Source: Patescibacteria group bacterium
Lineage (GTDB): Bacteria; Patescibacteriota; Minisyncoccia; Phycocordibacterales; Phycocordibacteraceae
Length of the DNA: 61,480 nucleotides
Direction of reading: 5' to 3'
Assembly: GCA_038062735.1 (NCBI GenBank)
Contig: JBBTWN010000009.1
Coordinates: 1-61,480 of the forward strand
Position numbers and translations under genes: made by a program
Shown: positions 1 through 61,480 of the stretch, in pieces
How the letters are laid out: each line of letters opens with the position of its first letter
Position numbering within the stretch: the stretch's first letter is position 1
The notes under the pieces: generated by a model
Database searches by the model: none
The model's input: only the letters and a program-made list of their open reading frames with translations
What the model was told of the DNA's origin: nothing

Positions 1-767
<767 letters not shown>

Positions 768-977
768 CGGAATACATTCGGACTTCGGTTCGAGTTAAAC
801 CGGTCGGTCTTGATAGAAGAAGTAATGGCGCACATACTTTGAAATGGCGCTCGGCATCCAGATTGTCGAAACTGGGATAGATCGGAACAGAAGAAAGTCC
901 GGAGTTTGTTTTTTGGGAAGAAAGATGCAACAAGCCCACCTAGCGTGGGCTATTCATGTATGGTAGTGTGTGGGCGT

Positions 978-1280
978 ATGGCAGAAAAAAGATCTATTGT
1001 TCTCGTTGGTCCAGTGCCGATACAACTTCACTCGCCCAAGGCGCATGGCCTTATCGCGAGTCCGCGCAGATTTATACCCGGGATGCTCGTTCGCGCACCC
1101 GTTGATGGAATTGTGCGAACTGCAGAAGTAGTGTCGCCGTGCTCGGTTAAACTGGTTGATCAAAAGCAAAGACGCGAACACATCTGCGTAATATATCAAC
1201 GCTTTCAAGGTCCGCACGCTGGCTCGCCAAAAGTATCGATTGTTGCTCCAAGAAAAGTGGAGCTTATTTACAACCAGTAA
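978..1280 (+). CDS. hypothetical small protein (100 aa) inside the 16S / tRNA-Ile spacer
   Basis: ORF 906-1280 trimmed to ATG 978, which has TGgTAGTGT (961-969) 8 nt upstream. It lies 7 nt from the next ORF. No recognisable domain. Confidence 0.35.
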   Translation: MAEKRSIVLVGPVPIQLHSPKAHGLIASPRRFIPGMLVRAPVDGIVRTAEVVSPCSVKLVDQKQRREHICVIYQRFQGPHAGSPKVSIVAPRKVELIYNQ

Positions 1281-1286
1281 ATTTCA

Positions 1287-1568
1287 ATGACTGAAGGAGA
1301 ACCTCCACCACAACGGTCGCTCCCGTTTTATCCGATTCGTGGCACCTTTGTTCGCCCCGGCGACTACATTAAAGGCACTATGCCCGATGGAAGAGGCACG
1401 TTTGGTTTTAGTGGCTTCATTCGTTCGATAGCAGTATGGACAGACGGCGTCCGCATTTATCTTGATCTGGGGACTCTGAAAATCACCGCGGCAGCGCGTC
1501 CGTTTGTAGCACTCTCGCAGCATATTCATAAAGAAAAATTATCTGCCGATGAGTCAGAAGGAAATTGA
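1287..1568 (+). CDS. hypothetical small protein, paralog of 4309-4572
   Basis: 93-aa ORF. It shares SLP(F/Y)Y..(V/I)RPGDYI.G...FSG..RS...W.DG..I.L with the ORF at 4309-4572. Confidence 0.5.
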   Translation: MTEGEPPPQRSLPFYPIRGTFVRPGDYIKGTMPDGRGTFGFSGFIRSIAVWTDGVRIYLDLGTLKITAAARPFVALSQHIHKEKLSADESEGN

Positions 1569-1635
1569 AGAATAGCCTCGTTTCTGGTACCATCAGCATT
1601 ACTGCACGCACGGGTAGCCGGCGCATGCACAAAAT

Positions 1636-1708
1636 GCACGCTTAGCTCAGTTGGTAGAGCACTCGACTGATACTCGAGCGGTCCTAGGTTCGAATCCTAG
1701 AGCGTGCA
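1636..1708 (+). tRNA. tRNA-Ile (anticodon GAU)
   Basis: 73-nt cloverleaf. Acceptor GCACGCT/AGCGTGC, D arm GCTC-AGTTGGTA-GAGC, anticodon stem CTCGA/TCGAG with loop CTGATAC, T arm CTAGG-TTCGAAT-CCTAG, discriminator A. No encoded CCA. Confidence 0.93.
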
Positions 1709-1716
1709 CAAAACTA

Positions 1717-1742
1717 AAAACCTGCATTGATGCAGGTTTTTT
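1717..1742. terminator. intrinsic terminator, bidirectional (A-tract / 10-bp stem / T-tract)
   Basis: AAAACCTGCA-ttga-TGCAGGTTTT followed by TT. It lies between tRNA-Ile (+) and the 3' end of the minus-strand gene 1801-2409. Confidence 0.75.
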
Positions 1743-1800
1743 GCTTATGCGCGGGGCGGAGCGAGCCTTAAATCTCGCTATTACAATTGTTTCTCGCCAC

Positions 1801-2409
1801 TCAGGTAATTTCTTTTGGTGCCTTCAGCGCCCTAGATGCCCTTGGCTTATAAATTTTCTCAAGAAAATAATTAACTGATTCAAAAACCTCTTTGGCGTCT
1901 TCGGGAGTGGGAGCACTAGTGATGTCTTTCGGGTGTATAACCCCCCTTCTCGTTAGTCTTGCGATGGTTGCATCGGAGAATTGGTCCGGGTCGATTGTCC
2001 CCTTGTTCTTCAGTCCCTCCAGGCGGTCGAACAAGCTTTTCCCTTTATCGCCAACCGTCGTTATCAGTTCATTGACAGCACCTTCCAGTAGTATCCCCGA
2101 CAGTGCGATCACAGAACGAAAATGGTTGCGATACACATTCTTAAGCAGCTCTACATAACACTCATGATAATCATCTGGGAGCCATGCGGGTATCAAATTA
2201 GTACGCTCAACGGGGAATGAATCCAAAGCCAGGTTTGGGTTATCGTATACATATTCGATCACAAATAGATGTTTGCCCGGGCACCGCACTACGACCATTG
2301 ATGTGTTACCGTAAGTCGCGTTGTTGACTGAAGTGAAAAACCCCGCTTTTCCACAACGTGGGCAATCTCCATGCCATTGATTTAAACTGCCATCCCACGT
2401 TACATCCAT
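1801..2409 (-). CDS. DUF4145-like protein with N-terminal Cys-rich (CPRCG..RCPG) region
   Basis: 202-aa ORF. The C-terminal half (HFRSVIALSGILLEGAVNELI...ARLTRRGVIHP...EDAKEVFESVNYFLEKIY) resembles the DUF4145 helical domain as I recall it. Confidence 0.55.
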   Translation of the reverse strand: MDVTWDGSLNQWHGDCPRCGKAGFFTSVNNATYGNTSMVVVRCPGKHLFVIEYVYDNPNLALDSFPVERTNLIPAWLPDDYHECYVELLKNVYRNHFRSVIALSGILLEGAVNELITTVGDKGKSLFDRLEGLKNKGTIDPDQFSDATIARLTRRGVIHPKDITSAPTPEDAKEVFESVNYFLEKIYKPRASRALKAPKEIT

Positions 2410-2515
2410 ACGGTGGAATTATACTTCTTCCTGGCAGATAAGTACAACTAGAGCTCTATTACCCTAGATTGCAGTTGATCAAACATTGCTGCGGTTGCAA
2501 TGTTAGCATAACTGT

Positions 2516-3067
2516 ATGATCAACCTGCATCAGTTTATTGTCGCTGGCACGCCGACGGCAGGAAAGTCGACGTTTTCGCACAAACTGATTGAGAAGTATT
2601 TTGTCCAGCACATCTGCATCGACCCGATTATCGAGGGGTTTGAAGATGTGTTTCCTGAACTTGGTATAACGCATAACGCAAATACGCACGAGGCGCACGT
2701 CGAAGTGTGCCAAAAATTTAGACCGTTTGTTTCGCGGATGATTGACGGGCTCGACGTCGATAATTTTGTTATCGAAGGTTTTCGTCTCCCCATAGCCGAT
2801 CTTCACGATAAATATCCGCATCTGCAGTACTTCGCTTTTGGTTATCCAAGCGATACGCCGGAGTCGCGGCTGGCGCTCTGCCGCAAGCACGACACGGATA
2901 ATTGGACTAACGAGGAGACCGACGAAGAGCTCTTAAAAACGTTTACTTTTTTGATTGATGAAAGCAAACGACTTGAAGAGGTCTGCAAAGAACGAAACAT
3001 TCCATTTTTCGATACCACGCAGGATTATTGGGGCTCGATCGACGCCGCGCTACACTCAGCGAAGTAG
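2516..3067 (+). CDS. P-loop NTPase / putative kinase
   Basis: Walker A GTPTAGKST near the N-terminus. 183 aa. TAGCAT lies 6 nt upstream of the ATG. Confidence 0.7.
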   Translation: MINLHQFIVAGTPTAGKSTFSHKLIEKYFVQHICIDPIIEGFEDVFPELGITHNANTHEAHVEVCQKFRPFVSRMIDGLDVDNFVIEGFRLPIADLHDKYPHLQYFAFGYPSDTPESRLALCRKHDTDNWTNEETDEELLKTFTFLIDESKRLEEVCKERNIPFFDTTQDYWGSIDAALHSAK

Positions 3068-3068
3068 T

Positions 3069-3491
3069 ATGGAAGAAGACAAAACGAAGCATTTTGTTGG
3101 CAAGATTGCACAAAAAGCGATTATTGTTCGCGACAAAAAGATTTTTGTCATGAAGGGTATTGGTGACGAGATCTGGGAGTTCCCCGGCGGACGACTTCAT
3201 GCTGGTGAAGAGCCAATCGATGGATTGAAACGCGAGCTTACAGAGGAGCTCGGAGTCGAAGTGCAAAACTTAAAGCCGTTTTGGTTTGGGCGGTCACTGC
3301 ACACAAAGACCAATACATGGCGTGTCCTCGCCGTATGGCTGGGTGCACTGCCGAAAAGCGCAAAGCTGAAGGTTGCAAAAGCAGAAGTTCAAGAATGTAA
3401 GTGGATTACTTTAGCAGAATTGAAAAAACTTCCGATGTATGAGGATTGCGGGCGAGCAGCAAAAGCGTATGTAAGTACGATACAAAAGTGA
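3069..3491 (+). CDS. NUDIX hydrolase
   Basis: Nudix box GGRLHAGEEPIDGLKRELTEELG. Start moved to ATG 3069, 2 nt after the upstream stop. Confidence 0.85.
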   Translation: MEEDKTKHFVGKIAQKAIIVRDKKIFVMKGIGDEIWEFPGGRLHAGEEPIDGLKRELTEELGVEVQNLKPFWFGRSLHTKTNTWRVLAVWLGALPKSAKLKVAKAEVQECKWITLAELKKLPMYEDCGRAAKAYVSTIQK

Positions 3492-3522
3492 CCACCAAGG
3501 CTCTCCTCGAGTATCTCTTTTT

Positions 3523-3741
3523 ATGAACGAATACATGGTTCGATTGGGTGACAAGCTTGCCAGGCTTAGAAAGATGTGGGGGGTTGAACAAGAAAGTTGT
3601 GAGGATGTGGGCAAAATGATTGGATCAGATTATCCGCTCGGGGGCGTGCCCGTCTCGCAGAGGGTAGAAACTGCAAAAAAGAATCTCAAACGTATTGAAG
3701 AATTTGCAGATAGGGTGCGAAGGGAAATGCAGAAGCGTTAG
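3523..3741 (+). CDS. hypothetical small protein (72 aa)
   Basis: ORF only. No motif recognised. Confidence 0.35.
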   Translation: MNEYMVRLGDKLARLRKMWGVEQESCEDVGKMIGSDYPLGGVPVSQRVETAKKNLKRIEEFADRVRREMQKR

Positions 3742-3763
3742 TATCTTGATCGTCACCGCATAT

Positions 3764-3792
3764 TTGCAAATGTAGAAAAGATATGATATAAC
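3764..3792 (+). promoter_or_regulatory. sigma70-like promoter: TTGCAA, 17-nt spacer, TGaTATAAC
   Basis: -35 at 3764-3769 and extended -10 at 3784-3792. The -10 ends 6 nt before the GTG at 3799. Confidence 0.55.
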
Positions 3793-3798
3793 TCGTTC

Positions 3799-4101
3799 GT
3801 GACGAAAGAACGAGAAAACAGAATACCATTGGTCGCACCAATGCTGCTTGAAAATGACACAGTTGTATCAGTAACTGAGGGGGATCGTGTGCACGTTGTC
3901 TATGTCGAAGCAACGACAGGTAAAAAACTTACGAAAACAGGCATTGTTTCAGAACCGCACACCGGTATGCACGGCTGGGGTTTTACGCTCACTGTCAAAG
4001 GCGAAGAATACCATCTCATCAGACCCTTTAACGTCGACATTCCAACGGGAGTTCATTTTCAGTCAATTAAGATATTGAAAAAAGCTACAAAGAGAAGGTA
4101 A
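3799..4101 (+). CDS. hypothetical small protein (100 aa)
   Basis: ORF with a promoter immediately upstream. The start is uncertain (GTG 3799 or ATG 3841). Confidence 0.45.
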   Translation: MTKERENRIPLVAPMLLENDTVVSVTEGDRVHVVYVEATTGKKLTKTGIVSEPHTGMHGWGFTLTVKGEEYHLIRPFNVDIPTGVHFQSIKILKKATKRR

Positions 4102-4119
4102 GCTGTATTCGTAATAATT

Positions 4120-4128
4120 TGGTATAGT
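4120..4128 (+). promoter_or_regulatory. extended -10 element TGgTATAGT upstream of tRNA-Leu
   Basis: TG at 4120-4121 and TATAGT at 4123-4128, about 85 nt upstream of the tRNA 5' end. Confidence 0.45.
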
Positions 4129-4212
4129 ACCCACGTCGGGCACTGTAAGGAGACCTTGCGTGCCCTTCGTTCGGACGCCATGAAAACCTGGTTTTCGCGG
4201 CGCTCCTCACTC

Positions 4213-4294
4213 GGGCACGTGGCGTAACTGGTAGCCGCGTACGTCTCAGAAGCGTATGTCGAAAGACATGGGAGTTCGAGTCTCCCCGTGCCCA
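4213..4294 (+). tRNA. tRNA-Leu (anticodon CAG), long variable arm
   Basis: 82 nt. Acceptor GGGCACG/CGTGCCC, anticodon stem TACGT/GCGTA with loop CTCAGAA, variable arm TGTCGAAAGACAT, T arm GGGAG-TTCGAGT-CTCCC, discriminator A. Confidence 0.93.
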
Positions 4295-4308
4295 CTAATG
4301 AAAAATAT

Positions 4309-4572
4309 ATGAATGAGGCCGCAAAACGAGGATCGTTGCCGTACTACGTCTCACACGATAGGACCATTCGTCCCGGCGACTATATCGCTGGTGAGCTCGC
4401 AACTACCGATGGTTGTGAAACTATTTTTTCTGGTCACGTCCGTTCGATGGTTAGCTGGGTTGATGGTACGTACATACATCTCACAGACCAAATTATTCGT
4501 ATTCCAAGTCGCTCGTCTTCGTTTCTTTCTTTGCATTTGCATGAACGGCGTGGACAAACAGCTGAGGAATAG
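4309..4572 (+). CDS. hypothetical small protein, paralog of 1287-1568
   Basis: ORF 4288-4572 overlaps the tRNA 3' end, so the start was moved to ATG 4309. Clear similarity to the 93-aa ORF at 1287. Confidence 0.55.
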   Translation: MNEAAKRGSLPYYVSHDRTIRPGDYIAGELATTDGCETIFSGHVRSMVSWVDGTYIHLTDQIIRIPSRSSSFLSLHLHERRGQTAEE

Positions 4573-4612
4573 TACTCATCAGTACTTCATCTGGCTTCTG
4601 TAGACTGAACGG

Positions 4613-4837
4613 ATGGCACCAGAACATGTTCCGTTTAGCAGGGACGCGCGCGTAAGCGTTCGCGAGATTGGCCCGCGCAATGAGATTATTCGTGACCATC
4701 CAATGGGTATTGTTAAAAATATTCTCGCTAGCAAACGAGGTAAACAGCAGATAGTAGTGCTTGGACAGGAGGGTCTGATTCGTGTCCCGTGGCCTGAGCC
4801 AAAGCGCGGTCAGCGAAAAATCATTCGCTATTTATAA
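4613..4837 (+). CDS. hypothetical small protein (74 aa)
   Basis: ORF with TAGACT (4601-4606) 6 nt upstream of the ATG. Confidence 0.45.
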   Translation: MAPEHVPFSRDARVSVREIGPRNEIIRDHPMGIVKNILASKRGKQQIVVLGQEGLIRVPWPEPKRGQRKIIRYL

Positions 4838-5014
4838 TAGCTATGCAGTAAGCGTCACGCGACGCAGATAGCGATTGTAGCGGCGGATTTTGTTGCGGTG
4901 GCGGCGCATCTTAGACTCAGGAGTCGAGGGGATTTTGGGGGCAGTCGAACGCACTAACTCTCGGGTGGGACCTCGATGATTGAAGTAAATCAACATCGTT
5001 CTGTACATATCGTA

Positions 5015-7087
5015 TCACACTTTGCGCAGCACCCTCTTTTTCTTAGCTGTCGATAAAATTGCATCAAACTCTCTAATTCCTACAGGTTTGGTTAGGTGAT
5101 AGTCAAAACCAGCAAGCCTCGCTCGCGCCTTGTCGTCGTCTTGGCCGTATCCGGTGACCGCGATTAAGATTGGTTGGACGATTGAGGATTTTCTAAGCTC
5201 CCGCGCAATCTCATACCCATCGCGGTCAGGGAGGCCAATGTCCAAAATAGCGACTGTAGGAGAAAATACTTCTGCTGTGGCTAAGGCTGAGTCACCGTCG
5301 AATGCAAGGCGAACTTCGTGGCCACGATGGGCAAGCAGCTTCCCCAGACCCTCTGCCGCTGGTTCATTGTCGTCGACTACAAGAATTTTGTGTCGAGCGG
5401 TCCCTGTACTCGCCACTTTGCTTTTAGGTACTGGCTCTGGGGTTGTGACGCCCTTCTTTTCTTGTACGCGCGGCAATTCGATAATAAATTCACTGCCTCT
5501 ACCCAAGCCTTCACTCATCGCGGTAATGGCGCCACCGTGGAGTTCGACCAATTTTTTGGTGAGCGAAAGGCCGATACCGAGACCAGCACTCTGCTTCCCG
5601 CCGTCTCGCGCGACCTGGAGGAAGGGTTCAAATATTTGTGTAAGCATGTGCGGTGCTATCCCGATGCCGTTATCACGAACCCGTATGGTGACCGCCTGCG
5701 CCGTTTGCGTCGCATTAATGACGATCATACCGCCCGGGTTTGTATACTTTGCAGCATTGTTAAGGATGTTAACCATGACTTGCTCAAGCCTAAGCGCCTC
5801 GCCCAAAACAAGAAGCCGTTCTTCTCCGCCGGAGACAGTGACTGAGTGTTGATTTGATTTCATAACAGGAGCACTGGCGACTACAGAATGAGCGATGACC
5901 ATGCGCATATCAACCCGCTCGGTATTGAGTTTTATCTTTCGTTCTGAAATACGCGATATATCAAGGAGATCATCCAAAAGCCCGGTCGCATTTTTGAGTT
6001 GCTTATCCATAATCGCAACTGCCTGCATCGCGTCGCGACTCCCGAGGCCCTTAAGTTTTATAAGTTCAAGTGCGCTTACGACAGGGGCAAGTGGATTTCT
6101 TAACTCATGCGCGAGTACGGCAAGAAATTCAGTTTTTGCTCGATCCTCTGATCTGATTTTGTTCAATGCAAATTCCATTTTAGTGACGTACTCTCCCAAT
6201 TTCTCACTGGTGTATTTGTGTTCTTTAACGATTGCTGCAAAAACGAGAAATCCAATTGACATCGTGGCCGTGTATATTTGCAGATAGAGTGCGCCTTCGG
6301 TGTATGCGGTGGCCGTGAACGGTCCATACCCAAGCGCCGTAGCGATAACCGCGATCGCGAGATTCAGCCCAATGGCGAGCGTGGTGCCACGCGGCCCAAA
6401 TTGTATCGCTGCCCATATGAGTGGACCTATCGCGAGGTAGAGGAGTGGGATGTGATCAGGAATAAAGGGAGGCCTCAGAAAGGTAACCCAATTCACTAGC
6501 CCAACAAACCCAAGGAGCAGCACAAATTCAGTCACATGCTCACGAAATGTCCCAACGGGGTATGCGTACCCCGACGCCCACGTTATCAAAAGTGGTGCGA
6601 TGACCAGAGCGCCAAGGATATCTCCAAAGAGCCACGTTACCCACGTGAGTGGTATCTCATTGATTGTAATCAAGCCGCCAAGCCATAAACTGGTCACTCC
6701 AATTACTGCGCTGAAGAGGCTCGCTGCGGTAACAGAAGCAAGAAATGCAAATACCTGTTTAAGTTTGCGAAACAATTCGTTCGGAACGGTGAAGCGGCTG
6801 ATAAGATACGCTCCGGCGAGTGCCTCGAGCGTGTTGCCCGTGGCGATGCCTGCGGCTACCAAAAATGGTGCCCCGAATAAAAGATTTATACTCAGCGCTC
6901 CAAGAATGATAGACGGCCATAACCGATACCCACCGATCGCAAGCGCACCGATTGCAATGCCAGTTGGCACCCAGACTGGCGCTGCAAATGTATTAACTGA
7001 GTCAAATTGTAGACAGAGGTATGCCGTTCCTACATAGACTGTAAAGACAATGAGATTCCAAAAGAGATCACGACTTCGCACGTGCAT
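5015..7087 (-). CDS. hybrid sensor histidine kinase (MASE1-like membrane domain, HisKA, HATPase_c, C-terminal receiver)
   Basis: About 8 N-terminal TM helices. H-box LAVLAHELRNPLAP, N/G boxes (ILNNAAKYT, DNGIGI, GLGIGLS). Receiver KILVVDDNE...DIGLPDRDG...TKP. Confidence 0.9.
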   Translation of the reverse strand: MHVRSRDLFWNLIVFTVYVGTAYLCLQFDSVNTFAAPVWVPTGIAIGALAIGGYRLWPSIILGALSINLLFGAPFLVAAGIATGNTLEALAGAYLISRFTVPNELFRKLKQVFAFLASVTAASLFSAVIGVTSLWLGGLITINEIPLTWVTWLFGDILGALVIAPLLITWASGYAYPVGTFREHVTEFVLLLGFVGLVNWVTFLRPPFIPDHIPLLYLAIGPLIWAAIQFGPRGTTLAIGLNLAIAVIATALGYGPFTATAYTEGALYLQIYTATMSIGFLVFAAIVKEHKYTSEKLGEYVTKMEFALNKIRSEDRAKTEFLAVLAHELRNPLAPVVSALELIKLKGLGSRDAMQAVAIMDKQLKNATGLLDDLLDISRISERKIKLNTERVDMRMVIAHSVVASAPVMKSNQHSVTVSGGEERLLVLGEALRLEQVMVNILNNAAKYTNPGGMIVINATQTAQAVTIRVRDNGIGIAPHMLTQIFEPFLQVARDGGKQSAGLGIGLSLTKKLVELHGGAITAMSEGLGRGSEFIIELPRVQEKKGVTTPEPVPKSKVASTGTARHKILVVDDNEPAAEGLGKLLAHRGHEVRLAFDGDSALATAEVFSPTVAILDIGLPDRDGYEIARELRKSSIVQPILIAVTGYGQDDDKARARLAGFDYHLTKPVGIREFDAILSTAKKKRVLRKV

Positions 7088-7127
7088 ATTAGAACATTAG
7101 ATGTATGAAGAGTTCATGAAGAGATGG

Positions 7128-7739
7128 TTATTTTGGCCACTCAGTGAGTCGGCCTGCCTTAAGCTCCATGGGGTCAGCTTTCCGTATGTATTTTTTGTTT
7201 CCTTTTGGCACAAGAGGGTGGTGCGCGAGCGCGTCTAGCTTTGTATCAATCCACCACAAATGGCTTTCATCAGTAACCCATTCAGTACCAAGTTGTTTCA
7301 GATTGAGCGGATCAGAGTAAGACTCAAATGTTTTTTCCCCATTTGTGTTCATAAACCATTCGTGAAAGTAGGAGAGTACGAGCTCGCGTATATTTTTGTA
7401 GACAGGGTCACGAAAGCGGATAGTTGCATGATTTGTCTTTGATATCGCGCCCCAATAGCCGTTCACTTTGTACAACGTCAAAATGTGATCATAGTCTGGT
7501 CTACGCCCGCGCATATCCATAATGAGTGGCTGCTCTCCGTGGTACCACAGCGCGGCGGCGGCGATAAGCGCGCCTTCAATGCAATGAGCAGTATTTTTTT
7601 TGAGTGCCATGCGGGGGCTGTAGTGCGTGTCACCGTCACACTCAAAGTTCATCGGGATGGTATCAAGGAAGTCTTGAATTTTGATTGGAGACGAAAGTTT
7701 TTTTAAAATCGTCTCTTCATTCTTGGTTAGACCAAACAT
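7128..7739 (-). CDS. hypothetical protein, possible transglutaminase-like Cys-His fold
   Basis: ORF 7128-7754 trimmed to ATG 7739 (TACTAT 6 nt upstream). AHCIEGALIAAAAL and DHILTLYKVNGYWGAISKTN resemble the Cys and His/Asp segments of transglutaminase-like peptidases. The fold call is weak. Confidence 0.5.
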   Translation of the reverse strand: MFGLTKNEETILKKLSSPIKIQDFLDTIPMNFECDGDTHYSPRMALKKNTAHCIEGALIAAAALWYHGEQPLIMDMRGRRPDYDHILTLYKVNGYWGAISKTNHATIRFRDPVYKNIRELVLSYFHEWFMNTNGEKTFESYSDPLNLKQLGTEWVTDESHLWWIDTKLDALAHHPLVPKGNKKYIRKADPMELKAGRLTEWPK

Positions 7740-7753
7740 GACCTTATAGTACA

Positions 7754-9106
7754 ATGACCCACATGAGTGCGTGGGCAGAGTACTTTAAGGGTAGGCGGGT
7801 GACCGTCATGGGTATCGACCCTGAAGGACGTGGTGTCCAGGACGCTCTGTTTGCTGCACAGCACGGGGCAGACGTTATCGCGACGGATGTGAAGGGTGAC
7901 GAGGCACTTCGCGCGTCACTCAACGTACTGCGATACCAACCCTCAATTAAGTACCGGCTCGGTGGGCACGTAGAAGAGGACTTCACAAAAGTTGACTTAG
8001 TTATCCGTGCCGCTTCGGCACCCCTGGATTCGCCATATCTTACTGCTGCACGAAATGCAGGAGTCGCGATCGAGACCGATGAGACATTGTTTCTTGCGCT
8101 CGCGCCGCCGGTGACACTCGTTGGGGTGACGGGGACTCGCGGCAAAACGACGACGACGCAACTCCTCTATGAAATAGTGCACGCGCATAAACCCGATAAC
8201 ACATTTCTTGCGGGTAACGTTCGTGGCGCGGCAGCGGTACCACTTCTTGATGCGGTCCATGTGGGCGACACCATAGTTATGGAACTTTCAAGCTGGCAGC
8301 TTCAACAATTTGGAGAAAAAAAAATAAGCCCAAAAATCGCTGTGTTTACGACGTTTTATCCTGACCACCTTAACTACTATCATGGGAGTATCGACGCCTA
8401 TCTTGGAGACAAAGCGCACTCTTTTTTGAATCAAGCACCAGGGGATACGTTGGTCGTGTCGACGCAGGTTCTGCCAATGTTGCAAGAAAAGTATTGGCCC
8501 CTCGTCCGCGCGCAGGCGCTTGTTGCAGATCCTGCCAAATTTCCATCTGGGTGGTCGCTTAAAATACCCGGTGCGCACAATGTATTGAACGCGATGTGTG
8601 CCATCGAAGCAGCCCGCGCGCTCAATGTCCCCGAAGAAAGTATCAAAACTGCAGTTGAAAATTTTAAAGGAGTTCCCGGGAGACTTGAACTTATTCGTGA
8701 GGTGCATGGCGTCACCTATTATAACGACACCACGTCGACATCCCCAGACGCGACGCTTGCGGCACTCCAAGCGCTAAAAAAGGAAGGAGCATCAAAGGTT
8801 ATTTTAATTTTTGGCGGCGCTGACAAAACGCTCGATATGTCTGCTTTGGCAAAAGTTATCCCACAATTAACTAAGCACGCAGTTTTGTTAGCAGGAACGG
8901 GAGCAGATGTATTACTGGCTGATTTCCCATCGCTCGCTGACATTCAGGTATGTGACCGGCTTCAAGACGCTTTTCACGATGCGGTCCAACATGCATCATC
9001 CGGTGACTCTATAGTGCTAAGCCCCGGGTTCGCATCGTTCGGCATGTTCAAAAACGAATACGACCGTGGTGATCAGTTTACCGCACTCGTTAACGGGCTT
9101 GCATGA
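7754..9106 (+). CDS. murD: UDP-N-acetylmuramoylalanine--D-glutamate ligase
   Basis: N-terminal Rossmann segment, Mur ligase P-loop GVTGTRGKTTTT, and MurD-like length of 450 aa. The start may be the in-frame ATG at 7763. Confidence 0.9.
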   Translation: MTHMSAWAEYFKGRRVTVMGIDPEGRGVQDALFAAQHGADVIATDVKGDEALRASLNVLRYQPSIKYRLGGHVEEDFTKVDLVIRAASAPLDSPYLTAARNAGVAIETDETLFLALAPPVTLVGVTGTRGKTTTTQLLYEIVHAHKPDNTFLAGNVRGAAAVPLLDAVHVGDTIVMELSSWQLQQFGEKKISPKIAVFTTFYPDHLNYYHGSIDAYLGDKAHSFLNQAPGDTLVVSTQVLPMLQEKYWPLVRAQALVADPAKFPSGWSLKIPGAHNVLNAMCAIEAARALNVPEESIKTAVENFKGVPGRLELIREVHGVTYYNDTTSTSPDATLAALQALKKEGASKVILIFGGADKTLDMSALAKVIPQLTKHAVLLAGTGADVLLADFPSLADIQVCDRLQDAFHDAVQHASSGDSIVLSPGFASFGMFKNEYDRGDQFTALVNGLA

Positions 9107-9849
9107 TTGGGATTTTTGATTCGGGGTCTGGTGGGCTAACGGTGCTTAAGGCGCTCCGCGCAGAACTGCCCTCTGCGGATGTCGTGTATTTTGGGGATAT
9201 CGCGAATGCGCCCTATGGTTCTAAGTCGCGTGCTGAACTTTCACGTCTCACTGCTGGCGCATTTCAACTGCTCAAAGCACAAGGCGTTAACAAAATTATC
9301 AGTGCATGTAACAGCGTGTCTGCGTCTCTCGCGGTGTCACTCTATGACGCATTTTCGATAGCGCCGGGCGCCCTGATTGAGATGGTTGGCCCGACAGTGA
9401 GTTATTTTAAGGGGTCGAAGGCAAGGATCGGGCTTTGCGCGACACCTGCAACTATTGACTCTGGTATCTATCAAGATGCGTTCCGGATGATGGGCATTGA
9501 AATTACTTCCATTGCCATTTCAGATCTTGCAGGCGCAATAGAATTTGGTGGTGACACAGATGCCATAATCCAGAACACATTCAGTACCAACCCCACAGAC
9601 TTCGATGTGCTCATTCTTGCGTGCACGCACTACCCACTCGCTATTGATGTGTTTAAAAAAGCGTTGCCCGGGGTTATGATTTTTGATCCGGCAGCCGCCG
9701 TAGCTGAACGAGCTCGTGCACAGTTCTGGCCGCAGGAGGTGGGGGACGGCACTACTCGCTTTATCATAAGTAAAGATTCAGAGATTTTTCGAGGTTTTGT
9801 GGCACAGCTTTTTCCAGAAGAAAAAGTTACAATAGAGGTTCAGGTATGA
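9103..9849 (+). CDS. murI: glutamate racemase
   Basis: IGIFDSGSGGLTV plus the catalytic Cys motifs SACNS and LACTHYPL. 4-nt overlap with murD. Confidence 0.9.
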   Translation: MIGIFDSGSGGLTVLKALRAELPSADVVYFGDIANAPYGSKSRAELSRLTAGAFQLLKAQGVNKIISACNSVSASLAVSLYDAFSIAPGALIEMVGPTVSYFKGSKARIGLCATPATIDSGIYQDAFRMMGIEITSIAISDLAGAIEFGGDTDAIIQNTFSTNPTDFDVLILACTHYPLAIDVFKKALPGVMIFDPAAAVAERARAQFWPQEVGDGTTRFIISKDSEIFRGFVAQLFPEEKVTIEVQV

Positions 9850-11117
9850 AAGTGTACATGATCGGCATTGGAGGGATAGGGATGAGCGGGCTCGCACAGC
9901 TGTACTTGCGCGAGGGTATCGAGGTAACTGGCTCTGACCGCGAGCATGGGCCAACTACCGATATGTTGGAGAAGCTCGGTGTAAAAATCTATTACCAGCA
10001 GAACGGTATAGGTATTCCAGACGACACAAATCTCATCATCTACTCAGATGCTATCTGGCCGGACAACCCTGAACGTGCTCGTGCTCGCGCTTTGTTTATA
10101 CCAGAAATGTCATATTTTGCAGCGCTCGGCAAAGTATCTGAGGCGATGACGACTATAGCCGTGTCCGGTACGAATGGAAAAACAACGACGACCGGCATGC
10201 TCGCCAAGATTCTTATTGATGCCGGTAAACAGCCAACGACTATTGTTGGTTCTCTGATGAAGGATTTTGGTTCAAACTTTGTACCCGGCGCCCCATCGCT
10301 ATTTGTCGTCGAGGCGTGTGAATACAAGGATCATCTGCTTGAGCTCAATCCAAAAATACTCGTGGTCACCAACGTTGAGTGGGATCATACGGACTGGTTT
10401 AAAACAGAGGCAGCGATGTTTGATACGTTCAAGCGCGCGATGCACAAAGTCCCAAAGGATGGTGCCGTTGTCGTGGACCTCTCGCTCCCGTATATGCGCA
10501 TGCTTCTTACTGAGGTGCGGGCAACAATCGTTGATTACTCAAAAGAAATAGTGCCCGAGCTCCAGCTTATTGGCGAGTTCAACAAGAACAACGCCCGAGC
10601 GGCAAAAGCAGCTGCAAAAGCGTTTGCCCCAGAGCTCACTGACGAAGTGATTGATGCATCGCTTAAAGCATTTCAGGGCACCTGGCGGCGATTTGAATAT
10701 AAAGGGATAACGAAAGCAGGCGCGACGCTCTATGACGACTACGCGCACCATCCAACAGCCATTCGAGAAACAATTAAAGGAGCACGACAGAAATTTTCTG
10801 ATAAAAAAATAGTTGTTGCATTTCATCCGCACCTTTTCTCACGCACGCGCGATTTGATGAACGATTTTGCGCGCGCGTTTGATGGTGCTGATAGTGTTAT
10901 TCTTGCGCCCATCTATGCGGCACGCGAGAATCCCATTGATGGCGTGACAAGCGAGGTGCTGGCTTCAAAAATAAATAATTCCAAACCAAACCTAGCCTGT
11001 GCGGTCTCTGATCTCGATGCGGTCTATAACGAATTAGTTTCTGTGAGTTCAGATTCTCTCATCATCACCATGGGTGCCGGAGATATCTATAAGGTGGCCG
11101 ACAAGCTTGTTGCTTGA
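9846..11117 (+). CDS. murC: UDP-N-acetylmuramate--L-alanine ligase
   Basis: IGIGGIGMSGLA N-terminus and AVSGTNGKTTTT P-loop. 4-nt overlap with murI. Confidence 0.92.
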   Translation: MKVYMIGIGGIGMSGLAQLYLREGIEVTGSDREHGPTTDMLEKLGVKIYYQQNGIGIPDDTNLIIYSDAIWPDNPERARARALFIPEMSYFAALGKVSEAMTTIAVSGTNGKTTTTGMLAKILIDAGKQPTTIVGSLMKDFGSNFVPGAPSLFVVEACEYKDHLLELNPKILVVTNVEWDHTDWFKTEAAMFDTFKRAMHKVPKDGAVVVDLSLPYMRMLLTEVRATIVDYSKEIVPELQLIGEFNKNNARAAKAAAKAFAPELTDEVIDASLKAFQGTWRRFEYKGITKAGATLYDDYAHHPTAIRETIKGARQKFSDKKIVVAFHPHLFSRTRDLMNDFARAFDGADSVILAPIYAARENPIDGVTSEVLASKINNSKPNLACAVSDLDAVYNELVSVSSDSLIITMGAGDIYKVADKLVA

Positions 11118-11148
11118 CACACAAGCCGTTGCGGTCAATGATGTGAGT

Positions 11149-11430
11149 ATGCAAACCATGAAAAATGAGTCTAGAAATATTCCAGACATTACTCAAGTGG
11201 GTGAGCTTAAGGTACGCGGGGAGAGATTGAGACCGCACGATCGGGTTTCGCTTAAGATTATGAGTAGAGCCGAGGTGCCAGTCGAAATTATTGATATCTA
11301 TAGAGAAACGCCTGTGCAGAGTGCTGGCTCGAAGCCAGAGGTCATGGTTGTACTTAAGTTTCCTAATGGCAACATGGGTGAAAGGTCGTTTGGAGACTTT
11401 TCAAAGCAGTTGTATCGAAAGTTGGGCTAG
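11149..11430 (+). CDS. hypothetical small protein (93 aa)
   Basis: ORF 11074-11430 trimmed to the first ATG after the murC stop. Confidence 0.4.
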   Translation: MQTMKNESRNIPDITQVGELKVRGERLRPHDRVSLKIMSRAEVPVEIIDIYRETPVQSAGSKPEVMVVLKFPNGNMGERSFGDFSKQLYRKLG

Positions 11431-11446
11431 CGGTAAGTGTAATATT

Positions 11447-12118
11447 GTGGGCAAACTTTCAATAGTCGCGACACCAATTGGCAATCTTGAGGATATTACG
11501 CTTCGAGCGCTCAGAACGTTGAAGGAGTGCGATGCGATTTTATGCGAGGATACGCGAGTCACTAAAAAATTGCTTTCGCACTACGGCATACACACCCCCA
11601 CGATGCCCTTTCATGCACATTCGGCCAAGAGTGCATTTGAGAAAATTGTTGAGCTTTTGAAGGTTGGAAAGCACTTAGCATTAGTCACAGACGCGGGGAC
11701 GCCGGCTATCTCTGATCCCGGAGCATACCTTGTCGAAACAGTCCGGCGTGAATCGCCCAATACAACGATTGAAGCCATACCCGGCGCATCGTCCGTTTCC
11801 GCGGCTCTATCCATAGCCGGAGTTCCCTCCGATAGCTACACCTTTCTGGGCTTTTTGCCTCATAAAAAGGGTAGAAAGACGATGCTTGATACGCTCACAC
11901 AATTAGAGGGTACCGTCATTATGTTTGAGTCGCCCCACAGAATTAAAAAACTCATAGATGAAGTCGCTGCAAGAACACCCAATAGGACAGTTACGCTCTG
12001 TCGTGAACTGACGAAAAAGTTTGAAGAAGTGCGATCAGGGACAGCCACCGAGCTTGCTTCGCGCATTGGATCAGGTATCCCCACGCGTGGTGAGTTTGTT
12101 GTGATACTTTCTCCCTGA
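11447..12118 (+). CDS. rsmI: 16S rRNA (cytidine1402-2'-O)-methyltransferase
   Basis: Tetrapyrrole-methylase-type N-terminus KLSIVATPIGNLEDITLRALRTLKECDAILCEDTR. Start set at GTG 11447. The longer ORF would overlap the upstream gene. Confidence 0.85.
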   Translation: MGKLSIVATPIGNLEDITLRALRTLKECDAILCEDTRVTKKLLSHYGIHTPTMPFHAHSAKSAFEKIVELLKVGKHLALVTDAGTPAISDPGAYLVETVRRESPNTTIEAIPGASSVSAALSIAGVPSDSYTFLGFLPHKKGRKTMLDTLTQLEGTVIMFESPHRIKKLIDEVAARTPNRTVTLCRELTKKFEEVRSGTATELASRIGSGIPTRGEFVVILSP

Positions 12119-12130
12119 TACACTGAAGAG

Positions 12131-12358
12131 ATGTCAAAGGCAGTTATCGTGATGGTTATTGGAATCATACTGGTGTTATTGCCGTACATGGGCATACCGA
12201 GCAGTGCAAAGACGTTTGTTATTGTCGGTGCCGGCACGATTCTCGTCATCCTGGGACTTTTGATACGAGTTGAGCGTTTGTGGATGTTGCGTGCACTCCA
12301 TGGCGGCCATGCAAACGATGCCTACGCAGAGAGTGGTACTCGACATGACGCCACATAA
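12131..12358 (+). CDS. small membrane protein (75 aa, two hydrophobic spans)
   Basis: ORF with two TM-like segments, packed tightly between rsmI and the next gene. Confidence 0.45.
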   Translation: MSKAVIVMVIGIILVLLPYMGIPSSAKTFVIVGAGTILVILGLLIRVERLWMLRALHGGHANDAYAESGTRHDAT

Positions 12359-13571
12359 AATAGTTGTTGGTATCGGGGGCATTATTCTCTTGGTGCTTCT
12401 CGGCATGACGTACGCGGTCCCGCCAGAGTGGGTAGTCGCGGAGGGTGCACCCGTAGCATCATCGACTGATGCAGTGGCAGCAAAACCGGTGCCGCCAAAA
12501 CCAGCTGTGTCACATATCAAGACACCAGAACCAACATATGCGATATATATGAGCCAGTGTGTCGTGGGCACGCCCACGTTTCGCGACAAGCTCGTTTCAT
12601 TCATCGATGATACGGAACTGAATGCAGTGATTATCGATATCAAGGACTACACGGGTAAAATTGCATTTACTACTGATAATCCAGTACTCGCAGATTCTGT
12701 GTCAGACGCATGTGGCGCACGCGATATGCGGGCCTTTGTCCAAACGCTCCACGACAAAGGTATTTATGTGATTGGGCGTATCACCGTGTTTCAAGATCCG
12801 TACTATACCAAACTCCACCCTTCTGCGGCTGTGCAAAGCGCGTCGACCGGCACACCTTGGAAAGATTACAAAGGCCTTTCGTTCATTGATGTATCACATA
12901 AACCGTATTGGGATTATGTCGCTGAGCTCTCTCGTGTTGCATACGAGGATTTTGGCTTTGATGAGTTAAATTATGATTACATCCGCTATCCATCGGATGG
13001 ACCTATGAAAGATGCTCGCTATGTGAATAATAATAAAGCAGAGAGCATCGAATTATTTTTGAAATATCTGCACGAACATGTTGCGCCCACGGGCGCCGCG
13101 ATGTCGGCGGATCTTTTTGGCATGACGACAACAAACTCTGACGATCTAAACATTGGTCAACAACTTGAGCGCACGTTGCCATACTTTGATTACGTCGCGC
13201 CCATGGTATACCCATCGCACTATCCAAAAAACTTTCGCGACCTCGGTAATCCAAACAACCATCCATACGAAGTCGTGAACATCTCAATGCTCGCAGCTGC
13301 TAACCGCACTGTCGCTACAACAACGCTCATTGAGACGCTTGATGGGCGTGCTATCGCTTCAACTTCGCCACAACTGTATACCAAAGAAAGCTATTCAAAA
13401 CTAAAAATGCGACCCTGGCTTCAGGACTTTGATTATGGCAAAGACTATACGCGGGCCGACATAGAAGCTCAGATTCAGGCGACGTATGACGCGGGGCTCA
13501 CCTCATGGTTCTTTTGGGATCCGGCCAATAAATACACAGCGCTACGAGAGTATCTTGCAAGTGGCGAGTAG
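12345..13571 (+). CDS. DUF4015 / GH-like TIM-barrel putative glycoside hydrolase, N-terminal membrane anchor
   Basis: VIIDIKDYTGKIAF, GIYVIGRITVFQD and FDELNYDYIRYPSDG match my recollection of the COG1306/DUF4015 family. Start at ATG 12345. Confidence 0.7.
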   Translation: MTPHKIVVGIGGIILLVLLGMTYAVPPEWVVAEGAPVASSTDAVAAKPVPPKPAVSHIKTPEPTYAIYMSQCVVGTPTFRDKLVSFIDDTELNAVIIDIKDYTGKIAFTTDNPVLADSVSDACGARDMRAFVQTLHDKGIYVIGRITVFQDPYYTKLHPSAAVQSASTGTPWKDYKGLSFIDVSHKPYWDYVAELSRVAYEDFGFDELNYDYIRYPSDGPMKDARYVNNNKAESIELFLKYLHEHVAPTGAAMSADLFGMTTTNSDDLNIGQQLERTLPYFDYVAPMVYPSHYPKNFRDLGNPNNHPYEVVNISMLAAANRTVATTTLIETLDGRAIASTSPQLYTKESYSKLKMRPWLQDFDYGKDYTRADIEAQIQATYDAGLTSWFFWDPANKYTALREYLASGE

Positions 13572-13583
13572 TATACTGGATAT

Positions 13584-13979
13584 ATGGTGAGCATTCTTGA
13601 GTCTGCAGATATACTCGCCGGACTCTTGGTAAAACGGAGACATGAAAGTCCGATTTCTAAGTTGCGAACTAAGTTAGAAGTAAGGCTGTATAAATCGACG
13701 CCAGAAGAAAGAACAATGAGCAATAATGAATACAAAAACCTTAGTACAAGAGCACGACTTCTTTTTGAACGTGTTCCACCCGCAGCCCGCCCAGCAATAC
13801 GCAAAAGAATTGGTGAGGCGACTGGGCACTATCCTGAGCTTGACATGATGGTTCATGGCCTTGATCGGTATGATCTGACGCCCCGATATGCGCACCTCAA
13901 TATGCGTAGTCCAGTGAGAAGAATCGTTACTTTAAAGCGCGAAGATGGAAAGTTAAGAGCAGAGAGTAGAAAACTCTAA
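13584..13979 (+). CDS. hypothetical protein (131 aa)
   Basis: ORF with TATACT (13572-13577) 6 nt upstream of the ATG. Confidence 0.45.
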   Translation: MVSILESADILAGLLVKRRHESPISKLRTKLEVRLYKSTPEERTMSNNEYKNLSTRARLLFERVPPAARPAIRKRIGEATGHYPELDMMVHGLDRYDLTPRYAHLNMRSPVRRIVTLKREDGKLRAESRKL

Positions 13980-14021
13980 CGCGCAAGTATACCTGTATAC
14001 AACTTCCTATATACTAGTTGT

Positions 14022-15452
14022 ATGGACTGGGGTTCACGCATTACGTATCTCGCATCGACGGCGCTCAAGGAGCGTGTTACTCCGTTTGGTATAAAAGACA
14101 AAGATAGAAAACATCATGTATGTGTGTTGGGTCGTGTGGGGAGCGGACGTGCGGAATTTTTAACGCGGATGGCCATACAAGACATCGAGCGTGGCATCGG
14201 CATGGTGATCATCGATGCTGCAGGCAACATGGGCCCCATGCTTATGGAGCGGTTAAATCCTGAAGAGATTGAGCGGTTAGTGTATCTCGACGCGTCCGAC
14301 GCAGAGTATCCGTTTGTGTGGAATGTTGCAGAAGAGTTTCGCGGTTCTGCTCGCGGCAAGGAGCTTTTTGAAATGGGACTCGCCTCCATCTATCGCGTAA
14401 AGAAAAGCGAATTAACTGACGCGATCGCGGGGAGCATCTATAAAGACAAAGAAAAAACAATTATCGACGCGTATGCAATAGCGACTGATGAGAAGGTTCG
14501 CAAAGAGACGTTTCCAGAAGACGCCGACACGTCGCTTAAGTTTTATAATGCGTTCGAAAAAGAAAAGGAGACCGTCACAGATATGGAGGAACACGGACGC
14601 TATCTCGCGAAAGATACGATGGTGCGTAACCTGATTGGCCAGACAGATGCGAAGGTCAATCTTGCTGAGCTTGGCCGCGGCGCCATCGTCATTGTGGACG
14701 TGTCGCGCATACGCATTTTCCCTACGCGTATTACGCCACTAGTGCGTTTATTTATGTACGCCGCCCGCGCACGCGCTGCCGAGCTTGATGTGCCGGTGTC
14801 GCTCTACTTCCACGACTGCCTCCGTTATCTTTCAGAGTCGGACGCAGAGTCACTGTTTACTGACCGTTCGGTCGCGCTCTCGCTGTCGGACACCATTTAT
14901 CACGAAAGTGATTTGCCACTTCGTGAAAAGGCGCTTGCGCGCTGCGGGTCAGTCGTTTCTTTTCAGCCACACCCCATTGATCTCCCCATGGTCGAGAAAG
15001 TGTTTTATCCGTATGTGACGCCTGAAGAGTTATCAGGCCTTGATCAAGGCGAATCATGCGTCGCGCTCACCATAGACGCGGTGCGCACGCAGCCATTCTT
15101 TGCTGACGTTCTCCCGCTGGCAGAGCGCACCAATGTATCACTTCAGGACATTATTGGTGATTCTCGCTCACGATACACGACGCCCCGCACACAGGTCGAT
15201 TCTTGGTTTAAAGACCGTGCGCTCAGTTCTAACCCTCCACCGCCACCTCCTGCTCCGGGGGCTCCTGGAGGAGGTGGGAGTGGCTTTTCTGATGCCTTTA
15301 GAGCAATATTCCAAAAGCCGGGAGATCCTGTCACGCCTCCCGCAGCAGCAAAACCGCCGACACCAGCCCCACAAGAGGAGCCAGAAGAGTCTACTGAGGT
15401 TGCAGAGGACGTTCTCAAACGCCTTCTTTACGTCGGCCCCTTGCCGGCGTAG
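14022..15452 (+). CDS. TraD/VirD4/HerA-like P-loop protein with degenerate Walker A/B and a Pro/Gly-rich tail
   Basis: HHVCVLGRVGSGRAEFLTRMAIQDIERGIGMVIIDAAGN follows the coupling-protein pattern, but GSGR replaces GSGK. LYFHD sits where the Walker B DE box is expected. The C-terminus reads PPPPPPAPGAPGGGGSG. Confidence 0.6.
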   Translation: MDWGSRITYLASTALKERVTPFGIKDKDRKHHVCVLGRVGSGRAEFLTRMAIQDIERGIGMVIIDAAGNMGPMLMERLNPEEIERLVYLDASDAEYPFVWNVAEEFRGSARGKELFEMGLASIYRVKKSELTDAIAGSIYKDKEKTIIDAYAIATDEKVRKETFPEDADTSLKFYNAFEKEKETVTDMEEHGRYLAKDTMVRNLIGQTDAKVNLAELGRGAIVIVDVSRIRIFPTRITPLVRLFMYAARARAAELDVPVSLYFHDCLRYLSESDAESLFTDRSVALSLSDTIYHESDLPLREKALARCGSVVSFQPHPIDLPMVEKVFYPYVTPEELSGLDQGESCVALTIDAVRTQPFFADVLPLAERTNVSLQDIIGDSRSRYTTPRTQVDSWFKDRALSSNPPPPPPAPGAPGGGGSGFSDAFRAIFQKPGDPVTPPAAAKPPTPAPQEEPEESTEVAEDVLKRLLYVGPLPA

Positions 15453-15461
15453 CATGAGGGG

Positions 15462-16061
15462 ATGCTCGGGCTCATTCTTTTTGAGTTTTCTCACATCGAG
15501 TATGACCCACCGGGGAATGATAAAAATCGTGAGTGGGTAGAGATGCGTAACATATCACCCGACAGCATCGATCTTTCAAAGTATTTTTTATTTGAAAACA
15601 ACACAAATCATAAAATTAATGCCGTCGACAGTGCCATTGTCCCGCCCAATACGATCGCAATAATCGCTTCTGACGCAGCTACGTTTGTTGCAGAGAATCC
15701 AACACGTTCCGCATTTGTGTTTGATTCCACATTTTCATTGAGTAATACCGGTGAGTATCTTGCACTCAAAGACGCATCGACCACCATAATTGCCGAAACA
15801 ACGTATACCGCTGCGCCCAAACCCGTTGTTGAAAAGAAAAAGAGTACGACCAAAGCGACCACAAAAGCAAAGGTATCAAAAGAGTCTCCTAAAATTCTTG
15901 AACGTGCTACGAGCTCACTACCTGCAGCTGCGGCCGATAGTGCGCCGTGGAGCATGGTGCCGTGGTTTGCGGGGCTTATCGGCACTGTACTCACCGCCGG
16001 TATCGCACTTTTTGCGGTCACAAAACCCGCCGGTACAGGGTACACTATAGAAGAATCATGA
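15462..16061 (+). CDS. lamin-tail-domain (LTD) protein with C-terminal TM anchor
   Basis: IEYDPPGNDKNREWVEMRN...DLSKYFL...SLSNTGEYLALKD is LTD-like. A Lys/Thr-rich linker precedes the hydrophobic WFAGLIGTVLTAGIALFAV. Confidence 0.75.
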   Translation: MLGLILFEFSHIEYDPPGNDKNREWVEMRNISPDSIDLSKYFLFENNTNHKINAVDSAIVPPNTIAIIASDAATFVAENPTRSAFVFDSTFSLSNTGEYLALKDASTTIIAETTYTAAPKPVVEKKKSTTKATTKAKVSKESPKILERATSSLPAAAADSAPWSMVPWFAGLIGTVLTAGIALFAVTKPAGTGYTIEES

Positions 16062-16930
16062 AAACGGCGATTGTAACGGGCGGCGCTGGCTTTGTCGGCT
16101 CCCACCTTTGTGAGCGATTAGTGAAAGACGGCTTTAAGGTTATCTCGCTCGACAATTATTTCACTGGCTCAAAAGAGAACCATGTCAACGGTGTCGAGTA
16201 TCGTGAAGGCCACACAAAAGATATTGCGAAGCACATCCCAGAAACTCCTGACATCATCTATCACCTTGGCGAATATTCGCGCGTACACAAAGCGCTTGAA
16301 GAGCCCGATACGGTTTTTGATTTGAATATTGTTGGTACTTTAGCGGTGGCGGCATTTTGGGCGAAAACGGGGTGTAAGTTAGTTTATGCTGCATCCTCAA
16401 CAAAGGATGATGCCATCACAAAATCAGCTGACGGTACGCTCGGCAAAGATTTATCGCCGTACACGTGGAGCAAGGCCACCAATGTTGATTTGATAAACAG
16501 CTATGGGCGATGGTTTCTCGCCCCCTATGCGATCACGTATTTTCATAGCGTCTATGGACCACGAGAGCGAGCATGGGGAAATTACGGGACCGTGGTCGGC
16601 ACCTTTCTTCAAAATTATGAGGAAGGGAAACTTCATGAAGTAAATAGTCCCGGTACCCAAACACGCGCATTTACGCACGTGCTGGATACGGTCGAGGGTA
16701 TTATTCTCGCAGGAGAAAAGGGTAATGGTGACGGCTTTAATATCTGCGCGAACGACGAATGGACTATTAGAGATGTGGCTGAGGCATTTGGTGGCGAGAT
16801 AGTTATGAAGCCGCAGACCAAAGTGTCGCGCTCTGCGACGGTGAGTGACTCGTCAGCGATAAAGGCTCTTGGATGGAAGCAGAAACATACTCTCAAGGAC
16901 TATATAGAAGAATGTAAAAAGCAGAAATGA
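16058..16930 (+). CDS. NAD-dependent sugar-nucleotide epimerase/dehydratase
   Basis: TGGAGFVGSHL Rossmann motif and YxxxK (YTWSK). ATGA overlap with the LTD gene. Confidence 0.85.
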   Translation: MKTAIVTGGAGFVGSHLCERLVKDGFKVISLDNYFTGSKENHVNGVEYREGHTKDIAKHIPETPDIIYHLGEYSRVHKALEEPDTVFDLNIVGTLAVAAFWAKTGCKLVYAASSTKDDAITKSADGTLGKDLSPYTWSKATNVDLINSYGRWFLAPYAITYFHSVYGPRERAWGNYGTVVGTFLQNYEEGKLHEVNSPGTQTRAFTHVLDTVEGIILAGEKGNGDGFNICANDEWTIRDVAEAFGGEIVMKPQTKVSRSATVSDSSAIKALGWKQKHTLKDYIEECKKQK

Positions 16931-18099
16931 AAAAGGTTTTGATATTTTCGCTCGCGTACTATCCCAATGCTGTAAGCGGTGCGGAGGGTGCAATAAAAGA
17001 AATTACGGATCGCATCAATGACATTGAGTTTCATATGGTGACGCTTCGATTTGACCCAACGCAGCCGCGGGTGGAGAAAGTAGGTACTGTGCACGTGCAT
17101 CGTGTCGGGTATTCAAGTGCGCGTCTTTGGAAAATTCTCTTTGTTCCACTGGCAACGCTAAAGGGGCTCACACTCCATAACGAACAGCGCTTTGATGCAT
17201 TGTGGAGTGTAATGACCTATATGCTTTTCCCTGTAGTGTTTATGAAGTGGTTTGTCCATGTCCCGCATATCTTGACGCTGCAGGATGGCGATCCGTATGA
17301 AAAGGTCTTTGAGCGTTGGTTTATACGCCCAGTCGCTCCGCTCTTAGATCAGGGTTTTCGCACCGCCAGCATCGTGCAGGCGATATCATCGTTTTTGGCT
17401 ACATGGCCAAAAAAGCGCGGTTATACTGGCGATGTTGAGTTAATTTATAACGGAGCAAATCCAAAAAATCTTGCAGAGGATTATTCTATTGATGAGGCAC
17501 GTACGCTCGCGGAGCGGTGGGGTAAAAAGTCGGGAGATGTCTTTTTGCTGAACGCATCACGGTTTGTGTATCAAAAGGCGAACGATGTAACCGTGCGTGC
17601 ACTTCCGCTTTTGCCACCGCACGTTAAGCTTGTGCTCGTTGGAGACGGGCCAGATGAGGAGATGCTTCGCGCACTTGCGCGCGAGCTGGCTGTTTCCGAT
17701 AGACTTATTATCACCGGTCGCGTTGACCGCTACGACGTACCGAAGTATCGAAATCGTACCTTTGCCGATATTTTTGTATGCCCATCTCGCTCTGAAGGGC
17801 TCCAGATGTCATCGCTCTCCGCAATGGCGGGTTATCTCCCGGTCGTGTCCACGCAGGCGGGCGGGCTCGCAGAATACATTTGGGATAAAAAGCATAATCC
17901 GGATAAGCCTAAAACTGCATGGGTGGTGGATCCTGATAGTCCAGAGCAGATTGCTGAGGCGGTCAAAGATATCATGGCGCATCCCGACGAGGTGAAACAA
18001 GTGACTGAGGCGAACCGAGCTATGATTTTAAAAACCTATAACTGGGACAATATAGCCGTTGAAATGCGAAAGAGGGTATTTGCTCGCGTGCTAGGGTAG
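16927..18099 (+). CDS. glycosyltransferase, GT4 type (GT-B)
   Basis: Glycos_transf_1-like C-terminal half (PSRSEGLQMSSLSAMAGYLPVVSTQAGGLAEYI). Confidence 0.85.
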   Translation: MKKVLIFSLAYYPNAVSGAEGAIKEITDRINDIEFHMVTLRFDPTQPRVEKVGTVHVHRVGYSSARLWKILFVPLATLKGLTLHNEQRFDALWSVMTYMLFPVVFMKWFVHVPHILTLQDGDPYEKVFERWFIRPVAPLLDQGFRTASIVQAISSFLATWPKKRGYTGDVELIYNGANPKNLAEDYSIDEARTLAERWGKKSGDVFLLNASRFVYQKANDVTVRALPLLPPHVKLVLVGDGPDEEMLRALARELAVSDRLIITGRVDRYDVPKYRNRTFADIFVCPSRSEGLQMSSLSAMAGYLPVVSTQAGGLAEYIWDKKHNPDKPKTAWVVDPDSPEQIAEAVKDIMAHPDEVKQVTEANRAMILKTYNWDNIAVEMRKRVFARVLG

Positions 18100-18103
18100 A
18101 CGT

Positions 18104-18649
18104 ATGGACGATATCCCGTCACTACTTGAAAAGGCAGTTCGTATCGCAGTCGAGGCGCATAAAGATCAAAAGCGCAAAGATGGCCCCCCGTATATCATCC
18201 ACCCCTTTGGGGTCGCACTCAAACTCGCAAAGTATGGTTTTTCAGATACCGTTGTTGCTGCGGCGCTCGTACACGATGTATTGGAAGATACTGAATATCC
18301 CCCGGATACAATGCATGCAGAGCTTGGTGACGAGGTATGGGCAATTATCCAGTCGGTAACCAACGACGACTCTCTCTCGTGGGAGGACAAAAAGCTCAAA
18401 TACATAGAAACAGTACGCGCAGGGTCCGACGATGCCAAGGCAGTAGCGACGGGAGATAAGATTCATAATATGGAGAGTCTGGTTATTGCATACAAGGAGC
18501 ATGGAGATACGCTTTGGACCAAATTTAATGCAAACAAAGTAAAGAAATTATGGTTTGAAGAAAAGATGCTCGCGATGCTCAAAGAATCGTGGAGCCACCC
18601 GATGATACAAGAATACGAGTCTCTCGTTGCCTGGATGCGTAGTCTTTAG
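18104..18649 (+). CDS. HD-domain (p)ppGpp-hydrolase-like protein (RelA/SpoT hydrolase domain only)
   Basis: HKDQKRKDGPPYIIHPFGVA...AAALVHDVLEDT. Confidence 0.82.
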   Translation: MDDIPSLLEKAVRIAVEAHKDQKRKDGPPYIIHPFGVALKLAKYGFSDTVVAAALVHDVLEDTEYPPDTMHAELGDEVWAIIQSVTNDDSLSWEDKKLKYIETVRAGSDDAKAVATGDKIHNMESLVIAYKEHGDTLWTKFNANKVKKLWFEEKMLAMLKESWSHPMIQEYESLVAWMRSL

Positions 18650-18679
18650 GGTTACCAAGGACACTAGGCAAAGGAGGTA

Positions 18680-18708
18680 TTGACATTAGTCATTGAATGG
18701 TGTATACT
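18680..18708 (+). promoter_or_regulatory. near-consensus sigma70 promoter TTGACA, 17-nt spacer, TATACT
   Basis: -35 at 18680-18685 and -10 at 18703-18708. Confidence 0.6.
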
Positions 18709-18871
18709 GAACAAAAATAAAAAGTAGAAAATCACATATGAGAAAAGAAATAAAAAATACTGAAGTTCAGTTCGAGCTGGTCGTCCGATAGGTTCACCTG
18801 AAGCGCAGACTCGATCGCTTGTTCAGGAAGTTTTCGCGAAAATCGACAACGAACCGCGCGTAAATACAGAG

Positions 18872-19315
18872 ATGCGAGGTAATCCAGTACTTGTGGAGAC
18901 AAGAGCGACCGCCGATCGTTCCGCAATAGATAGTATAGAAGGAAAAAAACATGATGTCAGAGGTGAGTCTAAGTTAGTGTCTACTTTATTGTTCGTACCA
19001 AGGCTGCTCAGAACAATAGTTCGAGAACTCATAGTCGGAATTAGCACACTTATCACAGGTATTGTTGTTATGGGGGGTATTGGATCTGGGATCGGAGCGT
19101 TCATAGGAGCAATCGCAGGTGCATTCAAGTGGGCAGCAGCCGGTTTTGCTATTGGTGCACTATCTACGACGTTTGTCCCTGCATTTTTGCTGGGCTCACT
19201 AGTCGGTGCAGCACTCTTCTTATTTGTTGGTCTTACGGCGGGTATTGGGTTTGAAAATGAACCAGATATCCGAAGATTTGTTAAGAAAAATATCACGCGA
19301 GAAAAAACAGCTTAA
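18872..19315 (+). CDS. glycine-zipper-rich membrane protein (start uncertain, see finding)
   Basis: GIGSGIGAFIGAIAGAF...AAGFAIGAL...LGSLVGAALFLFVGLTAGIG. The overlapping minus-strand ORF looks like a shadow. Confidence 0.45.
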   Translation: MRGNPVLVETRATADRSAIDSIEGKKHDVRGESKLVSTLLFVPRLLRTIVRELIVGISTLITGIVVMGGIGSGIGAFIGAIAGAFKWAAAGFAIGALSTTFVPAFLLGSLVGAALFLFVGLTAGIGFENEPDIRRFVKKNITREKTA

Positions 19316-19537
19316 TAAAACAAAAACATGTCAAGATTTAACGAAAAACTCAAGCACCGGACTGATGCGGCGCTAGAAATCAGTACCATTAAAATTGATC
19401 ATCACTTTGGTTGGGTTTTTTGGTCCAATGGTGCTGGGTAGTCTGCACTCTGTAATGGAGAAACGAAGGAAAGCTATTGATGATGAAACGGCGCTGAGAA
19501 ACGCGGCACGACGTACACCAGCTATAGCTTCGCGGCG

Positions 19538-20644
19538 TTAGTGAAGGCCGATTTGGCGTTTCTTTTCTTCGTCGCTACGGAGCATGTCTCGTTGTTCTAT
19601 ATAGTGCGTCCGTACAGAATCAGATAGTGGTGTGTCTGTGAGCACCGATGTTAAAACTTCAGTCCAAAAGACAATGCGCGCTGTATTCAGCAGTTTTAAA
19701 TTTCCATCAACAGAGCGAAGCGTTTGCGTGTAGTACCAGAGTATTTCGCCCAGACGAAATACGCGCATGAGCTTCAGCGCGAGTACTTCTTCTTCGCCGC
19801 GGTTTAAACGCACGTATTCTATAAGAGCATCAGCAAGGGGCGGGTTATAAAGCGTCATAAAATTGATAAAACGCGCCCACCCCTCATACTTATTTCCAAA
19901 ACGAATGGAAGAATGATCAAGAAGATAGATACTGTTGTTTTTAATACGAATGTTGTGGGGCACAAAGTCGACGTGGACAAGAAAGCTTCCATACCGGTCT
20001 ATCGTCGTCGCATGTTTCGATATAAGTCCAATCGCTGACTCAAGCGTTTTAATGAATCCGGGAGACACTTCAGACGATGCACGGATATTTGAAACAAAGT
20101 CAGCAAAAAGTGTGCGATATGCACTGCTGTCGATGGGTGCGACGACACGAGAGATCTTCTGCATATGGGTATAGGTCGTCGCGTGTGCGGACTCCTGCGC
20201 TTTAAACGCAGAAAGGGCAAATGCAAATTGTTCTTTCAGTGGTCGTTCAAGGAATGTGCTTGTTTGTTCAATAAACTCGGTAATACTGATAGTAAATCCG
20301 CCGCTCTCACCAGCATACAAAACGCGCGGTGAGTGGAAAGCTTGATAAGCAAAATTGATGGAGTGTAGCAATGCGCGTGCTTTTTGTTCATGCGCTATTT
20401 CTCGAATGCCGTCAGCGTCGCGCGTTGCTTTTATGATGACCCGCGTATTATCCGATTTCTTATGTCCGATGAGTATTAGTTTGCGTCCGCCCGCTGTAGT
20501 TACTGCCTGCATAAGATGCCGCTCGCCAGAAATATGCGGTTGCTGTGATTCAAGAGTGTACCCGAGCGCTCCAGCAATTTGAATAAACGCCGAGAGTTCA
20601 TCTTTTACATATGCGTCCCATTCGCTTTGTGTAGCTAAGTTCAT
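19538..20644 (-). CDS. aminoglycoside/choline-kinase-like phosphotransferase (APH family)
   Basis: Catalytic-loop-like VHVDFVPHNI and a downstream LLDHSS motif. 368 aa. Confidence 0.7.
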   Translation of the reverse strand: MNLATQSEWDAYVKDELSAFIQIAGALGYTLESQQPHISGERHLMQAVTTAGGRKLILIGHKKSDNTRVIIKATRDADGIREIAHEQKARALLHSINFAYQAFHSPRVLYAGESGGFTISITEFIEQTSTFLERPLKEQFAFALSAFKAQESAHATTYTHMQKISRVVAPIDSSAYRTLFADFVSNIRASSEVSPGFIKTLESAIGLISKHATTIDRYGSFLVHVDFVPHNIRIKNNSIYLLDHSSIRFGNKYEGWARFINFMTLYNPPLADALIEYVRLNRGEEEVLALKLMRVFRLGEILWYYTQTLRSVDGNLKLLNTARIVFWTEVLTSVLTDTPLSDSVRTHYIEQRDMLRSDEEKKRQIGLH

Positions 20645-21168
20645 ACGCCGAGCTCAGCACGATGCGCCGCCCACTCGTTTTCATAGTTTTGAAATGCTGC
20701 AACAGGATATGCATCGAGCGGAAGTATTTCTGGTCGTGGACTAGGAACTGTAGAGATTATTTTTTTAGCCTGTGACGCTGCAATGCGCTGGAGCGTTTTT
20801 CGCACCAACGTCTTTTCTACCCACTGCTGTGCCGCCACGTCGCCGATGACAAAAAAAACTTTTGTTTGCATCAAGAGAGAAGCGAGCACAAACGGCAGTT
20901 CTGTAGAGGCGCCGTTCATAACGAGGACAAGGTCAGTTTCTTGAGCGCTTTGCATAAATGCCCGTGTATAGCGGTAGAGCCGCGTGAGGAGAGGGACACG
21001 TTTATCGATAGCAACTATGGGCACCCCAGCTATTTCAACAGGCAGGTGCCCGTAGGTCAGTACCGTGACTGTGTGGTGCTCTGACAGGCGCCCTGCCAGT
21101 GCTTTGACGTACTCGGCGAGTGGGGCCACGTCCGGTGGGTAAAGCGGGGTACAAATGGCTATTCTCAT
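20641..21168 (-). CDS. stand-alone GT4 N-terminal-domain-like protein
   Basis: MRIAICTPLYPPDVAPLAEYV resembles Glyco_trans_4-like N domains. There is no C-terminal GT1 half. Start moved to ATG 21168. 4-nt overlap with the kinase-like gene. Confidence 0.55.
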   Translation of the reverse strand: MRIAICTPLYPPDVAPLAEYVKALAGRLSEHHTVTVLTYGHLPVEIAGVPIVAIDKRVPLLTRLYRYTRAFMQSAQETDLVLVMNGASTELPFVLASLLMQTKVFFVIGDVAAQQWVEKTLVRKTLQRIAASQAKKIISTVPSPRPEILPLDAYPVAAFQNYENEWAAHRAELGV

Positions 21169-21382
21169 AGTGGGTCTAGCTATACGTACTGTATCACTGG
21201 AGTACTTCAATTATGTGAATGTGGTAATGCCGTTTGTAATTCTTGACAACTTCTTCGATTTACGTTATCCTGTACAATATGATCAAGAGGGTGTTGATTA
21301 CTTCTGTAGAGCGTCGAAGCGGCCTTATGTGTTGAGGTCGCTTGAGAGCATTGTATTTCCAAAAAAATAAAAAATTCCTAAG

Positions 21383-21411
21383 CAACCTCAAATGAGGTTG
21401 TTTTATTTTTT
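21383..21411. terminator. intrinsic terminator-like hairpin flanked by A- and T-tracts
   Basis: CAACCTCA-aa-TGAGGTTG followed by TTTTATTTTTT and preceded by AAAAAAATAAAAAA. Confidence 0.5.
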
Positions 21412-21424
21412 AACTAACAAATAC

Positions 21425-22348
21425 ATGCTTACACACGACAAACTAAAAGTTCCTTCACAGGAAAAGACAACGAAACTTCGTAATGCGGTCGTTGCTGACC
21501 TAGATGCCATCAATGGTTTCTATCGTACAGAGTATGGCGCTGAGTATCCATCTTTTTTAACCAGCACAGATCTAGTGCGTCAGGACGTCATTGTCCGCGT
21601 GGCCGTCTCTGTAGGCAAGATTATCGGCGTTTTGCAGGCTGCGCCACTAAAGGGTGCAGCTGGGGTGTATGAATCCAAAGGTCTTGTCGTTGATAGGCAA
21701 TACCGGGGACATGGCATAGGCAAACTCTTACTGGAGGAACAGCTCCACATATTGCGTAAGAGAGGAGCGCGCAGTGTGTATGCCGAGCCAGTGTGTCGCG
21801 AGGCCGCATGCCGCTCACAACATAACTTTCTCGAGCGAGGATTTTCAGCGACTGGAATATTGCCATCAAAGTATCCAGATGAATTGGTGGGTAATCAGCC
21901 GGAATCGGTGACCATGAGTGCCCTATCCCTTACAGGAGATGTGTGGGGATTACGACCCACGTACCTTCCTAAAAACTATGAGACTGTCATGCAAAAAGTC
22001 TTGCCCAAAAAAACTTCGGTTCAAAGCGTCCCAAGGGATGCAATGCCACATGTTCTAGCCCACGCACCAGAAATTGCCGAGGGTAGATATGGGTCCGCGT
22101 TCGTTGAAATTCCAATCAATTGGCCAAAGGCACTCGATGACATTGCGAAGTATCAGTCGCTCGGGTATCTCTTTGCTGGTGTACTCCCGGGTGTGCACCA
22201 GACCGCTCTAGGTAAACCATATGACGTTGCGGTTTTCTATCTCCCGCCAAAGGGAATACGAATTGATTTTGAGCGCATTAACGTAACAAACACGTTAATG
22301 CCGCTCCATACATTTATGGCAGCAGAATATACACAACGATATGGCTAA
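21425..22348 (+). CDS. GNAT family N-acetyltransferase with C-terminal extension
   Basis: Acetyl-CoA motif VVDRQYRGHGIGKLLL. Start moved to ATG 21425, downstream of the hairpin. Confidence 0.8.
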   Translation: MLTHDKLKVPSQEKTTKLRNAVVADLDAINGFYRTEYGAEYPSFLTSTDLVRQDVIVRVAVSVGKIIGVLQAAPLKGAAGVYESKGLVVDRQYRGHGIGKLLLEEQLHILRKRGARSVYAEPVCREAACRSQHNFLERGFSATGILPSKYPDELVGNQPESVTMSALSLTGDVWGLRPTYLPKNYETVMQKVLPKKTSVQSVPRDAMPHVLAHAPEIAEGRYGSAFVEIPINWPKALDDIAKYQSLGYLFAGVLPGVHQTALGKPYDVAVFYLPPKGIRIDFERINVTNTLMPLHTFMAAEYTQRYG

Positions 22349-23213
22349 CATTACACAAATCATTCCAGACATTTGGGTGGTCGAATCGGGTGTGCCGGGA
22401 CCGCGCGTCGTCGTTCTTGGCGGCGTGCATGGCGATGAACTGCCAGGAGTACAGGTAGTACGAAAACTCCTCGCGTGCGATCTGTCGTCACTTGTAACTC
22501 GCGGCACTCTCACAATTGGAATTGGAAATCCCGCTGCCGTTATGGCGAATGCACGTTTTGTGCCGGGTGATTTCGATCTCAATAGAAGTTTTGGTGTTGT
22601 GCCCTTAGAATGCAAAGATTCAATCGCAGTACAGCGCGCCGAAGCATTGAAACCGTTTCTTGCTGCAGTAGATGTACTCATTGACATCCATGCAACCATA
22701 AAGCCGTCTCTTCCTATGATCATCTCTCCTAGTACTGCAGATCACCAACTTCTCCGTGAACTCGTTTCAGTTTTCGGGATTAAAAAAGTAATCACGGGAC
22801 CAGCTTTAGCGGCTGACGCTGCAGGGATGACGACCGATGCATTCGTGTTTCAGCATGGCGGGCTTGGTATTACTCTGGAAACTGGATGGATGATGGATAC
22901 ATCTGTAGTTTCGCGGGTAGAAAAAGCGGTTCTCGCTGCGCTTGGTGTAATTGGTATCGCGCCGACAGCGCATTCGATGCATCATGAAGTAGAAATTGAG
23001 CACTATGATGCCTATTGGAGTGTTCCAGCATCAGGGGCATTTGTATTCACGCGCGAGTGGGACGATTTCGCTCTTATCACTAAAGGGGAGTGTTTTGCTA
23101 CCGATTCTGGTGTTCCGCTTGTAGTGCCGCAAGACTCCTACCTGCTTTTTCAGAAGCCACAATTGCTTTTGAAAGCAGGCACCGAGGCTTGTCTGATGTT
23201 GAGAAGGATATAG
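22341..23213 (+). CDS. succinylglutamate desuccinylase/aspartoacylase (AstE/AspA, M14-like) family protein
   Basis: VVVLGGVHGDELPG zinc motif and a later DIHAT. 8-nt overlap with the GNAT gene. Confidence 0.75.
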   Translation: MANITQIIPDIWVVESGVPGPRVVVLGGVHGDELPGVQVVRKLLACDLSSLVTRGTLTIGIGNPAAVMANARFVPGDFDLNRSFGVVPLECKDSIAVQRAEALKPFLAAVDVLIDIHATIKPSLPMIISPSTADHQLLRELVSVFGIKKVITGPALAADAAGMTTDAFVFQHGGLGITLETGWMMDTSVVSRVEKAVLAALGVIGIAPTAHSMHHEVEIEHYDAYWSVPASGAFVFTREWDDFALITKGECFATDSGVPLVVPQDSYLLFQKPQLLLKAGTEACLMLRRI

Positions 23214-23261
23214 TGCAACCATCCAACACTATTTTGGGTATCTATAGGCGAGTAGGAGACC

Positions 23262-23287
23262 CGCCGCCCGAGGGGGCGGCGTTTGTT
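23262..23287 (+). terminator. intrinsic terminator
   Basis: CGCCGCCC-gagg-GGGCGGCG followed by TTTGTT. It abuts the next extended -10, TGtTATAGT (23284-23292). Confidence 0.65.
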
Positions 23288-23298
23288 ATAGTGCGCAT

Positions 23299-24426
23299 AT
23301 GAACACTAAGAGGAGGGTACTGGTTGCGACGGGGCTCTATCCTCCTGAAATTGGTGGTCCGGCGACTTATTCGCGATTATTAGAGACACATCTCGGTGCT
23401 CACGGATTTGCAGTAAGCGTGCTGCCGTTCAGCCGTGCGAGAAAGTATTGGCCCGGTATTCGACACGTCGTGTATACGTATTTGCTGCTACGCGCGATGA
23501 ACGAGCACGATATGCTATACGCACAAGACACCGTGTCGGTCGGATTACCCGCGTTCATCGTGTATCTCATAACGAGGAAGCGTTTTGTGTTGCGTGTACC
23601 CGGCGATCATGCGTGGGAGCAAGGAGTGCAGCGTTTTCATGTGCTCGAACTCCTTGATAATTTTCCAATTTGGAATTGGAGGTGGAACCCAATGCTTATG
23701 ATAATGCGCATGCTTCAGTTACGAGTGGCGCGGGCTGCGGCATGTGTTGTCGTGCCAAGCGCGTATCTTGCACGTATCGTTGCAACATGGGGAGTGCCTC
23801 CAGAGCGTATCCACGTGGTGTATAACGGTGTCACTGTTGAAGACGTAGGAACGCGAGAAGTTATCCGCGGCATGCTCCACTTTGAGGGGAGGCTTTTGAT
23901 CTCGGTTGGCCGTCTCGTGCCCTGGAAGGGTTTTGACACGGTTATTCGCGTGTTTGCGAGCTTAAAAAAGAAGCATCCGGATCTCACTCTTTTTATTGTT
24001 GGTTCTGGGCCAGAAGAAGAGCGTCTCATGGCACTTGCCCGAACAAAGAAGGTCGAGTCGTCCGTTATTTTTGCTGGTTCTGTTGATCGCGATGCACTTC
24101 TTCGTTATTTGAAGGCCGCGGATATTTTTGTGCTCAATACGTCTTACGAGGGCTTGTCGCATCTGGTATTGGAGACCATGTCGGTCGGGACGCCGGTGGT
24201 GACGACGGATGTCGGAGGTAACGGTGAGGTAATCACTGATGGCATTGACGGGTATCTCATAAAACCTAATTCGATGCCACAGCTCGAAAAGCGAATTGAA
24301 GAATTACTGTCAAACAAATCAGTCTACGACAGGATTCGTCGGGCGGCGCTCACTCGCGTGAAGCGATTTAATGACGATGATGCGGTACGCGAGACAGCGC
24401 GCACGCTCCTGCAGTACGCAAAATAG
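23299..24426 (+). CDS. glycosyltransferase, GT4 type
   Basis: RVLVATGLYPPEIGGPATY N-terminus and EGLSHLVLETMSVGTPVVTTDVGGNGEVI. Confidence 0.85.
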   Translation: MNTKRRVLVATGLYPPEIGGPATYSRLLETHLGAHGFAVSVLPFSRARKYWPGIRHVVYTYLLLRAMNEHDMLYAQDTVSVGLPAFIVYLITRKRFVLRVPGDHAWEQGVQRFHVLELLDNFPIWNWRWNPMLMIMRMLQLRVARAAACVVVPSAYLARIVATWGVPPERIHVVYNGVTVEDVGTREVIRGMLHFEGRLLISVGRLVPWKGFDTVIRVFASLKKKHPDLTLFIVGSGPEEERLMALARTKKVESSVIFAGSVDRDALLRYLKAADIFVLNTSYEGLSHLVLETMSVGTPVVTTDVGGNGEVITDGIDGYLIKPNSMPQLEKRIEELLSNKSVYDRIRRAALTRVKRFNDDDAVRETARTLLQYAK

Positions 24427-24427
24427 T

Positions 24428-25525
24428 ATGCGCGTACTCATGCTCTCGACTGATGCGCATATGCTTGATTCAGAATCACGCGTGTATCGCCGGACCCGCG
24501 CGTACGCAGATTTAGTAGAATCAATCGTGGTGGTTATGGTGGGCGCTGGCGAGGCGTTTGACCGTACCGATGGCACTCTGCGTGTGGTTCGGTTTTCAGC
24601 TTTTAACAAGGTGACCGCATTGTGGCAGCTTTGGTTTTATCTACCACAATTTGCCCGCAGTGTTGGGGTCGATGTCATCACAACGCAGGACCCTCTCTGG
24701 TGCGGTCTCCTCGGTGTGCACGTTAAGAAAAAATGCAACATACCTGTGCAGATTCAGATTCATACTGATTTTCGAAACCCGCAGTATATGCACGAGTCGC
24801 TCATGCGTCGCGTTGAAAGTGTGTTGCCGCCGTATGTTTTGAGTCGTGCCACTGCAATTCGTATTGTGTCAGAACGAATGCGTGCTGATGCTGAACGTTT
24901 GAGCACGGCGCCAGTAACAGTGCTCTCTGTTTTTCTGGATGTGGTGGAAGGTACACCAACCGAACGGCCAGTTGAATATGGAGACTATCCCGTTGCACTT
25001 ATGGTATGTCGACTTGTCCGAGGAAAAAATATTACTACCGCGCTCGAAGCACTATCTACCGTACCGGATATGCATCTTGTTATTGTTGGGGACGGACCCC
25101 TGCGGTCCATACTCGAAGAGCAGGCTCGGTTAAACGGTGTTCTTCATCGGGTTCATTTCCTTGGTTGGAAAAAAGACGTGCGTAGTTTCTTTGAGCACGC
25201 CACCTGTTTTTTGTCGCTCTCATCGTATGAGGGGTATGGGCTTTCGATTGCTGAAGCTGCCCTGTTCGACTGCCCCATTATTGCGACCAATGCTGGGCTC
25301 GTGGGGTATGAATTAAAGGATACTGCGCATGTGACGCTCGTCTCGGCGGATAAGTATAAAGTGGGTATGGCACTTTGTGAAATACTTAACAATCATCCAG
25401 CGGCATGCGCCCGTGCCCGTGCGGCGCACCATGTTATAGGGGAACATCGCCTCCTTCCCGGGGCATACGCAGAGCGCTATATCGAACTTTTGAATGAGAC
25501 TCGCCTTGATACAATGCACCAATGA
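24428..25525 (+). CDS. glycosyltransferase, GT4 type
   Basis: ORF trimmed to ATG 24428, 1 nt after the upstream stop. YEGYGLSIAEAALFDCPIIATNAG. Confidence 0.8.
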   Translation: MRVLMLSTDAHMLDSESRVYRRTRAYADLVESIVVVMVGAGEAFDRTDGTLRVVRFSAFNKVTALWQLWFYLPQFARSVGVDVITTQDPLWCGLLGVHVKKKCNIPVQIQIHTDFRNPQYMHESLMRRVESVLPPYVLSRATAIRIVSERMRADAERLSTAPVTVLSVFLDVVEGTPTERPVEYGDYPVALMVCRLVRGKNITTALEALSTVPDMHLVIVGDGPLRSILEEQARLNGVLHRVHFLGWKKDVRSFFEHATCFLSLSSYEGYGLSIAEAALFDCPIIATNAGLVGYELKDTAHVTLVSADKYKVGMALCEILNNHPAACARARAAHHVIGEHRLLPGAYAERYIELLNETRLDTMHQ

Positions 25526-26367
25526 AGGTCGGATTTATCGGACAGGGATTTATCGGAAAGAACTATGCCGACGATTTTGAACATCGTGGGTACGATGTCA
25601 TCCGCTATTCGCTTGAAAGTCCGTACATCAAGAATAAAGATCGTATTGCAGGGTGCGATTTTATATTTGTTGCGGTGCCAACACCGACGACCGCACGCGG
25701 GTTTGATGACTCCATCGTTCGTGCCGCCATCACGGCAACGCACAATACTGCAGTCGTGATCATAAAATCAACACTCATTCCCGGCACCACCGAGTCGCTG
25801 CAGGATGCGTATGCTACACGCACGATTATGCACTCACCTGAGTTTTTACGAGAAAAAACAGCAGCTCATGACGCTGCACATCCTGACAGAAATATTATTG
25901 GTATCGCGCGTGAAGATGACCGTGCGCGAGCTGAAGAAGCACTTTCAATTATGGCTCCTGCGCCGTATACCGCGATCGTGCCTGCACGTACTGCGGAGCT
26001 TCTTAAATACGCGGGAAACTGTTTTTTAGCTACCAAGGTCGTGTTTATGAACCTCCTCCATGACATCGCGACACACGAAGGTGTCGAGTGGTCAGAACTT
26101 CGCGATGCACTCATACGCGATCCGAGAATCGGTGAAAGTCATACTGAGCCTGTCCATGAGTCGGGTCATGGGGGCGAGGCGGGTCGCGGTGCGGGTGGGC
26201 ATTGTTTTATTAAGGATTTCGCTGCATTTCGCACTCACTACGAATCGCGAATACCGGTGGATAGCGCGGGGATTAAGGCTCTCCGGGCCATAGAAGAAAA
26301 AAATATTGACCTTCTCCGCACGAGCGGAAAGGACCTTGACCTCCTAAGGGCCGTGTACGGTATATGA
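25522..26367 (+). CDS. short UDP-glucose/GDP-mannose dehydrogenase family protein (281 aa)
   Basis: MKVGFIGQGFIG NAD motif, SPEFLREKTA, and catalytic-Cys motif GGHCFIKD. It ends soon after the central domain. Confidence 0.7.
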   Translation: MKVGFIGQGFIGKNYADDFEHRGYDVIRYSLESPYIKNKDRIAGCDFIFVAVPTPTTARGFDDSIVRAAITATHNTAVVIIKSTLIPGTTESLQDAYATRTIMHSPEFLREKTAAHDAAHPDRNIIGIAREDDRARAEEALSIMAPAPYTAIVPARTAELLKYAGNCFLATKVVFMNLLHDIATHEGVEWSELRDALIRDPRIGESHTEPVHESGHGGEAGRGAGGHCFIKDFAAFRTHYESRIPVDSAGIKALRAIEEKNIDLLRTSGKDLDLLRAVYGI

Positions 26368-27428
26368 AACTACTTATCGTGTGTCAGACGATTGATAGTG
26401 AACATCAAAATCTCGGTTTTTTTGTTCGATGGGTCGCAGAATTTGCGAAGCACTGCTCGCACATTACGGTGATTGCAAACTCAGTTGGAGTGTTTTCGCT
26501 CCCGGACAACGTCACTGTGCATTCACTGGGTAAAGAGAATGGCACACCAAGACTCAGACGATATATGCGTTTTTTCGCACTCATATGGAAGCTCCGTGCT
26601 GAGTATGATGCCGTCTTTGTGCATATGATTGTTGAGTACATTTTGGCGGCCGGGTTGTTTTGGCGAGTTTTTGGAAAACGCATACTCCTCTGGTACGTAC
26701 ATGGAACAGTGTCGTGGCGCTTGCGGCTCGCACTGCTACTTAGTCATGGCGCATGTACCACCAATAGCGCGAGTTTCCGCGTCAAAAGTTCTAAGGTTCA
26801 CGCAGTCGGTCACGGGATAGATACAGAATTTTTTAAACCCATCGAGCATATGCGCTCCGAAGGGGCCCCTTCGGAGCATGAGGAGTATCACATCATTAGT
26901 CATGGCCGGCTCTCGCGTGCAAAGCGCATCGAAGTCGTTGTTGATACGGTCTCGATGTTGAAAAAAGAGTTTGGCATGAAAGCGCGTCTCACCATCGTGG
27001 GTGGGCCAATCACCGATGACGATTTGGCGTATACCGCGTGGCTCCACAAGAAGTGTGAGTTTCTATCATGGGTGAGCATTGTCGGTCCTAAAAACCAGCT
27101 GTATGTGCGCGATGCGCTGCAAACAGCAGACATCATGCTGAACGCATCAATGACGGGATCAGTCGACAAGGCGGTGCTTGAAGCAATGGCGACCGGCACT
27201 CTGGTGGTCACCAGTAATGAGGCATTTCGCGGTATGCTCGCGTCTTTTGGACTTTTCAGTACAAAAACAGATGCACCGCATCTTGCGCTCGTTGCACACA
27301 AGGCGCTCATTGACGAGCATATCGCCTCCACCCGAGAGTCACTTCGTGCGGTCATTGTGAAAGAACACGCACTTCCCGTATGTGTCGAGCGCATCATGTC
27401 TCACCTGCACACACCATCCTATGCGTGA
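26364..27428 (+). CDS. glycosyltransferase, GT4 type
   Basis: GT-B C-terminal half (SMTGSVDKAVLEAMATGTLVVTSN). 4-nt overlap upstream. Confidence 0.75.
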   Translation: MKLLIVCQTIDSEHQNLGFFVRWVAEFAKHCSHITVIANSVGVFSLPDNVTVHSLGKENGTPRLRRYMRFFALIWKLRAEYDAVFVHMIVEYILAAGLFWRVFGKRILLWYVHGTVSWRLRLALLLSHGACTTNSASFRVKSSKVHAVGHGIDTEFFKPIEHMRSEGAPSEHEEYHIISHGRLSRAKRIEVVVDTVSMLKKEFGMKARLTIVGGPITDDDLAYTAWLHKKCEFLSWVSIVGPKNQLYVRDALQTADIMLNASMTGSVDKAVLEAMATGTLVVTSNEAFRGMLASFGLFSTKTDAPHLALVAHKALIDEHIASTRESLRAVIVKEHALPVCVERIMSHLHTPSYA

Positions 27429-28317
27429 CGAACTTAAAAAAATTGCAAAGGCTTTTTTTTACTACCATAGGGGCTTCCCGTATCTCTACTGGCGTTTTAT
27501 TGCAGCGCCACGGATATATCGTGCGGGTGTTCTTGAAAAACCGGCTACTCGCGATGACCTCTCAGTCCATATGCTCTTTGGGGCTCGTGATATGTTGCTG
27601 GCGTGCTGGTCCTTGGCGAGTTGGTACAGCGTATCAACCGTCCATGGCCGTCTGTTTATCCATTCAGATGGGACGCTCACTGACGCACATAAAGTCACCC
27701 TGAAACGACTGTTTCCATCGCACACGTGCGTTGATGCACGCGACGTTGTAGATGAGCACGGTGCTTTTTTTGAGGCGCATCCTGCGCTCAAGAAGTTTCG
27801 AACCCGGTACAAAAAGTTTCAAGCGAAAAAGCTCCTTGATCCCTATCTTTCGTCTAATGCACGCTATCGACTTGTTCTGGATTCAGATATGCTCTGGTTC
27901 AAAAACCCTGTTGAACTCTGGGATGCTCTTGACGCTGGGCTCCCGCGCACGCTCATGATGGACGATGGGGCGGGGCCGCATTCGTACGTTGTATTTAAAA
28001 ACGGATCTCGATTGTCAGAAGAGCTCGCACAGTTTAATTCCGGTGTCACATTCTATCGCTCCGATCAATTTTCTGTCGAAAAACTCACTGCCTATATTCA
28101 TTCAATCGACTGGGAGCACGCAAAGTTCACCGATCAGGCAGCATATGCCACGATGTTTATGCCCACCGTGGAGCGTCTGCCAATGAGCCGCTATATCATT
28201 AAGGGGACGTTGACAGATGACATAATTATGCGTCACTACACAAACCCGTCGCGTACAAAGTTTTACTTCTATGGTCTCGACCGTGTGTATTCGAAGATAT
28301 TCTCAAATCATGTGTAG
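27421..28317 (+). CDS. putative GT-A (GT8-like) glycosyltransferase, DxD motif
   Basis: YRLVLDSDMLWFKNPVELW. Start at ATG 27421, overlapping the upstream stop by 8 nt. Confidence 0.5.
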   Translation: MRDELKKIAKAFFYYHRGFPYLYWRFIAAPRIYRAGVLEKPATRDDLSVHMLFGARDMLLACWSLASWYSVSTVHGRLFIHSDGTLTDAHKVTLKRLFPSHTCVDARDVVDEHGAFFEAHPALKKFRTRYKKFQAKKLLDPYLSSNARYRLVLDSDMLWFKNPVELWDALDAGLPRTLMMDDGAGPHSYVVFKNGSRLSEELAQFNSGVTFYRSDQFSVEKLTAYIHSIDWEHAKFTDQAAYATMFMPTVERLPMSRYIIKGTLTDDIIMRHYTNPSRTKFYFYGLDRVYSKIFSNHV

Positions 28318-30088
28318 TATTAACGGCATCACCAAGAATAGCCCCGATGTCGTTACTCGCATGAATGAGGCGACGAAACACAGGGGACCAGACGACACTC
28401 GTGTGCAGGCTTTCGGCGCGGTAACGCTTGGCTTTAATCGACTCGCGATCATTGATGTGTCAGAGCGAGGGATGCAGCCGATGACGAGTAACGATGGCCG
28501 CTACACCATTGTGTTTAACGGCGAGATATATAACTACCGAGAACTCAAGAAGGAATTTTCTAACTACCCGTATACCAGTGAGAGTGATACTGAAGTTATT
28601 CTTGCTCTCTATGCGGCGCTGGGGTCAAAGGCATTTTCTAAACTAAACGGAATGTTCGCACTCGCCATTTTCGACAAAGAAAAAAATGAGCTCGTACTCG
28701 CACGTGACTCCGTAGGTGTAAAGCCTCTCTATTACACGCATGCTAGAGGTGTACTTACATTTTCTTCAGAGATAAAAGGTATTTTGGCGTCCGGTGTAGG
28801 ACCAAAACTCAACCACGCAGCTCTCTCAGACTATCTGCGATTTTTGTATGTGCCGACGCCAAGCACCATGTTCGAGGACATCCTGGCGCTTTTGCCGGGG
28901 ACAATGCTCACGTACCGATCAGGTGAGATACGTCTGGAGACCTATACGGAATGGCCAGATACAATGCCGCCGGTCTCATACGCAGACGCACGAGAGCGGG
29001 TACGCGCTACGGTGCGTGCTGCCATTCAGCGGCAGATGGTATCGGACAGGCCACTTGGTGTCTATCTTTCTGGGGGCGTTGATTCTTCCATCGTACTGTC
29101 AGTGGCGGCTCGTGAACAAAAAAACATAAACACATACTCAGTCGCCTTTGATTTATCAGATGAAGAAGAGGCGGACAAGTTCAACGCTGATGCAGTGCTC
29201 GCAAAAAAAACGGCTGCGTATTTTGGTGCTTCGCACCATGAGTATCGGCTTTCGTCGGACACCGCGCTCGAACTTATTGAAGACGCGGTCTATCACCTCG
29301 ATCAACCACTCGCGAACGCGACGTCAATCGCACAGCTTTTTCTTGCGCGCCACGTAAAGCCGACCGCTACGGTCGTTTTAACAGGCGAGGGCGGCGATGA
29401 ACTTTTTGGCGGGTATGAGCGCTATAGGCTCGCACTCATTGCAGGGCGCTACGGGAAATATCTACCTACATTTGTAGAAAAACTCCATCCGCGACTTCGA
29501 TCACTGCATCTTTCGGGGAACGAGCGTTACGTGCAACTCATGACACAAAAAAGGAAAAATGTTGAACGCGTGTTTCGTGGGGCGCTCGCGCAACACAATT
29601 TCTCGAGCGAGTTTTCATCAGACACGATCGCCGTCGATCTCATGCGTGCCGATGAGCGACATTGGCTCGTCGACGAAGCATTAATGCGTGCTGACACGAT
29701 GAGTATGGCTGCGAGCGTTGAGGCACGTGTGCCGCTTCTTGATCTTGAGGTTCGCTCTCTTGCGCATGCGCTGCCCGAGTCATACAAAGTAACGCCATGG
29801 GCCACAAAACGAATTTTGAAAGACGCGTTTTCAGATGTGCTTCCACAATACGTTTTGCATCAGCCAAAACGCGGATTTTTTTCTCCGACCGCCAAGTGGC
29901 TCAGGCACCCAAAGATGGGACAGTTTGTCGAGGGGGCGATAAACACACTACCCGATGAGCTTTTTAATAAGGTCGAGATTCGACGCATGATTCAAGATCA
30001 TCAGGACCGTCGCGTCTATCAAGCACCGTTTATCTTAGCGCTCGTGCTCGCTGGCGCATGGATGAGACGCTATACTGTTTCGGTATGA
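28310..30088 (+). CDS. asparagine synthase-type glutamine amidotransferase (AsnB/WbpS-like)
   Basis: N-terminal MC nucleophile (MCSINGI) and PP-loop SGGVDSS. 592 aa. Confidence 0.88.
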   Translation: MCSINGITKNSPDVVTRMNEATKHRGPDDTRVQAFGAVTLGFNRLAIIDVSERGMQPMTSNDGRYTIVFNGEIYNYRELKKEFSNYPYTSESDTEVILALYAALGSKAFSKLNGMFALAIFDKEKNELVLARDSVGVKPLYYTHARGVLTFSSEIKGILASGVGPKLNHAALSDYLRFLYVPTPSTMFEDILALLPGTMLTYRSGEIRLETYTEWPDTMPPVSYADARERVRATVRAAIQRQMVSDRPLGVYLSGGVDSSIVLSVAAREQKNINTYSVAFDLSDEEEADKFNADAVLAKKTAAYFGASHHEYRLSSDTALELIEDAVYHLDQPLANATSIAQLFLARHVKPTATVVLTGEGGDELFGGYERYRLALIAGRYGKYLPTFVEKLHPRLRSLHLSGNERYVQLMTQKRKNVERVFRGALAQHNFSSEFSSDTIAVDLMRADERHWLVDEALMRADTMSMAASVEARVPLLDLEVRSLAHALPESYKVTPWATKRILKDAFSDVLPQYVLHQPKRGFFSPTAKWLRHPKMGQFVEGAINTLPDELFNKVEIRRMIQDHQDRRVYQAPFILALVLAGAWMRRYTVSV

Positions 30089-30978
30089 CGAGCCATAAGT
30101 TTGGCACAACCGCCGCAGTCGAGGATTGGTGGAACTCGAATCCCTTCGCATTTGGGGTTTCAAATACTGACGGCGACCAGGTAGGAACCGTCGCTCTCGC
30201 GCAGATGGACAAGGTGTATTTTAGCGAGGTTGAGCGGCGGTTCAGAAAACATCATAATGGTGCAGCGCAGGACGAGGGGCTGCCCTTGTTTTCGAAAGTC
30301 ATAGACCGAACATGGCTCAAAGACAAGGATGTTCTTGATATTGCAGTCGGCTCTGGCTTTAGTGCCGTGTCGTTTGCCGAGGCGGGTGCACGAGTCACAG
30401 GGATCGATCTCACCGATTTTGGTGTTGCGCATGCACAGAAAAACTTTGAAGTGCGGGGACTTTCTGGCACGGTGCTTAAAATGGATGCACAAAAAATGAC
30501 CTTTTCAGATAATTCTTTTGACTTTGTTAATGCCTGGGGGTGCCTCATGCACATGCCAGACACTGAGGGTGCGATCAAAGAAATGTATCGCGTCTTGCGA
30601 CCTCATGGCCGCGTGCTCGCGTATATGTATAACAAAAGATCATGGCCGTACTGGTTTAACATCATTTTGGTCCGCGGTATTTTGATGCTCGGACTTGTGC
30701 GATTTGGTGGAGACACCGTTCGTCTCACCAGTCGATACTCAGACGGCTATACGCGCGGAGGTAATATGCTGACAAAGTTTTATAATCCGCGTGAGGTGCA
30801 AATGATGTTCGAGGCGGCTGGTTTTGTAAACGTGGTTTCAAAACCGTGGGAAATACCACACGAACCCAACCACTGGCCCATGCGCTCAGTTCCTTTTTTC
30901 AAATACCTCCCGGTATTTATCAAACGTCAGCTCACACGATTTGGCTACGGGCTTATCATTACCGCAGAAAAAAAGTAA
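30085..30978 (+). CDS. class I SAM-dependent methyltransferase
   Basis: VLDIAVGSGFSAVSFAEAGARVTGIDL motif I. ATGA overlap with the asnB-like gene. Confidence 0.8.
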   Translation: MTSHKFGTTAAVEDWWNSNPFAFGVSNTDGDQVGTVALAQMDKVYFSEVERRFRKHHNGAAQDEGLPLFSKVIDRTWLKDKDVLDIAVGSGFSAVSFAEAGARVTGIDLTDFGVAHAQKNFEVRGLSGTVLKMDAQKMTFSDNSFDFVNAWGCLMHMPDTEGAIKEMYRVLRPHGRVLAYMYNKRSWPYWFNIILVRGILMLGLVRFGGDTVRLTSRYSDGYTRGGNMLTKFYNPREVQMMFEAAGFVNVVSKPWEIPHEPNHWPMRSVPFFKYLPVFIKRQLTRFGYGLIITAEKK

Positions 30979-30980
30979 AT

Positions 30981-31631
30981 ATGGCGAGCTGGTATCCAAT
31001 GATGTGGGATCACGAGGTGCGAGCAATAGAACGCATACTGCTTGCGTGCCCCAGTGGCATAATAGAGGTTTTAGAGTGGGGGTCTGGAGGTTCGACAGTG
31101 TACTTTACACAATTTTTGAAGCAGCACGGGAGACGTTATCGATGGACATCACTAGAGTACAACAAGGCGTGGTACGAAAAAATTCGCGACGCCGTGGCAC
31201 AAGACCCCAATGTTGAGATAGTCTATTTTGATGTTGGAAACAATTGGGTGAGGCAACAAAAAACCAATATGGATGCGTATGTAGACTTTCCTAAAACGCG
31301 CTCGGCACGTTACGATATTACACTCGCTGACGGTCGTAAGCGTCGCCGCTGTATGCTCATCGCAAAAGAATGTCTTAAACCAAGCGGCGTTGCACTTTTA
31401 CACGATGCCGAACGGCACTACTATCAGTGCAGTTGGAGCGCATATCCTTCAGGGAGGCTTGTTACCATGCGTTTGTGGGCTGGAAGCCTTACACCCGCGT
31501 CGAATCTATTCAAGTATTTTGCAAAATTACAAAATGGTTTTAAACTCATTGCATTGCGCATTGTGTATGCACTCATTCGGTTCTATGAGTCCATCCCCGC
31601 ATTACGTCGTATTAAACGCACCATCGTATGA
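30981..31631 (+). CDS. putative SAM-dependent methyltransferase-fold protein
   Basis: VLEWGSGGSTVYF and ADGRKRRRC segments look methyltransferase-like. The call is weak. Confidence 0.5.
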   Translation: MASWYPMMWDHEVRAIERILLACPSGIIEVLEWGSGGSTVYFTQFLKQHGRRYRWTSLEYNKAWYEKIRDAVAQDPNVEIVYFDVGNNWVRQQKTNMDAYVDFPKTRSARYDITLADGRKRRRCMLIAKECLKPSGVALLHDAERHYYQCSWSAYPSGRLVTMRLWAGSLTPASNLFKYFAKLQNGFKLIALRIVYALIRFYESIPALRRIKRTIV

Positions 31632-32242
31632 CCGAGTGGGAAAAATTTTATCGTGACTCAATTATCGGCATACTGCAGCCGGGTGCGTATGTTATTGATA
31701 TTGGCGGGAGCCTCCGCGCAACGCCTGGCCGAGGAAACCGCTATGACCCAAATCACGCATATCTGACGCCGTACGTTGAAAAAGCAAACTATAAAATACT
31801 CGACCCTGTGGCTGATTATGCTCCCGACATAGTTGGAGACATTCATAATCTATCACTACCGGACAATTCTGTTGATGCGATTTTGTGCATTGCTGTTCTT
31901 GAACATATTGAAGACCCACGTCGCGCCATGCGTGAGATGCTCCGAGTTATAAAACCCGGCGGAAAGGTATTTCTCTATGTGCCGTTCTTGTTCTATTATC
32001 ACGCCGAAATGGGGTACTACAAGGATTTTTGGCGCTATACCAAAGATTCCCTCCCGCTTTTAGCAGAAGGGTATGGCTCGGCTGTATGGCAGTCGGTGCG
32101 TGGCGCGACAGAGACGTGGATGCACCTGTCGCCACTGGGTAGAATTGGGGCATTTCGACTTCTCGCTCGCCTTGTTGACCGTATCACAGGAAAGACGAAC
32201 AGTAACCAAGTAAGCGGCTACTATGGACTTCTTATAAAATAA
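31628..32242 (+). CDS. class I SAM-dependent methyltransferase (Methyltransf_11-like)
   Basis: VIDIGGS...VDAILCIAVLEHIEDPRRAMREMLRVIKPGGKVFL. Confidence 0.8.
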   Translation: MTEWEKFYRDSIIGILQPGAYVIDIGGSLRATPGRGNRYDPNHAYLTPYVEKANYKILDPVADYAPDIVGDIHNLSLPDNSVDAILCIAVLEHIEDPRRAMREMLRVIKPGGKVFLYVPFLFYYHAEMGYYKDFWRYTKDSLPLLAEGYGSAVWQSVRGATETWMHLSPLGRIGAFRLLARLVDRITGKTNSNQVSGYYGLLIK

Positions 32243-32243
32243 T

Positions 32244-33284
32244 GTGACTAAAAAAATCCTGTACGTAGCGTTTGTCCGCATGCCGACTGAGAAGGCGCAC
32301 GGGCTCCAGATTGTTAAAACGTGTGAGGCGTTTGGTTGCGCGGGATTCGAGGTCACGCTTGTCGTGCCAAATCGAGTGACACCAATCAGTGCCGATGCGT
32401 TTTCATACTACGGGGCAACGCACACGTTTAAAATCGAGCGCGAAAGTGTGCTCGACGTTGTGCGCTTTGGGTATCTCGGATTCTTGCTTTCTTTGGTGTG
32501 GTTTTCTGAGCGGGTGAGAATGCGTCGGGACTTTTGGGATTCAATAATTTATTCGCGGGACGCATTGGTGTTATGGCAATATATTTTGCTTGGCAGAACG
32601 ACTGTGTATGAAGCGCACCGTGCACCGACATTTATCGATCGCATGGTTTCTCGCCGCGCCACCCGTGTGGTGGTGATTACTGAGTCGTTGCGCGCGGCGT
32701 TTATGCGCGCCGGGGTCCCCCCGGCGCGCATCCTTGTTGCACACGATGCTGTTGATGTGTCGCCAGAAAAAATGGAGAGGGCAGAACTTGGATTGCCTGA
32801 GGGCCCACTTGTGGTGTATGCCGGCTCTCGTGGAGCTGGTAAGGGTGTCGAGGTACTAGAACAAGCTATGCCAAAACTTACGGAGTCGGGGATCTCTGTG
32901 TTCCTCGTAGCGGGTAAGACGCCACGCGAGGCACGTCAGATGCTTGCAGCCGCAGACGTTGTCGTGGTGCCAAATAGCGCAAAGAACGAACAGTACGGTG
33001 TACACTCGAGCCCAATGAAGCTCTTTGAGGCGCTCGCGTCGGGCGCTCGCGTGGTCGCATCAGACGCACCTGCAATTACTGAGATTGCAAGCGAAAAGGA
33101 GGCGTGGTTGTTTGCGTCTGATGATGTGGAAGATCTAATTCGCAAAGTGAAGGAATCACTCGCAGACCCGCGTGCCCTGGAGAAAGTGGCTGCAGCACAG
33201 GCACTCGCGCAGCGATACTCGTGGGATGCGCGAGCTCGCACCATTCTCCACGCGCTAGAGCGTGTTAATTCTAAAGTTCTGTAG
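32244..33284 (+). CDS. glycosyltransferase, GT4 type (GTG start)
   Basis: KILYVAFVRMPTEKAHGLQIVKTCEAF N-terminus and a GT-B C-terminal half. Confidence 0.8.
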   Translation: MTKKILYVAFVRMPTEKAHGLQIVKTCEAFGCAGFEVTLVVPNRVTPISADAFSYYGATHTFKIERESVLDVVRFGYLGFLLSLVWFSERVRMRRDFWDSIIYSRDALVLWQYILLGRTTVYEAHRAPTFIDRMVSRRATRVVVITESLRAAFMRAGVPPARILVAHDAVDVSPEKMERAELGLPEGPLVVYAGSRGAGKGVEVLEQAMPKLTESGISVFLVAGKTPREARQMLAAADVVVVPNSAKNEQYGVHSSPMKLFEALASGARVVASDAPAITEIASEKEAWLFASDDVEDLIRKVKESLADPRALEKVAAAQALAQRYSWDARARTILHALERVNSKVL

Positions 33285-33303
33285 AACTATAGAACTTAAA
33301 AAT

Positions 33304-33954
33304 ATGATAAAAAAAATCACACGTGCTGCACTCGAGAAATTCTTGAAATCTGAAGCGTCAGAAGGATATATGCTCGATATCGGGTCAGGCGGCTCGATGT
33401 ACGGCTATGATCGGTTTTTTCCGCACCGCATTACTGTCGACATTGATCCCGCGCGAAATCCTGAAATAGTCGGCGATATCCACGCACTGCCGTTTGGAGA
33501 CAACACATTCGACCGTGTGCTCTGCGTCGAGGTTTTAGAGCACGTTAAGGATCCACGTCGGGCGTTTAAAGAAATGAAGCGGGTGTTAAAACCTGGAGGG
33601 AAAATCGTGCTCTCGACGCGCTTTCTTTTTCCAATACACGACGCACCCAACGATTATTGGCGATTTACACATTTTGCACTCCAGATGCTCGCCGATGAGA
33701 CGGGGCTCAGCGTACTCCGTCTTGAGCCAGACACGCGAGCACTGTCAGGTTTGGGTGCGGTGATGCAGCGCATTGCATTTCAATCGCGATTTAAATACGC
33801 TGATAAACTCATTAAAATTTTATTGTTTGTGTTCGCCTGGGTCGTTGACCGATGCGCGGGTTTAACGAAAGAAGAGTTTGGCGACATTAAAAAAGAGAGC
33901 CGCGTGACTGCGCTTGCTCCAGCCGGGTACTTCTTGGTGGCGAAAAAGAATTAG
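33304..33954 (+). CDS. class I SAM-dependent methyltransferase (Methyltransf_11-like)
   Basis: MLDIGSGGS...FDRVLCVEVLEHVKDPRRAFKEMKRVLKPGGKIVL. Confidence 0.8.
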   Translation: MIKKITRAALEKFLKSEASEGYMLDIGSGGSMYGYDRFFPHRITVDIDPARNPEIVGDIHALPFGDNTFDRVLCVEVLEHVKDPRRAFKEMKRVLKPGGKIVLSTRFLFPIHDAPNDYWRFTHFALQMLADETGLSVLRLEPDTRALSGLGAVMQRIAFQSRFKYADKLIKILLFVFAWVVDRCAGLTKEEFGDIKKESRVTALAPAGYFLVAKKN

Positions 33955-34586
33955 CGTTTTATCAAAATAAACTGGTCGTTTTTGACTTCAAGAGCCACAT
34001 GATGCAGTTCGCAGTGTTCCGCGACCGCGCGTGCTATGTCGGAGATGCGATAATCGTCACCGGCAAGTATACCACCAGTAGTGACGAGCGGCCAATAATT
34101 GGCGATATCGCTAGATACTTGTGCGTATGAGTGATCACCGTCAATGTAGATGAGATCAAATGCTCTCGTAGCGAGCACGACCGCGGCGTTGTCTGATGTA
34201 TCTCGAATAATTTCAACGCTACCACCCGTGATGCCTCGCGCGAGGCGTGTTCTGGCGGCCTCGTAGCGCGCCTCTTGGTGTGCCTGATCATATTTTTGTT
34301 TGCTGTTCGGTATTTCAGCCCATGGGTCGATAAGAACTAGACTTGAAGGTCGAACGATGTCAAGAATTCTTTGTGAAAATATTCCTTCATAGACGCCAAC
34401 CTCACACACCTTAGAGCCGAGACGTACGCGTCGAAGTAAAAAATCTCGAGGTTGCGGTAGTAGACTGTCAATCCAGCGGTATACGCCACGTACTATTGGT
34501 TTTACGAGGCGGCCAATTGGGTTTGTATTAGCAAAGATTCTCAAGTTTTCGCGCCACTGGTAGTCATTTCTGTAGAGTCGCGCCAT
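33951..34586 (-). CDS. class I SAM-dependent methyltransferase (Methyltransf_24-like)
   Basis: KVCEVGVYEG...DLIYIDGDHSYAQV. TACAAT lies 6 nt upstream of the ATG. Confidence 0.75.
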   Translation of the reverse strand: MARLYRNDYQWRENLRIFANTNPIGRLVKPIVRGVYRWIDSLLPQPRDFLLRRVRLGSKVCEVGVYEGIFSQRILDIVRPSSLVLIDPWAEIPNSKQKYDQAHQEARYEAARTRLARGITGGSVEIIRDTSDNAAVVLATRAFDLIYIDGDHSYAQVSSDIANYWPLVTTGGILAGDDYRISDIARAVAEHCELHHVALEVKNDQFILIKR

Positions 34587-34657
34587 TACGACATTGTACC
34601 GCAGGACGTGTGATTATGGTATCTTTATTGCTTAGGGAGAAGTAGTATAAAGGTCGC

Positions 34658-35581
34658 ATGGAAAAGGAGCAGGTTGTTATCGTTGGGTATGGCTGGGTAG
34701 GTCAAGCGAACGCGCTGGCCCTCACACAGATGGGTTATCAGGTGGCATATATTGACCCCGCAGAACCCCCGCACCACTACAAGGCGCACGAACGTCTCTA
34801 TACAAAGATTGTACGAGTCGACAGCATCGCATCAGTGGACTCTCCAGATACGGTTTTTGTTGTATGCATCGGCGATAAAGTCTCTGCAGATGGAGTTCAA
34901 GATATTTCTCTCATTGCATCGGCTCTCTCGGACCTTACGCACATTAAAGGCACGGTCATTCTCCGCTCGACGATACTTCCCGGAAAGTTGAAGGATTTAC
35001 ATTTTGATTACTACTTTCCCGAGTATCTGCACGAAAAGGTGGCCGTTGAAGAATGCATCAACCCGTACATTTTTGTTATTGGCATGCGCGAAAGGCCGCG
35101 TCCGATTTCGTTTCTTAAAGAATTTGAGCTGCGTGCGGTCAAAGCATTCTTTGGAACTCCAGAAGAAGCTGCATTTTTAAAGTATCTCTGGAATATCTGG
35201 AATGCCATTCGCATTGCATTCGTTAATGAATTTGGCAACACCATCGCACTCCCATCAAATAAGGATAATCTCGCGTCAATAGAGCGCATCATTGATTTCA
35301 TGTTTGAGCGCGGTATTTATCGTCGGTACGGTCGTGCATTCGATGGACACTGTCTGCCCAAGGATATGCGTGCGTTCGTGCGTTGGTATCAAGATCAGGG
35401 CTGTGATATGTCCATGCTCGCCGGCGTTAATGCTTCAAATGCTACTCACAAAGAAATAGAAAAAAAGTATCCTATACTTCCTGAGTGGTATTCACAGTAT
35501 CCCGAACGTCATATTTCTGCGAAAATCGCTCTCAAAGCCCTCTGGCATACACTTCTCAAATACATAACGCTTTCGTATTAA
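34658..35581 (+). CDS. short UDP-glucose/GDP-mannose dehydrogenase family protein (307 aa)
   Basis: VVIVGYGWVGQANA NAD motif and FDGHCLPKD catalytic-Cys motif. It lacks a long C-terminal domain. Confidence 0.65.
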   Translation: MEKEQVVIVGYGWVGQANALALTQMGYQVAYIDPAEPPHHYKAHERLYTKIVRVDSIASVDSPDTVFVVCIGDKVSADGVQDISLIASALSDLTHIKGTVILRSTILPGKLKDLHFDYYFPEYLHEKVAVEECINPYIFVIGMRERPRPISFLKEFELRAVKAFFGTPEEAAFLKYLWNIWNAIRIAFVNEFGNTIALPSNKDNLASIERIIDFMFERGIYRRYGRAFDGHCLPKDMRAFVRWYQDQGCDMSMLAGVNASNATHKEIEKKYPILPEWYSQYPERHISAKIALKALWHTLLKYITLSY

Positions 35582-35582
35582 C

Positions 35583-36575
35583 ATGCATACCATTCACATT
35601 ACGGGCGGGTGCGGGTATGTGGGGTCGAGAACAGCAGTAGCGCTTGCCAAGAAAGGGTATAAAACAGTGATCATTGATAAAGCGACTCCAGAGGAGCGTC
35701 ATGCGGTACTGCCCCCCGACAGCGAATATAGAAAGGCTAATTTGACTGACCCCGTTCAAGCGCGAAAGGCACTCCACGATGCGCAAATAGTCGTGCATAT
35801 GGCGGCAAACATAGGCTCGATGACGTACATGTATGAACATCAGGGCGAAATTATGTGGGAGAATTCTGCAATTGACGCCGCGGTGTATCCTGTCTATCGC
35901 GACGTTGGTGTCAAAACACTTTTGTATTCGTCGACCTCGATGGCGCACCAACATTCGCCACGGTACCCGTATGTCGAGGCAGATCTAAAAGACACTCCAC
36001 CACCATCAAACGTGTATGGCTTTTCAAAACTTGGTGGCGAGTACTATTGTCGCTCGTTTAAAAAGCAATACAATTGTTTTGATTATGTTATTGTACGCTT
36101 TCACAATATTTGGGGCCCGGGTGAGGACTCTAAAGGTTCAACACCGGGTGATATCCATGTGCTCCCCGCGCTCGCAGAAAAGATACTGCGTGGCCAGTAC
36201 CCGTTAGAGTTTTTGGGGGACCCCGCTGCGACACGTACCTTTACATATATCGATGACACTGTGGACGCAGTGGTGCAGCTTTTAGAGAAGGTGATAGCAA
36301 AGGATACATTGGTGCTCAACAACGACTTTAACATCGCATCACCAGAAATCATGAGCATCCTCGAACTGGGTAAGCGCTTGTGGAGGCAGTTGGGTGACGG
36401 GCGCGAGTTTAAGTACACGGTCAAAGATGCCGCCTCTGTCTCACACACCGCTCGCCGCAGGGAGGCGAACGCAGCAAAGCTCCTCTCTGCCGTTGAATGG
36501 AAACCCAAAATGAGCTTTGAAGAGGGAGTCGAGAAAACGGCCGAGTGGGTGCGCGAGGTTATCGCGCGGTCTTAA
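35583..36575 (+). CDS. NAD-dependent sugar-nucleotide epimerase/dehydratase
   Basis: ITGGCGYVGS Rossmann motif and YGFSK catalytic motif. Confidence 0.85.
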   Translation: MHTIHITGGCGYVGSRTAVALAKKGYKTVIIDKATPEERHAVLPPDSEYRKANLTDPVQARKALHDAQIVVHMAANIGSMTYMYEHQGEIMWENSAIDAAVYPVYRDVGVKTLLYSSTSMAHQHSPRYPYVEADLKDTPPPSNVYGFSKLGGEYYCRSFKKQYNCFDYVIVRFHNIWGPGEDSKGSTPGDIHVLPALAEKILRGQYPLEFLGDPAATRTFTYIDDTVDAVVQLLEKVIAKDTLVLNNDFNIASPEIMSILELGKRLWRQLGDGREFKYTVKDAASVSHTARRREANAAKLLSAVEWKPKMSFEEGVEKTAEWVREVIARS

Positions 36576-37533
36576 ATTTTTCAAAGCTCGCAGGCGTGCG
36601 CCCGAGGATCCAACGAAACCACTGTTCCAGAGGAAAAAAGTTGTTTCGAAGCGTTTCAACTTCACGAAAGTTGATTTCAATGGTGTGACGTTCGCCGGCA
36701 TTTTTCATCACTCCTCGTCGGTGGAAAGCACCGACATCTGCAAGCGCCATCGTGTTTCCTTTTCCGTTCATTGGCTCGGGGTTAATGCGATACTTTTTTT
36801 CTTCTTCGTCAGTTATGCGGACCCAGGGTAGATTGAGGCGGTATTCTCCTTCTGTATCAACGCGATAACGATTGAGTGCATACCGAACAGACAGTACATA
36901 CTCAAACCACAGTCGCCAGAGTGCGTGGTGCGTGTGCGTTCCAAATGCATATCGCATCGCACCGTTCGATTCATTAACGTCGTCTACATAAAAGAACGCC
37001 TTGTACACTCTCGTCGGTACATCCATGTGCAGATTATTAGTCCCGCCGTTTTGAGGGAGTCCAACTTCATTGTCACCAAGATGTACGTTAGTGAGATATA
37101 CGTGGAGAGGGAAATGGTAATCTCGGTTTAAGTACGCACTGCCGATCTCGCGTACCATCGGGGCATTCAGTATGAGTGAGCGAAATTTGTCAGAAACACG
37201 CGGATCATAGATGCTCATCCGATCGACATGCGGTATGCCTATTTCTGTGCCATCTGGCTCAAACGCTGGTTTCAAGCGTTCAAACTCAGATTTGATATAT
37301 GCATAGTCGCTTGGTGAAAAAAAATTAGGTACAAAAACCGCACCCCGGCTTTTGAGCTCTGAAAACTCCTGTGCATATCGTGCGTCAACACGTTTTGGAA
37401 TGCGAAGAGTTCGCCAAAGCCAGAATCCAAAAATGCGTACCACCTGCCATCCGAGCAAATTTAATACCAGTGACCCTCCGTAGGTTCGAGGTTTTGCAAG
37501 AAGCATGCGCCGGGCAGAAGATGCAATACTCAT
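36559..37533 (-). CDS. phytanoyl-CoA dioxygenase (PhyH)-like Fe(II)/2OG oxygenase
   Basis: HMD (LHMDVP) and a downstream GTHTHH. Jelly-roll-like length of 324 aa. Confidence 0.6.
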   Translation of the reverse strand: MSIASSARRMLLAKPRTYGGSLVLNLLGWQVVRIFGFWLWRTLRIPKRVDARYAQEFSELKSRGAVFVPNFFSPSDYAYIKSEFERLKPAFEPDGTEIGIPHVDRMSIYDPRVSDKFRSLILNAPMVREIGSAYLNRDYHFPLHVYLTNVHLGDNEVGLPQNGGTNNLHMDVPTRVYKAFFYVDDVNESNGAMRYAFGTHTHHALWRLWFEYVLSVRYALNRYRVDTEGEYRLNLPWVRITDEEEKKYRINPEPMNGKGNTMALADVGAFHRRGVMKNAGERHTIEINFREVETLRNNFFPLEQWFRWILGRTPASFEKFKTAR

Positions 37534-37563
37534 AGCGTCATTGTATACTACCTCTATATTGCC

Positions 37564-38670
37564 ATGAAGGTTCTCGCCATTGCAGAAACGCTTAAAATTC
37601 AGTCTGGATGGGGTCGGTACGCTCGGTCAGTAATTGATGAGTATAAGAAGAAGGGTATAGACTACACAATAATCACCGCACGAAAAAAAGAAGCAGTTGG
37701 GGATGAGGATGGCATCTTGGGCCCACAAACAAAAGTTGGGTTTATCAAAAACCTTTTTGCGACGCGAGCATACGCTAAAGACTGCGACATTGTGCATGCG
37801 TATGACGTGTGGCCGTATGCGGTCTACGGCTGGTTTGCAGTTTTGGGTACCAAGAAACGTCTCTTTATCACCGGCGTGGGGACCTACTCGGTCGCACCGT
37901 TCAATTCATTTTTGAAAGGACTGCTCGCCGGGTGGGCATGTAGACGTGCTGAAAAAATATTTTCAATCGCCGACTACACTAAACGGCGAATGTTAGAAAA
38001 AATAAAGCTCGACAACATCATCACCGTTTTTTGGGGGACATCTGTTTTGGAGCCTTTGAACGATGCTGACTTTGCTGAGCAGGCTGCATTTTTTGATATA
38101 CCGATTGATCGTCATCCGCGCGTACTCACGGTGGGGCAAATTAAACACCGCAAGGGACAGCTCGATACGCTTAAAGCACTCGCTAAAATAAAAGATCACT
38201 ACCCAGATTTTTTCTACGTTATCGTCGGTTCAGACGAGGATCCTCGTTACATTGCAGAAATTAAGAAGTTTGCGGCGGAGAACGGACTAGAGCGCAACAT
38301 AAAACTGGTGCACAACGCAAAGGGCGACAAGCCGCTTCGCTTTTTCTATGCGATGGCTGATGTGTTCGCCATGAACTCCAACAATGATGGAGACCACTTC
38401 GAAGGATTTGGATTAGTATTCCTTGAAGCAGAGCAGTTTGGAAAGCCGGTTATCGGTTCGTCAGGCTGCGGCATTGAGCAGGCGCTTGAAGATGGGTACA
38501 ACGGCTATCTCACGCGGCAGAGCGACATCAACGATATAGCTGATAAGTTTAAAAAACTCTTCTCCGGCGATATGAAAGCATTTGGAGAACATTCAAAAGA
38601 ATTTTACAAACGCTTCACGTGGGAAAAAACAACCGCCGCCTACATCGAGCACTACAATCAAAAAACTTGA
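37564..38670 (+). CDS. glycosyltransferase, GT4 type
   Basis: FEGFGLVFLEAEQFGKPVIGSSGCGIEQALEDGYNG. Confidence 0.85.
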   Translation: MKVLAIAETLKIQSGWGRYARSVIDEYKKKGIDYTIITARKKEAVGDEDGILGPQTKVGFIKNLFATRAYAKDCDIVHAYDVWPYAVYGWFAVLGTKKRLFITGVGTYSVAPFNSFLKGLLAGWACRRAEKIFSIADYTKRRMLEKIKLDNIITVFWGTSVLEPLNDADFAEQAAFFDIPIDRHPRVLTVGQIKHRKGQLDTLKALAKIKDHYPDFFYVIVGSDEDPRYIAEIKKFAAENGLERNIKLVHNAKGDKPLRFFYAMADVFAMNSNNDGDHFEGFGLVFLEAEQFGKPVIGSSGCGIEQALEDGYNGYLTRQSDINDIADKFKKLFSGDMKAFGEHSKEFYKRFTWEKTTAAYIEHYNQKT

Positions 38671-38703
38671 TTCATTTTGTTTTCTGTATTATAATGCATC
38701 GAC

Positions 38704-39957
38704 ATGGGTCCTGAGGCGCCAATAACATACATACAGGATGATCCGCCCGAGCGCGCGACTCCAATGAGCGAAAAGACGCGTGCGCGCGCCGAGAAGCGTT
38801 TTCATCAAGTACGCGGCGGTGCGGTTTTGTACAATCGCGATACAAAAAAGCTTGTTCTCGTTAAAACACCCGAAACCGGTTGGTGGTTTTTTGAAGCCGA
38901 TGCAAAAGCATTTGAAGACTCTGACCGAAGCATAGTCCAAGAAGAAAATATCCGACGTGACCCGTACCGTTCTGTCCGACGTGATCCATACGTCTATCAC
39001 CGCGTTGCCGCACGCGCAGCCTCAAAATCAGGCATCGCATACTTTCGAAACGTTGCTGATTTGAAGTATGTTTCAGGAAACCGATACATCCGCGCAGAAG
39101 GCAGTGATAAAAAACCCATTGCTTCGTTTGTACATCTTTTTGCATATGGTGTCTCACGTCGCGAAGCGCGCGCGCTCAAAAGTCATCTGGCGAAGGAACA
39201 AAAAGCAGATGGACTAAAGGGAGTCGAAATAAAAGAATTTTCTCGCCGTGAACTCGTGCGTGACGGCATGCATCAGTCGCTCATAGACGCGTACGATGAT
39301 ATTTTTGGTTCACCACATGCTCTTCGTTCACCAAAAACGTATGACCATTTTCCAGATGTACAACTGAAGGCAGAACGCCTGACTGATACGGAGATGGGGG
39401 CAGCGCTCGGTGAAACGCAGGTACTTTTCTCTGATGTAGTGCCGATGAACATCGCACGTCGCACATTCTATCTTGTAAAGCGCAAAGCACGACCAACGAG
39501 CGGCTGGTGGTGGTTTGGCGGCACGCTCGATCCGTACAAACATCGCGAACGTGAGGGTTCTATGGAAAAGTCTGTCGCAGATGTTTTTAAACGCGAAACA
39601 AAACTCATTCTTGATTCTCGGCGACTTAAACTTTTAAACTCAATGCATTATATTTTCCCTGACCGTGCGCAAGAGCCACAGGACGCTGGGAGCGATACGA
39701 CTGGCTATGTGTTTGGTGCAGAACTTACTCCTGAAGAGATTGAACAGATGAAGGGCGGTCTTGATGAAGCAGAGTACGAGGGTGGCGTCACAGAAATGAC
39801 CTATGAGGATATGGTAAAAAACGGCGTACCGTTGGTTATTCGCGATACGTGGATGAAAACATTTGGCCCCGGGGGTATCTACGGGCCCCAAAAATCAAAT
39901 AGTTTTTTCTCCAATTTTGCACTGTTCCGTGGTCGATTGTTTACGACAACGTCGTAA
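38704..39957 (+). CDS. hypothetical protein with two Nudix-fold-like segments
   Basis: GGAVLYNRDTKKLVLVKTPETGWWFF and YLVKRKARPTSGWWWFGGTLDPYKHREREGSMEKSVADVFKRETKL (degenerate Nudix box). TATAAT lies 8 nt upstream of the ATG. Confidence 0.5.
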   Translation: MGPEAPITYIQDDPPERATPMSEKTRARAEKRFHQVRGGAVLYNRDTKKLVLVKTPETGWWFFEADAKAFEDSDRSIVQEENIRRDPYRSVRRDPYVYHRVAARAASKSGIAYFRNVADLKYVSGNRYIRAEGSDKKPIASFVHLFAYGVSRREARALKSHLAKEQKADGLKGVEIKEFSRRELVRDGMHQSLIDAYDDIFGSPHALRSPKTYDHFPDVQLKAERLTDTEMGAALGETQVLFSDVVPMNIARRTFYLVKRKARPTSGWWWFGGTLDPYKHREREGSMEKSVADVFKRETKLILDSRRLKLLNSMHYIFPDRAQEPQDAGSDTTGYVFGAELTPEEIEQMKGGLDEAEYEGGVTEMTYEDMVKNGVPLVIRDTWMKTFGPGGIYGPQKSNSFFSNFALFRGRLFTTTS

Positions 39958-40780
39958 GTATCTCTTTGATATCACGCCGCATCTCACCCGCCTCTATTGT
40001 TTCGTCGAGTTCGGTCTCAGTAACGGCCCCGCTGGTAAGCGCATCTCGAAGGAGTTTAAGAAATGCGTTTTCAACGATACGTTCAGGGTGTTTCTGATAG
40101 GTGCGAGGATGCTCAACCCAAAATCGCGGAATGATACCAAATAGTTTTGGTGGTGTGCCAAATGTAAAGTCGATGGGGAGGCCCGTCCTCCACGGCTGCG
40201 TCAGGCGTACGGTGGTATGGAGCATTCTTGTTGCATCATCCACGTGATCGAGTGAGTTCCAGATACGGGAAATTTCAAATACTGGCTCGTTGTGGAGACG
40301 CATCCATGCGCGGTAATCCTCGGTTCCATTTTTGAGACCCTCGAGTATTCGTGTAATCTTCCAGTGCGATAGTTGTGCATTGTCGAGAAGCATGACCGAT
40401 GAGTCAAACCAGGTGCGCTCGCGACACGCAGCGAGGTGGTATACGCCCAGATTGAGGTCAAACAGTGACGTTACGTTCTGGAGTGCAAAGATGTCCGGAT
40501 CAATAACCAGCGCTCGTCCGCTGAAGCCCATAAGTTCAGGTGGCATAAAACGCGAGAGTGTAAAAAATTGTAAATCCTCCGGATCGTGACTACGTTTTTC
40601 TGCTCCACGTGTATACTCGATGCCTGCAAACGCCATGTACTCTGGCATGTGCTCAACCTGCATGAGCGTGACCGGTATGCCCGCTGCGAGTGCGCCGCCG
40701 TTCGTTTCGATTGCATACTTTGCAATCTTCGCACCAAAGAGTTGCTTCTTATCTGCTTGAATGAATATGCCCGCGGTCAT
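39941..40780 (-). CDS. putative GT-A (GT8-like) glycosyltransferase, DxD motif
   Basis: GRALVIDPDIFALQNVTSLFDLNL. Start moved to ATG 40780, giving an ATGA overlap with the upstream asnB-like gene. Confidence 0.55.
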   Translation of the reverse strand: MTAGIFIQADKKQLFGAKIAKYAIETNGGALAAGIPVTLMQVEHMPEYMAFAGIEYTRGAEKRSHDPEDLQFFTLSRFMPPELMGFSGRALVIDPDIFALQNVTSLFDLNLGVYHLAACRERTWFDSSVMLLDNAQLSHWKITRILEGLKNGTEDYRAWMRLHNEPVFEISRIWNSLDHVDDATRMLHTTVRLTQPWRTGLPIDFTFGTPPKLFGIIPRFWVEHPRTYQKHPERIVENAFLKLLRDALTSGAVTETELDETIEAGEMRRDIKEILTTLS

Positions 40781-42525
40781 GTCAGTGAAAACTTTTTTGC
40801 TAATGCAGCGAGCGACAGATACACATGGATTTCTTTTGATGGCCATCGATCGGTTTTTTCTACAACACTTCGAACGTTATTCCAGTCGAGTATGTTTGGT
40901 GCATCACTTAAGATATCAAGAAAAGTGCGCTTCATGCTCGCGTCATACCACAGTGAAACGGGTGAGCGCCATCCCGTTTTCGCTTCTCGGTCGGTGATAT
41001 ACGACGGGAGGGCGCCCCGATAGAGTGCGCGGAGCGCCACTTTGTTAAACGACCCTTTGAAATAATCGGTCGCAGAGAGTCGCGCATCAAAATAGCGACG
41101 AAGTGGCGGATAGGCAAGCGGCGAGCGAAGTTCAACTGATTGGGTCATAAAAATCTTGTCTGATCGAATGAAGTTCTCTCCCGCGAGCCAAAGCGCTCTA
41201 TCTGACACCATGCCTTGGTATACCGCATCCGTGCGTGGGGATGCGTTTTTAGCGGCCCATCGTTCTCGCTCAGCACGTAGGTACGGCAAAACACGTGTAT
41301 CAGGTGGCGTACCTCGAAATCGTTTATGGTAGAGCCACCGCGCGGCAGGATCAGAAAAGTCGGTATACCGCCCACTGCGAAGCGCCAGCGCAGCATTGTA
41401 GAGAAATCCAAAGCGCTGCGCTTTTTCTGCATGCCTCTGGTGACTTTTGTACTGATCGTAGCCGCCAAAAATCTCATCTCCACCGTCCCCCGAGAGCACC
41501 ACGCGCCAACCGTCGCCATTGGCTCCCTCGCGTTCTGCAAGTGCAAGGTACGTGGGTATTGAGACGTTATAATTTGGCTCCTCAACAGCTGCGAGTGAAC
41601 ACTCCAGTCGATTCATGTACTCCCGTTTTGTAATGAGGATCTCTCGATGGTCGGTGCCAAGATCACGCGCTAATTTTTGTGCGAGGTCAGCGTCGTCGTT
41701 AAATCGCGGTGAATCAATATCAAACCGTGTAGTATAGGTGATGACTTTAAATCCGAGCTCCTTCATTTCGTATGCCAACAACGATGAGTCCATGCCGCCA
41801 GACAAGTTAATGACTACTTGTTCACGACCCAAGAGGTGCTCTCGAATGCAGGTGCGCATAACTTCTCGCGGCTCTCCTTCGTATTCAGTTTCACCCGCGG
41901 CAAATGATTCTGTATGCATTTCATTTTGAGTGATGTGTACGCATGCGCCAGGCGGGACTTTCATAATTCCTGATATCAACGTACGACCCCCTGGTATGAA
42001 GCCAATGGTTTCTGCGACTGCAAGACCAAGCGTGTCAACACGCTTGTCGGAAGCATCGATAAGTGCTTTTATTTCTGATGCAAATCGCACCGTGCCGTCC
42101 ACCCGCATATAGTAGAGCGGTTTTTGTCCAGACGCGTCTCGGTAGAGACGAAGTTCGTGACTTTCAGTGTTGTAGAGCGCGATTGCAAACATTCCTTCTA
42201 TATGCGACACAAACTCCCAACCACGCCTTATGATGAGTTCAAACAGCATGGTCGTATCAAGGTCGGCATACGGGATACTCTCGTGCAGAGCCAATGTGGC
42301 AGTATTATAGAGTTGACCGTTAAATGACAGCATCCATGGTGACCCCGCACGAGTCACGGGCTGTCCAGATACCTGTGGAGTATCACGTATAGAGAGAAGT
42401 CGATGACCAAGGGTCGCCCCCGACACAGCTGTTTCGTTTTCACCATCGGGTCCACGATGGGCGAGTAGTGCTCCCATGCGCCCCGTGTGAACGTCAGGCC
42501 CGACTACGCCATAAATGCCGCACAT
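40777..42525 (-). CDS. asparagine synthase-type glutamine amidotransferase (AsnB/WbpS-like)
   Basis: MCGIYGV N-terminal nucleophile and PP-loop SGGMDSS. 582 aa. Confidence 0.88.
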   Translation of the reverse strand: MCGIYGVVGPDVHTGRMGALLAHRGPDGENETAVSGATLGHRLLSIRDTPQVSGQPVTRAGSPWMLSFNGQLYNTATLALHESIPYADLDTTMLFELIIRRGWEFVSHIEGMFAIALYNTESHELRLYRDASGQKPLYYMRVDGTVRFASEIKALIDASDKRVDTLGLAVAETIGFIPGGRTLISGIMKVPPGACVHITQNEMHTESFAAGETEYEGEPREVMRTCIREHLLGREQVVINLSGGMDSSLLAYEMKELGFKVITYTTRFDIDSPRFNDDADLAQKLARDLGTDHREILITKREYMNRLECSLAAVEEPNYNVSIPTYLALAEREGANGDGWRVVLSGDGGDEIFGGYDQYKSHQRHAEKAQRFGFLYNAALALRSGRYTDFSDPAARWLYHKRFRGTPPDTRVLPYLRAERERWAAKNASPRTDAVYQGMVSDRALWLAGENFIRSDKIFMTQSVELRSPLAYPPLRRYFDARLSATDYFKGSFNKVALRALYRGALPSYITDREAKTGWRSPVSLWYDASMKRTFLDILSDAPNILDWNNVRSVVEKTDRWPSKEIHVYLSLAALAKKFSLT

Positions 42526-42559
42526 ACCCTCACTATACCGTCTGTAGTAGTATTGGGGT

Positions 42560-44002
42560 ATGAAGGAGATAGATTGGCCCTACGCCCACGATCTCTATCA
42601 GCGGATTACGACAAAAGCGAGAGTCAACGGGACTCCGATAAGCGATATTCGGCTTGTTGAGGGATATGCGCTCTGGCCGCGTGTCGCGCAAATGGCTTTA
42701 TCGGTTGATTTTAAATTTTTTAGCGCGACAAAAATTTTTGATGACGTACGTGTACCGTATGATGAACTCAGTGGAGCACCGTACACGTTTTCTGGTTTTT
42801 TTGTAGGCGCGTTTGCATTTTTGGTCACCTGCATCGCGTCTGTGGTGCTTGTGGTGAGTCGCCGAGAGGTGGTCGTGTATGGCGTCGATAAGATGGGGGG
42901 TATTGCGCACGCAGATTTTCGTATGCAAGGCGTGTATGAAGTGCTCATCTCGCGCGCACAATCATACGTTGAAGTTTTTCATACCATTCTCGGAGTATCC
43001 TTTTTTAAACACCTCTTTGCTCGCGGTCGGGTTGCGATCTATCTTGAAGGTATTGATTGGTTGTATCTCACGTTGAGATTTATTCGCCGGCTGGTGGTAC
43101 CACGCGAAAAGTTTTCTGTCACCGGACTCGAATCGTTCTCCATAGAGGAACAGAAGATCACAACCGCTGTAGTTCAAAAATACGTCGGTGCGGCAGCCCT
43201 GTTTCGGTTTCGTCTTTCCTTTTTACGATTTGTGCTTCGTGAGTCTCGCGTAAAGCTCATACTCTCTATTGATGACACGCGCCACTATCAAGAATTAATG
43301 ATCGCTGCGCGCGAATGTGCAATACCGACATATGCATTTCAGCACGGACAAATCTCGCCATACTTTGTGGGGTGGTTAGGACAGAACGAATTACACGCGG
43401 CTCACGCGGATACGCTTGTTGTTTGGAATCAGTATTGGAAGGACGAGTTGGTACGTTTGCAGGCAGCGTGGCAGGGAGATGCATTACTGATTGGCGGCAG
43501 TGCAAAAGAAATGAGCGCCCTCACACTGATGCGTGGAAACACGAACACGGTGCTTATTCCATATGAGATAGATGCACCACTTGGAATCGTGCGCGAATGC
43601 ATCGCGAATTTAACGCGCGGAGGTATAACCGTGTTGGTTAAGCTGCGTAACGATATCCCCGCGCACACGCAGTGCACCGCCTATAACATTACGGAGGCGC
43701 AAACAATTCGCTCTGTCTCTGAGTGCCCGCCGGTCATCGCGGTTATCGGTTCGTATTCAACTTTTTTATACGACGCGATGATGGTAGGGGTCCCTGTCGG
43801 TATCATCATGAGCCCGCTTTTATTTGCCGATGGTATTGTAAGAAACAGGCTGGCAATACAAATAGACCCGTATGAACCAATGCGTGGGGTACGCCTGCTG
43901 TCCGCCATGACAGAGGACGCCGTTTTAGAGATCAAGAAGCGTGTTCACGCTGAGCCCGCGTCAGAAACGGTCAATGCTATTCTGGATAAGTACCTTACAT
44001 GA
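42560..44002 (+). CDS. hypothetical membrane-anchored polysaccharide-biosynthesis protein (possible GT-B/TagF/KpsS-like C-terminal half)
   Basis: One TM (FFVGAFAFLVTCIASVVLVV). The C-terminal region LILSIDDTRHYQELMIAARECAIPTYAFQHGQ is only vaguely capsule/teichoic-transferase-like. Confidence 0.45.
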   Translation: MKEIDWPYAHDLYQRITTKARVNGTPISDIRLVEGYALWPRVAQMALSVDFKFFSATKIFDDVRVPYDELSGAPYTFSGFFVGAFAFLVTCIASVVLVVSRREVVVYGVDKMGGIAHADFRMQGVYEVLISRAQSYVEVFHTILGVSFFKHLFARGRVAIYLEGIDWLYLTLRFIRRLVVPREKFSVTGLESFSIEEQKITTAVVQKYVGAAALFRFRLSFLRFVLRESRVKLILSIDDTRHYQELMIAARECAIPTYAFQHGQISPYFVGWLGQNELHAAHADTLVVWNQYWKDELVRLQAAWQGDALLIGGSAKEMSALTLMRGNTNTVLIPYEIDAPLGIVRECIANLTRGGITVLVKLRNDIPAHTQCTAYNITEAQTIRSVSECPPVIAVIGSYSTFLYDAMMVGVPVGIIMSPLLFADGIVRNRLAIQIDPYEPMRGVRLLSAMTEDAVLEIKKRVHAEPASETVNAILDKYLT

Positions 44003-44715
44003 AAAAAACACTTTATTATGCACGTTCGTGGCTCTCACGCATCGTGACGTATCCACAAAAAACAATCTCGCTCGATGAGACGTATAGCGAGTATTGGGTT
44101 GAGCGTGGTCGAGGCACCACCGCAGCACTCTCGGATTGGCAGAAGGATAGATCAAGCATTATCGCAGCTCGCGCCACGCATGGTGCCGTCATCGCTGATT
44201 TTGGTTGTGGTGACGGTGCGATGCTGAAACACATTGGCGAATTAACCGATGCAAAACAGCTCATTGGCTATGACATTGAGCCGCAGACCCTATCTATTGC
44301 GCATGGTTTGGGTATCGAAACACATGAACTCTCTGCCGAGCAAGCTGTACATTCGTATGAAAATCTTGCTGAGGCCGACTACTATCTTGCCTGTGAGGTT
44401 TTGGAACACGTACCATTTTCTGAAAAACTGCTTGCTGCGCTCGTTGCGCGATCTCGAAAAGGTGTCTTTTTTTCTGTCCCCAATACCGGTTTTTTAGTGC
44501 ACCGATTTCGTCTGTTTTTTGGAAAGGTGCCCGCACAATGGATGTATATGCCGAACGAGCATGTTCGCTTTTGGACCGTCGTAGACATGCGTTGGTGGCT
44601 GAGAACTCTCGGCTACCAACAGGTTGAGATCATTCCATACCGAGGCATACCCGTTCTGAATCGTTTGTGGCCGAATCTATGTGCTGAGGGGGTGGTAGTC
44701 TTTATACGACAATGA
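43999..44715 (+). CDS. class I SAM-dependent methyltransferase (MetW-like)
   Basis: VIADFGCGDGAML...CEVLEHVPFSEKLL. Confidence 0.75.
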   Translation: MKKTLYYARSWLSRIVTYPQKTISLDETYSEYWVERGRGTTAALSDWQKDRSSIIAARATHGAVIADFGCGDGAMLKHIGELTDAKQLIGYDIEPQTLSIAHGLGIETHELSAEQAVHSYENLAEADYYLACEVLEHVPFSEKLLAALVARSRKGVFFSVPNTGFLVHRFRLFFGKVPAQWMYMPNEHVRFWTVVDMRWWLRTLGYQQVEIIPYRGIPVLNRLWPNLCAEGVVVFIRQ

Positions 44716-45485
44716 ATCAGGTGTACTGGAAATGGCTTCTCGGAGTGTTCAAGCTGAAGCGTCTCGTCAAGCGCTGGTATGGCACACGTAAACTCGATTA
44801 CATGAAGGACGAGCTTCATATCGTAACCTCGACGGTACGCGAGTACGTCACGCGCGCAAACTCATGCAGTAAAGAACCTGAGACAGTGGCATGGATAGAG
44901 TCAACAGCCGCAGACGGTGCGGTCTTCTATGATATAGGTGCTAACGTCGGCGCATATTCACTCGTTGCCGCAGTAAATGGGTACACCGTGTTAGCGTTTG
45001 AACCGGCGTATATGAACATGAGTTCGCTTGAGGATAATGTCACACTCAACGATCTCAACAAGAGCATCGCCTGTTACCAGCTCGGCTTTTCAGATCGCAC
45101 GCATCTCGAAACTTTTTCATTTCTTGATAGCACACCGGGCACGTCACAGATTTTTCAGTCTTCCATGACCGATTATCATCGCTCTGGTGACGTTGAAGTT
45201 AAGAAGGCAGCGTTGATTTTTTCTCTTGATGATTTTATGGCACTCTTTAAACCTGCATTTCCGACACATATCAAAATTGATATCGACGGCGGCGAGTTAG
45301 CGCTCCTTGCGGGCGCAGTGAAAACACTTGCTGTCAGTCGAGTTCAGCACGTACTTCTTGAAGTAGAAGAAAAAGATGGTGCGGTCGAGACGGCTGATGC
45401 GGCCCTCACCAAAGCTGGATTTTCGCTTTCGGCAAGTCACCGGCGTGATAAGCACACAGTAAATAGAATATACACACGCGCATGA
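44712..45485 (+). CDS. FkbM family methyltransferase
   Basis: VFYDIGANVGAYSL and IKIDIDGGELALLAGA. Confidence 0.8.
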   Translation: MNQVYWKWLLGVFKLKRLVKRWYGTRKLDYMKDELHIVTSTVREYVTRANSCSKEPETVAWIESTAADGAVFYDIGANVGAYSLVAAVNGYTVLAFEPAYMNMSSLEDNVTLNDLNKSIACYQLGFSDRTHLETFSFLDSTPGTSQIFQSSMTDYHRSGDVEVKKAALIFSLDDFMALFKPAFPTHIKIDIDGGELALLAGAVKTLAVSRVQHVLLEVEEKDGAVETADAALTKAGFSLSASHRRDKHTVNRIYTRA

Positions 45486-46213
45486 AATACCTTGACCTGG
45501 CAGTCCTGAATAATGTTGATGCGGCAGCGTTTCAAAGTGTACACCCATTCCCATATATGATCGTGCGCTCCGTGCTCACTGATGAGGGCTATCACACTCT
45601 GCTACACACAGCTCCAACGGTTGATCAGCTTGAACCAAGTTTTGGAATGGAGAGAAAATTTGGTCAAATGAGTCATGATCGGTACGAACGATATGACAGC
45701 GCATCATTTCGGTCTCATCTGACCCCCGAATGGCGTACGTTTTTGTCTGAACTTGAGTCGCCAGAGTACCGTTCGTTTCTTTCTCGTATGTTCGGTACAC
45801 GCGACTTCACGCTGCGTTTTCAGTGGCAGTATGCTGTTCAGGGCGGCTCTGTATCGCCACACTGCGACTCGATCAAGAAAGTTGGTTCGCACCTTTTTTA
45901 TTTTAATGATCCCAAGACATGGGATCCGGCGTGGGGAGGTCAGACACAAATATTATTAGACCCATCTGGCCGTCAGGTCTGTGAATCTGCGCCACGCGAC
46001 GACGAGTTCGAGATAGTGGCAAAAACTGACGGATACGATAACCAGTCGCTTCTATTTTCAAGAACTCACAATTCATGGCACTCGGTGTCGCCGCTTGTCA
46101 TGCCACCAGGCACCGTGCGTCGTTTGTTTACGGTCGTTGCAGATAAACCCGTTTCGTTCGCTGATCGGATTACGGGCTATATACGGGTCGCGCTCAAAAA
46201 AATTACCGCCTGA
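45482..46213 (+). CDS. 2OG-Fe(II) oxygenase superfamily protein
   Basis: HxD (SPHCDS) and a distal His (NSWHSVSP). Confidence 0.6.
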   Translation: MKYLDLAVLNNVDAAAFQSVHPFPYMIVRSVLTDEGYHTLLHTAPTVDQLEPSFGMERKFGQMSHDRYERYDSASFRSHLTPEWRTFLSELESPEYRSFLSRMFGTRDFTLRFQWQYAVQGGSVSPHCDSIKKVGSHLFYFNDPKTWDPAWGGQTQILLDPSGRQVCESAPRDDEFEIVAKTDGYDNQSLLFSRTHNSWHSVSPLVMPPGTVRRLFTVVADKPVSFADRITGYIRVALKKITA

Positions 46214-47441
46214 TAATTAAATACATTGATAGTGAGACCAGTAATATGCGTGCAGCAATCCTCGCGGCTATGACGCCCCACAAACCAAAAAATAGTAGAC
46301 CAATGAGTGCAAGCCCAATTTGCGTCACCGCGCTCACAATTCCAAGAATGTACCGCTCGCGAATAGCGAGCTGCGAATCAAAATATGCAGCGGCGAGTAC
46401 CGCAGATAATAGAATGGTAAGCGCATACACCTGCGAATACACTAGTGACTCTATATATGTTGGAAAAAAGAGTGCAAAGAGGTACGGTGCGGCGACAATG
46501 TATGCAATGGTCACGACGGCCATGCCGATCGTCACGGGTATCGTTTTATCGAGGACAGCACGCCGCACCTCGTCGGCCGCTTTAACTGCAAACTTTGGTA
46601 CGGCAAGGGATGTAATGATTTTTAACGAACCGCGGAGGGTGTCTGGCATTGCCGTCGCAAACGCATACACAGCGAGCGCGGTGCCACCCATGTTCTGAAA
46701 GACTAGTATAGCGTCAGTTCGGCTCGCGAGCGCGCCAAGAAAGTTCAGGATGCTTGAGTGAATAGCCAGACGCGTTGCTTCAGGATCGCGTTCACTGTTA
46801 GTATGAAATTTTGATTTTGCATACCACTCGAATATAAGACCAATGCATGCAGTAGTAACCAGTAGTATCGCGATAAACAAAATGACCGAGTTAGAAAAAA
46901 ACAATGCTGCGATGATAAGCAGCGCGGGGATAACTCCTTGCAGTGTCGTTCCGAGCGCCTGCACGCGAAACTGTTTTTTTCCCGTGAGATAGGAACGAAA
47001 GAGCGATGAAACATTCGAAAATGGAGTGCAGAGAGCAATGATAGCGAATGACCACCCCAAGAGTTCGTTGGCGTTTAAGAAGTAATAGACACTTGCGCAT
47101 ATAGCGACGAACGATCCAATTAAAGATGAATAGAAGGTAAGGCGATAGCTATGCTCAAGTTCGCCGTCAAACCCACGTGCTGCCGCCCGGGTAAGTGCGG
47201 TTCCTACTCCAGTCAAGGACAGGGTGCTGATGATAGCGGCCAATGAAATAATGTATTTATAGTTTCCGTACAACTCTTTCTCGAGCAGATTTGCAAATGC
47301 TATGCCGAGCGCGAATGACGCGAGCACGCCGAGCACCTTTGCTAGAACGAGCCAAAAACCTGATCCAAACAAATAGGTCGAATCAGTCTTGATATACCCC
47401 TCAAGACGACGCTGCATTCCTCCGATATCCATCCCCTTCAT
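46203..47441 (-). CDS. polysaccharide flippase (Wzx/MOP family)
   Basis: 412 aa with about 12 TM segments and polysaccharide-biosynthesis-protein-like spacing. Confidence 0.75.
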   Translation of the reverse strand: MKGMDIGGMQRRLEGYIKTDSTYLFGSGFWLVLAKVLGVLASFALGIAFANLLEKELYGNYKYIISLAAIISTLSLTGVGTALTRAAARGFDGELEHSYRLTFYSSLIGSFVAICASVYYFLNANELLGWSFAIIALCTPFSNVSSLFRSYLTGKKQFRVQALGTTLQGVIPALLIIAALFFSNSVILFIAILLVTTACIGLIFEWYAKSKFHTNSERDPEATRLAIHSSILNFLGALASRTDAILVFQNMGGTALAVYAFATAMPDTLRGSLKIITSLAVPKFAVKAADEVRRAVLDKTIPVTIGMAVVTIAYIVAAPYLFALFFPTYIESLVYSQVYALTILLSAVLAAAYFDSQLAIRERYILGIVSAVTQIGLALIGLLFFGLWGVIAARIAARILLVSLSMYLIIRR

Positions 47442-47479
47442 ACTAGCGTGCCCTAGAGGGCAGTGATATAGTTACGTGT

Positions 47480-49669
47480 ATGACCTTGGCCGTTATTCTC
47501 CGTCGGACGATTATCTGTGGCATATTTTTGACCCCGTTTATTCCGCTTATCGTCGCCAATGACTTCTTTTTCCCGTTTATTACGGGCAAAAATTTTACGT
47601 TTAGGGTTATCGTCGAGGCTATCGCGACCTTGTGGGTGGCGCTCGCCCTAATAGATGTGACGGCACGACCTCGCCGCTCAGTGCTCCTGTGGGCCACCGG
47701 TGCATTTGTGTTGTCAATTCTAGTCTCAGCCGTTGTCGGTGAGAACTTCCATAAGAGCTTCTTTTCAAATTTTGAGCGTATGGAAGGGTGGTTGGGGCTC
47801 GCGCACATGGGTGCATTTTTCTTGGTGACGACGAGTGTTATGCAGGGAGAAAAAATATGGCGCTGGTTTTGGAACACGTCACTCGCTGTTTCAGTTGTCG
47901 TTGGTATTTACTGTGTATTCCAGCTCGCGGGGCTCGCAGAAATTCATCAGGGTGGCACGCGCATTGATGCAACGCTCGGAAACGCGACATATCTCGCCGT
48001 GTATATGCTTTTCCACGTCTTTATTGCGCTTCTCGCGCTCGCGCGCTGGACGAATGGCAACAAACTACTGCAACTCGCGTATGCCGCGATAGCAGTTTTT
48101 GATGCGGTGCTGATTTTCTACTCTGCAACTCGCGGTTCAATGTTGGGACTCGCTGGCGGACTCATGCTCGCGGGCCTCGTTATGGTCATCTGGGGCAAAG
48201 GCCTAGAGAAGCTCCGCATGGCTGGCGCCGCGATGTTTATTGTGGTGATACTTGCAGCCGGATTTCTCTACATGGTTAAAGATTCTGACTATGTAAAAAA
48301 TCATGAAATATTTGGTCGCCTCACCTCGCTCTCTCTTTCAGAAGGAGCGACACGTTTTACAGTTTGGAGTATGGCTATTCAAGGAGTTATGGAGCGGCCG
48401 ATCTTTGGTTGGGGACAAGAAAACTTTAACTACATCTTCAACAAGTATTACAAGGCGAGCATGTACGGACAGGAGCCGTGGTTTGATCGCGCACACAATG
48501 TGATCATGGACTGGCTCGTCGCAGGCGGTATTGTCGGCATTGTGCTTTATCTTTCGCTCTACGTGATAGTTATTTGGTATTTGTTCAGGCCCGGCTCTCC
48601 CTTTGATGTAGTTGAAAAAGCGTTACTCATTGGCCTTCTCGCCGCGCACGCGTTCCATAATCTGTTTGTGTTTGATCAGTTGGTATCATATATGTTCTTC
48701 TTCCTTATATTGGGGTACATCACGACGCGCGCGATACCACAAAATTCTATAGGTACACCGGTGTCGTCAAGTACCGCGCAGGCAGCACTCGCCGGATCGG
48801 TTGTTCTCGGCGCGCTTGTTTTCTATTTTGCAACCGCACAGAATATATATGCCACCCGAACGATTATTGAGGCGATACGTCCCCAAGAATCAGTCACCAA
48901 TCCCGGCACTGAAGATATCAGCATTAACCTCGCCAATTTTAAGCTCGTGGCTAACCATGGTGGTATTGGGCGTCAAGAAATTCGCGAGCAGTTAGTGGAT
49001 TTTGCCAATAGAAAGGCCGCGACGCCGGGCTACGATCAGGTGGTGGTTACCGAGCTCGTCCAACTCGCGCGTGACTCCTTTGCAGATGAAATCACAAAAA
49101 ACCCAGACGATGCACGTCTCCGCATATTCATGGGTGCATTTTTACGCGGTATTGGAGACACGCAGGGTGCGCAGGAGAATCTCGCTCGTGCGAGCGAGCT
49201 CAGTCCAGAAAAGCAGGCGATTATGTTTGAGCGCGGCATTTTGGAGCTCAATGCAGGCAATGTACAAGGGGCCGTGGATTGGTTCAAAAAAGCATATGAG
49301 AGTGAACCAAACTTTGAACAGGCGCGTGTGTTCTATGCTGCGCTCGCTATTCGCATTAAGGATTTTGAGCTTGCAGATTCACTCCTTATGCCACACTTTG
49401 GAACTCGAACCCCTGATGATCAATACATTCTGCAGGCCTATCTCGACATTGGCGATTTGGAGAGTGCGCTCGGCATTCTTAAGGGACGGCTCGAGAAAAA
49501 CCCAAACTCCGCTCAAGCACATATCGATTATGCGCTTGGACTCTACAAGTCGCGCAGGGATGTTGAGGCAGTGATCGAGCTCAGAAAGGCTATAGAAATT
49601 GAGCCACAATTTAAAGCGCAGGGCGAGGCATTTATTAAGGAGGTAGAAGCAGGGACGGCGCCTCGCTAG
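47480..49669 (+). CDS. O-antigen ligase/polymerase-like (Wzy_C) membrane protein with C-terminal TPR repeats
   Basis: Polytopic N-terminal 430 aa with YSATRGSMLGLAGGLML. The C-terminus carries TPR-like repeats (GAVDWFKKAYESEPNFEQA...). Confidence 0.8.
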   Translation: MTLAVILRRTIICGIFLTPFIPLIVANDFFFPFITGKNFTFRVIVEAIATLWVALALIDVTARPRRSVLLWATGAFVLSILVSAVVGENFHKSFFSNFERMEGWLGLAHMGAFFLVTTSVMQGEKIWRWFWNTSLAVSVVVGIYCVFQLAGLAEIHQGGTRIDATLGNATYLAVYMLFHVFIALLALARWTNGNKLLQLAYAAIAVFDAVLIFYSATRGSMLGLAGGLMLAGLVMVIWGKGLEKLRMAGAAMFIVVILAAGFLYMVKDSDYVKNHEIFGRLTSLSLSEGATRFTVWSMAIQGVMERPIFGWGQENFNYIFNKYYKASMYGQEPWFDRAHNVIMDWLVAGGIVGIVLYLSLYVIVIWYLFRPGSPFDVVEKALLIGLLAAHAFHNLFVFDQLVSYMFFFLILGYITTRAIPQNSIGTPVSSSTAQAALAGSVVLGALVFYFATAQNIYATRTIIEAIRPQESVTNPGTEDISINLANFKLVANHGGIGRQEIREQLVDFANRKAATPGYDQVVVTELVQLARDSFADEITKNPDDARLRIFMGAFLRGIGDTQGAQENLARASELSPEKQAIMFERGILELNAGNVQGAVDWFKKAYESEPNFEQARVFYAALAIRIKDFELADSLLMPHFGTRTPDDQYILQAYLDIGDLESALGILKGRLEKNPNSAQAHIDYALGLYKSRRDVEAVIELRKAIEIEPQFKAQGEAFIKEVEAGTAPR

Positions 49670-49672
49670 TGG

Positions 49673-49701
49673 TTGCTTTCCGCGGCTAGCTATGCTATAA
49701 T
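49673..49701 (+). promoter_or_regulatory. promoter-like TTGCTT, 17-nt spacer, TATAAT
   Basis: -35 at 49673-49678 and -10 at 49696-49701, about 170 nt upstream of murB. Confidence 0.45.
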
Positions 49702-49743
49702 GGGCGTGTGAGTGTCACTTCACTGTGACTCCTCGAAAATCTG

Positions 49744-49773
49744 CACGAGGTCCCGCGCAAGCGGGATTTCGTG
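49744..49773 (+). other. 13-bp hairpin capped by GCAA tetraloop in the murB upstream region
   Basis: CACGAGGTCCCGC-GCAA-GCGGGATTTCGTG, including two G-U pairs. Confidence 0.5.
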
Positions 49774-49873
49774 TATACTAGTGTTTGTTGTCCTTTCTGT
49801 GCGGCTGGCGGCGGCACTCACATAGATTTTCATTGGAGCTCGCACCCGTCAGTCGCACAGTGGGGAGAACATC

Positions 49874-50884
49874 ATGGATCGTCGTTACAACATACAAACT
49901 GCTCTGCACTCAACCTTTAAGGTTGGCGGAGAAGCACACTCGTTGATTCGTGTCGCTGATGCAGCAGATGTAGCACACGCATATCGCACAGCGCGTGCTG
50001 AAGGTATCAGTGTTATCCCTATGGGTTCCGGCTCCAATATATTAATGCCTGATGGCGCGGTGAACGCCATGCTCATTCAATCTGCCGACGAACATATCTC
50101 ATTTGTGCTTAAGAAACAGGCCGTTCATCTCACCGTAGGTGCAGGTGTTGTGTGGGACGACGTGGTCGCGCTCGCCGTGTCGCGTGGGTGGTGGGGGATT
50201 GAAAATTTATCCGGCATACCAGGGACGGTTGGTGGTGCAGTAGTTCAGAATATCGGTGCATACGGCGCGGTGCTGTCAGATGTTGTTGAGTCAATCAGTG
50301 TGTATGACACCATCGAACAAAAAGCGATCACCATATCTCGTGCGCGTGCTGATTTTGGATATCGAACGAGCATTTTTAAAAAATCCCACGGGAGATACTT
50401 TGTTATGCGCGTGACGTTGCTGCTGTCGTTACACGCGACCCCGCGCATTGGATACAAGGACCTCGATGAATATTTTAAGCACGTGGGCTCTACAACCATC
50501 GCAGAAATACGAAACGCCGTGCTCCATATACGCGCACGCAAATTTCCACCGCTCGATACCTATGGCACCGCCGGCTCCTTCTTTTTGAATCCTGTGGTGA
50601 CACGAGATGTTGCAGAAGAACTGCAGTCACGCTATGCAGCAATGCCACTCTTTGATTTACCTGAAGGTGGAACAAAAGTTCCGCTCGCGTGGCTTCTCGA
50701 GCATGTGGTGAAAGTGCACGGCATGCGCATTGGTGGTGCGTTTGTGTGGCCACAGCAATCATTGGTGATCGTAACAGATAACACTGCTACGAGTGCGGAT
50801 GTACGCATGTTGGCACAAAAAATTGTGCAGCGCGTGTACGATGTCGTGCAAATCAAAATTTCTCCAGAAGTGCACATCATTTAG
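49874..50884 (+). CDS. murB: UDP-N-acetylenolpyruvoylglucosamine reductase
   Basis: FKVGGEA and GSGSNIL FAD-binding motifs. 336 aa. Confidence 0.9.
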   Translation: MDRRYNIQTALHSTFKVGGEAHSLIRVADAADVAHAYRTARAEGISVIPMGSGSNILMPDGAVNAMLIQSADEHISFVLKKQAVHLTVGAGVVWDDVVALAVSRGWWGIENLSGIPGTVGGAVVQNIGAYGAVLSDVVESISVYDTIEQKAITISRARADFGYRTSIFKKSHGRYFVMRVTLLLSLHATPRIGYKDLDEYFKHVGSTTIAEIRNAVLHIRARKFPPLDTYGTAGSFFLNPVVTRDVAEELQSRYAAMPLFDLPEGGTKVPLAWLLEHVVKVHGMRIGGAFVWPQQSLVIVTDNTATSADVRMLAQKIVQRVYDVVQIKISPEVHII

Positions 50885-51056
50885 TTATCCACACTGAAGT
50901 TTTTTTAAGCATTGTTATAGTGCGTAGATATTCAATAATGAGTGTAAGCTTGTATTGCGACGCAGGAATGAGTGTTCGCACAACTCACTCATTCACCAGG
51001 TCGGGCGTCGAGCGCACTACAAGTCGTTTATTCACCAAACAAAAATAAAAAATTGT

Positions 51057-51122
51057 ATGGCAAAGAAAAAGGCGAAGAAGACGACGAAGAAGGCAAAGCG
51101 CTCTTCGAAGAAGCGCCGATAG
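51057..51122 (+). CDS. candidate 21-aa Lys/Arg-rich micropeptide MAKKKAKKTTKKAKRSSKKRR
   Basis: ATG-initiated ORF followed 36 nt later by a strong terminator. It is below the track cutoff and speculative. Confidence 0.3.
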   Translation: MAKKKAKKTTKKAKRSSKKRR

Positions 51123-51157
51123 TTCGGCCCGGTTTTCTCCGCGGAGAAAATCCTCAG

Positions 51158-51187
51158 AAAACGCCCCGGTGTCCGGGGCGTTTTTTC
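51158..51187 (+). terminator. intrinsic terminator
   Basis: ACGCCCCGG-tgt-CCGGGGCGT followed by TTTTTT. Confidence 0.75.
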
Positions 51188-51229
51188 TATTCCGATCATT
51201 TTGTGAGCCATGGTACACTCATACATGCT

Positions 51230-53695
51230 ATGAGCCTTTTAGACAGTATATTTGGCCGTACTTCGCCCTTGTTAGGCGAGGGGCAGAAGCTCGTGTCTCA
51301 GGTTTCAGCGCTCGAAGGTGAGACGAAAGGTCTCTCAGACACATCTTTGAAAGCGGTGACCGATGCCCTTCGTGCCGAGCTTGCAGCAGGCGCGACACTG
51401 GATTCGTTAGTGCCACGTGCATTTGCTGCCGTCCGTGAGGCGTCGCGCCGGACACTGAGTGAGCGACACTATGATGTGCAAATTATTGGTGGTTATGTAC
51501 TCCATCGTGGTGCAATCGCAGAAATGCGAACGGGAGAAGGAAAAACGTTAGTCGCCACACTCCCCGTATATGCAAATGCGCTCGTTGGTCGCGGTGTACA
51601 TGTAGTCACGGTGAATGATTATTTGGCTCGCCGTGACGGCGTATGGATGGGCCAGATTTACCACGCGCTCGGCATGACAGTCGGCATTATTAATCATGAT
51701 CAGTCGTATCGATATGACCCAACTGCGGTGAAAGCGGATGACGCGGTATCGCTCGATGCTACCGTTGATACTCTCGGTTCATTTAAGGTGGTGCATGAAT
51801 TTATGCGACCCTGCACACGACACGAAGCGTATGCGGCGGACATCACGTACGGCACTAACAATGAATTTGGCTTTGACTATCTTCGCGATAATCTTGAGTA
51901 CGATCAGGCAAAAGTTCGTCAACGTGACCACTACTACGCGGTCGTTGATGAGGTTGATTCGATTTTGATTGATGAGGCGCGTACACCACTTATCATTTCA
52001 GGACCATCACAAGATGCCGAAGCGCTCTATCTCCAATTTGCTGCGATTGCAAAAACGTTACACGATGTCGACGATTATGTCATCAATGAAAAAGATCACG
52101 CTGCACTGTTGACTGATCGCGGTATTGAGAAGGCTGAGAGGGCGCTCGGTATTGAAAACATGTATGCAGAGGGTGGTGCGAAAATGGTCCATCACCTTGA
52201 GAACGCTGTAAAAGCAAAAGCGCTCTATCACAAAGACAAGGAGTATGTAGTGAAGGGAAACGAAATCGTTATCGTCGATGAGTTTACCGGGCGACTACAA
52301 CCAGGCAGGCGCTGGTCAGAGGGACTCCATCAAGCGATCGAAGCCAAGGAGGGTGTACCAATACAAAAGGAGTCGCAAACGTATGCGAGTGTCACTTTTC
52401 AAAACTACTTTCGCATGTACGATAAGGTCGCCGGCATGACAGGGACGGGACTAACGAGCCAAGAAGAGCTCTATGCGGTCTATAAACTCGACGTGGTCCC
52501 GATACCGACGCACCGTGCTATTCAACGCCGCGACGAACCGGACAAGATATTTCAAAATGAAGCAGGTAAGTTTCGCGCCCTGACCGCGGAGGTAAAGGTG
52601 AGGCACGCTCACGGCCAGCCTGTCCTCATTGGTACTACCTCGATTGAAATGAATGAGCGTTTGTCAGAGTATTTGAGAGGGGCGGGTATCCCGCATGAAG
52701 TGTTGAATGCCAAAAACCATGAGCGCGAGGGAGAGATTATTGCTGACGCAGGAAAGCGGGGTGCGGTAACCGTTGCTACCAACATGGCTGGTCGTGGGGT
52801 AGATATTAAGCTTGGTGGACCAATGGCCGAGGAGTCGGCTCGAGACGAGGTGCGAAAAATCGGCGGACTGTTCGTTATCGGCACAGAACGGCATGACGCG
52901 AGACGCATCGACAACCAGCTTCGCGGTCGAGCGGGTAGACAAGGCGACCCCGGCGAGACGCAGTTCTTTGTATCGCTTGAGGACAAACTCATGCGCATTT
53001 TCGCGTCTGACATGGTAAAGCGTATGATGGGTAATCTCGGTATTCAAGAAGACGAGCCGATCCAGAGCCGTTTGGTGTCTCGTGCGCTTGAGAGTGCGCA
53101 GGAGAAGATTGAGGGCCACAACTTTGATTCTCGCAAGCACGTGCTCGGTTTTGATGACGTGTTAAACCACCAGCGCTCAACGGTATATGGGAGAAGACGC
53201 GAAGTTCTGTTTGGCGACGCCGCTCATGTTTTGGCTCAGGCTCGAGAGCACCTTATGTCTGATAGCGCGGATCAAGGGATCATCGAAGCAAAGCGAGAAG
53301 AAATAGGCGAGGAAGCACTGGTTGCGGTATTACGGCGAATCTTGCTTCAAGCATACGATCTCTTTTGGATAGAGCATATCGACACGATGGAGCACCTACG
53401 CCAGTCAGTTAACCTCCGTTCCTATGGTGGTCGTGATCCATTTACAGAATACAGAAAGGAGGGACTGCGCCTCTTCCGTACACTTGAAGCAAACCTCGCG
53501 CATTTCGTTGCAGAGGCGATACCGCGTATTGAGCGCGTCGAGCGAGTGCAGATGCCGGAATCTATATTGACCTCAGGTGGCAAAAAGTATGAGCGCAATG
53601 CGTTCGTGACTATAACTGACGGCACCGAGACCAGAGAAATGAAATTTAAGAAGGCTGAGCCCCTACTCCGCGCAGGCTGGCGGATTGTCGAATAG
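51230..53695 (+). CDS. secA: preprotein translocase ATPase SecA
   Basis: MRTGEGKTLVATLP Walker A, DEVDSILIDEARTPLIIS, and TNMAGRGVDI. The N-terminus MSLLDSIFG is typical. TGgTACACT (51211-51219) lies upstream. Confidence 0.95.
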   Translation: MSLLDSIFGRTSPLLGEGQKLVSQVSALEGETKGLSDTSLKAVTDALRAELAAGATLDSLVPRAFAAVREASRRTLSERHYDVQIIGGYVLHRGAIAEMRTGEGKTLVATLPVYANALVGRGVHVVTVNDYLARRDGVWMGQIYHALGMTVGIINHDQSYRYDPTAVKADDAVSLDATVDTLGSFKVVHEFMRPCTRHEAYAADITYGTNNEFGFDYLRDNLEYDQAKVRQRDHYYAVVDEVDSILIDEARTPLIISGPSQDAEALYLQFAAIAKTLHDVDDYVINEKDHAALLTDRGIEKAERALGIENMYAEGGAKMVHHLENAVKAKALYHKDKEYVVKGNEIVIVDEFTGRLQPGRRWSEGLHQAIEAKEGVPIQKESQTYASVTFQNYFRMYDKVAGMTGTGLTSQEELYAVYKLDVVPIPTHRAIQRRDEPDKIFQNEAGKFRALTAEVKVRHAHGQPVLIGTTSIEMNERLSEYLRGAGIPHEVLNAKNHEREGEIIADAGKRGAVTVATNMAGRGVDIKLGGPMAEESARDEVRKIGGLFVIGTERHDARRIDNQLRGRAGRQGDPGETQFFVSLEDKLMRIFASDMVKRMMGNLGIQEDEPIQSRLVSRALESAQEKIEGHNFDSRKHVLGFDDVLNHQRSTVYGRRREVLFGDAAHVLAQAREHLMSDSADQGIIEAKREEIGEEALVAVLRRILLQAYDLFWIEHIDTMEHLRQSVNLRSYGGRDPFTEYRKEGLRLFRTLEANLAHFVAEAIPRIERVERVQMPESILTSGGKKYERNAFVTITDGTETREMKFKKAEPLLRAGWRIVE

Positions 53696-53719
53696 GTGTG
53701 CTGGTGGTAGGCTAGTTCT

Positions 53720-53977
53720 ATGTCCGAGGAGGCAGCACGTGCTCGCATACGGGAGATTTATGATGGAGTGCCGCTCCTCCGCGCTCGCCTCGGCGAACGT
53801 CTGAGTGGCGGCGAGAAGCTTATGCTCGACGGTGCACATCTCATGGCGCTGATGTTTCTCCGCTCTGGCGGACCATTTTCAGAAGTGACGAAGGAGATTT
53901 CCACAGCAGAGTCCATCGTTGCAACCATCAAACGTCGCCATAATACTAAGCCCGAGCTTGTGCGTACTTCACCATAA
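53720..53977 (+). CDS. hypothetical protein (85 aa)
   Basis: ORF with TGgTAGGCT (53705-53713) 6 nt upstream of the ATG. Confidence 0.45.
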   Translation: MSEEAARARIREIYDGVPLLRARLGERLSGGEKLMLDGAHLMALMFLRSGGPFSEVTKEISTAESIVATIKRRHNTKPELVRTSP

Positions 53978-53999
53978 ATCCGGAAACCCAGAGTAAACC

Positions 54000-54689
54000 C
54001 TACGTGTGGATGTTTATATACCCGACAAGCTCCTTCATCCTCTTTTCGGAGTACGTAAAATGAGGATTGGGAACAGCGATGACATAGAAGTGCGGGTAGA
54101 CTGGATCAAATAGATGATCGACGAGCGGATTGGTGAAATGAAACCCTCGAGTGGTGCTCGGCGTCCAGCCCCCAGCCTCAACGGTTTTTATGAGCGTATC
54201 TCGAGTGAAGAAGTTTACATGCGCATCGGATAGACTGCCCTGGAATTTTTTGAAACGCAGCAGCGACACCACCTTAGGAATACACGGCACTCCGAGAATG
54301 AGTATGCCGCCAGGCTCTAAGTAGTCTCGTATCTTGCGAAGAAAATTGTGCGTTGAATAGAGGTGTTCAAATAGGTTATTAGCAAAAATCACATCGTACT
54401 TTTCCTCCAAAACAAAACTATCCGATTCGATGTTCCCACATCTGATGTCTAACCCCTTTTCTTGTCCATAGGCAGCTTCAGATGGGGTGATAGTAACACC
54501 GGTGCTTCCTGTACCAAAGCGAGCAACAAACTCGCCAAACGTGCATCCAATATCGAGCACGCGTTTTTTGTCTAAACCAAAAGTCCTGACTATATTGTTA
54601 AACGTTTTTGATTTGGATGTATTTTCAAAACGTTTTTCTGTTTTCGGATTCATACGAGGACAGTACCATGTCCAATCAGTATACGCCAT
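54000..54689 (-). CDS. class I SAM-dependent methyltransferase
   Basis: VLDIGCTFGEF motif I and DVIFANNLFEHL. Confidence 0.8.
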   Translation of the reverse strand: MAYTDWTWYCPRMNPKTEKRFENTSKSKTFNNIVRTFGLDKKRVLDIGCTFGEFVARFGTGSTGVTITPSEAAYGQEKGLDIRCGNIESDSFVLEEKYDVIFANNLFEHLYSTHNFLRKIRDYLEPGGILILGVPCIPKVVSLLRFKKFQGSLSDAHVNFFTRDTLIKTVEAGGWTPSTTRGFHFTNPLVDHLFDPVYPHFYVIAVPNPHFTYSEKRMKELVGYINIHT

Positions 54690-54696
54690 TTCTTAG

Positions 54697-54705
54697 TGGT
54701 ATACT
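54697..54705 (+). promoter_or_regulatory. extended -10 TGgTATACT, overlapping a minus-strand TATACC box
   Basis: The hexamer at 54700-54705 ends 6 nt before ATG 54712. The reverse-strand hexamer at 54698-54703 lies 8 nt before the minus-strand ATG at 54689. Confidence 0.5.
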
Positions 54706-54711
54706 TTTTGC

Positions 54712-55047
54712 ATGGTACATCTACTACTACGTGTCCTCGGGGGTGCTGCGGCAGTGCTTGCTGCAGCGTATTTGGTACCTGGCATCCATGTCGCTGATTT
54801 TTATGTGGCGCTTATCGTTGCCATTTTACTCGGTATTATCGGTGTGACATTAAAGCCCATACTCGCCATTCTCACTCTGCCGATTACACTTCTGACATTC
54901 GGACTATTCTCGTTCATCATTAATGCAGCTATTCTGTGGTTTGTCGCTAGTTTTGTCGACGGGTTTGATATTGATACGTTTGTCGCTGCGCTCATAGGCT
55001 CGCTCGTTATATCAGTTGTACAGTGGGTGTTACATCGCATTGTGTGA
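54712..55047 (+). CDS. phage holin family 4 / DUF360 (YvlD-like) membrane protein
   Basis: AAAYLVPGIHVADF...LKPILAILTLPITLLTFGLFSFIINAAILW...VDGFDIDTF closely follows the family consensus. Confidence 0.85.
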   Translation: MVHLLLRVLGGAAAVLAAAYLVPGIHVADFYVALIVAILLGIIGVTLKPILAILTLPITLLTFGLFSFIINAAILWFVASFVDGFDIDTFVAALIGSLVISVVQWVLHRIV

Positions 55048-55059
55048 TAGGGTAGGTGA

Positions 55060-56040
55060 ATGGCGTTAGTTGATTGCATAACCATAAAGGCAGCAGCGGG
55101 AAAGGGAGGCGACGGAGTTGTTCGGTGGCTCCATATCAAAGGAAAAGAGAAAGGGGGGCCATCTGGGGGTGATGGCGGACGCGGCGGTAATATTGTATTT
55201 CGTGCGGTGCGCGACCTTGGTGTTTTGGCACGGTACAAAGGCAAGACGCAGTTTAGGGCACAAAATGGCGAGTCCGGAGGATCCGACAAAAAGCATGGAG
55301 CTGACGGCGCTTCTATATATATAGAAGTACCGGTTGGGTCCGTCGTGACACAGGGCAGAGGAGACGTCTTTGAGCTCCTGAGTGATGGCCAAGAGGTAAT
55401 TGCGCTCAAAGGCGGCAACGGTGGCTATGGAAACGATCACTTTAAATCCTCAACCAACATTAATCCGTATGAAGCGGTGCCCGGGCAGCAGGGTGAGTCA
55501 GATACCTTTCGGATAGAACTTAAAATTATTGCTGACGCGGGGCTCGTTGGACTTCCAAACGCCGGGAAATCATCACTCTTAAACGCGCTTACTCGTGCAC
55601 AGGCTAAGGTAGGGGATTACCCATTCACTACACTCGAACCCAATCTCGGTGTTCTTTATAACTACGTTATAGCGGACATCCCGGGTCTTATCGAGGGAGC
55701 CGCAGAGGGCAAAGGTCTTGGTCATGAGTTCTTGAAGCATATTGAACGGACGCGGGGCATAGTACATCTGGTAGCTTTAGACGGAGAGGACCCGGTGAAG
55801 GCCTATTCCACCGTTCGCGCTGAGCTTAAGAGCTACAATGCTGCACTAGTCGGGCGTCCCGAGCTCATATTTTTGACTAAATCAGATACTGTGGACGCCG
55901 GGCGGGTAGACAACATGAAACTGGCTATAGCGGGGCTCGCTGCCCCCGGGGCCACCATTGAAGCCATTACGGTGCTTGACGACGCAGTTATGAAGACCAC
56001 ATCTGACACCCTAGTACAATTTCTCCAACAATCGGTGTAA
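55060..56040 (+). CDS. obg: GTPase Obg
   Basis: Glycine-rich Obg fold (GKGGDGVVRW, GGPSGGDGGRGGNIVF). G1 GLPNAGKSS, G3 DIPG, G4 TKSD. Confidence 0.92.
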   Translation: MALVDCITIKAAAGKGGDGVVRWLHIKGKEKGGPSGGDGGRGGNIVFRAVRDLGVLARYKGKTQFRAQNGESGGSDKKHGADGASIYIEVPVGSVVTQGRGDVFELLSDGQEVIALKGGNGGYGNDHFKSSTNINPYEAVPGQQGESDTFRIELKIIADAGLVGLPNAGKSSLLNALTRAQAKVGDYPFTTLEPNLGVLYNYVIADIPGLIEGAAEGKGLGHEFLKHIERTRGIVHLVALDGEDPVKAYSTVRAELKSYNAALVGRPELIFLTKSDTVDAGRVDNMKLAIAGLAAPGATIEAITVLDDAVMKTTSDTLVQFLQQSV

Positions 56041-56049
56041 CATAGGGGT

Positions 56050-57459
56050 ATGAGCGCCTATCGCCCCACGATCGGGCTTGAGATCCATGCCGAGCTTAAG
56101 ACGCGCACCAAGATGTTTTGTACATCAAAGAACGACCCCGACGAAGAAAATCCGAATGTTAATGTGTGTCCCGTGTGTATGGCATATCCGGGGACCCTTC
56201 CCGTCGTTAACAAAGAAGCGGTGCACAGTGTACTGCGCGTTGGGGCTGCAGTCGGTGGGACCATAGCAGACTACACAGAGTTCGATAGAAAGAATTATTT
56301 TTATCCTGACATACCGAAGGGGTATCAGATATCACAGTACGAGTATCCTTTGGTAAAGGGGGGGGAGCTCGCCGGTGTAAAAATCACACGAATTCATCTT
56401 GAAGAAGATACAGCAAATGCAAAACACCGAGGGGATACAAGTCTCATCGATTTTAATCGTGCGGGCATGCCACTTATGGAGCTAGTTACAGAACCCGTTA
56501 TTCATGACGCGGTAACTGCAGGAAACTTTGCACGCGAGCTCCAACAGCTGCTTCGGGCACTCGGCGTTGCTGAGGCACAGATGGAGAAGGGGCAGATGCG
56601 CGTCGAAGTAAACATTTCAGTATCAAAAGATGATACGCTCGGCAAAAGAAGTGAAATCAAAAATATCAACTCGTTTCGTGCAGCAGAGCGTGCAATCGAG
56701 TTTGAAATAAAAAGACAGACAGCGGTCCTTGGGTCCGGGGGAGTGTTGCTGCAAGAGACTCGCGGGTTTGATGAAAATACTGGCGAGACGTTTAGTCAAC
56801 GACTCAAAGAGGATTCAAACGACTATCGTTACTTCCCTGACCCAGACATACCAAAGCTAAAAATTTCTGACATCCCAGAATTTGCTCGCGATGTTCTCGA
56901 TGCATCACTTCCTGAACTTCCAGCGACACGGCGAGCACGGCTCGTGGCACTTGGTGTGCGTCGAGAAGATGCAGATGTGCTTATCGCAGATCACTTGTAC
57001 GGCGCTTTTTTTGATGCGGAGGTTGCAGGACAACTCGCTCCTGGGCTGATCGGCAAAGGTTCAAACTATTTACTTACTGATGTTCGTGCAGTCGCCACTG
57101 AAAGTATGTTGAACAATTTGCGCAACGGCGTCTTTGGAGATGTGATTCGCATGACAGACGCTGGCGATCTATCAAGTCGCGGAACAAAAGATCTGTTACT
57201 TCGTCTTATGGAGAAGGGGGGTGATGCGCACACTGTTGCAGAAAAGGAGGGAATGCTTCAAATGAAGGACACGGCTCTCATCGAGCGCATTGTGGATGAG
57301 GTGGTTGTCGAGCACCAGGGTGTCGTTATGGAGGTCCAAAAGGGTAAGGAGGAGGCGATGAAGTTTTTAATTGGTATGGTCATGAAGAAGTCAAAAGGGG
57401 CAGCAAATCCAACTGATGCAGCAACGATCTTGAAGTCAAAGATTCAACAGAAGACTTAA
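56050..57459 (+). CDS. gatB: Asp/Glu-tRNA(Asn/Gln) amidotransferase subunit B
   Basis: PTIGLEIHAELKTRTKMFC, CPVCMAYPGTLP, and a C-terminal GatB/YqeY domain. Confidence 0.93.
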   Translation: MSAYRPTIGLEIHAELKTRTKMFCTSKNDPDEENPNVNVCPVCMAYPGTLPVVNKEAVHSVLRVGAAVGGTIADYTEFDRKNYFYPDIPKGYQISQYEYPLVKGGELAGVKITRIHLEEDTANAKHRGDTSLIDFNRAGMPLMELVTEPVIHDAVTAGNFARELQQLLRALGVAEAQMEKGQMRVEVNISVSKDDTLGKRSEIKNINSFRAAERAIEFEIKRQTAVLGSGGVLLQETRGFDENTGETFSQRLKEDSNDYRYFPDPDIPKLKISDIPEFARDVLDASLPELPATRRARLVALGVRREDADVLIADHLYGAFFDAEVAGQLAPGLIGKGSNYLLTDVRAVATESMLNNLRNGVFGDVIRMTDAGDLSSRGTKDLLLRLMEKGGDAHTVAEKEGMLQMKDTALIERIVDEVVVEHQGVVMEVQKGKEEAMKFLIGMVMKKSKGAANPTDAATILKSKIQQKT

Positions 57460-57484
57460 GCATATAGGGAAGCAATCTTCCAAA

Positions 57485-57514
57485 AATGCTTTCTCGGTTA
57501 GCCGAGAAAGCATT
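57485..57514. terminator. 13-bp perfect hairpin between convergent genes
   Basis: AATGCTTTCTCGG-ttag-CCGAGAAAGCATT. The A-tract on the plus side gives a T-tract for the minus-strand gene. Confidence 0.6.
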
Positions 57515-57535
57515 CAAAATAAGGATATTTCAAAT

Positions 57536-57880
57536 TTAAACAAGAAGGTTTTTTGCACTACGTCTGACAATAGTTTTGAATCTATGTTTAAGCAGGTAGC
57601 GCAATCTTGACTCAGTTCTGTGTGCGCTTCGCACATGGTCAAAGAGCCCGTTCTTTCTTTGGATTCGACGCTCATGGTACCCAGCAAAAACACGCACATC
57701 CCGAATAGGTCTCATTGTAGCTAGGATCGAGGCTATTCTCCCTCTAAGCTCCGCATACCAAACGTTTACCGTCTTCCTATTAATCTTGAGGAGCCGAGCC
57801 GCCTGAGATGCGGTCAGATCCTCTATATAGCAATCCACTATACGGGTTCGTGTTGCGAGTGGGAGTCGTGTGAATCGCAT
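57536..57880 (-). mobile_element. IS1595 (ISXO2-like) family transposase remnant, 114-aa ORF
   Basis: The N-terminus RLPLATRTRIVDCYIEDLTASQAARLLKINRKTVNVWYAELRGRI matches the HTH part of ISXO2-like transposases as I recall them. The DDE core is missing. Confidence 0.45.
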
Positions 57881-57991
57881 GATGTAAGTATATCATGAGA
57901 TACTGGTCTAGCTATAGACATCAAAAAAGTACCCACACCCAGAGGGGAAAAACCTCCGAAGTGGGTATATAATTAAGGTTAGAAATAAACC

Positions 57992-58558
57992 ATGGATGAA
58001 GTAGTGATCAGTGGAAAAAAATATATTTCATCAAAGCGAGCAGCACGCACATCTGGATACGCACCAGACTACATCGGCCAACTCGTACGTGAGAGCAAAT
58101 TGCAGGCAGTAAAGGTCGGCAGGGCGTGGTTTGTGGCTGAGATGGGCTTGCAAGAGCTTGTAGCAGGGCCAGGAGAGCTTTCAGTCATAGCATCTTCAGC
58201 TACACTTCCTGAAACTTGGTCTCCGGTGATCTATATGAAAGATGATGCACCGTTGTACCCGATAGCACAAGAAAATAAAATCTCGGATACTCGAGAAAAT
58301 GATGATTTAAGCCACCATGCTGAAGAAAAAGTTGTAAAATCAGTTGAAATTATGAAAATTGCTCTACCAAAACGATCAAATGGCATTTCTCTCGATGGTA
58401 TTAAGCAAATTCCTAAGGAGATTAAGGCTATAGGCGCAGTTTCTATCTCTGTTACTCCAAAGCGTAGAGTATCCAGACTAGTTGGATACGCGCTTTCAGT
58501 TCTCTTTGGTGTTTTGTTTGTGACCATTCTCGTTTTTCTGATTTCACTTTTCTACTAA
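57992..58558 (+). CDS. tail-anchored protein with N-terminal excisionase/MerR-like HTH
   Basis: KKYISSKRAARTSGYAPDYIGQLVRESKLQAVKVGRAWFVAEMGLQEL (HTH_17-like). The C-terminus is the TM segment LVGYALSVLFGVLFVTILVFLISLFY. Confidence 0.6.
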   Translation: MDEVVISGKKYISSKRAARTSGYAPDYIGQLVRESKLQAVKVGRAWFVAEMGLQELVAGPGELSVIASSATLPETWSPVIYMKDDAPLYPIAQENKISDTRENDDLSHHAEEKVVKSVEIMKIALPKRSNGISLDGIKQIPKEIKAIGAVSISVTPKRRVSRLVGYALSVLFGVLFVTILVFLISLFY

Positions 58559-58647
58559 TTTTTCTTTCAAATTCTTATCAACACCAAGCGCATATTTTGC
58601 GTCCGAGATGGAGATATGAGTAGTAAAATATAGATAAATCGGAAATC

Positions 58648-61480
58648 ATGAGTATCAGCGAGATCGAAGAAATTTGGATAACATCTCGCGATGCGTCGGA
58701 GAGATTTGGCTACACATCAGACTACGTAGCTTTTTTATGTCGGACAGGAAAAATAATTGCACGTCGCGCTGGTCGCTCGTGGAAGATTTCTGAAATTTCA
58801 ATTTCAGAATTTGCATCTCGAGCTCGACAGGCTGAAGAGATACGGCACACAAAGCTTCGAGAAGAGCGTAGAAAAGAATATATCCGCCGCGCGGCACTTT
58901 TGTCGCCACAATCTGCTGGCCTCTCATTGTCAACACGTCGTGCGATGGGTAATGTTGCTGGCGCTCTTATTTTACTGTTTGCTTTTTCGTTTGGTGCCTA
59001 TGCACTGCCAAGCACAATTATAGGTAAGTCGTTTGCAAACATTGGCACGGTAGTGCAAAGCCTACCATTTGGTTTTGAAAGAAATATTGCAAGTGCCTTG
59101 GTCGCAGTCTCTGACGTTGTCTCCGGAGAAACGCGCACCACGACTATCCCGCACCTCGCCTTTTCTTGGTTTGATTTTTTCGACAAAGTTAAAATGGCAC
59201 TCTTTGGTGAGCCAGCTCCAACCGCAATTGTTCAAGCTCCGATCGCGTCATCAACGCAACCCAGAGCTCAACCGACGGTTACTATTGTTGAGAAAAATGT
59301 TGGACCGACAACAGTCGTGCGTAATGTATCCGAGTACGTAACCGTAACAGGAGTTACATACGCTGAACTCGAGGCGGCGATCAAGGCGCTTGAAGCTCGT
59401 TTAATTTCACTCATCCCACAGGTGGTTCCATTTTCTGGCACTCCACCAATCACCGTAGTGAACACACAGACGTTCGCACAAAGCCAGCGCATCGATTCGC
59501 TTGACGGTGTGACGATCACGAACGCAAACATTATCGGTGGCACTATCACGGGCATCAGCGGTTTAGGTGGCGGTTCTGGAACTGTTGCATCAGGTACCGT
59601 TGGTCAAATCGCGTACTACAATGCTAACGGCTCTACCCTGTCAGCGACATCATCGATTTTTGTTTCTGATACCCAGCGTATTGGTATCGCCACGTCGTCG
59701 CCGCTCGCACAACTTACGGTGTATGGTGACGTACTTTTGTCAGGTGCAAATCGCTATTTGAATTTTGGTGATGCAAATGGTGTGTCCGGCTACGGCATTC
59801 GCGACAACGCCGGCATTATCGAATTTAAAAACTTGAGTGGCGGTTGGTCTGCATTAGGCTCTAGCGGTACCGGTGGCGGGACCTGGTCAACAACAACATC
59901 ATCGGTGGCAGGCGTGCTCGTAAACTATTCAAACAATTCGTCTGACATCGTCGCTATTGGTTCTACGGGGACCACGACAGCAGAATACTGGTTTGATCCA
60001 AATACGCTTATGGCGTATTTTTCTGGCAACGTTGGCCTTTCAACCACGACCCCTTTTGCTAAACTCGCCGTTCAAGCCACTGCTGGTCAAACTAACCCTG
60101 TATTCCAGGTTTCTTCCTCATCAAATGCAGTTAATTTCTTGACGGTTGCTGGTGACGGTTTTGGAACCACAACCCTCACCGGTCTTAACGTAAGTGGCTC
60201 CGCCACCTCCACCTCAAACGTCGGTTTTAACATCACCACGGGCTGCTTCGCCATTAACGGCACCTGCTTAGGTTCAAGTGCCTTCACCTCGATAGGCCCC
60301 GCCGGCCAACTCCAGATAGGACCAAACGTGACCCTTGCAACCAGCTCCTCTGCCTTCAACGGTCTCACTTCTTCAACCACCATCACCGGCTCAGGAAACG
60401 TCATCACCTTCACCAATACTTTGGCAGGTCTCCTCGGTGCTGCAGGTGGCGGTACTGGTCTCTCCTCCATCACGCAGAATCAACTCCTCATTGGTGGAGC
60501 AGGAAATACGTGGGTACAAATCGCCACCTCATCACTCGGCATAAACTTCTCTTCACTCATCGGCACAGCATCTGACGCACAAGTCGACAACAACCTCACG
60601 ATCTCAGGAGGAACCATCGACAATACTCCGATTGGTGCGACGACACCAAGTACCGGAGTGTTTACGAACTCGACGAGTACGAATGCGACCACCACAAACC
60701 AAAACATTTCAGGGTCACTCGTGGTCACCGGGACTTCAACACTTGCAACCACCTCACTTTCACAATTCTCGATAACCGGCATCGGCACCTCAACCATTGC
60801 AAATAATCTTTCACTCGGTGGTGATATCGAAGCGAATCAACTCTTCTTGAACGGTGCGACATCAACTGCTGCAAATGGTTTCAACATCGCCACAGGTTGT
60901 TTTGCTGTGAACGGTGTGTGCATCACATCAGGATCATCAGGTATCACCGCCATTGGTCCAACAGGTCAGACACAAACCGGCCCGACAGTAACTTTTGCAA
61001 CTTCTTCTGTCGCGTTTAACGGTTTGACTTCTTCGACGACAATCACTGGGGCTGGCAACACACTGACATTTACAAATACTTTGGCCGGCATTCTCGGTGC
61101 AGCCGGCGGAGGTACCGGTCTCTCATCCATCACACAGAATCAACTCTTGGTTGGTGGAGCAGGAAACACTTGGGTACAAATCGCCACCTCATCCCTCGGT
61201 ATCAACTTCACCGACCTTGTCGGATCTGCAACAGACAGCCAAGTCGACAACAACCTAACGATTGTCGCTGGAACCATCGACAATACTCCGATTGGTGCAA
61301 CCACTCCATCAACGGGAGTGTTTACGAACAGCACTTCAAGCAACGCCACCTCCACAAACCTCGCTGTCTCAAGTGCACTCACTGTTTCTGGCACATCAAC
61401 GCTCGCTACCACTTCAGTTGCACGACTCACCCTCGCCAATTTGACCGGCCTCCTCCGTGCCACTGCCGGTGTCGTCTCCA
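58648..61480 (+). CDS. giant HTH-TM-beta-repeat surface protein, 5' part (more than 944 codons, open at the window end). NOT in the supplied ORF track.
   Basis: Manual translation of the phase of nt 58648 gives an ATG followed by 944 codons with no stop up to nt 61480. N-terminal HTH similar to the 57992 gene, TM at about aa 101-120, then a T/S/G/N-rich repeat region. Confidence 0.85.
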   Translation, partial: MSISEIEEIWITSRDASERFGYTSDYVAFLCRTGKIIARRAGRSWKISEISISEFASRARQAEEIRHTKLREERRKEYIRRAALLSPQSAGLSLSTRRAMGNVAGALILLFAFSFGAYALPSTIIGKSFANIGTVVQSLPFGFERNIASALVAVSDVVSGETRTTTIPHLAFSWFDFFDKVKMALFGEPAPTAIVQAPIASSTQPRAQPTVTIVEKNVGPTTVVRNVSEYVTVTGVTYAELEAAIKALEARLISLIPQVVPFSGTPPITVVNTQTFAQSQRIDSLDGVTITNANIIGGTITGISGLGGGSGTVASGTVGQIAYYNANGSTLSATSSIFVSDTQRIGIATSSPLAQLTVYGDVLLSGANRYLNFGDANGVSGYGIRDNAGIIEFKNLSGGWSALGSSGTGGGTWSTTTSSVAGVLVNYSNNSSDIVAIGSTGTTTAEYWFDPNTLMAYFSGNVGLSTTTPFAKLAVQATAGQTNPVFQVSSSSNAVNFLTVAGDGFGTTTLTGLNVSGSATSTSNVGFNITTGCFAINGTCLGSSAFTSIGPAGQLQIGPNVTLATSSSAFNGLTSSTTITGSGNVITFTNTLAGLLGAAGGGTGLSSITQNQLLIGGAGNTWVQIATSSLGINFSSLIGTASDAQVDNNLTISGGTIDNTPIGATTPSTGVFTNSTSTNATTTNQNISGSLVVTGTSTLATTSLSQFSITGIGTSTIANNLSLGGDIEANQLFLNGATSTAANGFNIATGCFAVNGVCITSGSSGITAIGPTGQTQTGPTVTFATSSVAFNGLTSSTTITGAGNTLTFTNTLAGILGAAGGGTGLSSITQNQLLVGGAGNTWVQIATSSLGINFTDLVGSATDSQVDNNLTIVAGTIDNTPIGATTPSTGVFTNSTSSNATSTNLAVSSALTVSGTSTLATTSVARLTLANLTGLLRATAGVVS
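60196..60852 (+). repeat. tandem coding repeat, copy 1 (about 218 aa unit)
   Basis: GFNITTGCFAINGTC...TQNQLLIGGAGNTWVQIATSSLGINF...GTIDNTPIGATTPSTGVFTNSTS aligns with copy 2 at a period of 654 nt. Confidence 0.8.
60853..61480 (+). repeat. tandem coding repeat, copy 2 (truncated by the window end)
   Basis: GFNIATGCFAVNGVC...TQNQLLVGGAGNTWVQIATSSLGINF...GTIDNTPIGATTPSTGVFTNSTS. Confidence 0.8.

Follow-up and report, generated by a model that had tools for sequence, protein, structure and literature searches.

Probable -35-independent promoters at start codons, leaderless first genes and coupled downstream genes in a Parcubacteria bacterium without an anti-Shine-Dalgarno core

How are messages started and translated in a genome whose 16S rRNA has lost the anti-Shine-Dalgarno (SD) core? 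This question is raised by the 61,480-nucleotide stretch of DNA analyzed here (the window), which comes from an uncultured Parcubacteria/Paceibacteria (CPR/Patescibacteria) bacterium. The 3' half of a 16S rRNA gene, truncated by the window start, is located at 1-767 (+) and was matched by Rfam SSU_rRNA_bacteria with 688 bits at model positions 740-1533. Read directly, its 3' tail at 754-764 (+) is GGATCATATCC, with AUAUCC in place of the CCUCC core. The tail is thus GGAUCAUAUCC, whereas the E. coli 16S end keeps GGAUCACCUCC at the corresponding place, and the missing anti-SD reported in the initial annotation was verified. The identical tail was found in 13 GTDB species genomes; 12 of them are titled Parcubacteria-group, Patescibacteria or MAGs, and one (L081) is titled Gammaproteobacteria. 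Anti-SD loss has been published for a Parcubacteria subgroup, in which bS21 is also reported to be often missing (PMC9297842). Duplex energies of the upstream regions showed no enrichment of SD-like pairing over shuffles, whether with the canonical 16S tail or with the altered one.

The initial annotation had noticed TAnnnT hexamers, read as -10 boxes, ending 6 to 8 nt before the start codons of operon-first genes. Here, a fixed rule (longest ORF, or first ATG) assigned the starts of 59 ORFs, and the 50 nt upstream were shuffled 1000 times with dinucleotides preserved. TANNNT at a spacing of exactly 6 was found before 18-19 of the 59 starts, compared with 1.4 ± 1.2 in the shuffles (maximum 6-8). 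The peak is sharp, with 1-3 sites at 7 or 8 nt. A scan of both strands that used no gene calls returned 34 TANNNT-N6-ATG sites, and 22 of the 34 open an ORF of 80 codons or more. At other spacings, such ORFs follow in about 5 of 27 cases (~20%), and the excess has a binomial p of ~2e-8. These data confirm that the pattern of hexamers before the start codons is real and far above chance.

On the plus strand, the boxed starts include TGtTAGCAT-6-ATG (2504-2518; gene 2516-3067), TGaTATAAC-6-GTG of 3799 (3787-3801; TTGCAA 17 bp upstream, last base of the hexamer non-canonical), TGaTACACT-6-ATG of 12131, a 75-codon hydrophobic ORF (12119-12133), and TGcTAGGGT-6-ATG of 18104, an HD-domain protein (18092-18106). 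TATACT-6-ATG is found at 13584 (13572-13586), immediately 3' of the DUF4015 gene's stop codon, and at 14022 (14010-14024). TGtTATAGT-6-ATG at 23299 (23287-23301) leads the first gene of a glycosyltransferase operon; a GC-rich hairpin and then TTTGT lie just before this box. The list continues with an intra-operon TATTCT-6-ATG before an AsnB-type amidotransferase (28298-28312) and TGgTAGGCT-6-ATG of 53720 (53708-53722). The region TAGTATAAA before the ATG of 34658 (34643-34660) can be read as TATAAA-6 or TAGTAT-9 and is non-canonical. Among the sites, TTGATT-17-TATAAT-8-ATG of 38704 (38667-38706) alone has a good -35 element. In some plus-strand cases the box or its TGn extension includes the stop codon of the upstream gene: TAGACT-6-ATG of 4613 (4601-4615; TAG of ORF 4313-4603), TAGCAT-6-ATG of 15462 (15450-15464; TAG of gene 14022-15452), TGaTAGGGT-6-ATG of obg at 55060 (55048-55062; TGA of the upstream gene) and TAACAT-6-ATG of gatB at 56050 (56038-56052; TAA of obg).

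On the minus strand, the sites include TATAAT-8-ATG of 2409, a DUF4145 protein (box 2418-2423), TAATGT-6-ATG of the MASE1 hybrid histidine kinase 5015-7087 (7085-7099), TACAAT-6-ATG of the methyltransferase 33951-34586 (34584-34598), TACAAT-6-ATG of 37533 (37531-37545), with the divergent gene 37564 at 30 bp, and TGaTATACT-6-ATG of 57880, an HTH protein (57878-57892). Between divergent start codons there are 22-38 bp, and the -10 boxes of such pairs adjoin or overlap. At 7737-7765, the boxes of TACTAT-6-ATG (7739, -) and TACAAT-7-ATG (7763, +, Mur ligase) overlap. At 42523-42562, TATAGT-6-ATG of AsnB (42525, -) and TAGTAT-6-ATG (42560, +) stand back-to-back in a 34-bp intergenic region, and 47430-47482 holds TAGTAT-7-ATG (47432, -) and TGaTATAGT-7-ATG (47480, +). 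The 22-bp region at 54687-54714 holds TGgTATACT-6-ATG (54712, +) and TATACC-8-ATG (54689, -). The latter hexamer is the TGGTATACT box that belongs to gene 54712, read from the opposite strand, and an alternative start with TACTGT-6 is present at 54653.

All 18 examples quoted in the initial annotation were recovered with the same hexamers, spacers and starts. Fifteen are strict TAnnnT, and three are relaxed: TATAAC at 3799 (GTG), TATAAA at 34658 and TATACC at 54689. For four of the 18, the status as operon-first is not clear: 4613, 13584 and 56050 begin 10-13 nt, and 7087(-) 40 nt, after a same-strand ORF. Sites 2409(-), 7763, 12131, 15462, 18104, 37533(-), 47432(-), 55060 and 57880(-) were absent from that list, as were boxes inside operons at 25522, 28310 and 30085.

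When 21 sites were aligned, the hexamer was conserved at T-12, A-11 and T-7 and variable in between. The TGn extension is partial: 11 of the 21 sites have T-15, and 11 have G-14. Of the 30 tabulated sites, 11 carry TGn in front of the hexamer, in agreement with the earlier remark that several boxes have it. The alignment of the 21 sites contains no -35 element. Position -1 is a pyrimidine in 16 of 21, and +1 is the purine A. The aligned sites have the geometry of a sigma-70 extended -10 promoter in which +1 falls on the A of ATG. A generic -35/-10 scan returned 12 sites, fewer than the 22.3 ± 4.2 of the shuffles, as is expected of promoters without a -35 element. A point against leaderless initiation is that the putative leaderless mRNAs are no less structured at their 5' ends than in internal windows of these genes.

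Several start codons are supported by their proteins. The Met-Cys N-terminus, obligatory in AsnB-type amidotransferases, independently fixes the starts at 42525 (MCG) and 28310 (MCS), and both have TAnnnT-6. Pfam domains start within residues 1-12 in obg, gatB, the PF04020 (Phage_holin_4_2) protein, the MASE1 kinase, the UDP-glucose dehydrogenase-like protein and the HD protein. Many other boxed ORFs are hypothetical proteins, with starts set by ORF logic alone.

The boxes follow the layout of the genes. About three quarters of the genes preceded by a gap have a box, compared with 3 of 20 genes that overlap the previous gene. The ORF coordinates bear out the earlier statement that downstream genes are joined by 4-nt or 8-nt overlaps. 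There are 13 ATGA overlaps of 4 nt, at 9103, 9846, 16058, 16927, 20644(-), 25522, 26364, 30085, 31628, 40780(-), 43999, 44712 and 45482, and three start/stop overlaps of 8 nt, at 22341, 27421 and 28310. A coupled operon interior is exemplified by 43999-45485 (+), in which the starts 43999, 44712 and 45482 each share ATGA with the preceding stop. Six boxed genes follow a same-strand gene at a distance of 5-13 nt, and in three of them the box uses the TAA/TAG stop of that gene; some of the six boxes could be by-products of the junction. In about a quarter of the non-overlapping genes, including murB 49874, secA 51230, 57992, 37564, 21425 and rsmI, the box is missing or 10-18 nt upstream. This points to short or real leaders, and a leadered, SD-less initiation must also exist for gap-preceded genes without a close box.

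The same signal recurs across the lineage. Among 1,025 ORFs of 75 related Paceibacteria loci, TGNTANNNT was counted 76, 38, 22 and 29 times at 6, 7, 8 and 9 nt before the start, compared with a background of ~3. No SD hump was seen across these ORFs, and no box peak was seen in non-CPR control loci. In gatB orthologs, TAnnnT is present 5-9 nt upstream in ~40 of 76, many as TGnTAnnnT, which is found 6-8 nt before the orthologous starts in relatives. In one syntenic relative, L094, the box, spacer and start of TATACT-6-ATG at gene 14022 are kept; its conservation is partial, not being clear for the kinase or 15462.

Boxes 6 nt before most operon-first starts, together with the absence of an anti-SD, indicate that the messages probably begin at AUG. 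The sequence supports -10 elements that would put the start of transcription on the start codon, and every sequence-level test that was run favours -10 promoters. Where transcription actually starts and how ribosomes are recruited are inferred from these features, and we consider it likely that -35-independent promoters, leaderless first genes and coupled downstream genes operate together in this anti-SD-less bacterium. Sigma-70-type promoters that work without a -35 element, often with TGn and consisting of little beyond TAnnnT, would serve most transcription units. Given a gap of 6 nt (occasionally 7-8 nt) between hexamer and start codon, RNA polymerase is expected to begin on the A of ATG, and the mRNA would have no 5' UTR, or one of only 1-2 nt. 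A ribosome with bound initiator tRNA would recognise the 5'-terminal AUG of the first gene directly, and initiation would need no mRNA-rRNA pairing. Cistrons further downstream would depend on termination-reinitiation at ATGA or 8-nt stop/start overlaps for their translation, and a few may use their own -10 boxes within or just past the 3' end of the preceding gene. The initial annotation had suggested SD-independent leaderless initiation with coupling as the default, which is supported. For the leaderless layout "default" is fair; "universal" is not, because of the non-canonical examples, the unclear operon-first cases and the quarter of genes without a close box.

A rather unlikely variant keeps genuine -10 boxes and lets transcription begin mostly a few bases ahead of the ATG, or heterogeneously, to give short leaders (1-5 nt or more), with initiation via unstructured, A/U-rich 5' ends instead of a strictly 5'-terminal AUG. 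The start-site choice of the sigma-70 holoenzyme varies by ±1-2 nt, spacers of 7-10 nt are found at 2409, 38704, 47480, 7763 and secA 51230, and the peak in the relatives is spread over 6-9 nt. However, the peak in the window is very sharp at 6 nt, and the A at +1 and the pyrimidine at -1 form a preferred start context. Leaders of at most 5 nt are by convention still leaderless, and this variant therefore refines the leaderless reading more than it offers another mechanism.

It is quite improbable that the hexamer is instead an RNA-level ribosome-binding element in leadered mRNAs with promoters further upstream, either as a replacement SD paired with the altered 16S tail or as a site for S1 or another protein. 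A distance of 6-8 nt is also the classic SD-to-start spacing (PMC6028130), and the conservation of GGAUCAUAUCC across 13 species suggests selection. A re-initiation signal would fit the six boxed genes close behind a same-strand gene, and one spacer, GGATAT at 13584, is the perfect complement of AUAUCC. However, the hexamer is fixed only at positions 1, 2 and 6, and its free middle (TAGGGT, TATACT, TACAAT) misfits contiguous pairing; the tail's reverse complement, GGAUAUGAUCC, is no match for TAnnnT either. Pairing of boxed, coupled or other genes with the window's tail gave duplex energies no better than those of shuffles. The TGn extension and the Y-1/R+1 context are promoter features at the DNA level, the motif is missing before 17 of the 20 overlapping internal genes, where a ribosome-binding site is most needed, and the 22-38 bp between divergent starts leave no space for separate non-coding upstream promoters.

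An artefact, in which TAA/TAG stops and AT-rich intergenic DNA yield TAnnnT beside the first ATG chosen by an ORF finder, is very improbable and largely refuted by the spacing test, shuffles, relatives and control loci: nine hexamers at spacing 6 before long ORFs do begin with an in-frame TAA or TAG, three of them being the upstream gene's stop codon, but over half are not stop codons (TATACT, TATAGT, TACAAT), the in-frame spacings 3 and 9, with equal stop-codon opportunity, have 5 and 6 long-ORF sites versus 22 at spacing 6, and the same peak appears without gene calls.

For the preferred reading, with -10 promoters at the start codon, no report in the Parcubacteria/Paceibacteria lineage was found in the literature. 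AUG-first messages are a known mode of initiation, seemingly undescribed for this lineage. The promoter-at-start layout is that of the leaderless "group C" genomes (PMC6028130), which belong to Actinobacteria and Deinococcus, and the window shares their box-to-start geometry.

All 18 combinations of hexamer, spacer and start codon quoted in the initial annotation, which read -10 boxes 6-8 nt before start codons as leaderless mRNAs with translational coupling, exist in the window sequence. Genes are named here by the position of their start codon, and d is the number of nucleotides between hexamer and start codon. The quoted hexamers have the form TAnnnT in 15 of the 18 cases and depart from it at 3799 (TATAAC, before a GTG start), 34658 (TATAAA) and 54689 (TATACC), the last being the TGGTATACT box of gene 54712 read from the opposite strand. 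Two tests independent of these start choices were run to prevent circularity. In the first, which needs no gene calls, each match to TANNNT-N(d)-ATG in either strand was collected, and an open reading frame of at least 80 codons was then required. At d=6, 22 of the 34 matches opened such a frame, compared with about 5 of 27 at other spacings, and this excess has a binomial p of ~2e-8; the in-frame spacings 3 and 9 gave long-ORF counts of 5 and 6. In the second, 59 ORFs backed by length and mostly also by Pfam were given starts by rule, as the longest ORF or the first ATG. TANNNT was found at a spacing of exactly 6 before 18-19 of the 59 starts and before 0-4 at each other spacing from 0 to 40. 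The expectation at spacing 6, from 1,000 shuffles of the 50 nt before each start with dinucleotides preserved, was 1.4 ± 1.2, with a maximum of 6-8. Such a shuffled control had been named in advance as a potential refutation, and its outcome therefore supports the observation. About a dozen further boxed starts had not been quoted before, among them 2409, 12131, 15462, 18104, 37533, 55060, 57880, 7763 and 47432, and these further cases include three intra-operon sites. The presence of -10-like boxes just before start codons is confirmed as real in the window.

The start codons themselves were also checked. AsnB-type glutamine amidotransferases require Cys as residue 2, and the sole Met-Cys candidates are ATG-TGC at 42525 (MCG) and ATG-TGT at 28310 (MCS), both with TAnnnT at a spacing of 6. 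These two starts are therefore fixed by enzymology. For six more proposed proteins, the Pfam models begin within residues 1-12: Obg (55060), GatB (56050, whose orthologs align from residue 1-4), a PF04020 (Phage_holin_4_2) membrane protein (54712), the MASE1 kinase (7087), a UDP-glucose dehydrogenase-like protein (34658) and an HD protein (18104). The ortholog of gene 14022 in the syntenic relative L094 has the same ATGGACTGG start with an identical TATACT box and spacing, and an in-frame stop lies 7 codons upstream of that start. The promoter of 14022 is conserved in this relative, and those of the kinase, 15462, rsmI and the DUF4015 gene differ or have no clear match.

The host is uncultured and belongs to the Parcubacteria/Paceibacteria group within the CPR. 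This placement follows from the best matches of GatB and from the nearest 16S relative. The window GatB shares at most 58% identity with any species representative, and its best matches are all Patescibacteria/Parcubacteria/Paceibacteria MAGs. By 16S, the closest relative is L090, a river MAG labelled "Candidatus Parcubacteria", whose locus covers the rRNA region only, up to tRNA-Ile; it shows 84% identity overall to window 1-1764 (16S 3' half, spacer and tRNA-Ile) and 96% when the last 820 nt are compared with the spacer included. In the window, the 3' half of the 16S rRNA gene (1-767; Rfam, 688 bits) is followed by an 870-nt spacer, tRNA-Ile (1636-1709) and protein genes. The rRNA genes are unlinked (window 1-4300), with no 23S gene and no tRNA-Ala in the remaining 60 kb.

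The box was also found in relatives. In 75 pooled Paceibacteria-like loci around gatB (~1.2 Mb; 1,025 ORFs of 120 codons or more, each taken from its first ATG), TANNNT was counted 164 times at d=6, 82 at d=7, 71 at d=8 and 80 at d=9 over a background of ~35. Similarly, TGNTANNNT was counted 76, 38, 22 and 29 times at the same spacings over a background of ~3. Six non-CPR control loci have no -10 peak and show a weak bump at the SD position instead. At the orthologous gatB starts, ~40 of 76 relatives carry TAnnnT 5-9 nt upstream, typically as TTGATATACT, TTGCTATAAT or TTGCTATAGT with 6-7 nt between it and the ATG. The gatB starts and the pooled loci argue that the box-at-start architecture is a property of the lineage and not peculiar to the window.

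The anatomy of the motif was analyzed in 21 sites of spacing 6 aligned on the ATG, with T-12, A-11 and T-7 fixed by construction. The middle positions of the hexamer are free. T-15 and G-14 of the TGn extension are each present in 11 of the 21 sites, and TGn precedes 11 of the 30 tabulated window sites, in agreement with the earlier remark that several boxes carry it. No information content was found at -30 to -37, the -35 region, and a pyrimidine directly precedes the ATG in 16 of the 21 sites (T in 12). A generic -35/-10 scan found two-hexamer promoters to be rarer than in shuffles (12 vs 22.3 ± 4.2), a deficit that fits promoters without a -35 element and is not usable as positive evidence. 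The A-11 and T-7 anchors, the optional TG, the 6-nt discriminator and the Y-1/R+1 start context are the features expected of a sigma-70 extended -10 promoter, in which transcription would start on the A of the ATG. They do not suggest a base-pairing element. Extended -10 promoters (TGnTATAAT) work without a -35 element, and the window sites resemble them in showing no -35 signal and, at part of the sites, in the TG one base upstream of the hexamer, with TGn very strong in the relatives. However, only ~40% of the window sites have TGn, and many of the hexamers differ strongly from TATAAT (TAGGGT, TAGGCT). The window boxes would act without a -35 hexamer, through putative recognition by the host sigma factor.

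Divergent starts are very close together: they lie 22 bp (54689 / 54712), 23 bp (7739 / 7763), 30 bp (37533 / 37564), 34 bp (42525 / 42560) and 38 bp (47441 / 47480) apart, and their -10 boxes adjoin or overlap. These pairs leave no space for 5' UTRs plus separate promoters. In operon interiors, a 4-nt ATGA overlap is present at 13 gene starts and an 8-nt overlap at 3, so the 4-nt and 8-nt start/stop overlaps described initially were recovered. A box is found at only 3 of the 20 starts that overlap the previous gene (25522, 28310, 30085), compared with about three quarters of the starts preceded by an intergenic gap. A motif required by the ribosome would be expected to be commonest at coupled starts, and the box is rarest exactly there. 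The proposed operon-first placement of the boxes holds for the gap-preceded starts and is less sharp at six boxed genes that begin 5-13 nt past a same-strand gene (4613, 13584, 15462, 18104, 55060 and 56050); some operon assignments are ambiguous because of these short gaps. The box of these six lies on, or directly after, the stop codon, and in three of them the stop TAA/TAG forms the first bases of the hexamer. They are read as tightly packed internal promoters, not as the operon-first promoters of the initial description, and are the weakest members of the set.

The distribution of the box also separates a promoter from a ribosome-binding motif of the Bacteroidota type (group B). Group B genomes keep the anti-SD and have one upstream motif at every gene, whether first in an operon or internal. 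In the window, the box stands at 3 of the 20 overlapping genes and is absent at the other 17, and the anti-SD is not retained. The box-to-start geometry found is that of GeneMarkS-2 "group C", whose defining feature is a Pribnow box at 6-8 nt from operon-first starts (PMC6028130): TAnnnT is localised ~6-8 nt upstream, is enriched over chance, and is tied to gap-preceded and not to overlapping internal genes.

A second alternative is initiation led by SD pairing, and it was weighed at the 16S rRNA and at the mRNA. The anti-SD is missing, as the initial annotation had stated: the 16S tail reads GGAUCAUAUCC at 754-764 (GUCGUGGAUCAUAUCC, compared with GGAUCACCUCC in E. coli), and the CCUCC core is gone. 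An identical GGAUCAUAUCC tail ends the 16S of 13 GTDB species genomes, 12 of which are labelled as Parcubacteria-group, Patescibacteria or MAGs, and one of which (L081) is labelled Gammaproteobacteria. A tail common to 13 such genomes points to a conserved variant, not decay in one genome. In the loci sharing the tail (L081-L093), NNNNGGAAU usually comes next. The 16S tail could fold into a stem of 4 bp with a loop of 3 nt, as GGAU and AUCC are self-complementary. On the mRNA side, no purine-rich complementary motif was found 5-10 nt upstream of starts, and no GGAG/GAGG/AGGA hump is present in the window or the relatives, with at most a trace in the latter. Since 6-8 nt is an SD spacing too, pairing with the altered tail was examined. 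The 20 nt upstream of the starts of boxed, coupled and other genes were paired with the window tail (GGAUCAUAUCCAUG) and with the canonical tail, and in mean duplex energy no gene class pairs better than dinucleotide shuffles with either one. An SD-type binding site for leadered or internal genes likewise has neither a hump nor a pairing excess behind it. The hexamer as a replacement SD is rejected: despite its SD-like spacing, it shows no pairing excess over shuffles with either 16S tail, and the complement of the tail (GGAUAUGAUCC) is unlike TAnnnT. The only SD-like string noticed is GGGGAG, 6 nt upstream of the murB ATG (49850-49873); the 16S of this genome cannot pair with it, and it is probably due to chance. 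A 16S-flank comparison of CCUCC-tail Patescibacteria with AUAUCC-tail Paceibacteria covered few protein genes per locus, and its pattern also matched Actinomycetota and Chloroflexota.

The reading as promoters at leaderless starts was compared with known systems. Group C is found mainly in Actinobacteria (90%) and Deinococcus-Thermus (97%), and the remaining genes of group C organisms use SD sites (PMC6028130). Mycobacterium tuberculosis (Cortes 2013) and Deinococcus deserti (de Groot 2014) are among the leaderless examples that PMC6028130 cites, and its main text does not mention Paceibacteria or CPR. The window is like these two phyla in having TAnnnT 6-8 nt before operon-first starts with a weak or absent -35, a start codon that here would serve as the transcription start, and a large share of transcription units of this type. 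The two phyla keep the canonical anti-SD together with SD sites for leadered and internal genes, whereas in the window CCUCC is gone and no SD signal is seen, so that leaderless initiation and coupling would not be one option among several. For Parcubacteria, CCUCCU was found in only 48% of the 16S genes, SD helices are presumably not formed without it, and bS21 is frequently absent, as stated by Tsurumaki et al. 2022 (RNA 28:1041, PMC9297842). Campbellbacteria and Wolfebacteria appear among the "SD-scarce" organisms lacking CCUCC (PLoS One 2024, PMC10783764). This is the same rRNA phenomenon, of which the window tail is one variant; the pertinent sections of both papers cover the rRNA side and pairing-independent initiation and do not show the mRNA or promoter side (PMC9297842, PMC10783764). 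The literature searched (leaderless or SD with CPR, Patescibacteria or Parcubacteria) gave no promoter- or mRNA-side description for the lineage, neither of -10 boxes adjoining start codons nor of a leaderless-plus-coupling layout. The box-to-start geometry and the loss of the anti-SD are already known; their combination in this lineage was not found described.

Mammalian mitochondria also have a small-subunit rRNA without an anti-SD and mRNAs that are leaderless or nearly so, which is the likeness to the window. However, the mitochondrion is an organelle, and its mRNAs are a handful processed from polycistronic transcripts, with 5' ends set by processing and not by a -10 at each start. The overlaps of the ATGA type resemble those of E. 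coli-type termination-reinitiation coupling. In that system an SD within the upstream gene usually assists, whereas no SD is able to act here.

In the mechanism proposed for the host, the position of the promoters would put the AUG at the very 5' end of the mRNA, and reinitiation would give access to the genes inside operons. Judged from sequence and comparison, this leaderless-plus-coupling mechanism is quite likely. The window genome appears to be leaderless-dominated, in a lineage where that was left implicit, and would have no SD system as a fallback. For the whole class Paceibacteria/Parcubacteria, the chances seem evenly balanced that SD/anti-SD pairing has been abandoned, that leaderless mRNAs from minimal extended -10 promoters with overlap reinitiation are the main and obligate mode of initiation, and that the ribosome is specialised for 5'-terminal AUGs. 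Such a ribosome would be reduced, without the CCUCC core and with the conserved replacement tail AUAUCC. Both bS21 and uL1 are often missing in these bacteria, which form a large share of CPR. If true, the class would offer a parallel, in bacterial cells, to initiation of the mitochondrial or archaeal style. How Parcubacteria ribosomes without an anti-SD find their starts was left open, and the window together with the ~1.2 Mb of relatives suggests a testable answer. In gene calling, starts could be placed from the -10 box, and RBS-based scoring would be meaningless in these genomes. The results are also relevant to promoter and expression-cassette design for CPR genetics and to the evolution of SD-independent initiation in reduced genomes.

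The claim that leaderless initiation plus coupling is the default is supported at the sequence and comparative level and is limited by the approximately one quarter of gap-preceded genes without a box at 6-8 nt. MurB (49874) has no box, SecA has TACACT at a spacing of 10 before ATG 51230, and the boxes of genes 57992 (TATAAT) and 37564 (TATACT) lie at spacings of 18 and 13. Gene 21425 comes after a bidirectional terminator hairpin, and rsmI is also among the genes that do not fit the pattern. Given these gap-preceded genes, there must also be initiation on leadered mRNAs without an SD. When the first 30-50 nt of the putative leaderless mRNAs were compared with internal windows of the same genes, the 5' ends proved no less structured.

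Some of these loci required corrected starts. The real start of SecA is ATG 51230 (MSLLDSIFG) and not the GTG of the long ORF 50972-53695, which overstates the protein since a self-contained unit lies between murB and secA. This unit (50905-51190) has TGtTATAGT (~50913-50921), 6 nt to a non-ATG A, and then ~250 nt, ending in a strong terminator hairpin GCCCCGG-TGT-CCGGGGC with a T-run (~51160-51187). It holds a 21-codon, very basic ORF (MAKKKAKKTTKKAKRSSKKRR) and may encode either a tiny basic protein or a small RNA; for the spacer, Rfam gave only sub-threshold, terminator-driven matches. The hairpin CAACCTC-AAAT-GAGGTTG at 21370-21412 has an A-run at one flank and a T-run at the other and resembles a terminator that serves both of the divergently ending units around it. 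The GNAT gene start is therefore placed at ATG 21425, in preference to ATG 21392 of the longest ORF. ORFs 2516-3067 and 2955-3491, both without a Pfam match, lie in different frames and share ~110 nt; they may be one gene (frameshift or assembly error) or two overlapping hypothetical genes.

The window has a GC content of ~49% and encodes SecA, Obg, GatB, cell-wall proteins (Mur ligases, a racemase and MurB) and a MASE1 hybrid histidine kinase. A polysaccharide/glycosylation cluster extends over ~35 kb (14022-49669), which is very large for the surface polysaccharides of a small-genome CPR bacterium. It contains at least seven GT4 glycosyltransferases, about nine methyltransferases, two AsnB-type amidotransferases, two truncated-looking UDP-glucose dehydrogenase-like genes, a Wzx-like flippase and a Wzy/O-antigen-ligase-TPR fusion. 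The paired minus-strand ORFs of a tandem duplication at 60284-61463, which have no Pfam match, are Val/Pro-rich (MMEERPVPPPAAPR... and ...VNTPVxGVVAPIGVLSMVP...) and putatively coding, with the strand uncertain. The duplication has a 660-nt period and 72% identity, and the array runs past the window end.

What the first reader, a model, noticed from the sequence alone, without database searches (positions are those of the whole stretch)
57992..59007. Two adjacent genes share an HTH-plus-TM N-terminal module (membrane-tethered DNA-binding domains)
The 188-aa protein at 57992-58558 and the giant ORF at 58648 start with clearly related segments. KKYISSKRAARTSGYAPDYIGQLVRESKLQAVKVGRAWFVAEMGLQEL aligns with EIWITSRDASERFGYTSDYVAFLCRTGKIIARRAGRSWKISEISISEF. 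The shared pattern is (Y/W)I(S/T)S..A....GY..DY(I/V)..L.R..K..A...GR.W....E. It matches the excisionase-type HTH consensus (..AA..LGVS..T(I/V)YRLI..GKLPA.K.GR.WRI....L..). Both proteins then have exactly one TM. The short one is tail-anchored, with the TM as its last 25 aa and essentially no ectodomain. The long one carries more than 820 extracellular residues. This looks like a duplicated membrane-tethered regulator module, or a non-DNA use of the fold, for example docking two proteins at the inner membrane face.
Basis: partly seen in the sequence, partly recalled or inferred. Interest (0 to 1): 0.65.

Follow-up and report, generated by a model that had tools for sequence, protein, structure and literature searches.

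The report
Membrane-anchored HTH pair with giant fibre
Two neighbouring genes of a Parcubacteria (CPR) bacterium, one small and one giant surface-fibre gene, both begin with the same excisionase/BldC-type DNA-binding fold held at the inner face of the membrane by one transmembrane helix, and the pair is conserved next to gatB in 58 of 62 informative related species, which suggests an undescribed physical link between DNA and a cell-surface fibre.

Summary
The two N-termini are homologous: BLASTP E=5e-9, 0 of 5000 shuffles reach the score, and the family profiles align at 99.4% probability. Both are confidently modelled as a winged HTH matching Xis, BldC and RacA, followed by a single TM helix with the N-terminus inside. 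They belong to two ancient paralogous families of the Parcubacteria group. In 58 of 62 informative species loci the order is gatB, then a short HTH-TM gene, then a giant-type HTH-TM gene; complete copies are mostly 1080-2791 aa and one is 8120 aa. Giant orthologues carry endosialidase-chaperone and Ig-like domains, so they are probably trimeric fibres. Function is inferred, not shown. BldC's DNA-contact positions are partly kept. Promoter elements specific to this gene pair resemble the BldC half-site (A[AT]TTCGG). The giant gene and secA share an upstream TTATCCACA box. My best reading (about 0.45) is membrane-tethered DNA binding that autoregulates the gene pair and/or holds it at the membrane. 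Rival readings are protein docking and a non-specific nucleoid tether. I found no description in the literature searched. It is a new variant of known kinds.

The parts
57992..58558 (+). Short gene (188 aa). It encodes a tail-anchored membrane protein: cytoplasmic wHTH, disordered linker, C-terminal TM helix.
   Evidence: ORF. Homologues: 63 proteins of 180-330 aa. The N-terminus MDE(L/V).ISGKKYISS is conserved from Met1. AF2 model.
57992..58165 (+). Winged HTH of the short protein (residues 1-58): b-hairpin 3-13, H14-21, H25-33, wing b39-49, H50-58.
   Evidence: AF2 pLDDT above 90. Foldseek: Pukovnik Xis 4j2n rmsd 1.1 A, TM 0.74-0.77; BldC TM 0.72-0.79; RacA, RdfS and TraN also match. Family invariants are S13, Y23, D26, Y27, I28, G29, Q30, R33, G43, R44, W46.
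58208..58261 (+). Conserved cytoplasmic linear motif in the linker of the short protein: P.TWS.V.Y..DD.PL.P (residues 73-90).
   Evidence: Y81 is invariant and P90 is at least 90% conserved in 52 sequences. The motif is kept in two-HTH members. pLDDT is 72-75 with no secondary structure. Its partner is unknown.
58478..58555 (+). C-terminal TM helix (tail anchor) of the short protein, residues about 163-188.
   Evidence: AF2 helix 160-187. The K/R-rich N-flank KRRVSR is read directly from the sequence. Family-wide K+R is 3.9 before versus 0.7 after the TM.
58575..58583 (+). TTATCAACA box (variant of TTATCCACA), 73 nt upstream of the giant gene's ATG.
   Evidence: Only two TTATCMACA sites occur in the 61-kb window; the other lies upstream of secA. 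A box with at most 1 mismatch is present 60-111 nt upstream of 55 of 64 giant-type genes, against a background of 0.19 per kb.
58603..58642 (+). Promoter-proximal element of the giant gene: CCGAGAT (58603-58609), a -10-like TAAAAT (58624-58629), and AAATCGG (58636-58642). It is an imperfect inverted repeat around the -10-like box.
   Evidence: Cross-species alignment. Of the cells in the proposed repeat, 75% are complementary, against 19-47% in slid controls. RNAalifold finds no structure. The half-site A[AT]TTCGG is enriched about 60-fold. In the window alone the words are not significant.
58648..61480 (+). Giant gene, 5' part only; the ORF continues past the window end (at least 944 aa). It encodes a type-II (N-in) anchored surface protein.
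   Evidence: Translation. Orthologues reach 2175-2791 aa when complete and 8120 aa in L005.
58672..58821 (+). Winged HTH of the giant protein (residues 9-58).
   Evidence: HTH_17 at 26.0 bits, E=1.1e-5. AF2 pLDDT 96-98. Foldseek: Xis rmsd 1.3 A, BldC TM 0.76-0.80, RacA TM 0.62-0.65.
58792..58902 (+). Long charged helix (residues 49-85) running from the last HTH helix towards the membrane, with a conserved stripe R66/L70/R74/E77.
   Evidence: AF2 helix H49-85, pLDDT about 98. Invariant columns in 7-8 divergent giants.
58945..59007 (+). Single TM helix (signal anchor) of the giant protein, residues about 100-120.
   Evidence: AF2 helix 94-118. Hydropathy peak at residue 103. RR lies on the N-side.
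59008..61480 (+). Extracellular S/T/G/N-rich repetitive region, with a 660-nt (220-aa) repeat at 60284-60583 and 60944-61243.
   Evidence: Direct repeat at 72% identity. No Pfam, PDB or PHROG hit. Complete orthologues carry Peptidase_S74 (3 of 7), Bact_surface_Ig-like (4 of 7) and LVIVD (1 of 7).
57930..57973 (+). Upstream region of the short gene: inverted repeat TACCCAC (57930-57936) / GTGGGTA (57961-57967), abutting TATAAT (57968-57973).
   Evidence: Read from the sequence. TACCCACA is a 1-mismatch variant of TATCCACA. No canonical -35/-10 pair is found. Function was not tested.
50885..50893 (+). TTATCCACA box directly after the murB stop, 87 nt upstream of the longest secA ORF start (50972).
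   Evidence: TATCCACA lies within 450 nt upstream of 50 of 55 secA genes in related loci.

Best explanation
SHOWN. The two genes form a conserved pair restricted, as far as sampled, to the Parcubacteria group of Patescibacteria. Each protein starts with a cytoplasmic winged HTH of the excisionase/BldC/MerR-N type (HTH_17 superfamily) and is fixed to the membrane by one TM helix.
- The short protein is tail-anchored through a roughly 100-residue disordered linker that carries a conserved W..[VI].Y..DD.PL.P motif.
- The giant protein has the HTH, a 37-residue charged helix, a signal-anchor TM, and then thousands of extracellular residues.

INFERRED (1). The giant is a trimeric, phage-tail-fibre-like surface fibre with a variable tip, probably used for host attachment.

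INFERRED (2), the mechanism I think most likely. The two wHTH domains bind DNA at the inner face of the membrane, and in particular the promoter elements of their own gene pair. These are A[AT]TTCGG-type half-sites in inverted orientation around the giant gene's -10-like box, and an ATCTCGG word in the spacer of the short gene's promoter. In this way the number of membrane-inserted copies would feed back on transcription. The locus might also be held at the membrane while the very long chain is exported through Sec. secA shares an upstream TTATCCACA box with the giant gene.
For: Homology of the two modules.

Fold: AF2 pLDDT above 90 for both domains. The secondary-structure boundaries match those published for BldC (PMC5859096). 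The best geometric Foldseek matches are DNA-binding wHTH proteins: Xis, BldC, RacA, RdfS and TraN. A profile of both families hits TraN by sequence, E=8.6e-5. HTH_17 hits 40 of 46 domain copies.

Topology: K/R enrichment before the TM.

Conservation of the pair: 377 matching stretches in species-representative genomes, and all of the best 80 are Patescibacteria. A giant-type HTH-TM gene lies within 2 kb downstream in 58 of 62 loci, and gatB is directly upstream in 67 of 73.

Fibre nature: Peptidase_S74 in 3 of 7 and Ig-like domains in 4 of 7 complete giants.

DNA-binding competence, using my own alignment to the BldC contacts listed:
- K33 corresponds to R33, which is invariant in both families.
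- R30 corresponds to R/K in 76% of giant-type domains.
- Wing residue R47 corresponds to R44 (80% in the short family; 69% R/K in the giant family).
- Net charge of the domain core is +4.6 (short family) and +2.2 (giant family).

Tandem arrays of 2-3 HTH copies occur in many members. TraN likewise has two tandem domains.

Cis-elements:
- CCGAGAT-N4-7-TAWAMT occurs 29 times in 1.1 Mb, and 28 of these are upstream of short genes.
- A[AT]TTCGG occurs near the giant's ATG in 22 of 64 (top strand) and 24 of 64 (bottom strand) loci, against 0.127 per kb per strand in the background. It matches the optimised BldC site CAATTCGGACAATTCGGACA.
- The TTATCCACA box is found upstream of 55 of 64 giant genes and 50 of 55 secA genes.
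Against: There is no direct evidence of DNA binding.
- Two BldC base-contact positions are changed. K26 is D26 in both families. R30 is an invariant Gln in the short family, and T29 is an invariant Gly there.
- The window's own domains fall below the Pfam cut-off.
- Foldseek E-values are weak (at best 8e-3) because the domain is small. MerR-like proteins that bind proteins rather than DNA (CbpM, DafA) also appear among the matches.
- The conserved promoter words could be core promoter or terminator elements, or sites for another factor such as DnaA for TTATCCACA.
- In the window itself these words are degenerate and not statistically enriched.
- In three lineages the downstream gene keeps the box but has no HTH.
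- The loci are phylogenetically related, so the counts are not independent events.
- The inverted repeat contains many G-T oppositions, which fit RNA pairing better than a DNA palindrome, yet RNAalifold finds no fold.
Confidence: 0.45

Rival explanations
1. Non-DNA use of the fold. The two wHTH domains act as protein-protein modules. They would dock the short protein to the base of the giant fibre, or dock both to a cytoplasmic partner, forming an anchoring or assembly platform. RodZ's HTH binds MreB in this way, and the MerR-like proteins CbpM and DafA bind chaperones.
For: The two paralogues co-occur strictly (58 of 62). CbpM and DafA appear among the structural matches. The recognition helix is changed at canonical contact positions: D26 in both families, and G29 and Q30 invariant in the short family. 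Near-total invariance of exposed helix-2 residues across hundreds of species fits a conserved protein partner. A conserved linear motif in the short protein's linker points to further protein contacts. Three lineages have lost the HTH on the downstream gene.
Against: Most of the closest relatives by fold, and the only sequence-level PDB hit (TraN), bind DNA through this surface. The domains are net positive and keep R33 and the wing Arg. Tandem HTH arrays fit a repeated ligand such as DNA. The promoters of this gene pair carry BldC-like half-sites.
Confidence: 0.25
2. Non-specific nucleoid-membrane tether. The wHTH domains bind DNA with little specificity. They would fasten the chromosome to the membrane or the fibre base, giving a RacA/Noc-like architectural role in very small cells, or mechanical anchoring of a fibre under load.
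For: RacA, a MerR-like wHTH followed by a long helix that anchors DNA to the cell pole, is a structural match with TM 0.62-0.65. The giant has the same HTH-plus-long-helix layout. A trimeric fibre would present three or more HTH copies, and some members have 2-3 per chain. The pair behaves like a core gene set beside housekeeping genes.
Against: It does not explain the conserved words specific to the promoters of this gene pair. It also does not explain why two distinct paralogous HTH types are both maintained. There is no evidence about chromosome organisation.
Confidence: 0.2
3. ToxR/CadC-like or Notch-like signalling. The giant ectodomain senses host contact, and the signal reaches the cytoplasmic HTH either directly or by proteolytic release of the HTH, which then reprogrammes transcription.
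For: The architecture (HTH, one TM, large ectodomain) is that of one-component membrane-bound regulators. Autoproteolytic Peptidase_S74 domains occur in the orthologous ectodomains.
Against: The short partner has essentially no ectodomain, so it cannot sense anything outside. The ectodomains are hypervariable fibre modules rather than sensor domains. No protease or signalling gene is conserved in the locus.
Confidence: 0.08
4. Chance resemblance, or a remnant of a mobile element (a prophage excisionase fused by accident).
For: HTH_17 is typical of excisionases. A small HTH_28/HTH_23 gene lies next door on the other strand.
Against: None of 5000 shuffles reaches the observed score. The profile-profile E-value is 5e-22. 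The pair sits in a conserved position beside gatB in dozens of species, and no integrase was seen in the loci whose genes were listed. The short and giant proteins have no PHROG hits.
Confidence: 0.01

Closest known systems
BldC / Xis / RdfS / TraN (small HTH_17 or MerR-like winged-helix DNA binders that oligomerise on DNA)
   Same: Same fold, with nearly the same secondary-structure boundaries as BldC. TraN is the only sequence-level PDB hit. The wing Arg and the K33-equivalent Arg are kept. Tandem domain copies recall TraN and head-to-tail arrays. The conserved promoter half-site A[AT]TTCGG resembles the BldC site AATTCGG.
   Different: Those proteins are small and soluble. Here the domain is fused to a TM helix, and in one case to a multi-thousand-residue ectodomain. 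K26 and T29 are replaced in both families, and R30 in the short one. The NCBIfam BldC model does not hit either protein. There is an extra N-terminal b-strand or hairpin.
RacA (Bacillus subtilis)
   Same: A MerR-like wHTH followed by a long helix, whose job is to fasten DNA to a membrane-associated site.
   Different: RacA reaches the membrane indirectly through DivIVA and has no TM helix or ectodomain. It recognises GC-rich sites. There is no sequence-level relationship beyond the fold.
ToxR / TcpP / CadC (membrane-bound one-component transcription factors)
   Same: A cytoplasmic N-terminal DNA-binding domain, a single TM helix and an extracytoplasmic C-terminal part. DNA would be bound at the membrane.
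   Different: Those use an OmpR/PhoB-type winged helix (Trans_reg_C) and a compact periplasmic sensor. Here the domain is of the excisionase type, the outside part is a giant fibre, and the partner has no ectodomain.
RodZ
   Same: A bitopic protein with an N-terminal cytoplasmic HTH, one TM helix and an outside domain. It is the precedent for an HTH used to bind a protein (MreB).
   Different: RodZ has an Xre-type HTH (HTH_25) and a DUF4115 domain, with no relation in sequence. No MreB link was examined here.
Phage tail fibres / endosialidase tailspikes with a C-terminal intramolecular chaperone (Peptidase_S74); Bdellovibrio trimeric fibre adhesins
   Same: Orthologous giants carry Peptidase_S74 and Ig-like tip domains behind long repetitive S/T/G-rich shafts. 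The N-terminal anchor is conserved and the distal part is variable.
   Different: The fibre is anchored in the cell's own membrane by an N-terminal TM helix with a cytoplasmic HTH, not docked on a baseplate. The window's copy is truncated, so its own S74 domain could not be checked.

Membership tests
Pfam HTH_17 (PF12728, excisionase-type HTH) | Score at or above the gathering cut-off of 27 bits against the family HMM | tested here: inconclusive
   Window giant domain 26.0 bits and window short domain 14.9 bits; both are below the cut-off. Orthologous giants score 27.9, 29.8 and 52.2 bits, and P0106 and P0130 score 61.3 and 50.9 bits. 40 of 46 domain copies hit at E<=0.01. The families belong to the HTH_17 superfamily, but the window's two copies are divergent.
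Pfam HTH_17 (PF12728, excisionase-type HTH) | Winged-helix fold: a1, turn, a2, a two-stranded wing, then a3 | tested here: met
   AF2 models with pLDDT above 90. Xis 4j2n rmsd 1.1-1.4 A, BldC TM 0.72-0.80.
BldC family (NCBIfam NF033787) | Match to the BldC subfamily HMM (cut-off 77 bits); a small stand-alone protein of about 68 aa | tested here: not met
   No NCBIfam hit for either protein at E<=1. Both are membrane proteins of 188 and more than 944 aa.
BldC family (NCBIfam NF033787) | Head-to-tail cooperative binding to AATT-N4-C direct repeats | not testable with these tools
   The only evidence is indirect: A[AT]TTCGG words are enriched in the promoters of this gene pair, and there they are mostly in inverted rather than direct orientation.
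Classical MerR regulators | MerR/MerR_1 HMM match, a coiled-coil dimerisation helix and a C-terminal effector domain | tested here: not met
   No MerR or MerR_1 Pfam hit. The giant has a long helix after the HTH, but it leads into a TM helix. There is no effector domain.
ToxR/CadC-type membrane-bound regulators | OmpR/PhoB-type DNA-binding domain (Trans_reg_C), one TM helix and a periplasmic sensor | tested here: not met
   No Trans_reg_C hit. Only the overall topology is shared.
RodZ | Xre-type HTH (HTH_25), a TM helix and DUF4115 | tested here: not met
   No such Pfam hits.
Trimeric fibres with an intramolecular chaperone (Peptidase_S74) | Peptidase_S74 domain at or above 22 bits in the distal part of the protein | tested here: inconclusive
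   The window copy is cut off at 944 aa and has no hit. Complete orthologues L079, L027 and L054 score 32.9, 33.5 and 93.5 bits; L083, L060, L068 and L057 have no S74 domain.
Parcubacterial gatB / short HTH-TM / giant HTH-TM gene pair (defined here) | A short-type HTH-TM gene followed within 2 kb on the same strand by a giant-type HTH-TM gene, with gatB upstream | tested here: met
   Window: gatB 56050-57459, short gene 57992-58558, giant from 58648. Related loci: 58 of 62 and 67 of 73.

The most novel reading that the evidence does not exclude
The giant surface fibre is itself a transmembrane DNA-binding protein. Its cytoplasmic BldC-like domain, together with that of its tail-anchored paralogue, would physically couple the chromosome, or the fibre's and secA's own promoters, to the site where the fibre crosses the membrane. 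Host contact or the fibre load at the surface would then be read out directly in transcription, possibly after proteolytic release of the HTH. Such a one-protein link from an extracellular adhesion fibre to DNA has no described precedent in bacteria, as far as I could find.
Probability: 0.12. Interest if true: 0.9.

Novelty: new variant of a known kind. Interest (0 to 1): 0.68.

Why it matters
Parcubacteria and other CPR bacteria are thought to live attached to host cells. How they attach, and how they control their few very costly giant surface proteins, is largely unknown.

This locus gives a concrete, widely conserved and testable object. It is a fibre gene whose product carries a DNA-binding fold inside the cell. 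It has a dedicated small partner, promoter elements specific to this gene pair, and an upstream box shared with secA.

If the HTH binds DNA, this would be a new layout for membrane-tethered gene control, or for coupling transcription to export of a protein of 2000-8000 residues. If it binds protein instead, it is a new anchoring module for giant fibres. In both cases the conserved N-terminal module is a practical handle for finding these fibre genes in fragmented metagenomes, where 45 of 58 copies are broken by contig ends.

Tried and rejected
- A word-index search with the giant's first 258 aa found only one close relative. An alignment of N-termini taken from syntenic loci was needed to reach further.
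- A full-length short-family profile against PDB sequences gave only spurious TM matches. Only the HTH-only profile found TraN.
- The ectodomain has no PDB, Pfam, NCBIfam or PHROG match.
- Tandem Repeats Finder found nothing, because the repeat period (660 nt) exceeds its limit. The repeat finder located the repeat.
- I considered an RNA hairpin or riboswitch in the giant's leader. RNAalifold predicts no consensus structure. Counting pairs shows complementarity above controls but with many G-T oppositions. This is left open.
- A canonical sigma-70 promoter scan found none near either gene.
- I considered TTATCCACA as a general promoter word. It is strand-specific but is concentrated upstream of secA and the giant-type genes, with only 18 of 113 sites elsewhere. 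An oriC reading is unlikely, because the box occurs singly at a fixed distance from gene starts.
- Literature searches for HTH-TM giants in CPR found nothing relevant.
- A prophage or excisionase-remnant origin is rejected on synteny and conservation.
- Prediction of the two HTHs as a complex could not be run, because the tool takes single chains made only of window sequences.

Full report
**1. What is in the window**

On the + strand, gatB (56050-57459) is followed by a 188-aa ORF (57992-58558). After an 89-nt gap, a second ORF starts at 58648 and is still open at the window end, giving at least 944 aa. A 114-aa HTH_28/HTH_23 gene lies between gatB and the short gene on the other strand (57536-57880).

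**2. Check of the observation**

The two N-termini align without gaps at 16/48 identities, BLASTP E=5e-9. The Smith-Waterman score is 90, against 22.6 +/- 4.4 for 5000 shuffles, and no shuffle reaches it. Against Pfam, the giant's first 64 residues score 26.0 bits on HTH_17 (cut-off 27). The short protein's first 59 residues score 14.9 bits.

The call becomes solid at family level:
- 40 of 46 diverse domain copies hit HTH_17 at E<=0.01, the best at 2.4e-11.
- Orthologous giants reach 27.9-52.2 bits.
- A joint profile finds the DNA-binding T4SS protein TraN in the PDB, E=8.6e-5.
- The short-family profile against the giant-family profile gives hhalign probability 99.4%, E=5.4e-22.

**3. Structure and topology**

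The AlphaFold2 model of the short protein, built on a 52-sequence alignment, has pLDDT above 90 over residues 1-58. Its elements are b3-6, b9-13, H14-21, H25-33, b39-42, b45-49 and H50-58. A disordered stretch of about 100 residues follows, then a helix at 160-187.

The model of the giant's N-terminus shows b10-12, H13-20, H24-33, b38-41 and b44-48. A continuous helix at 49-85 follows, then a TM helix at 94-118.

The best geometric Foldseek matches for both models are Pukovnik Xis (rmsd 1.1-1.4 A, target TM 0.71-0.77), BldC (0.72-0.80), RacA, RdfS and TraN. E-values are modest (at best 8e-3) because the domain is small. The protein-binding MerR-like proteins CbpM and DafA also appear. The helix and strand boundaries equal those published for BldC (PMC5859096).

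K+R residues in the 15 positions before versus after the TM number 3.9 vs 0.7 in the short family (N>C in 77 of 82). In the giant family they number 2.2 vs 1.0 (N>C in 50, N<C in 6). The HTH is therefore cytoplasmic in both proteins. The short protein is tail-anchored, and the giant is a type-II membrane protein with all of its bulk outside.

**4. The pair is a conserved gene set**

The short protein has 63 homologues of 180-330 aa. Every source-given name among them is a Parcubacteria-group or Patescibacteria lineage (Paceibacterota, Adlerbacteria). They share the following features:
- the N-terminus MDEL.ISGKKYISSKRAA..GY..DYIGQL.R.GK....VGRAW.V;
- a conserved linker motif P.TW..[VI].Y..DD.PL.P;
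- a C-terminal TM helix;
- in some members, two HTH copies.

In six more distant genomes (L004-L007, L009; L008 is cut by its contig end), the homologue sits after gatB. The next gene again starts with an HTH, a charged helix and a TM helix. These downstream genes are 504 aa, more than 1316 aa, 2640 aa and 8120 aa long.

A scan of one genome per species found 377 matching stretches, and all of the best 80 loci are Patescibacteria. Some are labelled Saccharibacteria by a third-party pipeline, which I could not verify. The census of these 80 loci gave:
- 58 of 62 loci with at least 1 kb of downstream sequence have a giant-type HTH-TM ORF within 2 kb on the same strand.
- 45 of those ORFs are cut by the contig end, the longest running past 3009 aa. 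The large complete ones are 1080-2791 aa.
- gatB is directly upstream in 67 of 73 loci.

Of the four exceptions, one is an assembly gap. The other three keep the downstream gene and its upstream box but lack the HTH. Each HTH scores higher on its own family's HMM, so these are two old paralogous lineages and not a recent duplication.

A profile search of 1.84 billion representatives gave 9920 clusters at E<=1e-3 and 405 at E<=1e-30. Lengths reach 5777 aa, and many members of 300-400 aa carry 2-3 tandem HTH copies.

**5. What the giant is**

The window's ectodomain is S/T/G/N-rich with a 220-aa repeat. It matches nothing in Pfam, the PDB or PHROGs. Among seven complete orthologues, the domain counts are:
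- Peptidase_S74 in 3. This is the intramolecular chaperone of trimeric endosialidase and tail-fibre proteins, by established knowledge of that family.
- Bact_surface_Ig-like in 4.
- LVIVD in 1.

A conserved membrane-proximal module with a variable distal part is the pattern of receptor-binding fibres. I infer a trimeric surface fibre, but this is not shown for the window's own copy.

**6. Does the HTH bind DNA?**

I aligned the BldC contact residues to the families by hand, which makes this step an inference. The correspondences, are:
- The phosphate contact K33 is R33, invariant in both families.
- The base-reading R30 is R or K in 76% of giant-type domains, but an invariant Gln in the short family.
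- T29 is Ser/Ala/Gly in the giant family and an invariant Gly in the short family.
- T27 is an almost invariant Tyr.
- K26 is an almost invariant Asp.
- A wing Arg (R44) is kept in 80% of short-family domains and, as R/K, in 69% of giant-family domains.
- The domain cores carry net charges of +4.6 and +2.2.

This is compatible with DNA binding through a modified recognition helix. It does not prove it.

**7. Cis-elements found along the way**

Comparing the non-coding DNA of 64-82 loci gave positionally fixed words.

(a) Upstream of the short gene in the Kaiserbacteria-like clade, the layout is TGTGCACA at -47, AGCCGAGATA at -24, and TATACT ending about 7 nt before the ATG. This suggests a leaderless mRNA. 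CCGAGAT-N4-7-TAWAMT occurs 29 times in 1.1 Mb, and 28 of those are at this position.

(b) Upstream of the giant gene there is a TTATCCACA box, mostly 68-80 nt before the ATG (range 51-111). It is present with at most 1 mismatch in 55 of 64 loci, against a background of 0.19 per kb. It is followed by CCGAAAT, a -10-like TAAAAT or TATTAT, and A[AT]TTCGG. In the window these elements are TTATCAACA (58575-58583), CCGAGAT (58603-58609), TAAAAT (58624-58629) and AAATCGG (58636-58642).

(c) The same TATCCACA box lies within 450 nt upstream of 50 of 55 secA genes. In the window it is at 50885-50893. It occurs 113 times on the gene strand against 9 on the other strand, and only 18 sites lie elsewhere.

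(d) A[AT]TTCGG is enriched about 60-fold next to the giant's start on both strands. It equals the core of the optimised BldC site CAATTCGGACAATTCGGACA.

The inverted repeat is 75% complementary, against 19-47% in slid controls, but has many G-T oppositions, and RNAalifold finds no fold. Whether it acts as DNA or RNA is open.

Within the window alone none of these words is statistically unusual. The evidence lies in their conservation across species, and those species are related, so the counts overstate independence.

**8. Interpretation**

The architecture, the homology, the topology and the conservation of the pair are shown. The mechanism is inferred.

I rate as most likely (about 0.45) that both wHTH domains bind DNA at the membrane, including the promoters of their own gene pair. 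This would give feedback control of a very expensive protein, and/or keep the locus next to the Sec machinery during export.

The alternatives are:
- a protein-docking module, by analogy with RodZ or CbpM (0.25);
- a non-specific nucleoid tether, by analogy with RacA (0.2);
- a ToxR- or Notch-like contact sensor (0.08).

Chance or a mobile-element remnant is excluded.

**9. Novelty**

Membrane-bound HTH proteins (ToxR, CadC, RodZ) and HTH_17 domains are both known. I found no description of an excisionase/BldC-type HTH tethered by a TM helix, nor of one fused to a giant fibre with a tail-anchored paralogue beside it. The library searched is incomplete. I file this as a new variant of known kinds, with interest 0.68.

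Noticed in passing
window 50885-50893 and 58575-58583; L004-L089: A DnaA-box-like word, TTATCCACA, sits on the gene strand upstream of secA (50 of 55 loci). It also sits upstream of the giant HTH-TM genes (55 of 64 with at most 1 mismatch, mostly 68-80 nt before the ATG). It is rare elsewhere: 18 of 113 sites, and 113 on the gene strand against 9 on the other. This suggests that secA and the fibre genes share a regulator. Its identity (DnaA, the HTH-TM proteins or another factor) is unknown.
   Followed up: partly
L017-L079 (Kaiserbacteria-like loci), about 50 nt upstream of the short gene: The short gene's promoter region is conserved as TGTGCACA (-47), AGCCGAGATA (-24) and TATACT ending about 7 nt before the ATG. 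The short gene is therefore probably transcribed as a leaderless mRNA in that clade. The window clade differs, with TATAAT 18 nt before the ATG.
   Followed up: partly
L018-L064, 13-18 nt after the stop codon of the short gene: An inverted repeat, TCTCGTCT-N5-7-AGACGAGA, lies directly after the short gene in 26 of 64 loci. Some variants change on both sides (TCTTGT/ACAAGA). It contains the same CGAGAT word as the short gene's promoter. It could be a terminator without a T-run or an operator.
   Followed up: no
window 57536-57880 (- strand): A 114-aa HTH_28/HTH_23 protein (also phrog_9697, E=2.8e-8) is encoded divergently between gatB and the short gene. A 114-aa gene on the opposite strand occupies the same position in close relatives (L001, L002) and in L005, and blastp found homologues in only 3 of the 80 species loci. 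It may be a clade-specific soluble regulator or a transposase-derived remnant.
   Followed up: partly
window 57930-57973: A perfect 7-bp inverted repeat, TACCCAC / GTGGGTA, with a nested GAGG..CCTC, abuts the TATAAT upstream of the short gene. Its left arm is a 1-mismatch TATCCACA box.
   Followed up: no
L087 9287-11251; L071 1905-2531; L029 4822-5415: In three species the gene downstream of the short HTH-TM gene keeps the TTATCCACA box but begins directly with a signal or TM segment and has no HTH. The HTH on the downstream gene is therefore dispensable in some lineages.
   Followed up: partly
L021 9923-15118; L039 9992-14320; L077; L081: In four species a short-type HTH sits directly on a large protein (1442-1731 aa, or cut by the contig end). 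No separate giant-type HTH gene was detected in those loci, as if the two genes had merged or one had been lost.
   Followed up: no
L055, L065, L074, L054 (about 18-20 kb into the loci): Some genomes carry a third HTH-TM gene a few kb downstream, also preceded by a TTATCCACA box where I checked (L054, L055). The module has therefore expanded into small paralogue clusters.
   Followed up: no
L005 8339 and L014 8594 (inside the short gene): A full copy of the promoter-type element, CCGAGATATGGCT(A/T)(C/T)ATATAAT, lies within the coding region of the short gene in two related species. It may be an internal promoter.
   Followed up: no
L007 9422-10936; L044 10201-11085; L071 2617-3459: Medium-sized downstream proteins share an unannotated ectodomain motif, GD[IL][VI]S[FY]D ... 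[FY]GVVV[KQ][ND]P ... SG. In L007 and L044 they are followed by ATP synthase genes (Pfam hits in L007; the L044 assignment is my reading of the ORF sequences). This family was not characterised.
   Followed up: no
window 54712-55047: A 111-aa Phage_holin_4_2 family membrane protein is conserved between secA and obg in many of the related loci (L001, L004, L005, L009). It behaves as a housekeeping-context gene rather than a phage gene.
   Followed up: no
L010-L089: 45 of 58 giant-type genes are cut by a contig end. These repetitive genes systematically break metagenome assemblies, so protein databases hold mostly N-terminal fragments of 80-230 aa.
   Followed up: yes

Follow-up and report, generated by a model that had tools for sequence, protein, structure and literature searches.

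The right end of a contig from a Patescibacteria group bacterium raises the question of what kind of protein would join a DNA-binding-type domain, a single membrane span and a giant repeat-built surface region in one chain. The window, namely the whole stretch of 61,480 nucleotides that was analyzed, covers the contig in full and ends within a gene on the plus strand (58648..61480), the 5′ part of which comprises 944 sense codons with zero stops and is cut by the contig end. An in-frame TAA lies at 58624-58626 in front of the ATG at 58648, which is thus the first start, and the orthologue P0028 starts at the same position. The remaining five frames of this region contain 16-59 stops, the base composition gives a probability of ~1.3e-18 for 944 open codons, and 1000 shuffled sequences contain no open run longer than 243 codons. 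An earlier note had described the frame as hidden, and this is borne out: the supplied ORF list leaves out frames running off the source end, and presents instead the five short ORFs that the note had cited (58757-59023 and 59069-59341 on the plus strand; 60087-60473, 60480-60797 and 61140-61463 on the minus strand). The product is already deposited at NCBI as an identical partial CDS of 944 aa (P0001), under the name [quoted passage not shown]. Its orthologues share 41-79% identity, and the dN/dS over aa 1-330 is 0.09 against the counterpart in L001. The GC content is flat along the whole contig. The frame is a genuine chromosomal, contig-truncated gene of a Patescibacteria (Paceibacteria/Parcubacteria-type) bacterium.

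The N-terminal part of the protein (aa 10-58, nt 58675..58821) is, as judged from its predicted structure, a cytoplasmic winged helix-turn-helix (HTH) of the excisionase/MerR/BldC type. It is matched by the Pfam profile HTH_17 (PF12728) at E values of 1e-3 to 2e-4, the full protein scoring 19.7 bits and aa 1-330 scoring 22.0 bits, both below the curated cut-off of 27 bits. Homologues of the same layout pass this cut-off (P0004, 27.1; P0005, 27.7; P0024, 27.4; P0055, 32.8; P0049, 35.7 bits), and 24 of the 49 family members have an HTH_17 match at E<=1e-3. The AlphaFold2 (AF2) model, built from a 49-sequence alignment, adopts a β-α-α-β-β fold (strands 10-12, 38-41 and 44-48; helices 13-20 and 24-33) followed by a long helix, with a pLDDT of 97-98 over aa 10-80, in good agreement with the HTH that the earlier note had placed at aa ~8-55.

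Structural similarity search using Foldseek gave mycobacteriophage Xis, BldC, RacA, RdfS and pIP501 TraN as the best solved folds, with weak E values for so small a domain (>=0.065) though with probabilities of 0.97-1.0. These proteins (HTH_17 PF12728; TIGR01764) share the β-α-α-β-β fold with an rmsd of 1.4-2.3 Å over 46-57 residues; the TM-score (target) is 0.70-0.72 with an rmsd of 1.4 Å for Xis (4j2n), and 0.76-0.80 with an rmsd of 1.5-1.7 Å for BldC (6ama/6amk). RacA and the MerR proteins also possess a long helix after the HTH, and TraN has two tandem HTHs, like many members of the present family, the sequence profile of which matches TraN at E 3e-3. However, all five are soluble cytoplasmic proteins, whereas the HTH described here is fused via one transmembrane (TM) helix to an extracellular protein. 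Compared to the Xis-type proteins, the family also has a signature of its own, with GYTxDY, LCRxGK and the linker motif RxxxLxxxRxxEY. The label "MerR-like" in the earlier note holds for the DNA-binding fold and not for the effector domain, which is absent.

The HTH is under strong constraint, with a dN/dS of 0.04 against L001, and its family signature reads GYTxDY[IV]xxLCRxGK...G[RK]xW. Basic residues are kept at positions K/R14, R32, K35, R/K39, R/K40 and R/K43, and helix 2 and the wing remain basic at the positions that usually contact phosphate; the mean net charge of 233 HTH segments is +2.3. By analogy with all its structural neighbours the domain may bind DNA, a proposition that we consider finely balanced. 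A Pfam scan of the protein yields HTH_17 alone, with no Trans_reg_C. NCBIfam gives zero matches for this protein and for its upstream paralogue, PHROGs gives marginal matches, including excisionase phrog_1840 at E 0.075, and a PDB sequence search with the whole protein returns no match.

The HTH is connected to the membrane by a basic linker (aa 59-100, nt 58822..58947). The last HTH helix extends to aa 85 (AF2 helix 49-85, pLDDT 97 up to aa ~80) and is followed by a short spacer with an RR pair. This linker bears the family-conserved RxxxLxxxRxxEY, in which L70 and R74 are conserved at >=90% among 25 diverse members. The single TM helix (aa 101-121, nt 58948..59010), a predicted signal-anchor with the N-terminus inside, has the sequence GNVAGALILLFAFSFGAYALP, which includes Gly, Asn and Ser and contains no charged residues; about 50 residues separate it from the HTH. 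It corresponds to the sole Kyte-Doolittle peak above 1.6 (1.94, aa ~101-125) and is covered by an AF2 helix at 94-119, in accordance with the span that had been proposed at nt 58948-59007. The inside orientation of the N-terminus, also proposed before, is supported by 20 K/R within the first 100 aa, by the RR immediately on the N-side of the TM, and by P0006 and P0008, in which the fibre modules of this gene recur after a cleavable signal peptide. From hydropathy together with domain logic, the protein is thus predicted to be bitopic, with an inside N-terminus, one TM and an outside C-terminal part.

The outside part begins with a variable juxtamembrane stalk (aa 122-224, nt 59011..59319) of low AF2 confidence, which shares 70% identity with that of L001 at saturated dS and differs in length and sequence across the family. 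It is followed by a conserved neck (aa 225-300, nt 59320..59547), which has blocks that do not vary between orthologues and carries VRNVSEYVTVTGVTYAELEAAIKALEARL, a helix, and, further on, QSQRIDSLDGVTITNANIIGG. The neck has a dN/dS of 0.04 and an AF2 helix at 238-259 with a pLDDT of ~91, and is also found in the 2,439-aa P0033 and in the 2,640-aa protein of L012. The remainder (aa 301-944, nt 59548..61480) is a Thr/Gly/Ser/Asn-rich fibre region with the recurrent motifs IG(x)TT(x)P(x)AxLxV and GCFAxNGxC. Over the fibre region, charged residues amount to 4%, and Thr, Gly and Ser are abundant. BLASTP between the two halves revealed a 220-aa tandem repeat (copy 1, aa 526-709, nt 60223..60774; copy 2, aa 744-929, nt 60877..61434), the copies of which share 77% amino acid identity (E 5e-84) and 72% DNA identity at a spacing of 660 nt. 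Self-BLAST returned the identity match only, and Tandem Repeats Finder returned nothing on the gene, this 660-nt repeat being too divergent or too long for the tool. The contig breaks within these repeats, shortly after copy 2. The AF2 monomer model of aa 225-760 is poor (pLDDT 53), and its Foldseek matches, extended phage fibres among them, were set aside as all have E>0.3.

Sequence comparison relates the fibre region to the signal-peptide proteins P0006 and P0008 and to the Peptidase_S74-bearing P0018, P0022, P0025 and P0026. Peptidase_S74 (PF13884) is combined with HTH and TM in a single protein in P0033, P0128, P0054, P0049 and P0025, and a Bact_surface_Ig-like domain is present in P0033, P0054, P0038, P0049 and P0060. 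In the longer relatives, of 1,475-3,342 aa, either or both of these domains lie near the C-terminus; the complete syntenic counterpart in L012 (2,640 aa) has no S74 match at E<=0.01, and the present gene is cut at aa 944. Peptidase_S74 is an intramolecular chaperone typical of trimeric fibres, and phage-type fibres and tailspikes such as the endosialidase and the T5 L-shaped fibre are trimers with this domain at the C-terminus. Low charge, a T/S/G/N-rich composition and long tandem repeats are common to our protein, phage-type fibres and the large putative repeat adhesins of Parcubacteria; phage-type fibres, however, sit on the virion baseplate, whereas our protein has an N-terminal TM in the cell and a cytoplasmic HTH. 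Parcubacteria genomes have been noted (PMC4508563) for unique proteins exceeding 1500 aa, the beta-rich repeats of which are described as "indicative of adhesins", for an abundance of TM proteins and for a scarcity of signal peptides. Judged by homology, the outside region is a very long, low-charge, repeat-built relative of extracellular fibre proteins, as the earlier note had suspected from its composition. We infer a trimeric fibre at the cell surface that is held in the cytoplasmic membrane and serves as an adhesin or in host contact.

The same N-terminal module recurs widely. One or two HTHs followed by one TM head at least 1,570 protein clusters (representatives at 50% identity, E<=1e-3), and all matches bearing an organism name belong to Patescibacteria. 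The outside parts behind this module differ widely, in proteins of 113 to 3,466 aa. Our protein carries, in order, the elements that define the family (the HTH signature, RxxxLxxxRxxEY and a single TM), and the family HMM matches it at E 1e-22 and the upstream paralogue at 2e-22. In nearly all of the best ~148 homologues, one or two N-terminal HTHs and then the TM share a single chain, so the layout is indeed found in related genomes of the candidate phyla radiation (CPR) and the HTH is not a gene apart. A metagenome scan found no full-length close orthologue. The gene belongs to a family of membrane-tethered HTH proteins that is large, uncharacterized and apparently specific to CPR. The earlier claim that this architecture falls outside described families stands in so far as no HTH_17-TM-fibre protein is described in the literature searched or matched by a Pfam, NCBIfam or PHROGs family; however, the ORF is already annotated as a partial CDS and is a member of a very large family rather than a singleton.

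Directly upstream lies a tail-anchored paralogue of 188 aa (57992..58558, plus strand; "hypothetical protein AAB573_02030" at NCBI), with an N-terminal HTH and an extreme C-terminal TM that occupies residues 169-187 of the 189-residue stop-to-stop frame and is followed by two residues. The pair of a short and a long HTH gene is also present in L001-L005, L008, L012 and L013. The gene order MurB-SecA-...-Obg-GatB-short HTH-TM-long gene is kept in L001, L004 and L012; L013 retains SecA-GatB ahead of the pair, and in L003 only GatB and the HTH gene pair are seen. Between the two genes, locus comparison revealed a non-coding 16-mer, TAGTAAAATNTAGNTA (58621..58636), 12 nt before the start codon, which contains a -10-like TAAAAT and occurs once in the window. 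It is kept in seven loci, with an exact copy at the corresponding position of L001-L004 and L008 and a single mismatch in L013. An invariant 9-mer, TTATCAACA (58575..58583), which we take to resemble a DnaA box, lies 45-49 nt upstream of the 16-mer. The 16-mer is a candidate promoter/operator and a candidate site for the HTH. A sigma-70 consensus scan of 57400-58800 gave no promoter, and the intergenic element matches no RNA family in Rfam. An RNA-structure reading of this element was rejected, as its CTAG..CTAG hairpin is broken in two of five sequences (RNAalifold).

The architecture of a cytoplasmic winged HTH, one TM and a giant surface fibre is very probably correct. As an overall explanation we favour, with moderate confidence, a bitopic HTH-TM surface fibre with its DNA-binding-type end inside. 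The fibre would be anchored in the cytoplasmic membrane and its outside part would contact the host. Were the cytoplasmic HTH to bind DNA, it would link the fibre physically with the nucleoid or with gene expression, as in tethered regulators of the ToxR/CadC type. The protein probably works with the tail-anchored paralogue, and its HTH might act on the 16-nt element before its own start codon. The paralogue, which has nothing outside the cell, shows that the HTH-TM unit can do without a sensor there, a point that counts against the version in which the fibre protein signals from outside to inside, which we regard as rather unlikely.

On the most likely reading, which also has the best mechanistic analogy, a host-contact fibre would carry a membrane-tethered, DNA-binding end comparable to that of ToxR. 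ToxR, CadC, TcpP and VtrA have the same topology as our protein, with an N-terminal cytoplasmic winged helix, one TM and an outside domain, and a second membrane protein is encoded alongside, namely the adjacent co-components ToxS and VtrC (PMC5430869, PMC9214523). They differ in three respects. The ToxR-like DNA-binding domain is of the OmpR/PhoB type, compared to the Xis/MerR type here; their outside sensor domain is small, compared to a fibre of >800 aa, and of >2,000 aa in relatives; and their neighbour is a periplasmic partner, whereas here it is a paralogue with its own HTH.

The alternative that survives best, though we consider it improbable, takes the HTH as a protein-protein docking module that would fasten the fibre to some partner in the cytoplasm or to the paralogue and would arrange the fibres within the envelope. 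The cytoplasmic HTH of RodZ binds MreB, so such an HTH need not bind DNA, and RodZ resembles our protein in having a basic stretch next to the membrane, a single TM and an outside segment rich in Ser/Thr. The invariant D25-Y26 and the linker motif are specific to the family rather than common to HTH_17 at large, and might constitute a binding surface; the HTH-TM unit stands alone as a tail-anchored protein adjoining the long gene; and the great differences among the outside parts fit a generic anchoring module. By contrast, fold and profile match DNA-binding proteins only, the phosphate-contact positions remain basic, and RodZ differs in its Xre-type HTH (HTH_25) and DUF4115, neither of which is detected by Pfam in the 49 family members or in our protein, the C-terminus of which is missing.

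It is more doubtful still that the protein is a latent transcription factor, in which host contact or fibre tension leads to intramembrane cleavage and the freed HTH moves to the chromosome, following the logic of Notch or RseA/RsgI. The ~50-residue tether and the Gly, Asn and Ser within the TM would suit such a release, and the autoproteolytic S74 of relatives shows processing within this protein class. However, S74 cleaves itself at the far C-terminus and not at the membrane, no protease is linked to the locus, and the paralogue has no outside part with which to sense.

A prophage or mobile-element tail-fibre gene with a fused excisionase-type remnant is largely refuted. Phages often carry HTH_17 and Peptidase_S74, and the relative P0128 is surrounded by small ORFs, with an integrase fragment and a ParA-like gene nearby; against this, our gene lies in a housekeeping block (MurB, SecA, Obg and GatB) at a position kept in five other genomes (L001, L003, L004, L012 and L013), and the GC content is level. 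Deposited phage genomes show no detectable sequence similarity to the fibre part (tblastn against 50,697 phage records), and in two scans covering 2.9 million viral contigs neither a relative by protein pattern nor a match to the signature DNA pattern turned up. This DNA pattern recovers only about one in four of the HTHs known from the compared loci, which makes the negative a soft one. An assembly or gene-calling artefact, with a small HTH regulator joined to a secreted fibre by a sequencing error, would be conceivable for a gene that reaches the end of one metagenome-assembled contig, but is refuted for practical purposes by the continuous layout in independent assemblies of different sources and in nearly all of the ~148 representative homologues, and by purifying selection across the HTH-TM/fibre junction.

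Patescibacteria account for much of bacterial diversity, have tiny genomes and live in attachment to other cells; to our knowledge, little is understood about the way in which they sense their hosts and hold on to them. Surface fibres and membrane-tethered winged helices are each known, and it is their combination that is new to the curated families and literature searched. The weight of this finding lies in the at least 1,570 clusters, the strongly constrained HTH and the fixed chromosomal position beside a tail-anchored paralogue. In the broadest reading of the bitopic HTH-TM fibre, which at this breadth we think unlikely, the module would be a major unrecognized Patescibacteria-specific class of one-component tethered DNA-binding proteins, with the paralogue as partner and the 16-mer as operator. 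Its long members would wire a phage-fibre-like host-contact filament to the chromosome, and host attachment, through force or ligand, could be turned into gene regulation or the anchoring of the nucleoid, with neither kinases nor second messengers involved. Should the HTH prove to bind DNA, these proteins would give ultra-small cells a simple and testable path by which contact with the host reaches gene expression, or else a tether between nucleoid and envelope; should it not, they would represent a new module by which envelope proteins dock in the cytoplasm. In both cases, concrete reagents are at hand in the 16-nt element and the HTH-helix fragment of 90 aa, and the family definition can serve to annotate thousands of "hypothetical" CPR proteins.

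The open frame at 58648-61480 (+) begins with an ATG at 58648 and runs through 944 sense codons, free of stops, to the last base of the window, exactly as read in the earlier note. An in-frame TAA at 58624-58626 lies upstream, which makes this ATG the first possible start; the closest orthologue starts at the equivalent position. Each of the other five frames here carries 16-59 stops. From base composition, the probability of 944 open codons is ~1e-18, and the longest open run in 1000 shuffles was 243 codons. The frame was hidden because the mechanical ORF list skips ORFs running off the source, in keeping with the note's explanation that the supplied track omitted it for want of an in-window stop; the short ORFs named across the region are all present in that list. 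NCBI holds an identical 944-residue product, 'MAG: helix-turn-helix domain-containing protein, partial [Patescibacteria group bacterium]'. The long gene is already known to databases as a partial entry, cut by the contig end; the window spans the entire contig of 61,480 bases.

The N-terminal domain of the long protein is predicted to adopt a compact winged-helix fold. In the AlphaFold2 model of residues 1-330, built from an alignment of 49 sequences, the pLDDT reaches 97-98 over residues 10-80, which are ordered as a strand (10-12), two helices (13-20 and 24-33), a hairpin (38-41/44-48) and a long helix (49-85). The PDB chains that fit best in Foldseek all belong to small winged-helix DNA-binding proteins: mycobacteriophage Pukovnik Xis (rmsd 1.4 Å, TM-score 0.70-0.72, probability 0.99-1.0), BldC (rmsd 1.5-1.7 Å, TM-score 0.76-0.80), and further RacA, RdfS and TraN. 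Their E-values, at 0.065 or above, are weak, as the domain is small relative to the 330-residue query; the family sequence profile also retrieved TraN of pIP501 from the PDB at E 3e-3. The sole Pfam match of the long protein is HTH_17 (PF12728) at residues 10-58, with no second domain found, and it scores 19.7 bits for the full protein and 22.0 bits for the N-terminal 330 residues, against a cut-off of 27. The N-terminal HTH claimed in the note thus holds at the level of the predicted fold, and the profile search it proposed did find HTH_17, but below the threshold; strict HTH_17 membership fails for the long protein, whereas its homologues reach it. On the model, the domain would resemble the HTH_17/excisionase proteins in both fold and working. 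At the positions through which this fold usually faces DNA, the family HTHs remain basic: R32 in 100%, K35 in 73%, and positions 39, 40 and 43 in 61-67%, with a net charge of +2.3 on average over 233 HTH segments. We infer that the HTH of the long protein binds DNA.

A single membrane span follows the basic linker, as previously noted. The Kyte-Doolittle profile has one peak, at about residues 101-125; residues 101-121 are devoid of charge, with RR directly on the N-side, and the first 100 residues contain 20 K/R. The second helix of the AlphaFold2 model (94-119) covers this hydrophobic span. The topology most consistent with such an arrangement is N-in.

The part beyond the span has only 4% charged residues and is rich in Thr (17%), Gly (14%) and Ser (13%). 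It contains a ~220-residue unit in two copies (residues 526-709 and 744-929), with identities of 77% for the protein and 72% for the DNA, at a spacing of 660 nt; this repeat probably broke the assembly. Parts of the C-terminal region are 50-60% identical to P0006 and P0008, two proteins that begin with ordinary cleavable signal peptides, and the region is also similar to the S74-bearing proteins P0018, P0022, P0025 and P0026. Composition, repeats and these likenesses bear out the earlier description of a Thr/Ser/Gly-rich, fibre-like outside part, and the repeat region is, as judged from the alignments, homologous to extracellular fibre proteins. Longer relatives combine the HTH with known fibre domains in one chain. 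P0033 (2,439 residues) has HTH_17 at 15-63, Peptidase_S74 at 2172-2225 and Bact_surface_Ig-like at 2354-2431, and aligns with the long protein over residues 10-300 (E 3e-26) and, a second time, along the fibre motifs. P0054 (3,342 residues) and P0049 (1,898 residues) likewise carry HTH, S74 and Ig-like domains, P0128 (1,926 residues) carries HTH_17 and S74, and in P0038 and P0060 the N-terminal module shared with the long protein is followed by Ig-like but no S74 domains. Since trimeric phage-type fibres use S74 as an autocleaving chaperone, we infer that the long protein forms a trimeric surface fibre. Its outside part is similar to fibres of the S74 type, although the long gene itself is truncated and its C-terminus is missing. 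The AlphaFold2 monomer of residues 225-760 had a pLDDT of 53 and gave no significant structural match.

When residues 1-330 were run with HMMER against 1.84 billion representative proteins, 1,570 matched at E<=1e-3, 82 of them at E<=1e-10. Nearly all of the best ~148 of these 1,570 possess one or two N-terminal HTHs followed by exactly one hydrophobic span, at a distance of 23-200 residues, in proteins of 113-3,466 residues (median 371); the HTH and the span thus share one chain, and the N-terminal module is not always a separate gene. Among 49 family proteins, Pfam detected HTH_17 in 24 and no other domain. The HTH signature is [YF][IL]SxKxAAxxxGYTxDY[IV]xxLCRxGK[IVL]xA[RK][RK][VI]G[RK]xW[YF]V[ED]ExSL, and RxxxLxxxRxxEY is conserved in the helix after it. 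Every organism-named match is from Patescibacteria, including Paceibacterota, Parcubacteria, Adlerbacteria and Pacebacteria, with 'Saccharibacteria' in some TPA assemblies. No family member turned up in two scans of viral contigs; the DNA pattern used recovers only about one quarter of known members. At the locus of P0128 (L007, 1-21781), the gene lies amid many small unannotated ORFs and neighbours a TIR/FGE-sulfatase protein, a ParA/CbiA-like gene and an integrase fragment. A mobile element may carry this part of the family.

The long gene is preceded, across an 89-nt spacer, by a 188-residue 'hypothetical protein' at 57992-58558 (+), which is, by its N-terminal HTH (family HMM E 2e-22), a paralogue of the long protein. 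Its TM helix ends two residues before the stop, so the short paralogue is tail-anchored with nothing outside the cell. These two are the only family members in the 61-kb window, and the pair recurs in at least eight other loci (L001-L005, L008, L012 and L013). The surrounding genes encode Wzy_C/TPR, MurB, SecA, a methyltransferase, a small holin-family membrane protein, Obg, GatB and a minus-strand small HTH_28 protein, and the GC content is level along the whole contig. The order MurB-SecA-...-Obg-GatB-short-long is kept in L001, L004 and L012; L012, a contig of 495,613 bases from Adlerbacteria, has a complete long gene of 2,640 residues. In L013, a short protein with two HTHs and a 497-residue HTH protein come after SecA-GatB. 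Compared with L001, dN/dS is 0.04 for the HTH, 0.18 for the linker, 0.27 for the TM, 0.04 for the neck (residues 225-300) and 0.09 overall. These dN/dS values exclude an artefactual fusion as well as a recent insertion by a phage.

Several neighbours merit separate mention. The 111-residue Phage_holin_4_2 protein (PF04020, E 1e-31) at 54712-55047 (+), between the methyltransferase and obg, is syntenic in L001 and L004; given this housekeeping setting, it is a conserved small membrane protein and not a prophage holin. SecA is listed from a GTG at 50972-53695 (+) with 907 residues; since the syntenic genes in L001, L004, L012 and L013 encode 815-840 residues from an ATG, the true start is probably internal. 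The 114-residue HTH_28/HTH_23 protein at 57536-57880 (-), between gatB and the pair, has equal-length, same-strand counterparts in L001 and L004 and may be a local regulator. In L013, a 3,108-residue gene at 18454-20990 (+), without a Pfam match, lies ~7 kb downstream of the pair, directly after the ATP synthase operon.

Two conserved elements, each unique in the window, occupy the spacer. The 16-mer TAGTAAAATNTAGNTA (58621-58636), 12 nt before the ATG of the long gene, recurs exactly at the same place in L001 (9974), L002 (9025), L003 (9953), L004 (7806) and L008 (3005), and with one mismatch in L013 (11110), although the proteins of these loci are only 41-79% identical. Within it lie a -10-like TAAAAT and a pair of TAG half-sites at a spacing of 10 nt. 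Xis- and BldC-type proteins bind DNA head-to-tail, a mode that this spacing would suit, and the element is a candidate promoter/operator. TTATCAACA (58575-58583), 45-49 nt upstream of TAGTAAAATNTAGNTA, is invariant in the window and L001-L004 and is one mismatch from the DnaA-box consensus. L012 instead carries CTATCCACA upstream. Rfam gave no match for the intergenic element, and two of five sequences disrupt the hairpin that it might form. Upstream of the short paralogue (57870-57991), an invariant GATACTGGTCTAGCT is kept in L001 and L004, and a TATAAT ~24 nt before the ATG is kept in L001; the promoter of the pair probably lies here, although a consensus promoter scan did not list it.

Overall, the long gene is conserved, and its product combines a winged HTH of the Xis/MerR type with a conserved helix, a single TM, a helical neck that is likewise conserved, and a long repeat region. 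Searches of the literature and of four profile libraries turned up no description of this architecture. The earlier note's claim that it fits no described family therefore stands for the architecture, but not for the protein, which belongs to the family of 1,570 representative matches. A study of 2015 noted large repeat 'adhesins', numerous TM proteins and a scarcity of signal peptides in Parcubacteria, with no mention of an HTH (PMC4508563). As membrane-tethered winged-helix proteins and surface fibres are both known kinds, HTH-TM-fibre is a new combination and not categorically new. The protein is not a member of the ToxR family, whose DNA-binding domain is of a different type, nor is it RodZ, as HTH_25 and DUF4115 are absent. 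The main rival is a RodZ-like reading in which the HTH would serve to dock a cytoplasmic partner. In its favour are the conserved residues peculiar to the family and the recurrence of the HTH-TM unit as a module in front of very different outside parts; against it, the structural neighbours are exclusively DNA-binding. Proteolytic release of the HTH is less likely, as is a prophage tail-fibre origin, the fibre part having no tblastn match in 50,697 phage genomes; an assembly artefact is also less likely. We favour a membrane-tethered HTH that would act on DNA near the membrane, with a logic like that of ToxR/CadC, probably jointly with the tail-anchored short paralogue. Through such a protein, a host-contact fibre would be linked to gene expression or to anchoring of the nucleoid.
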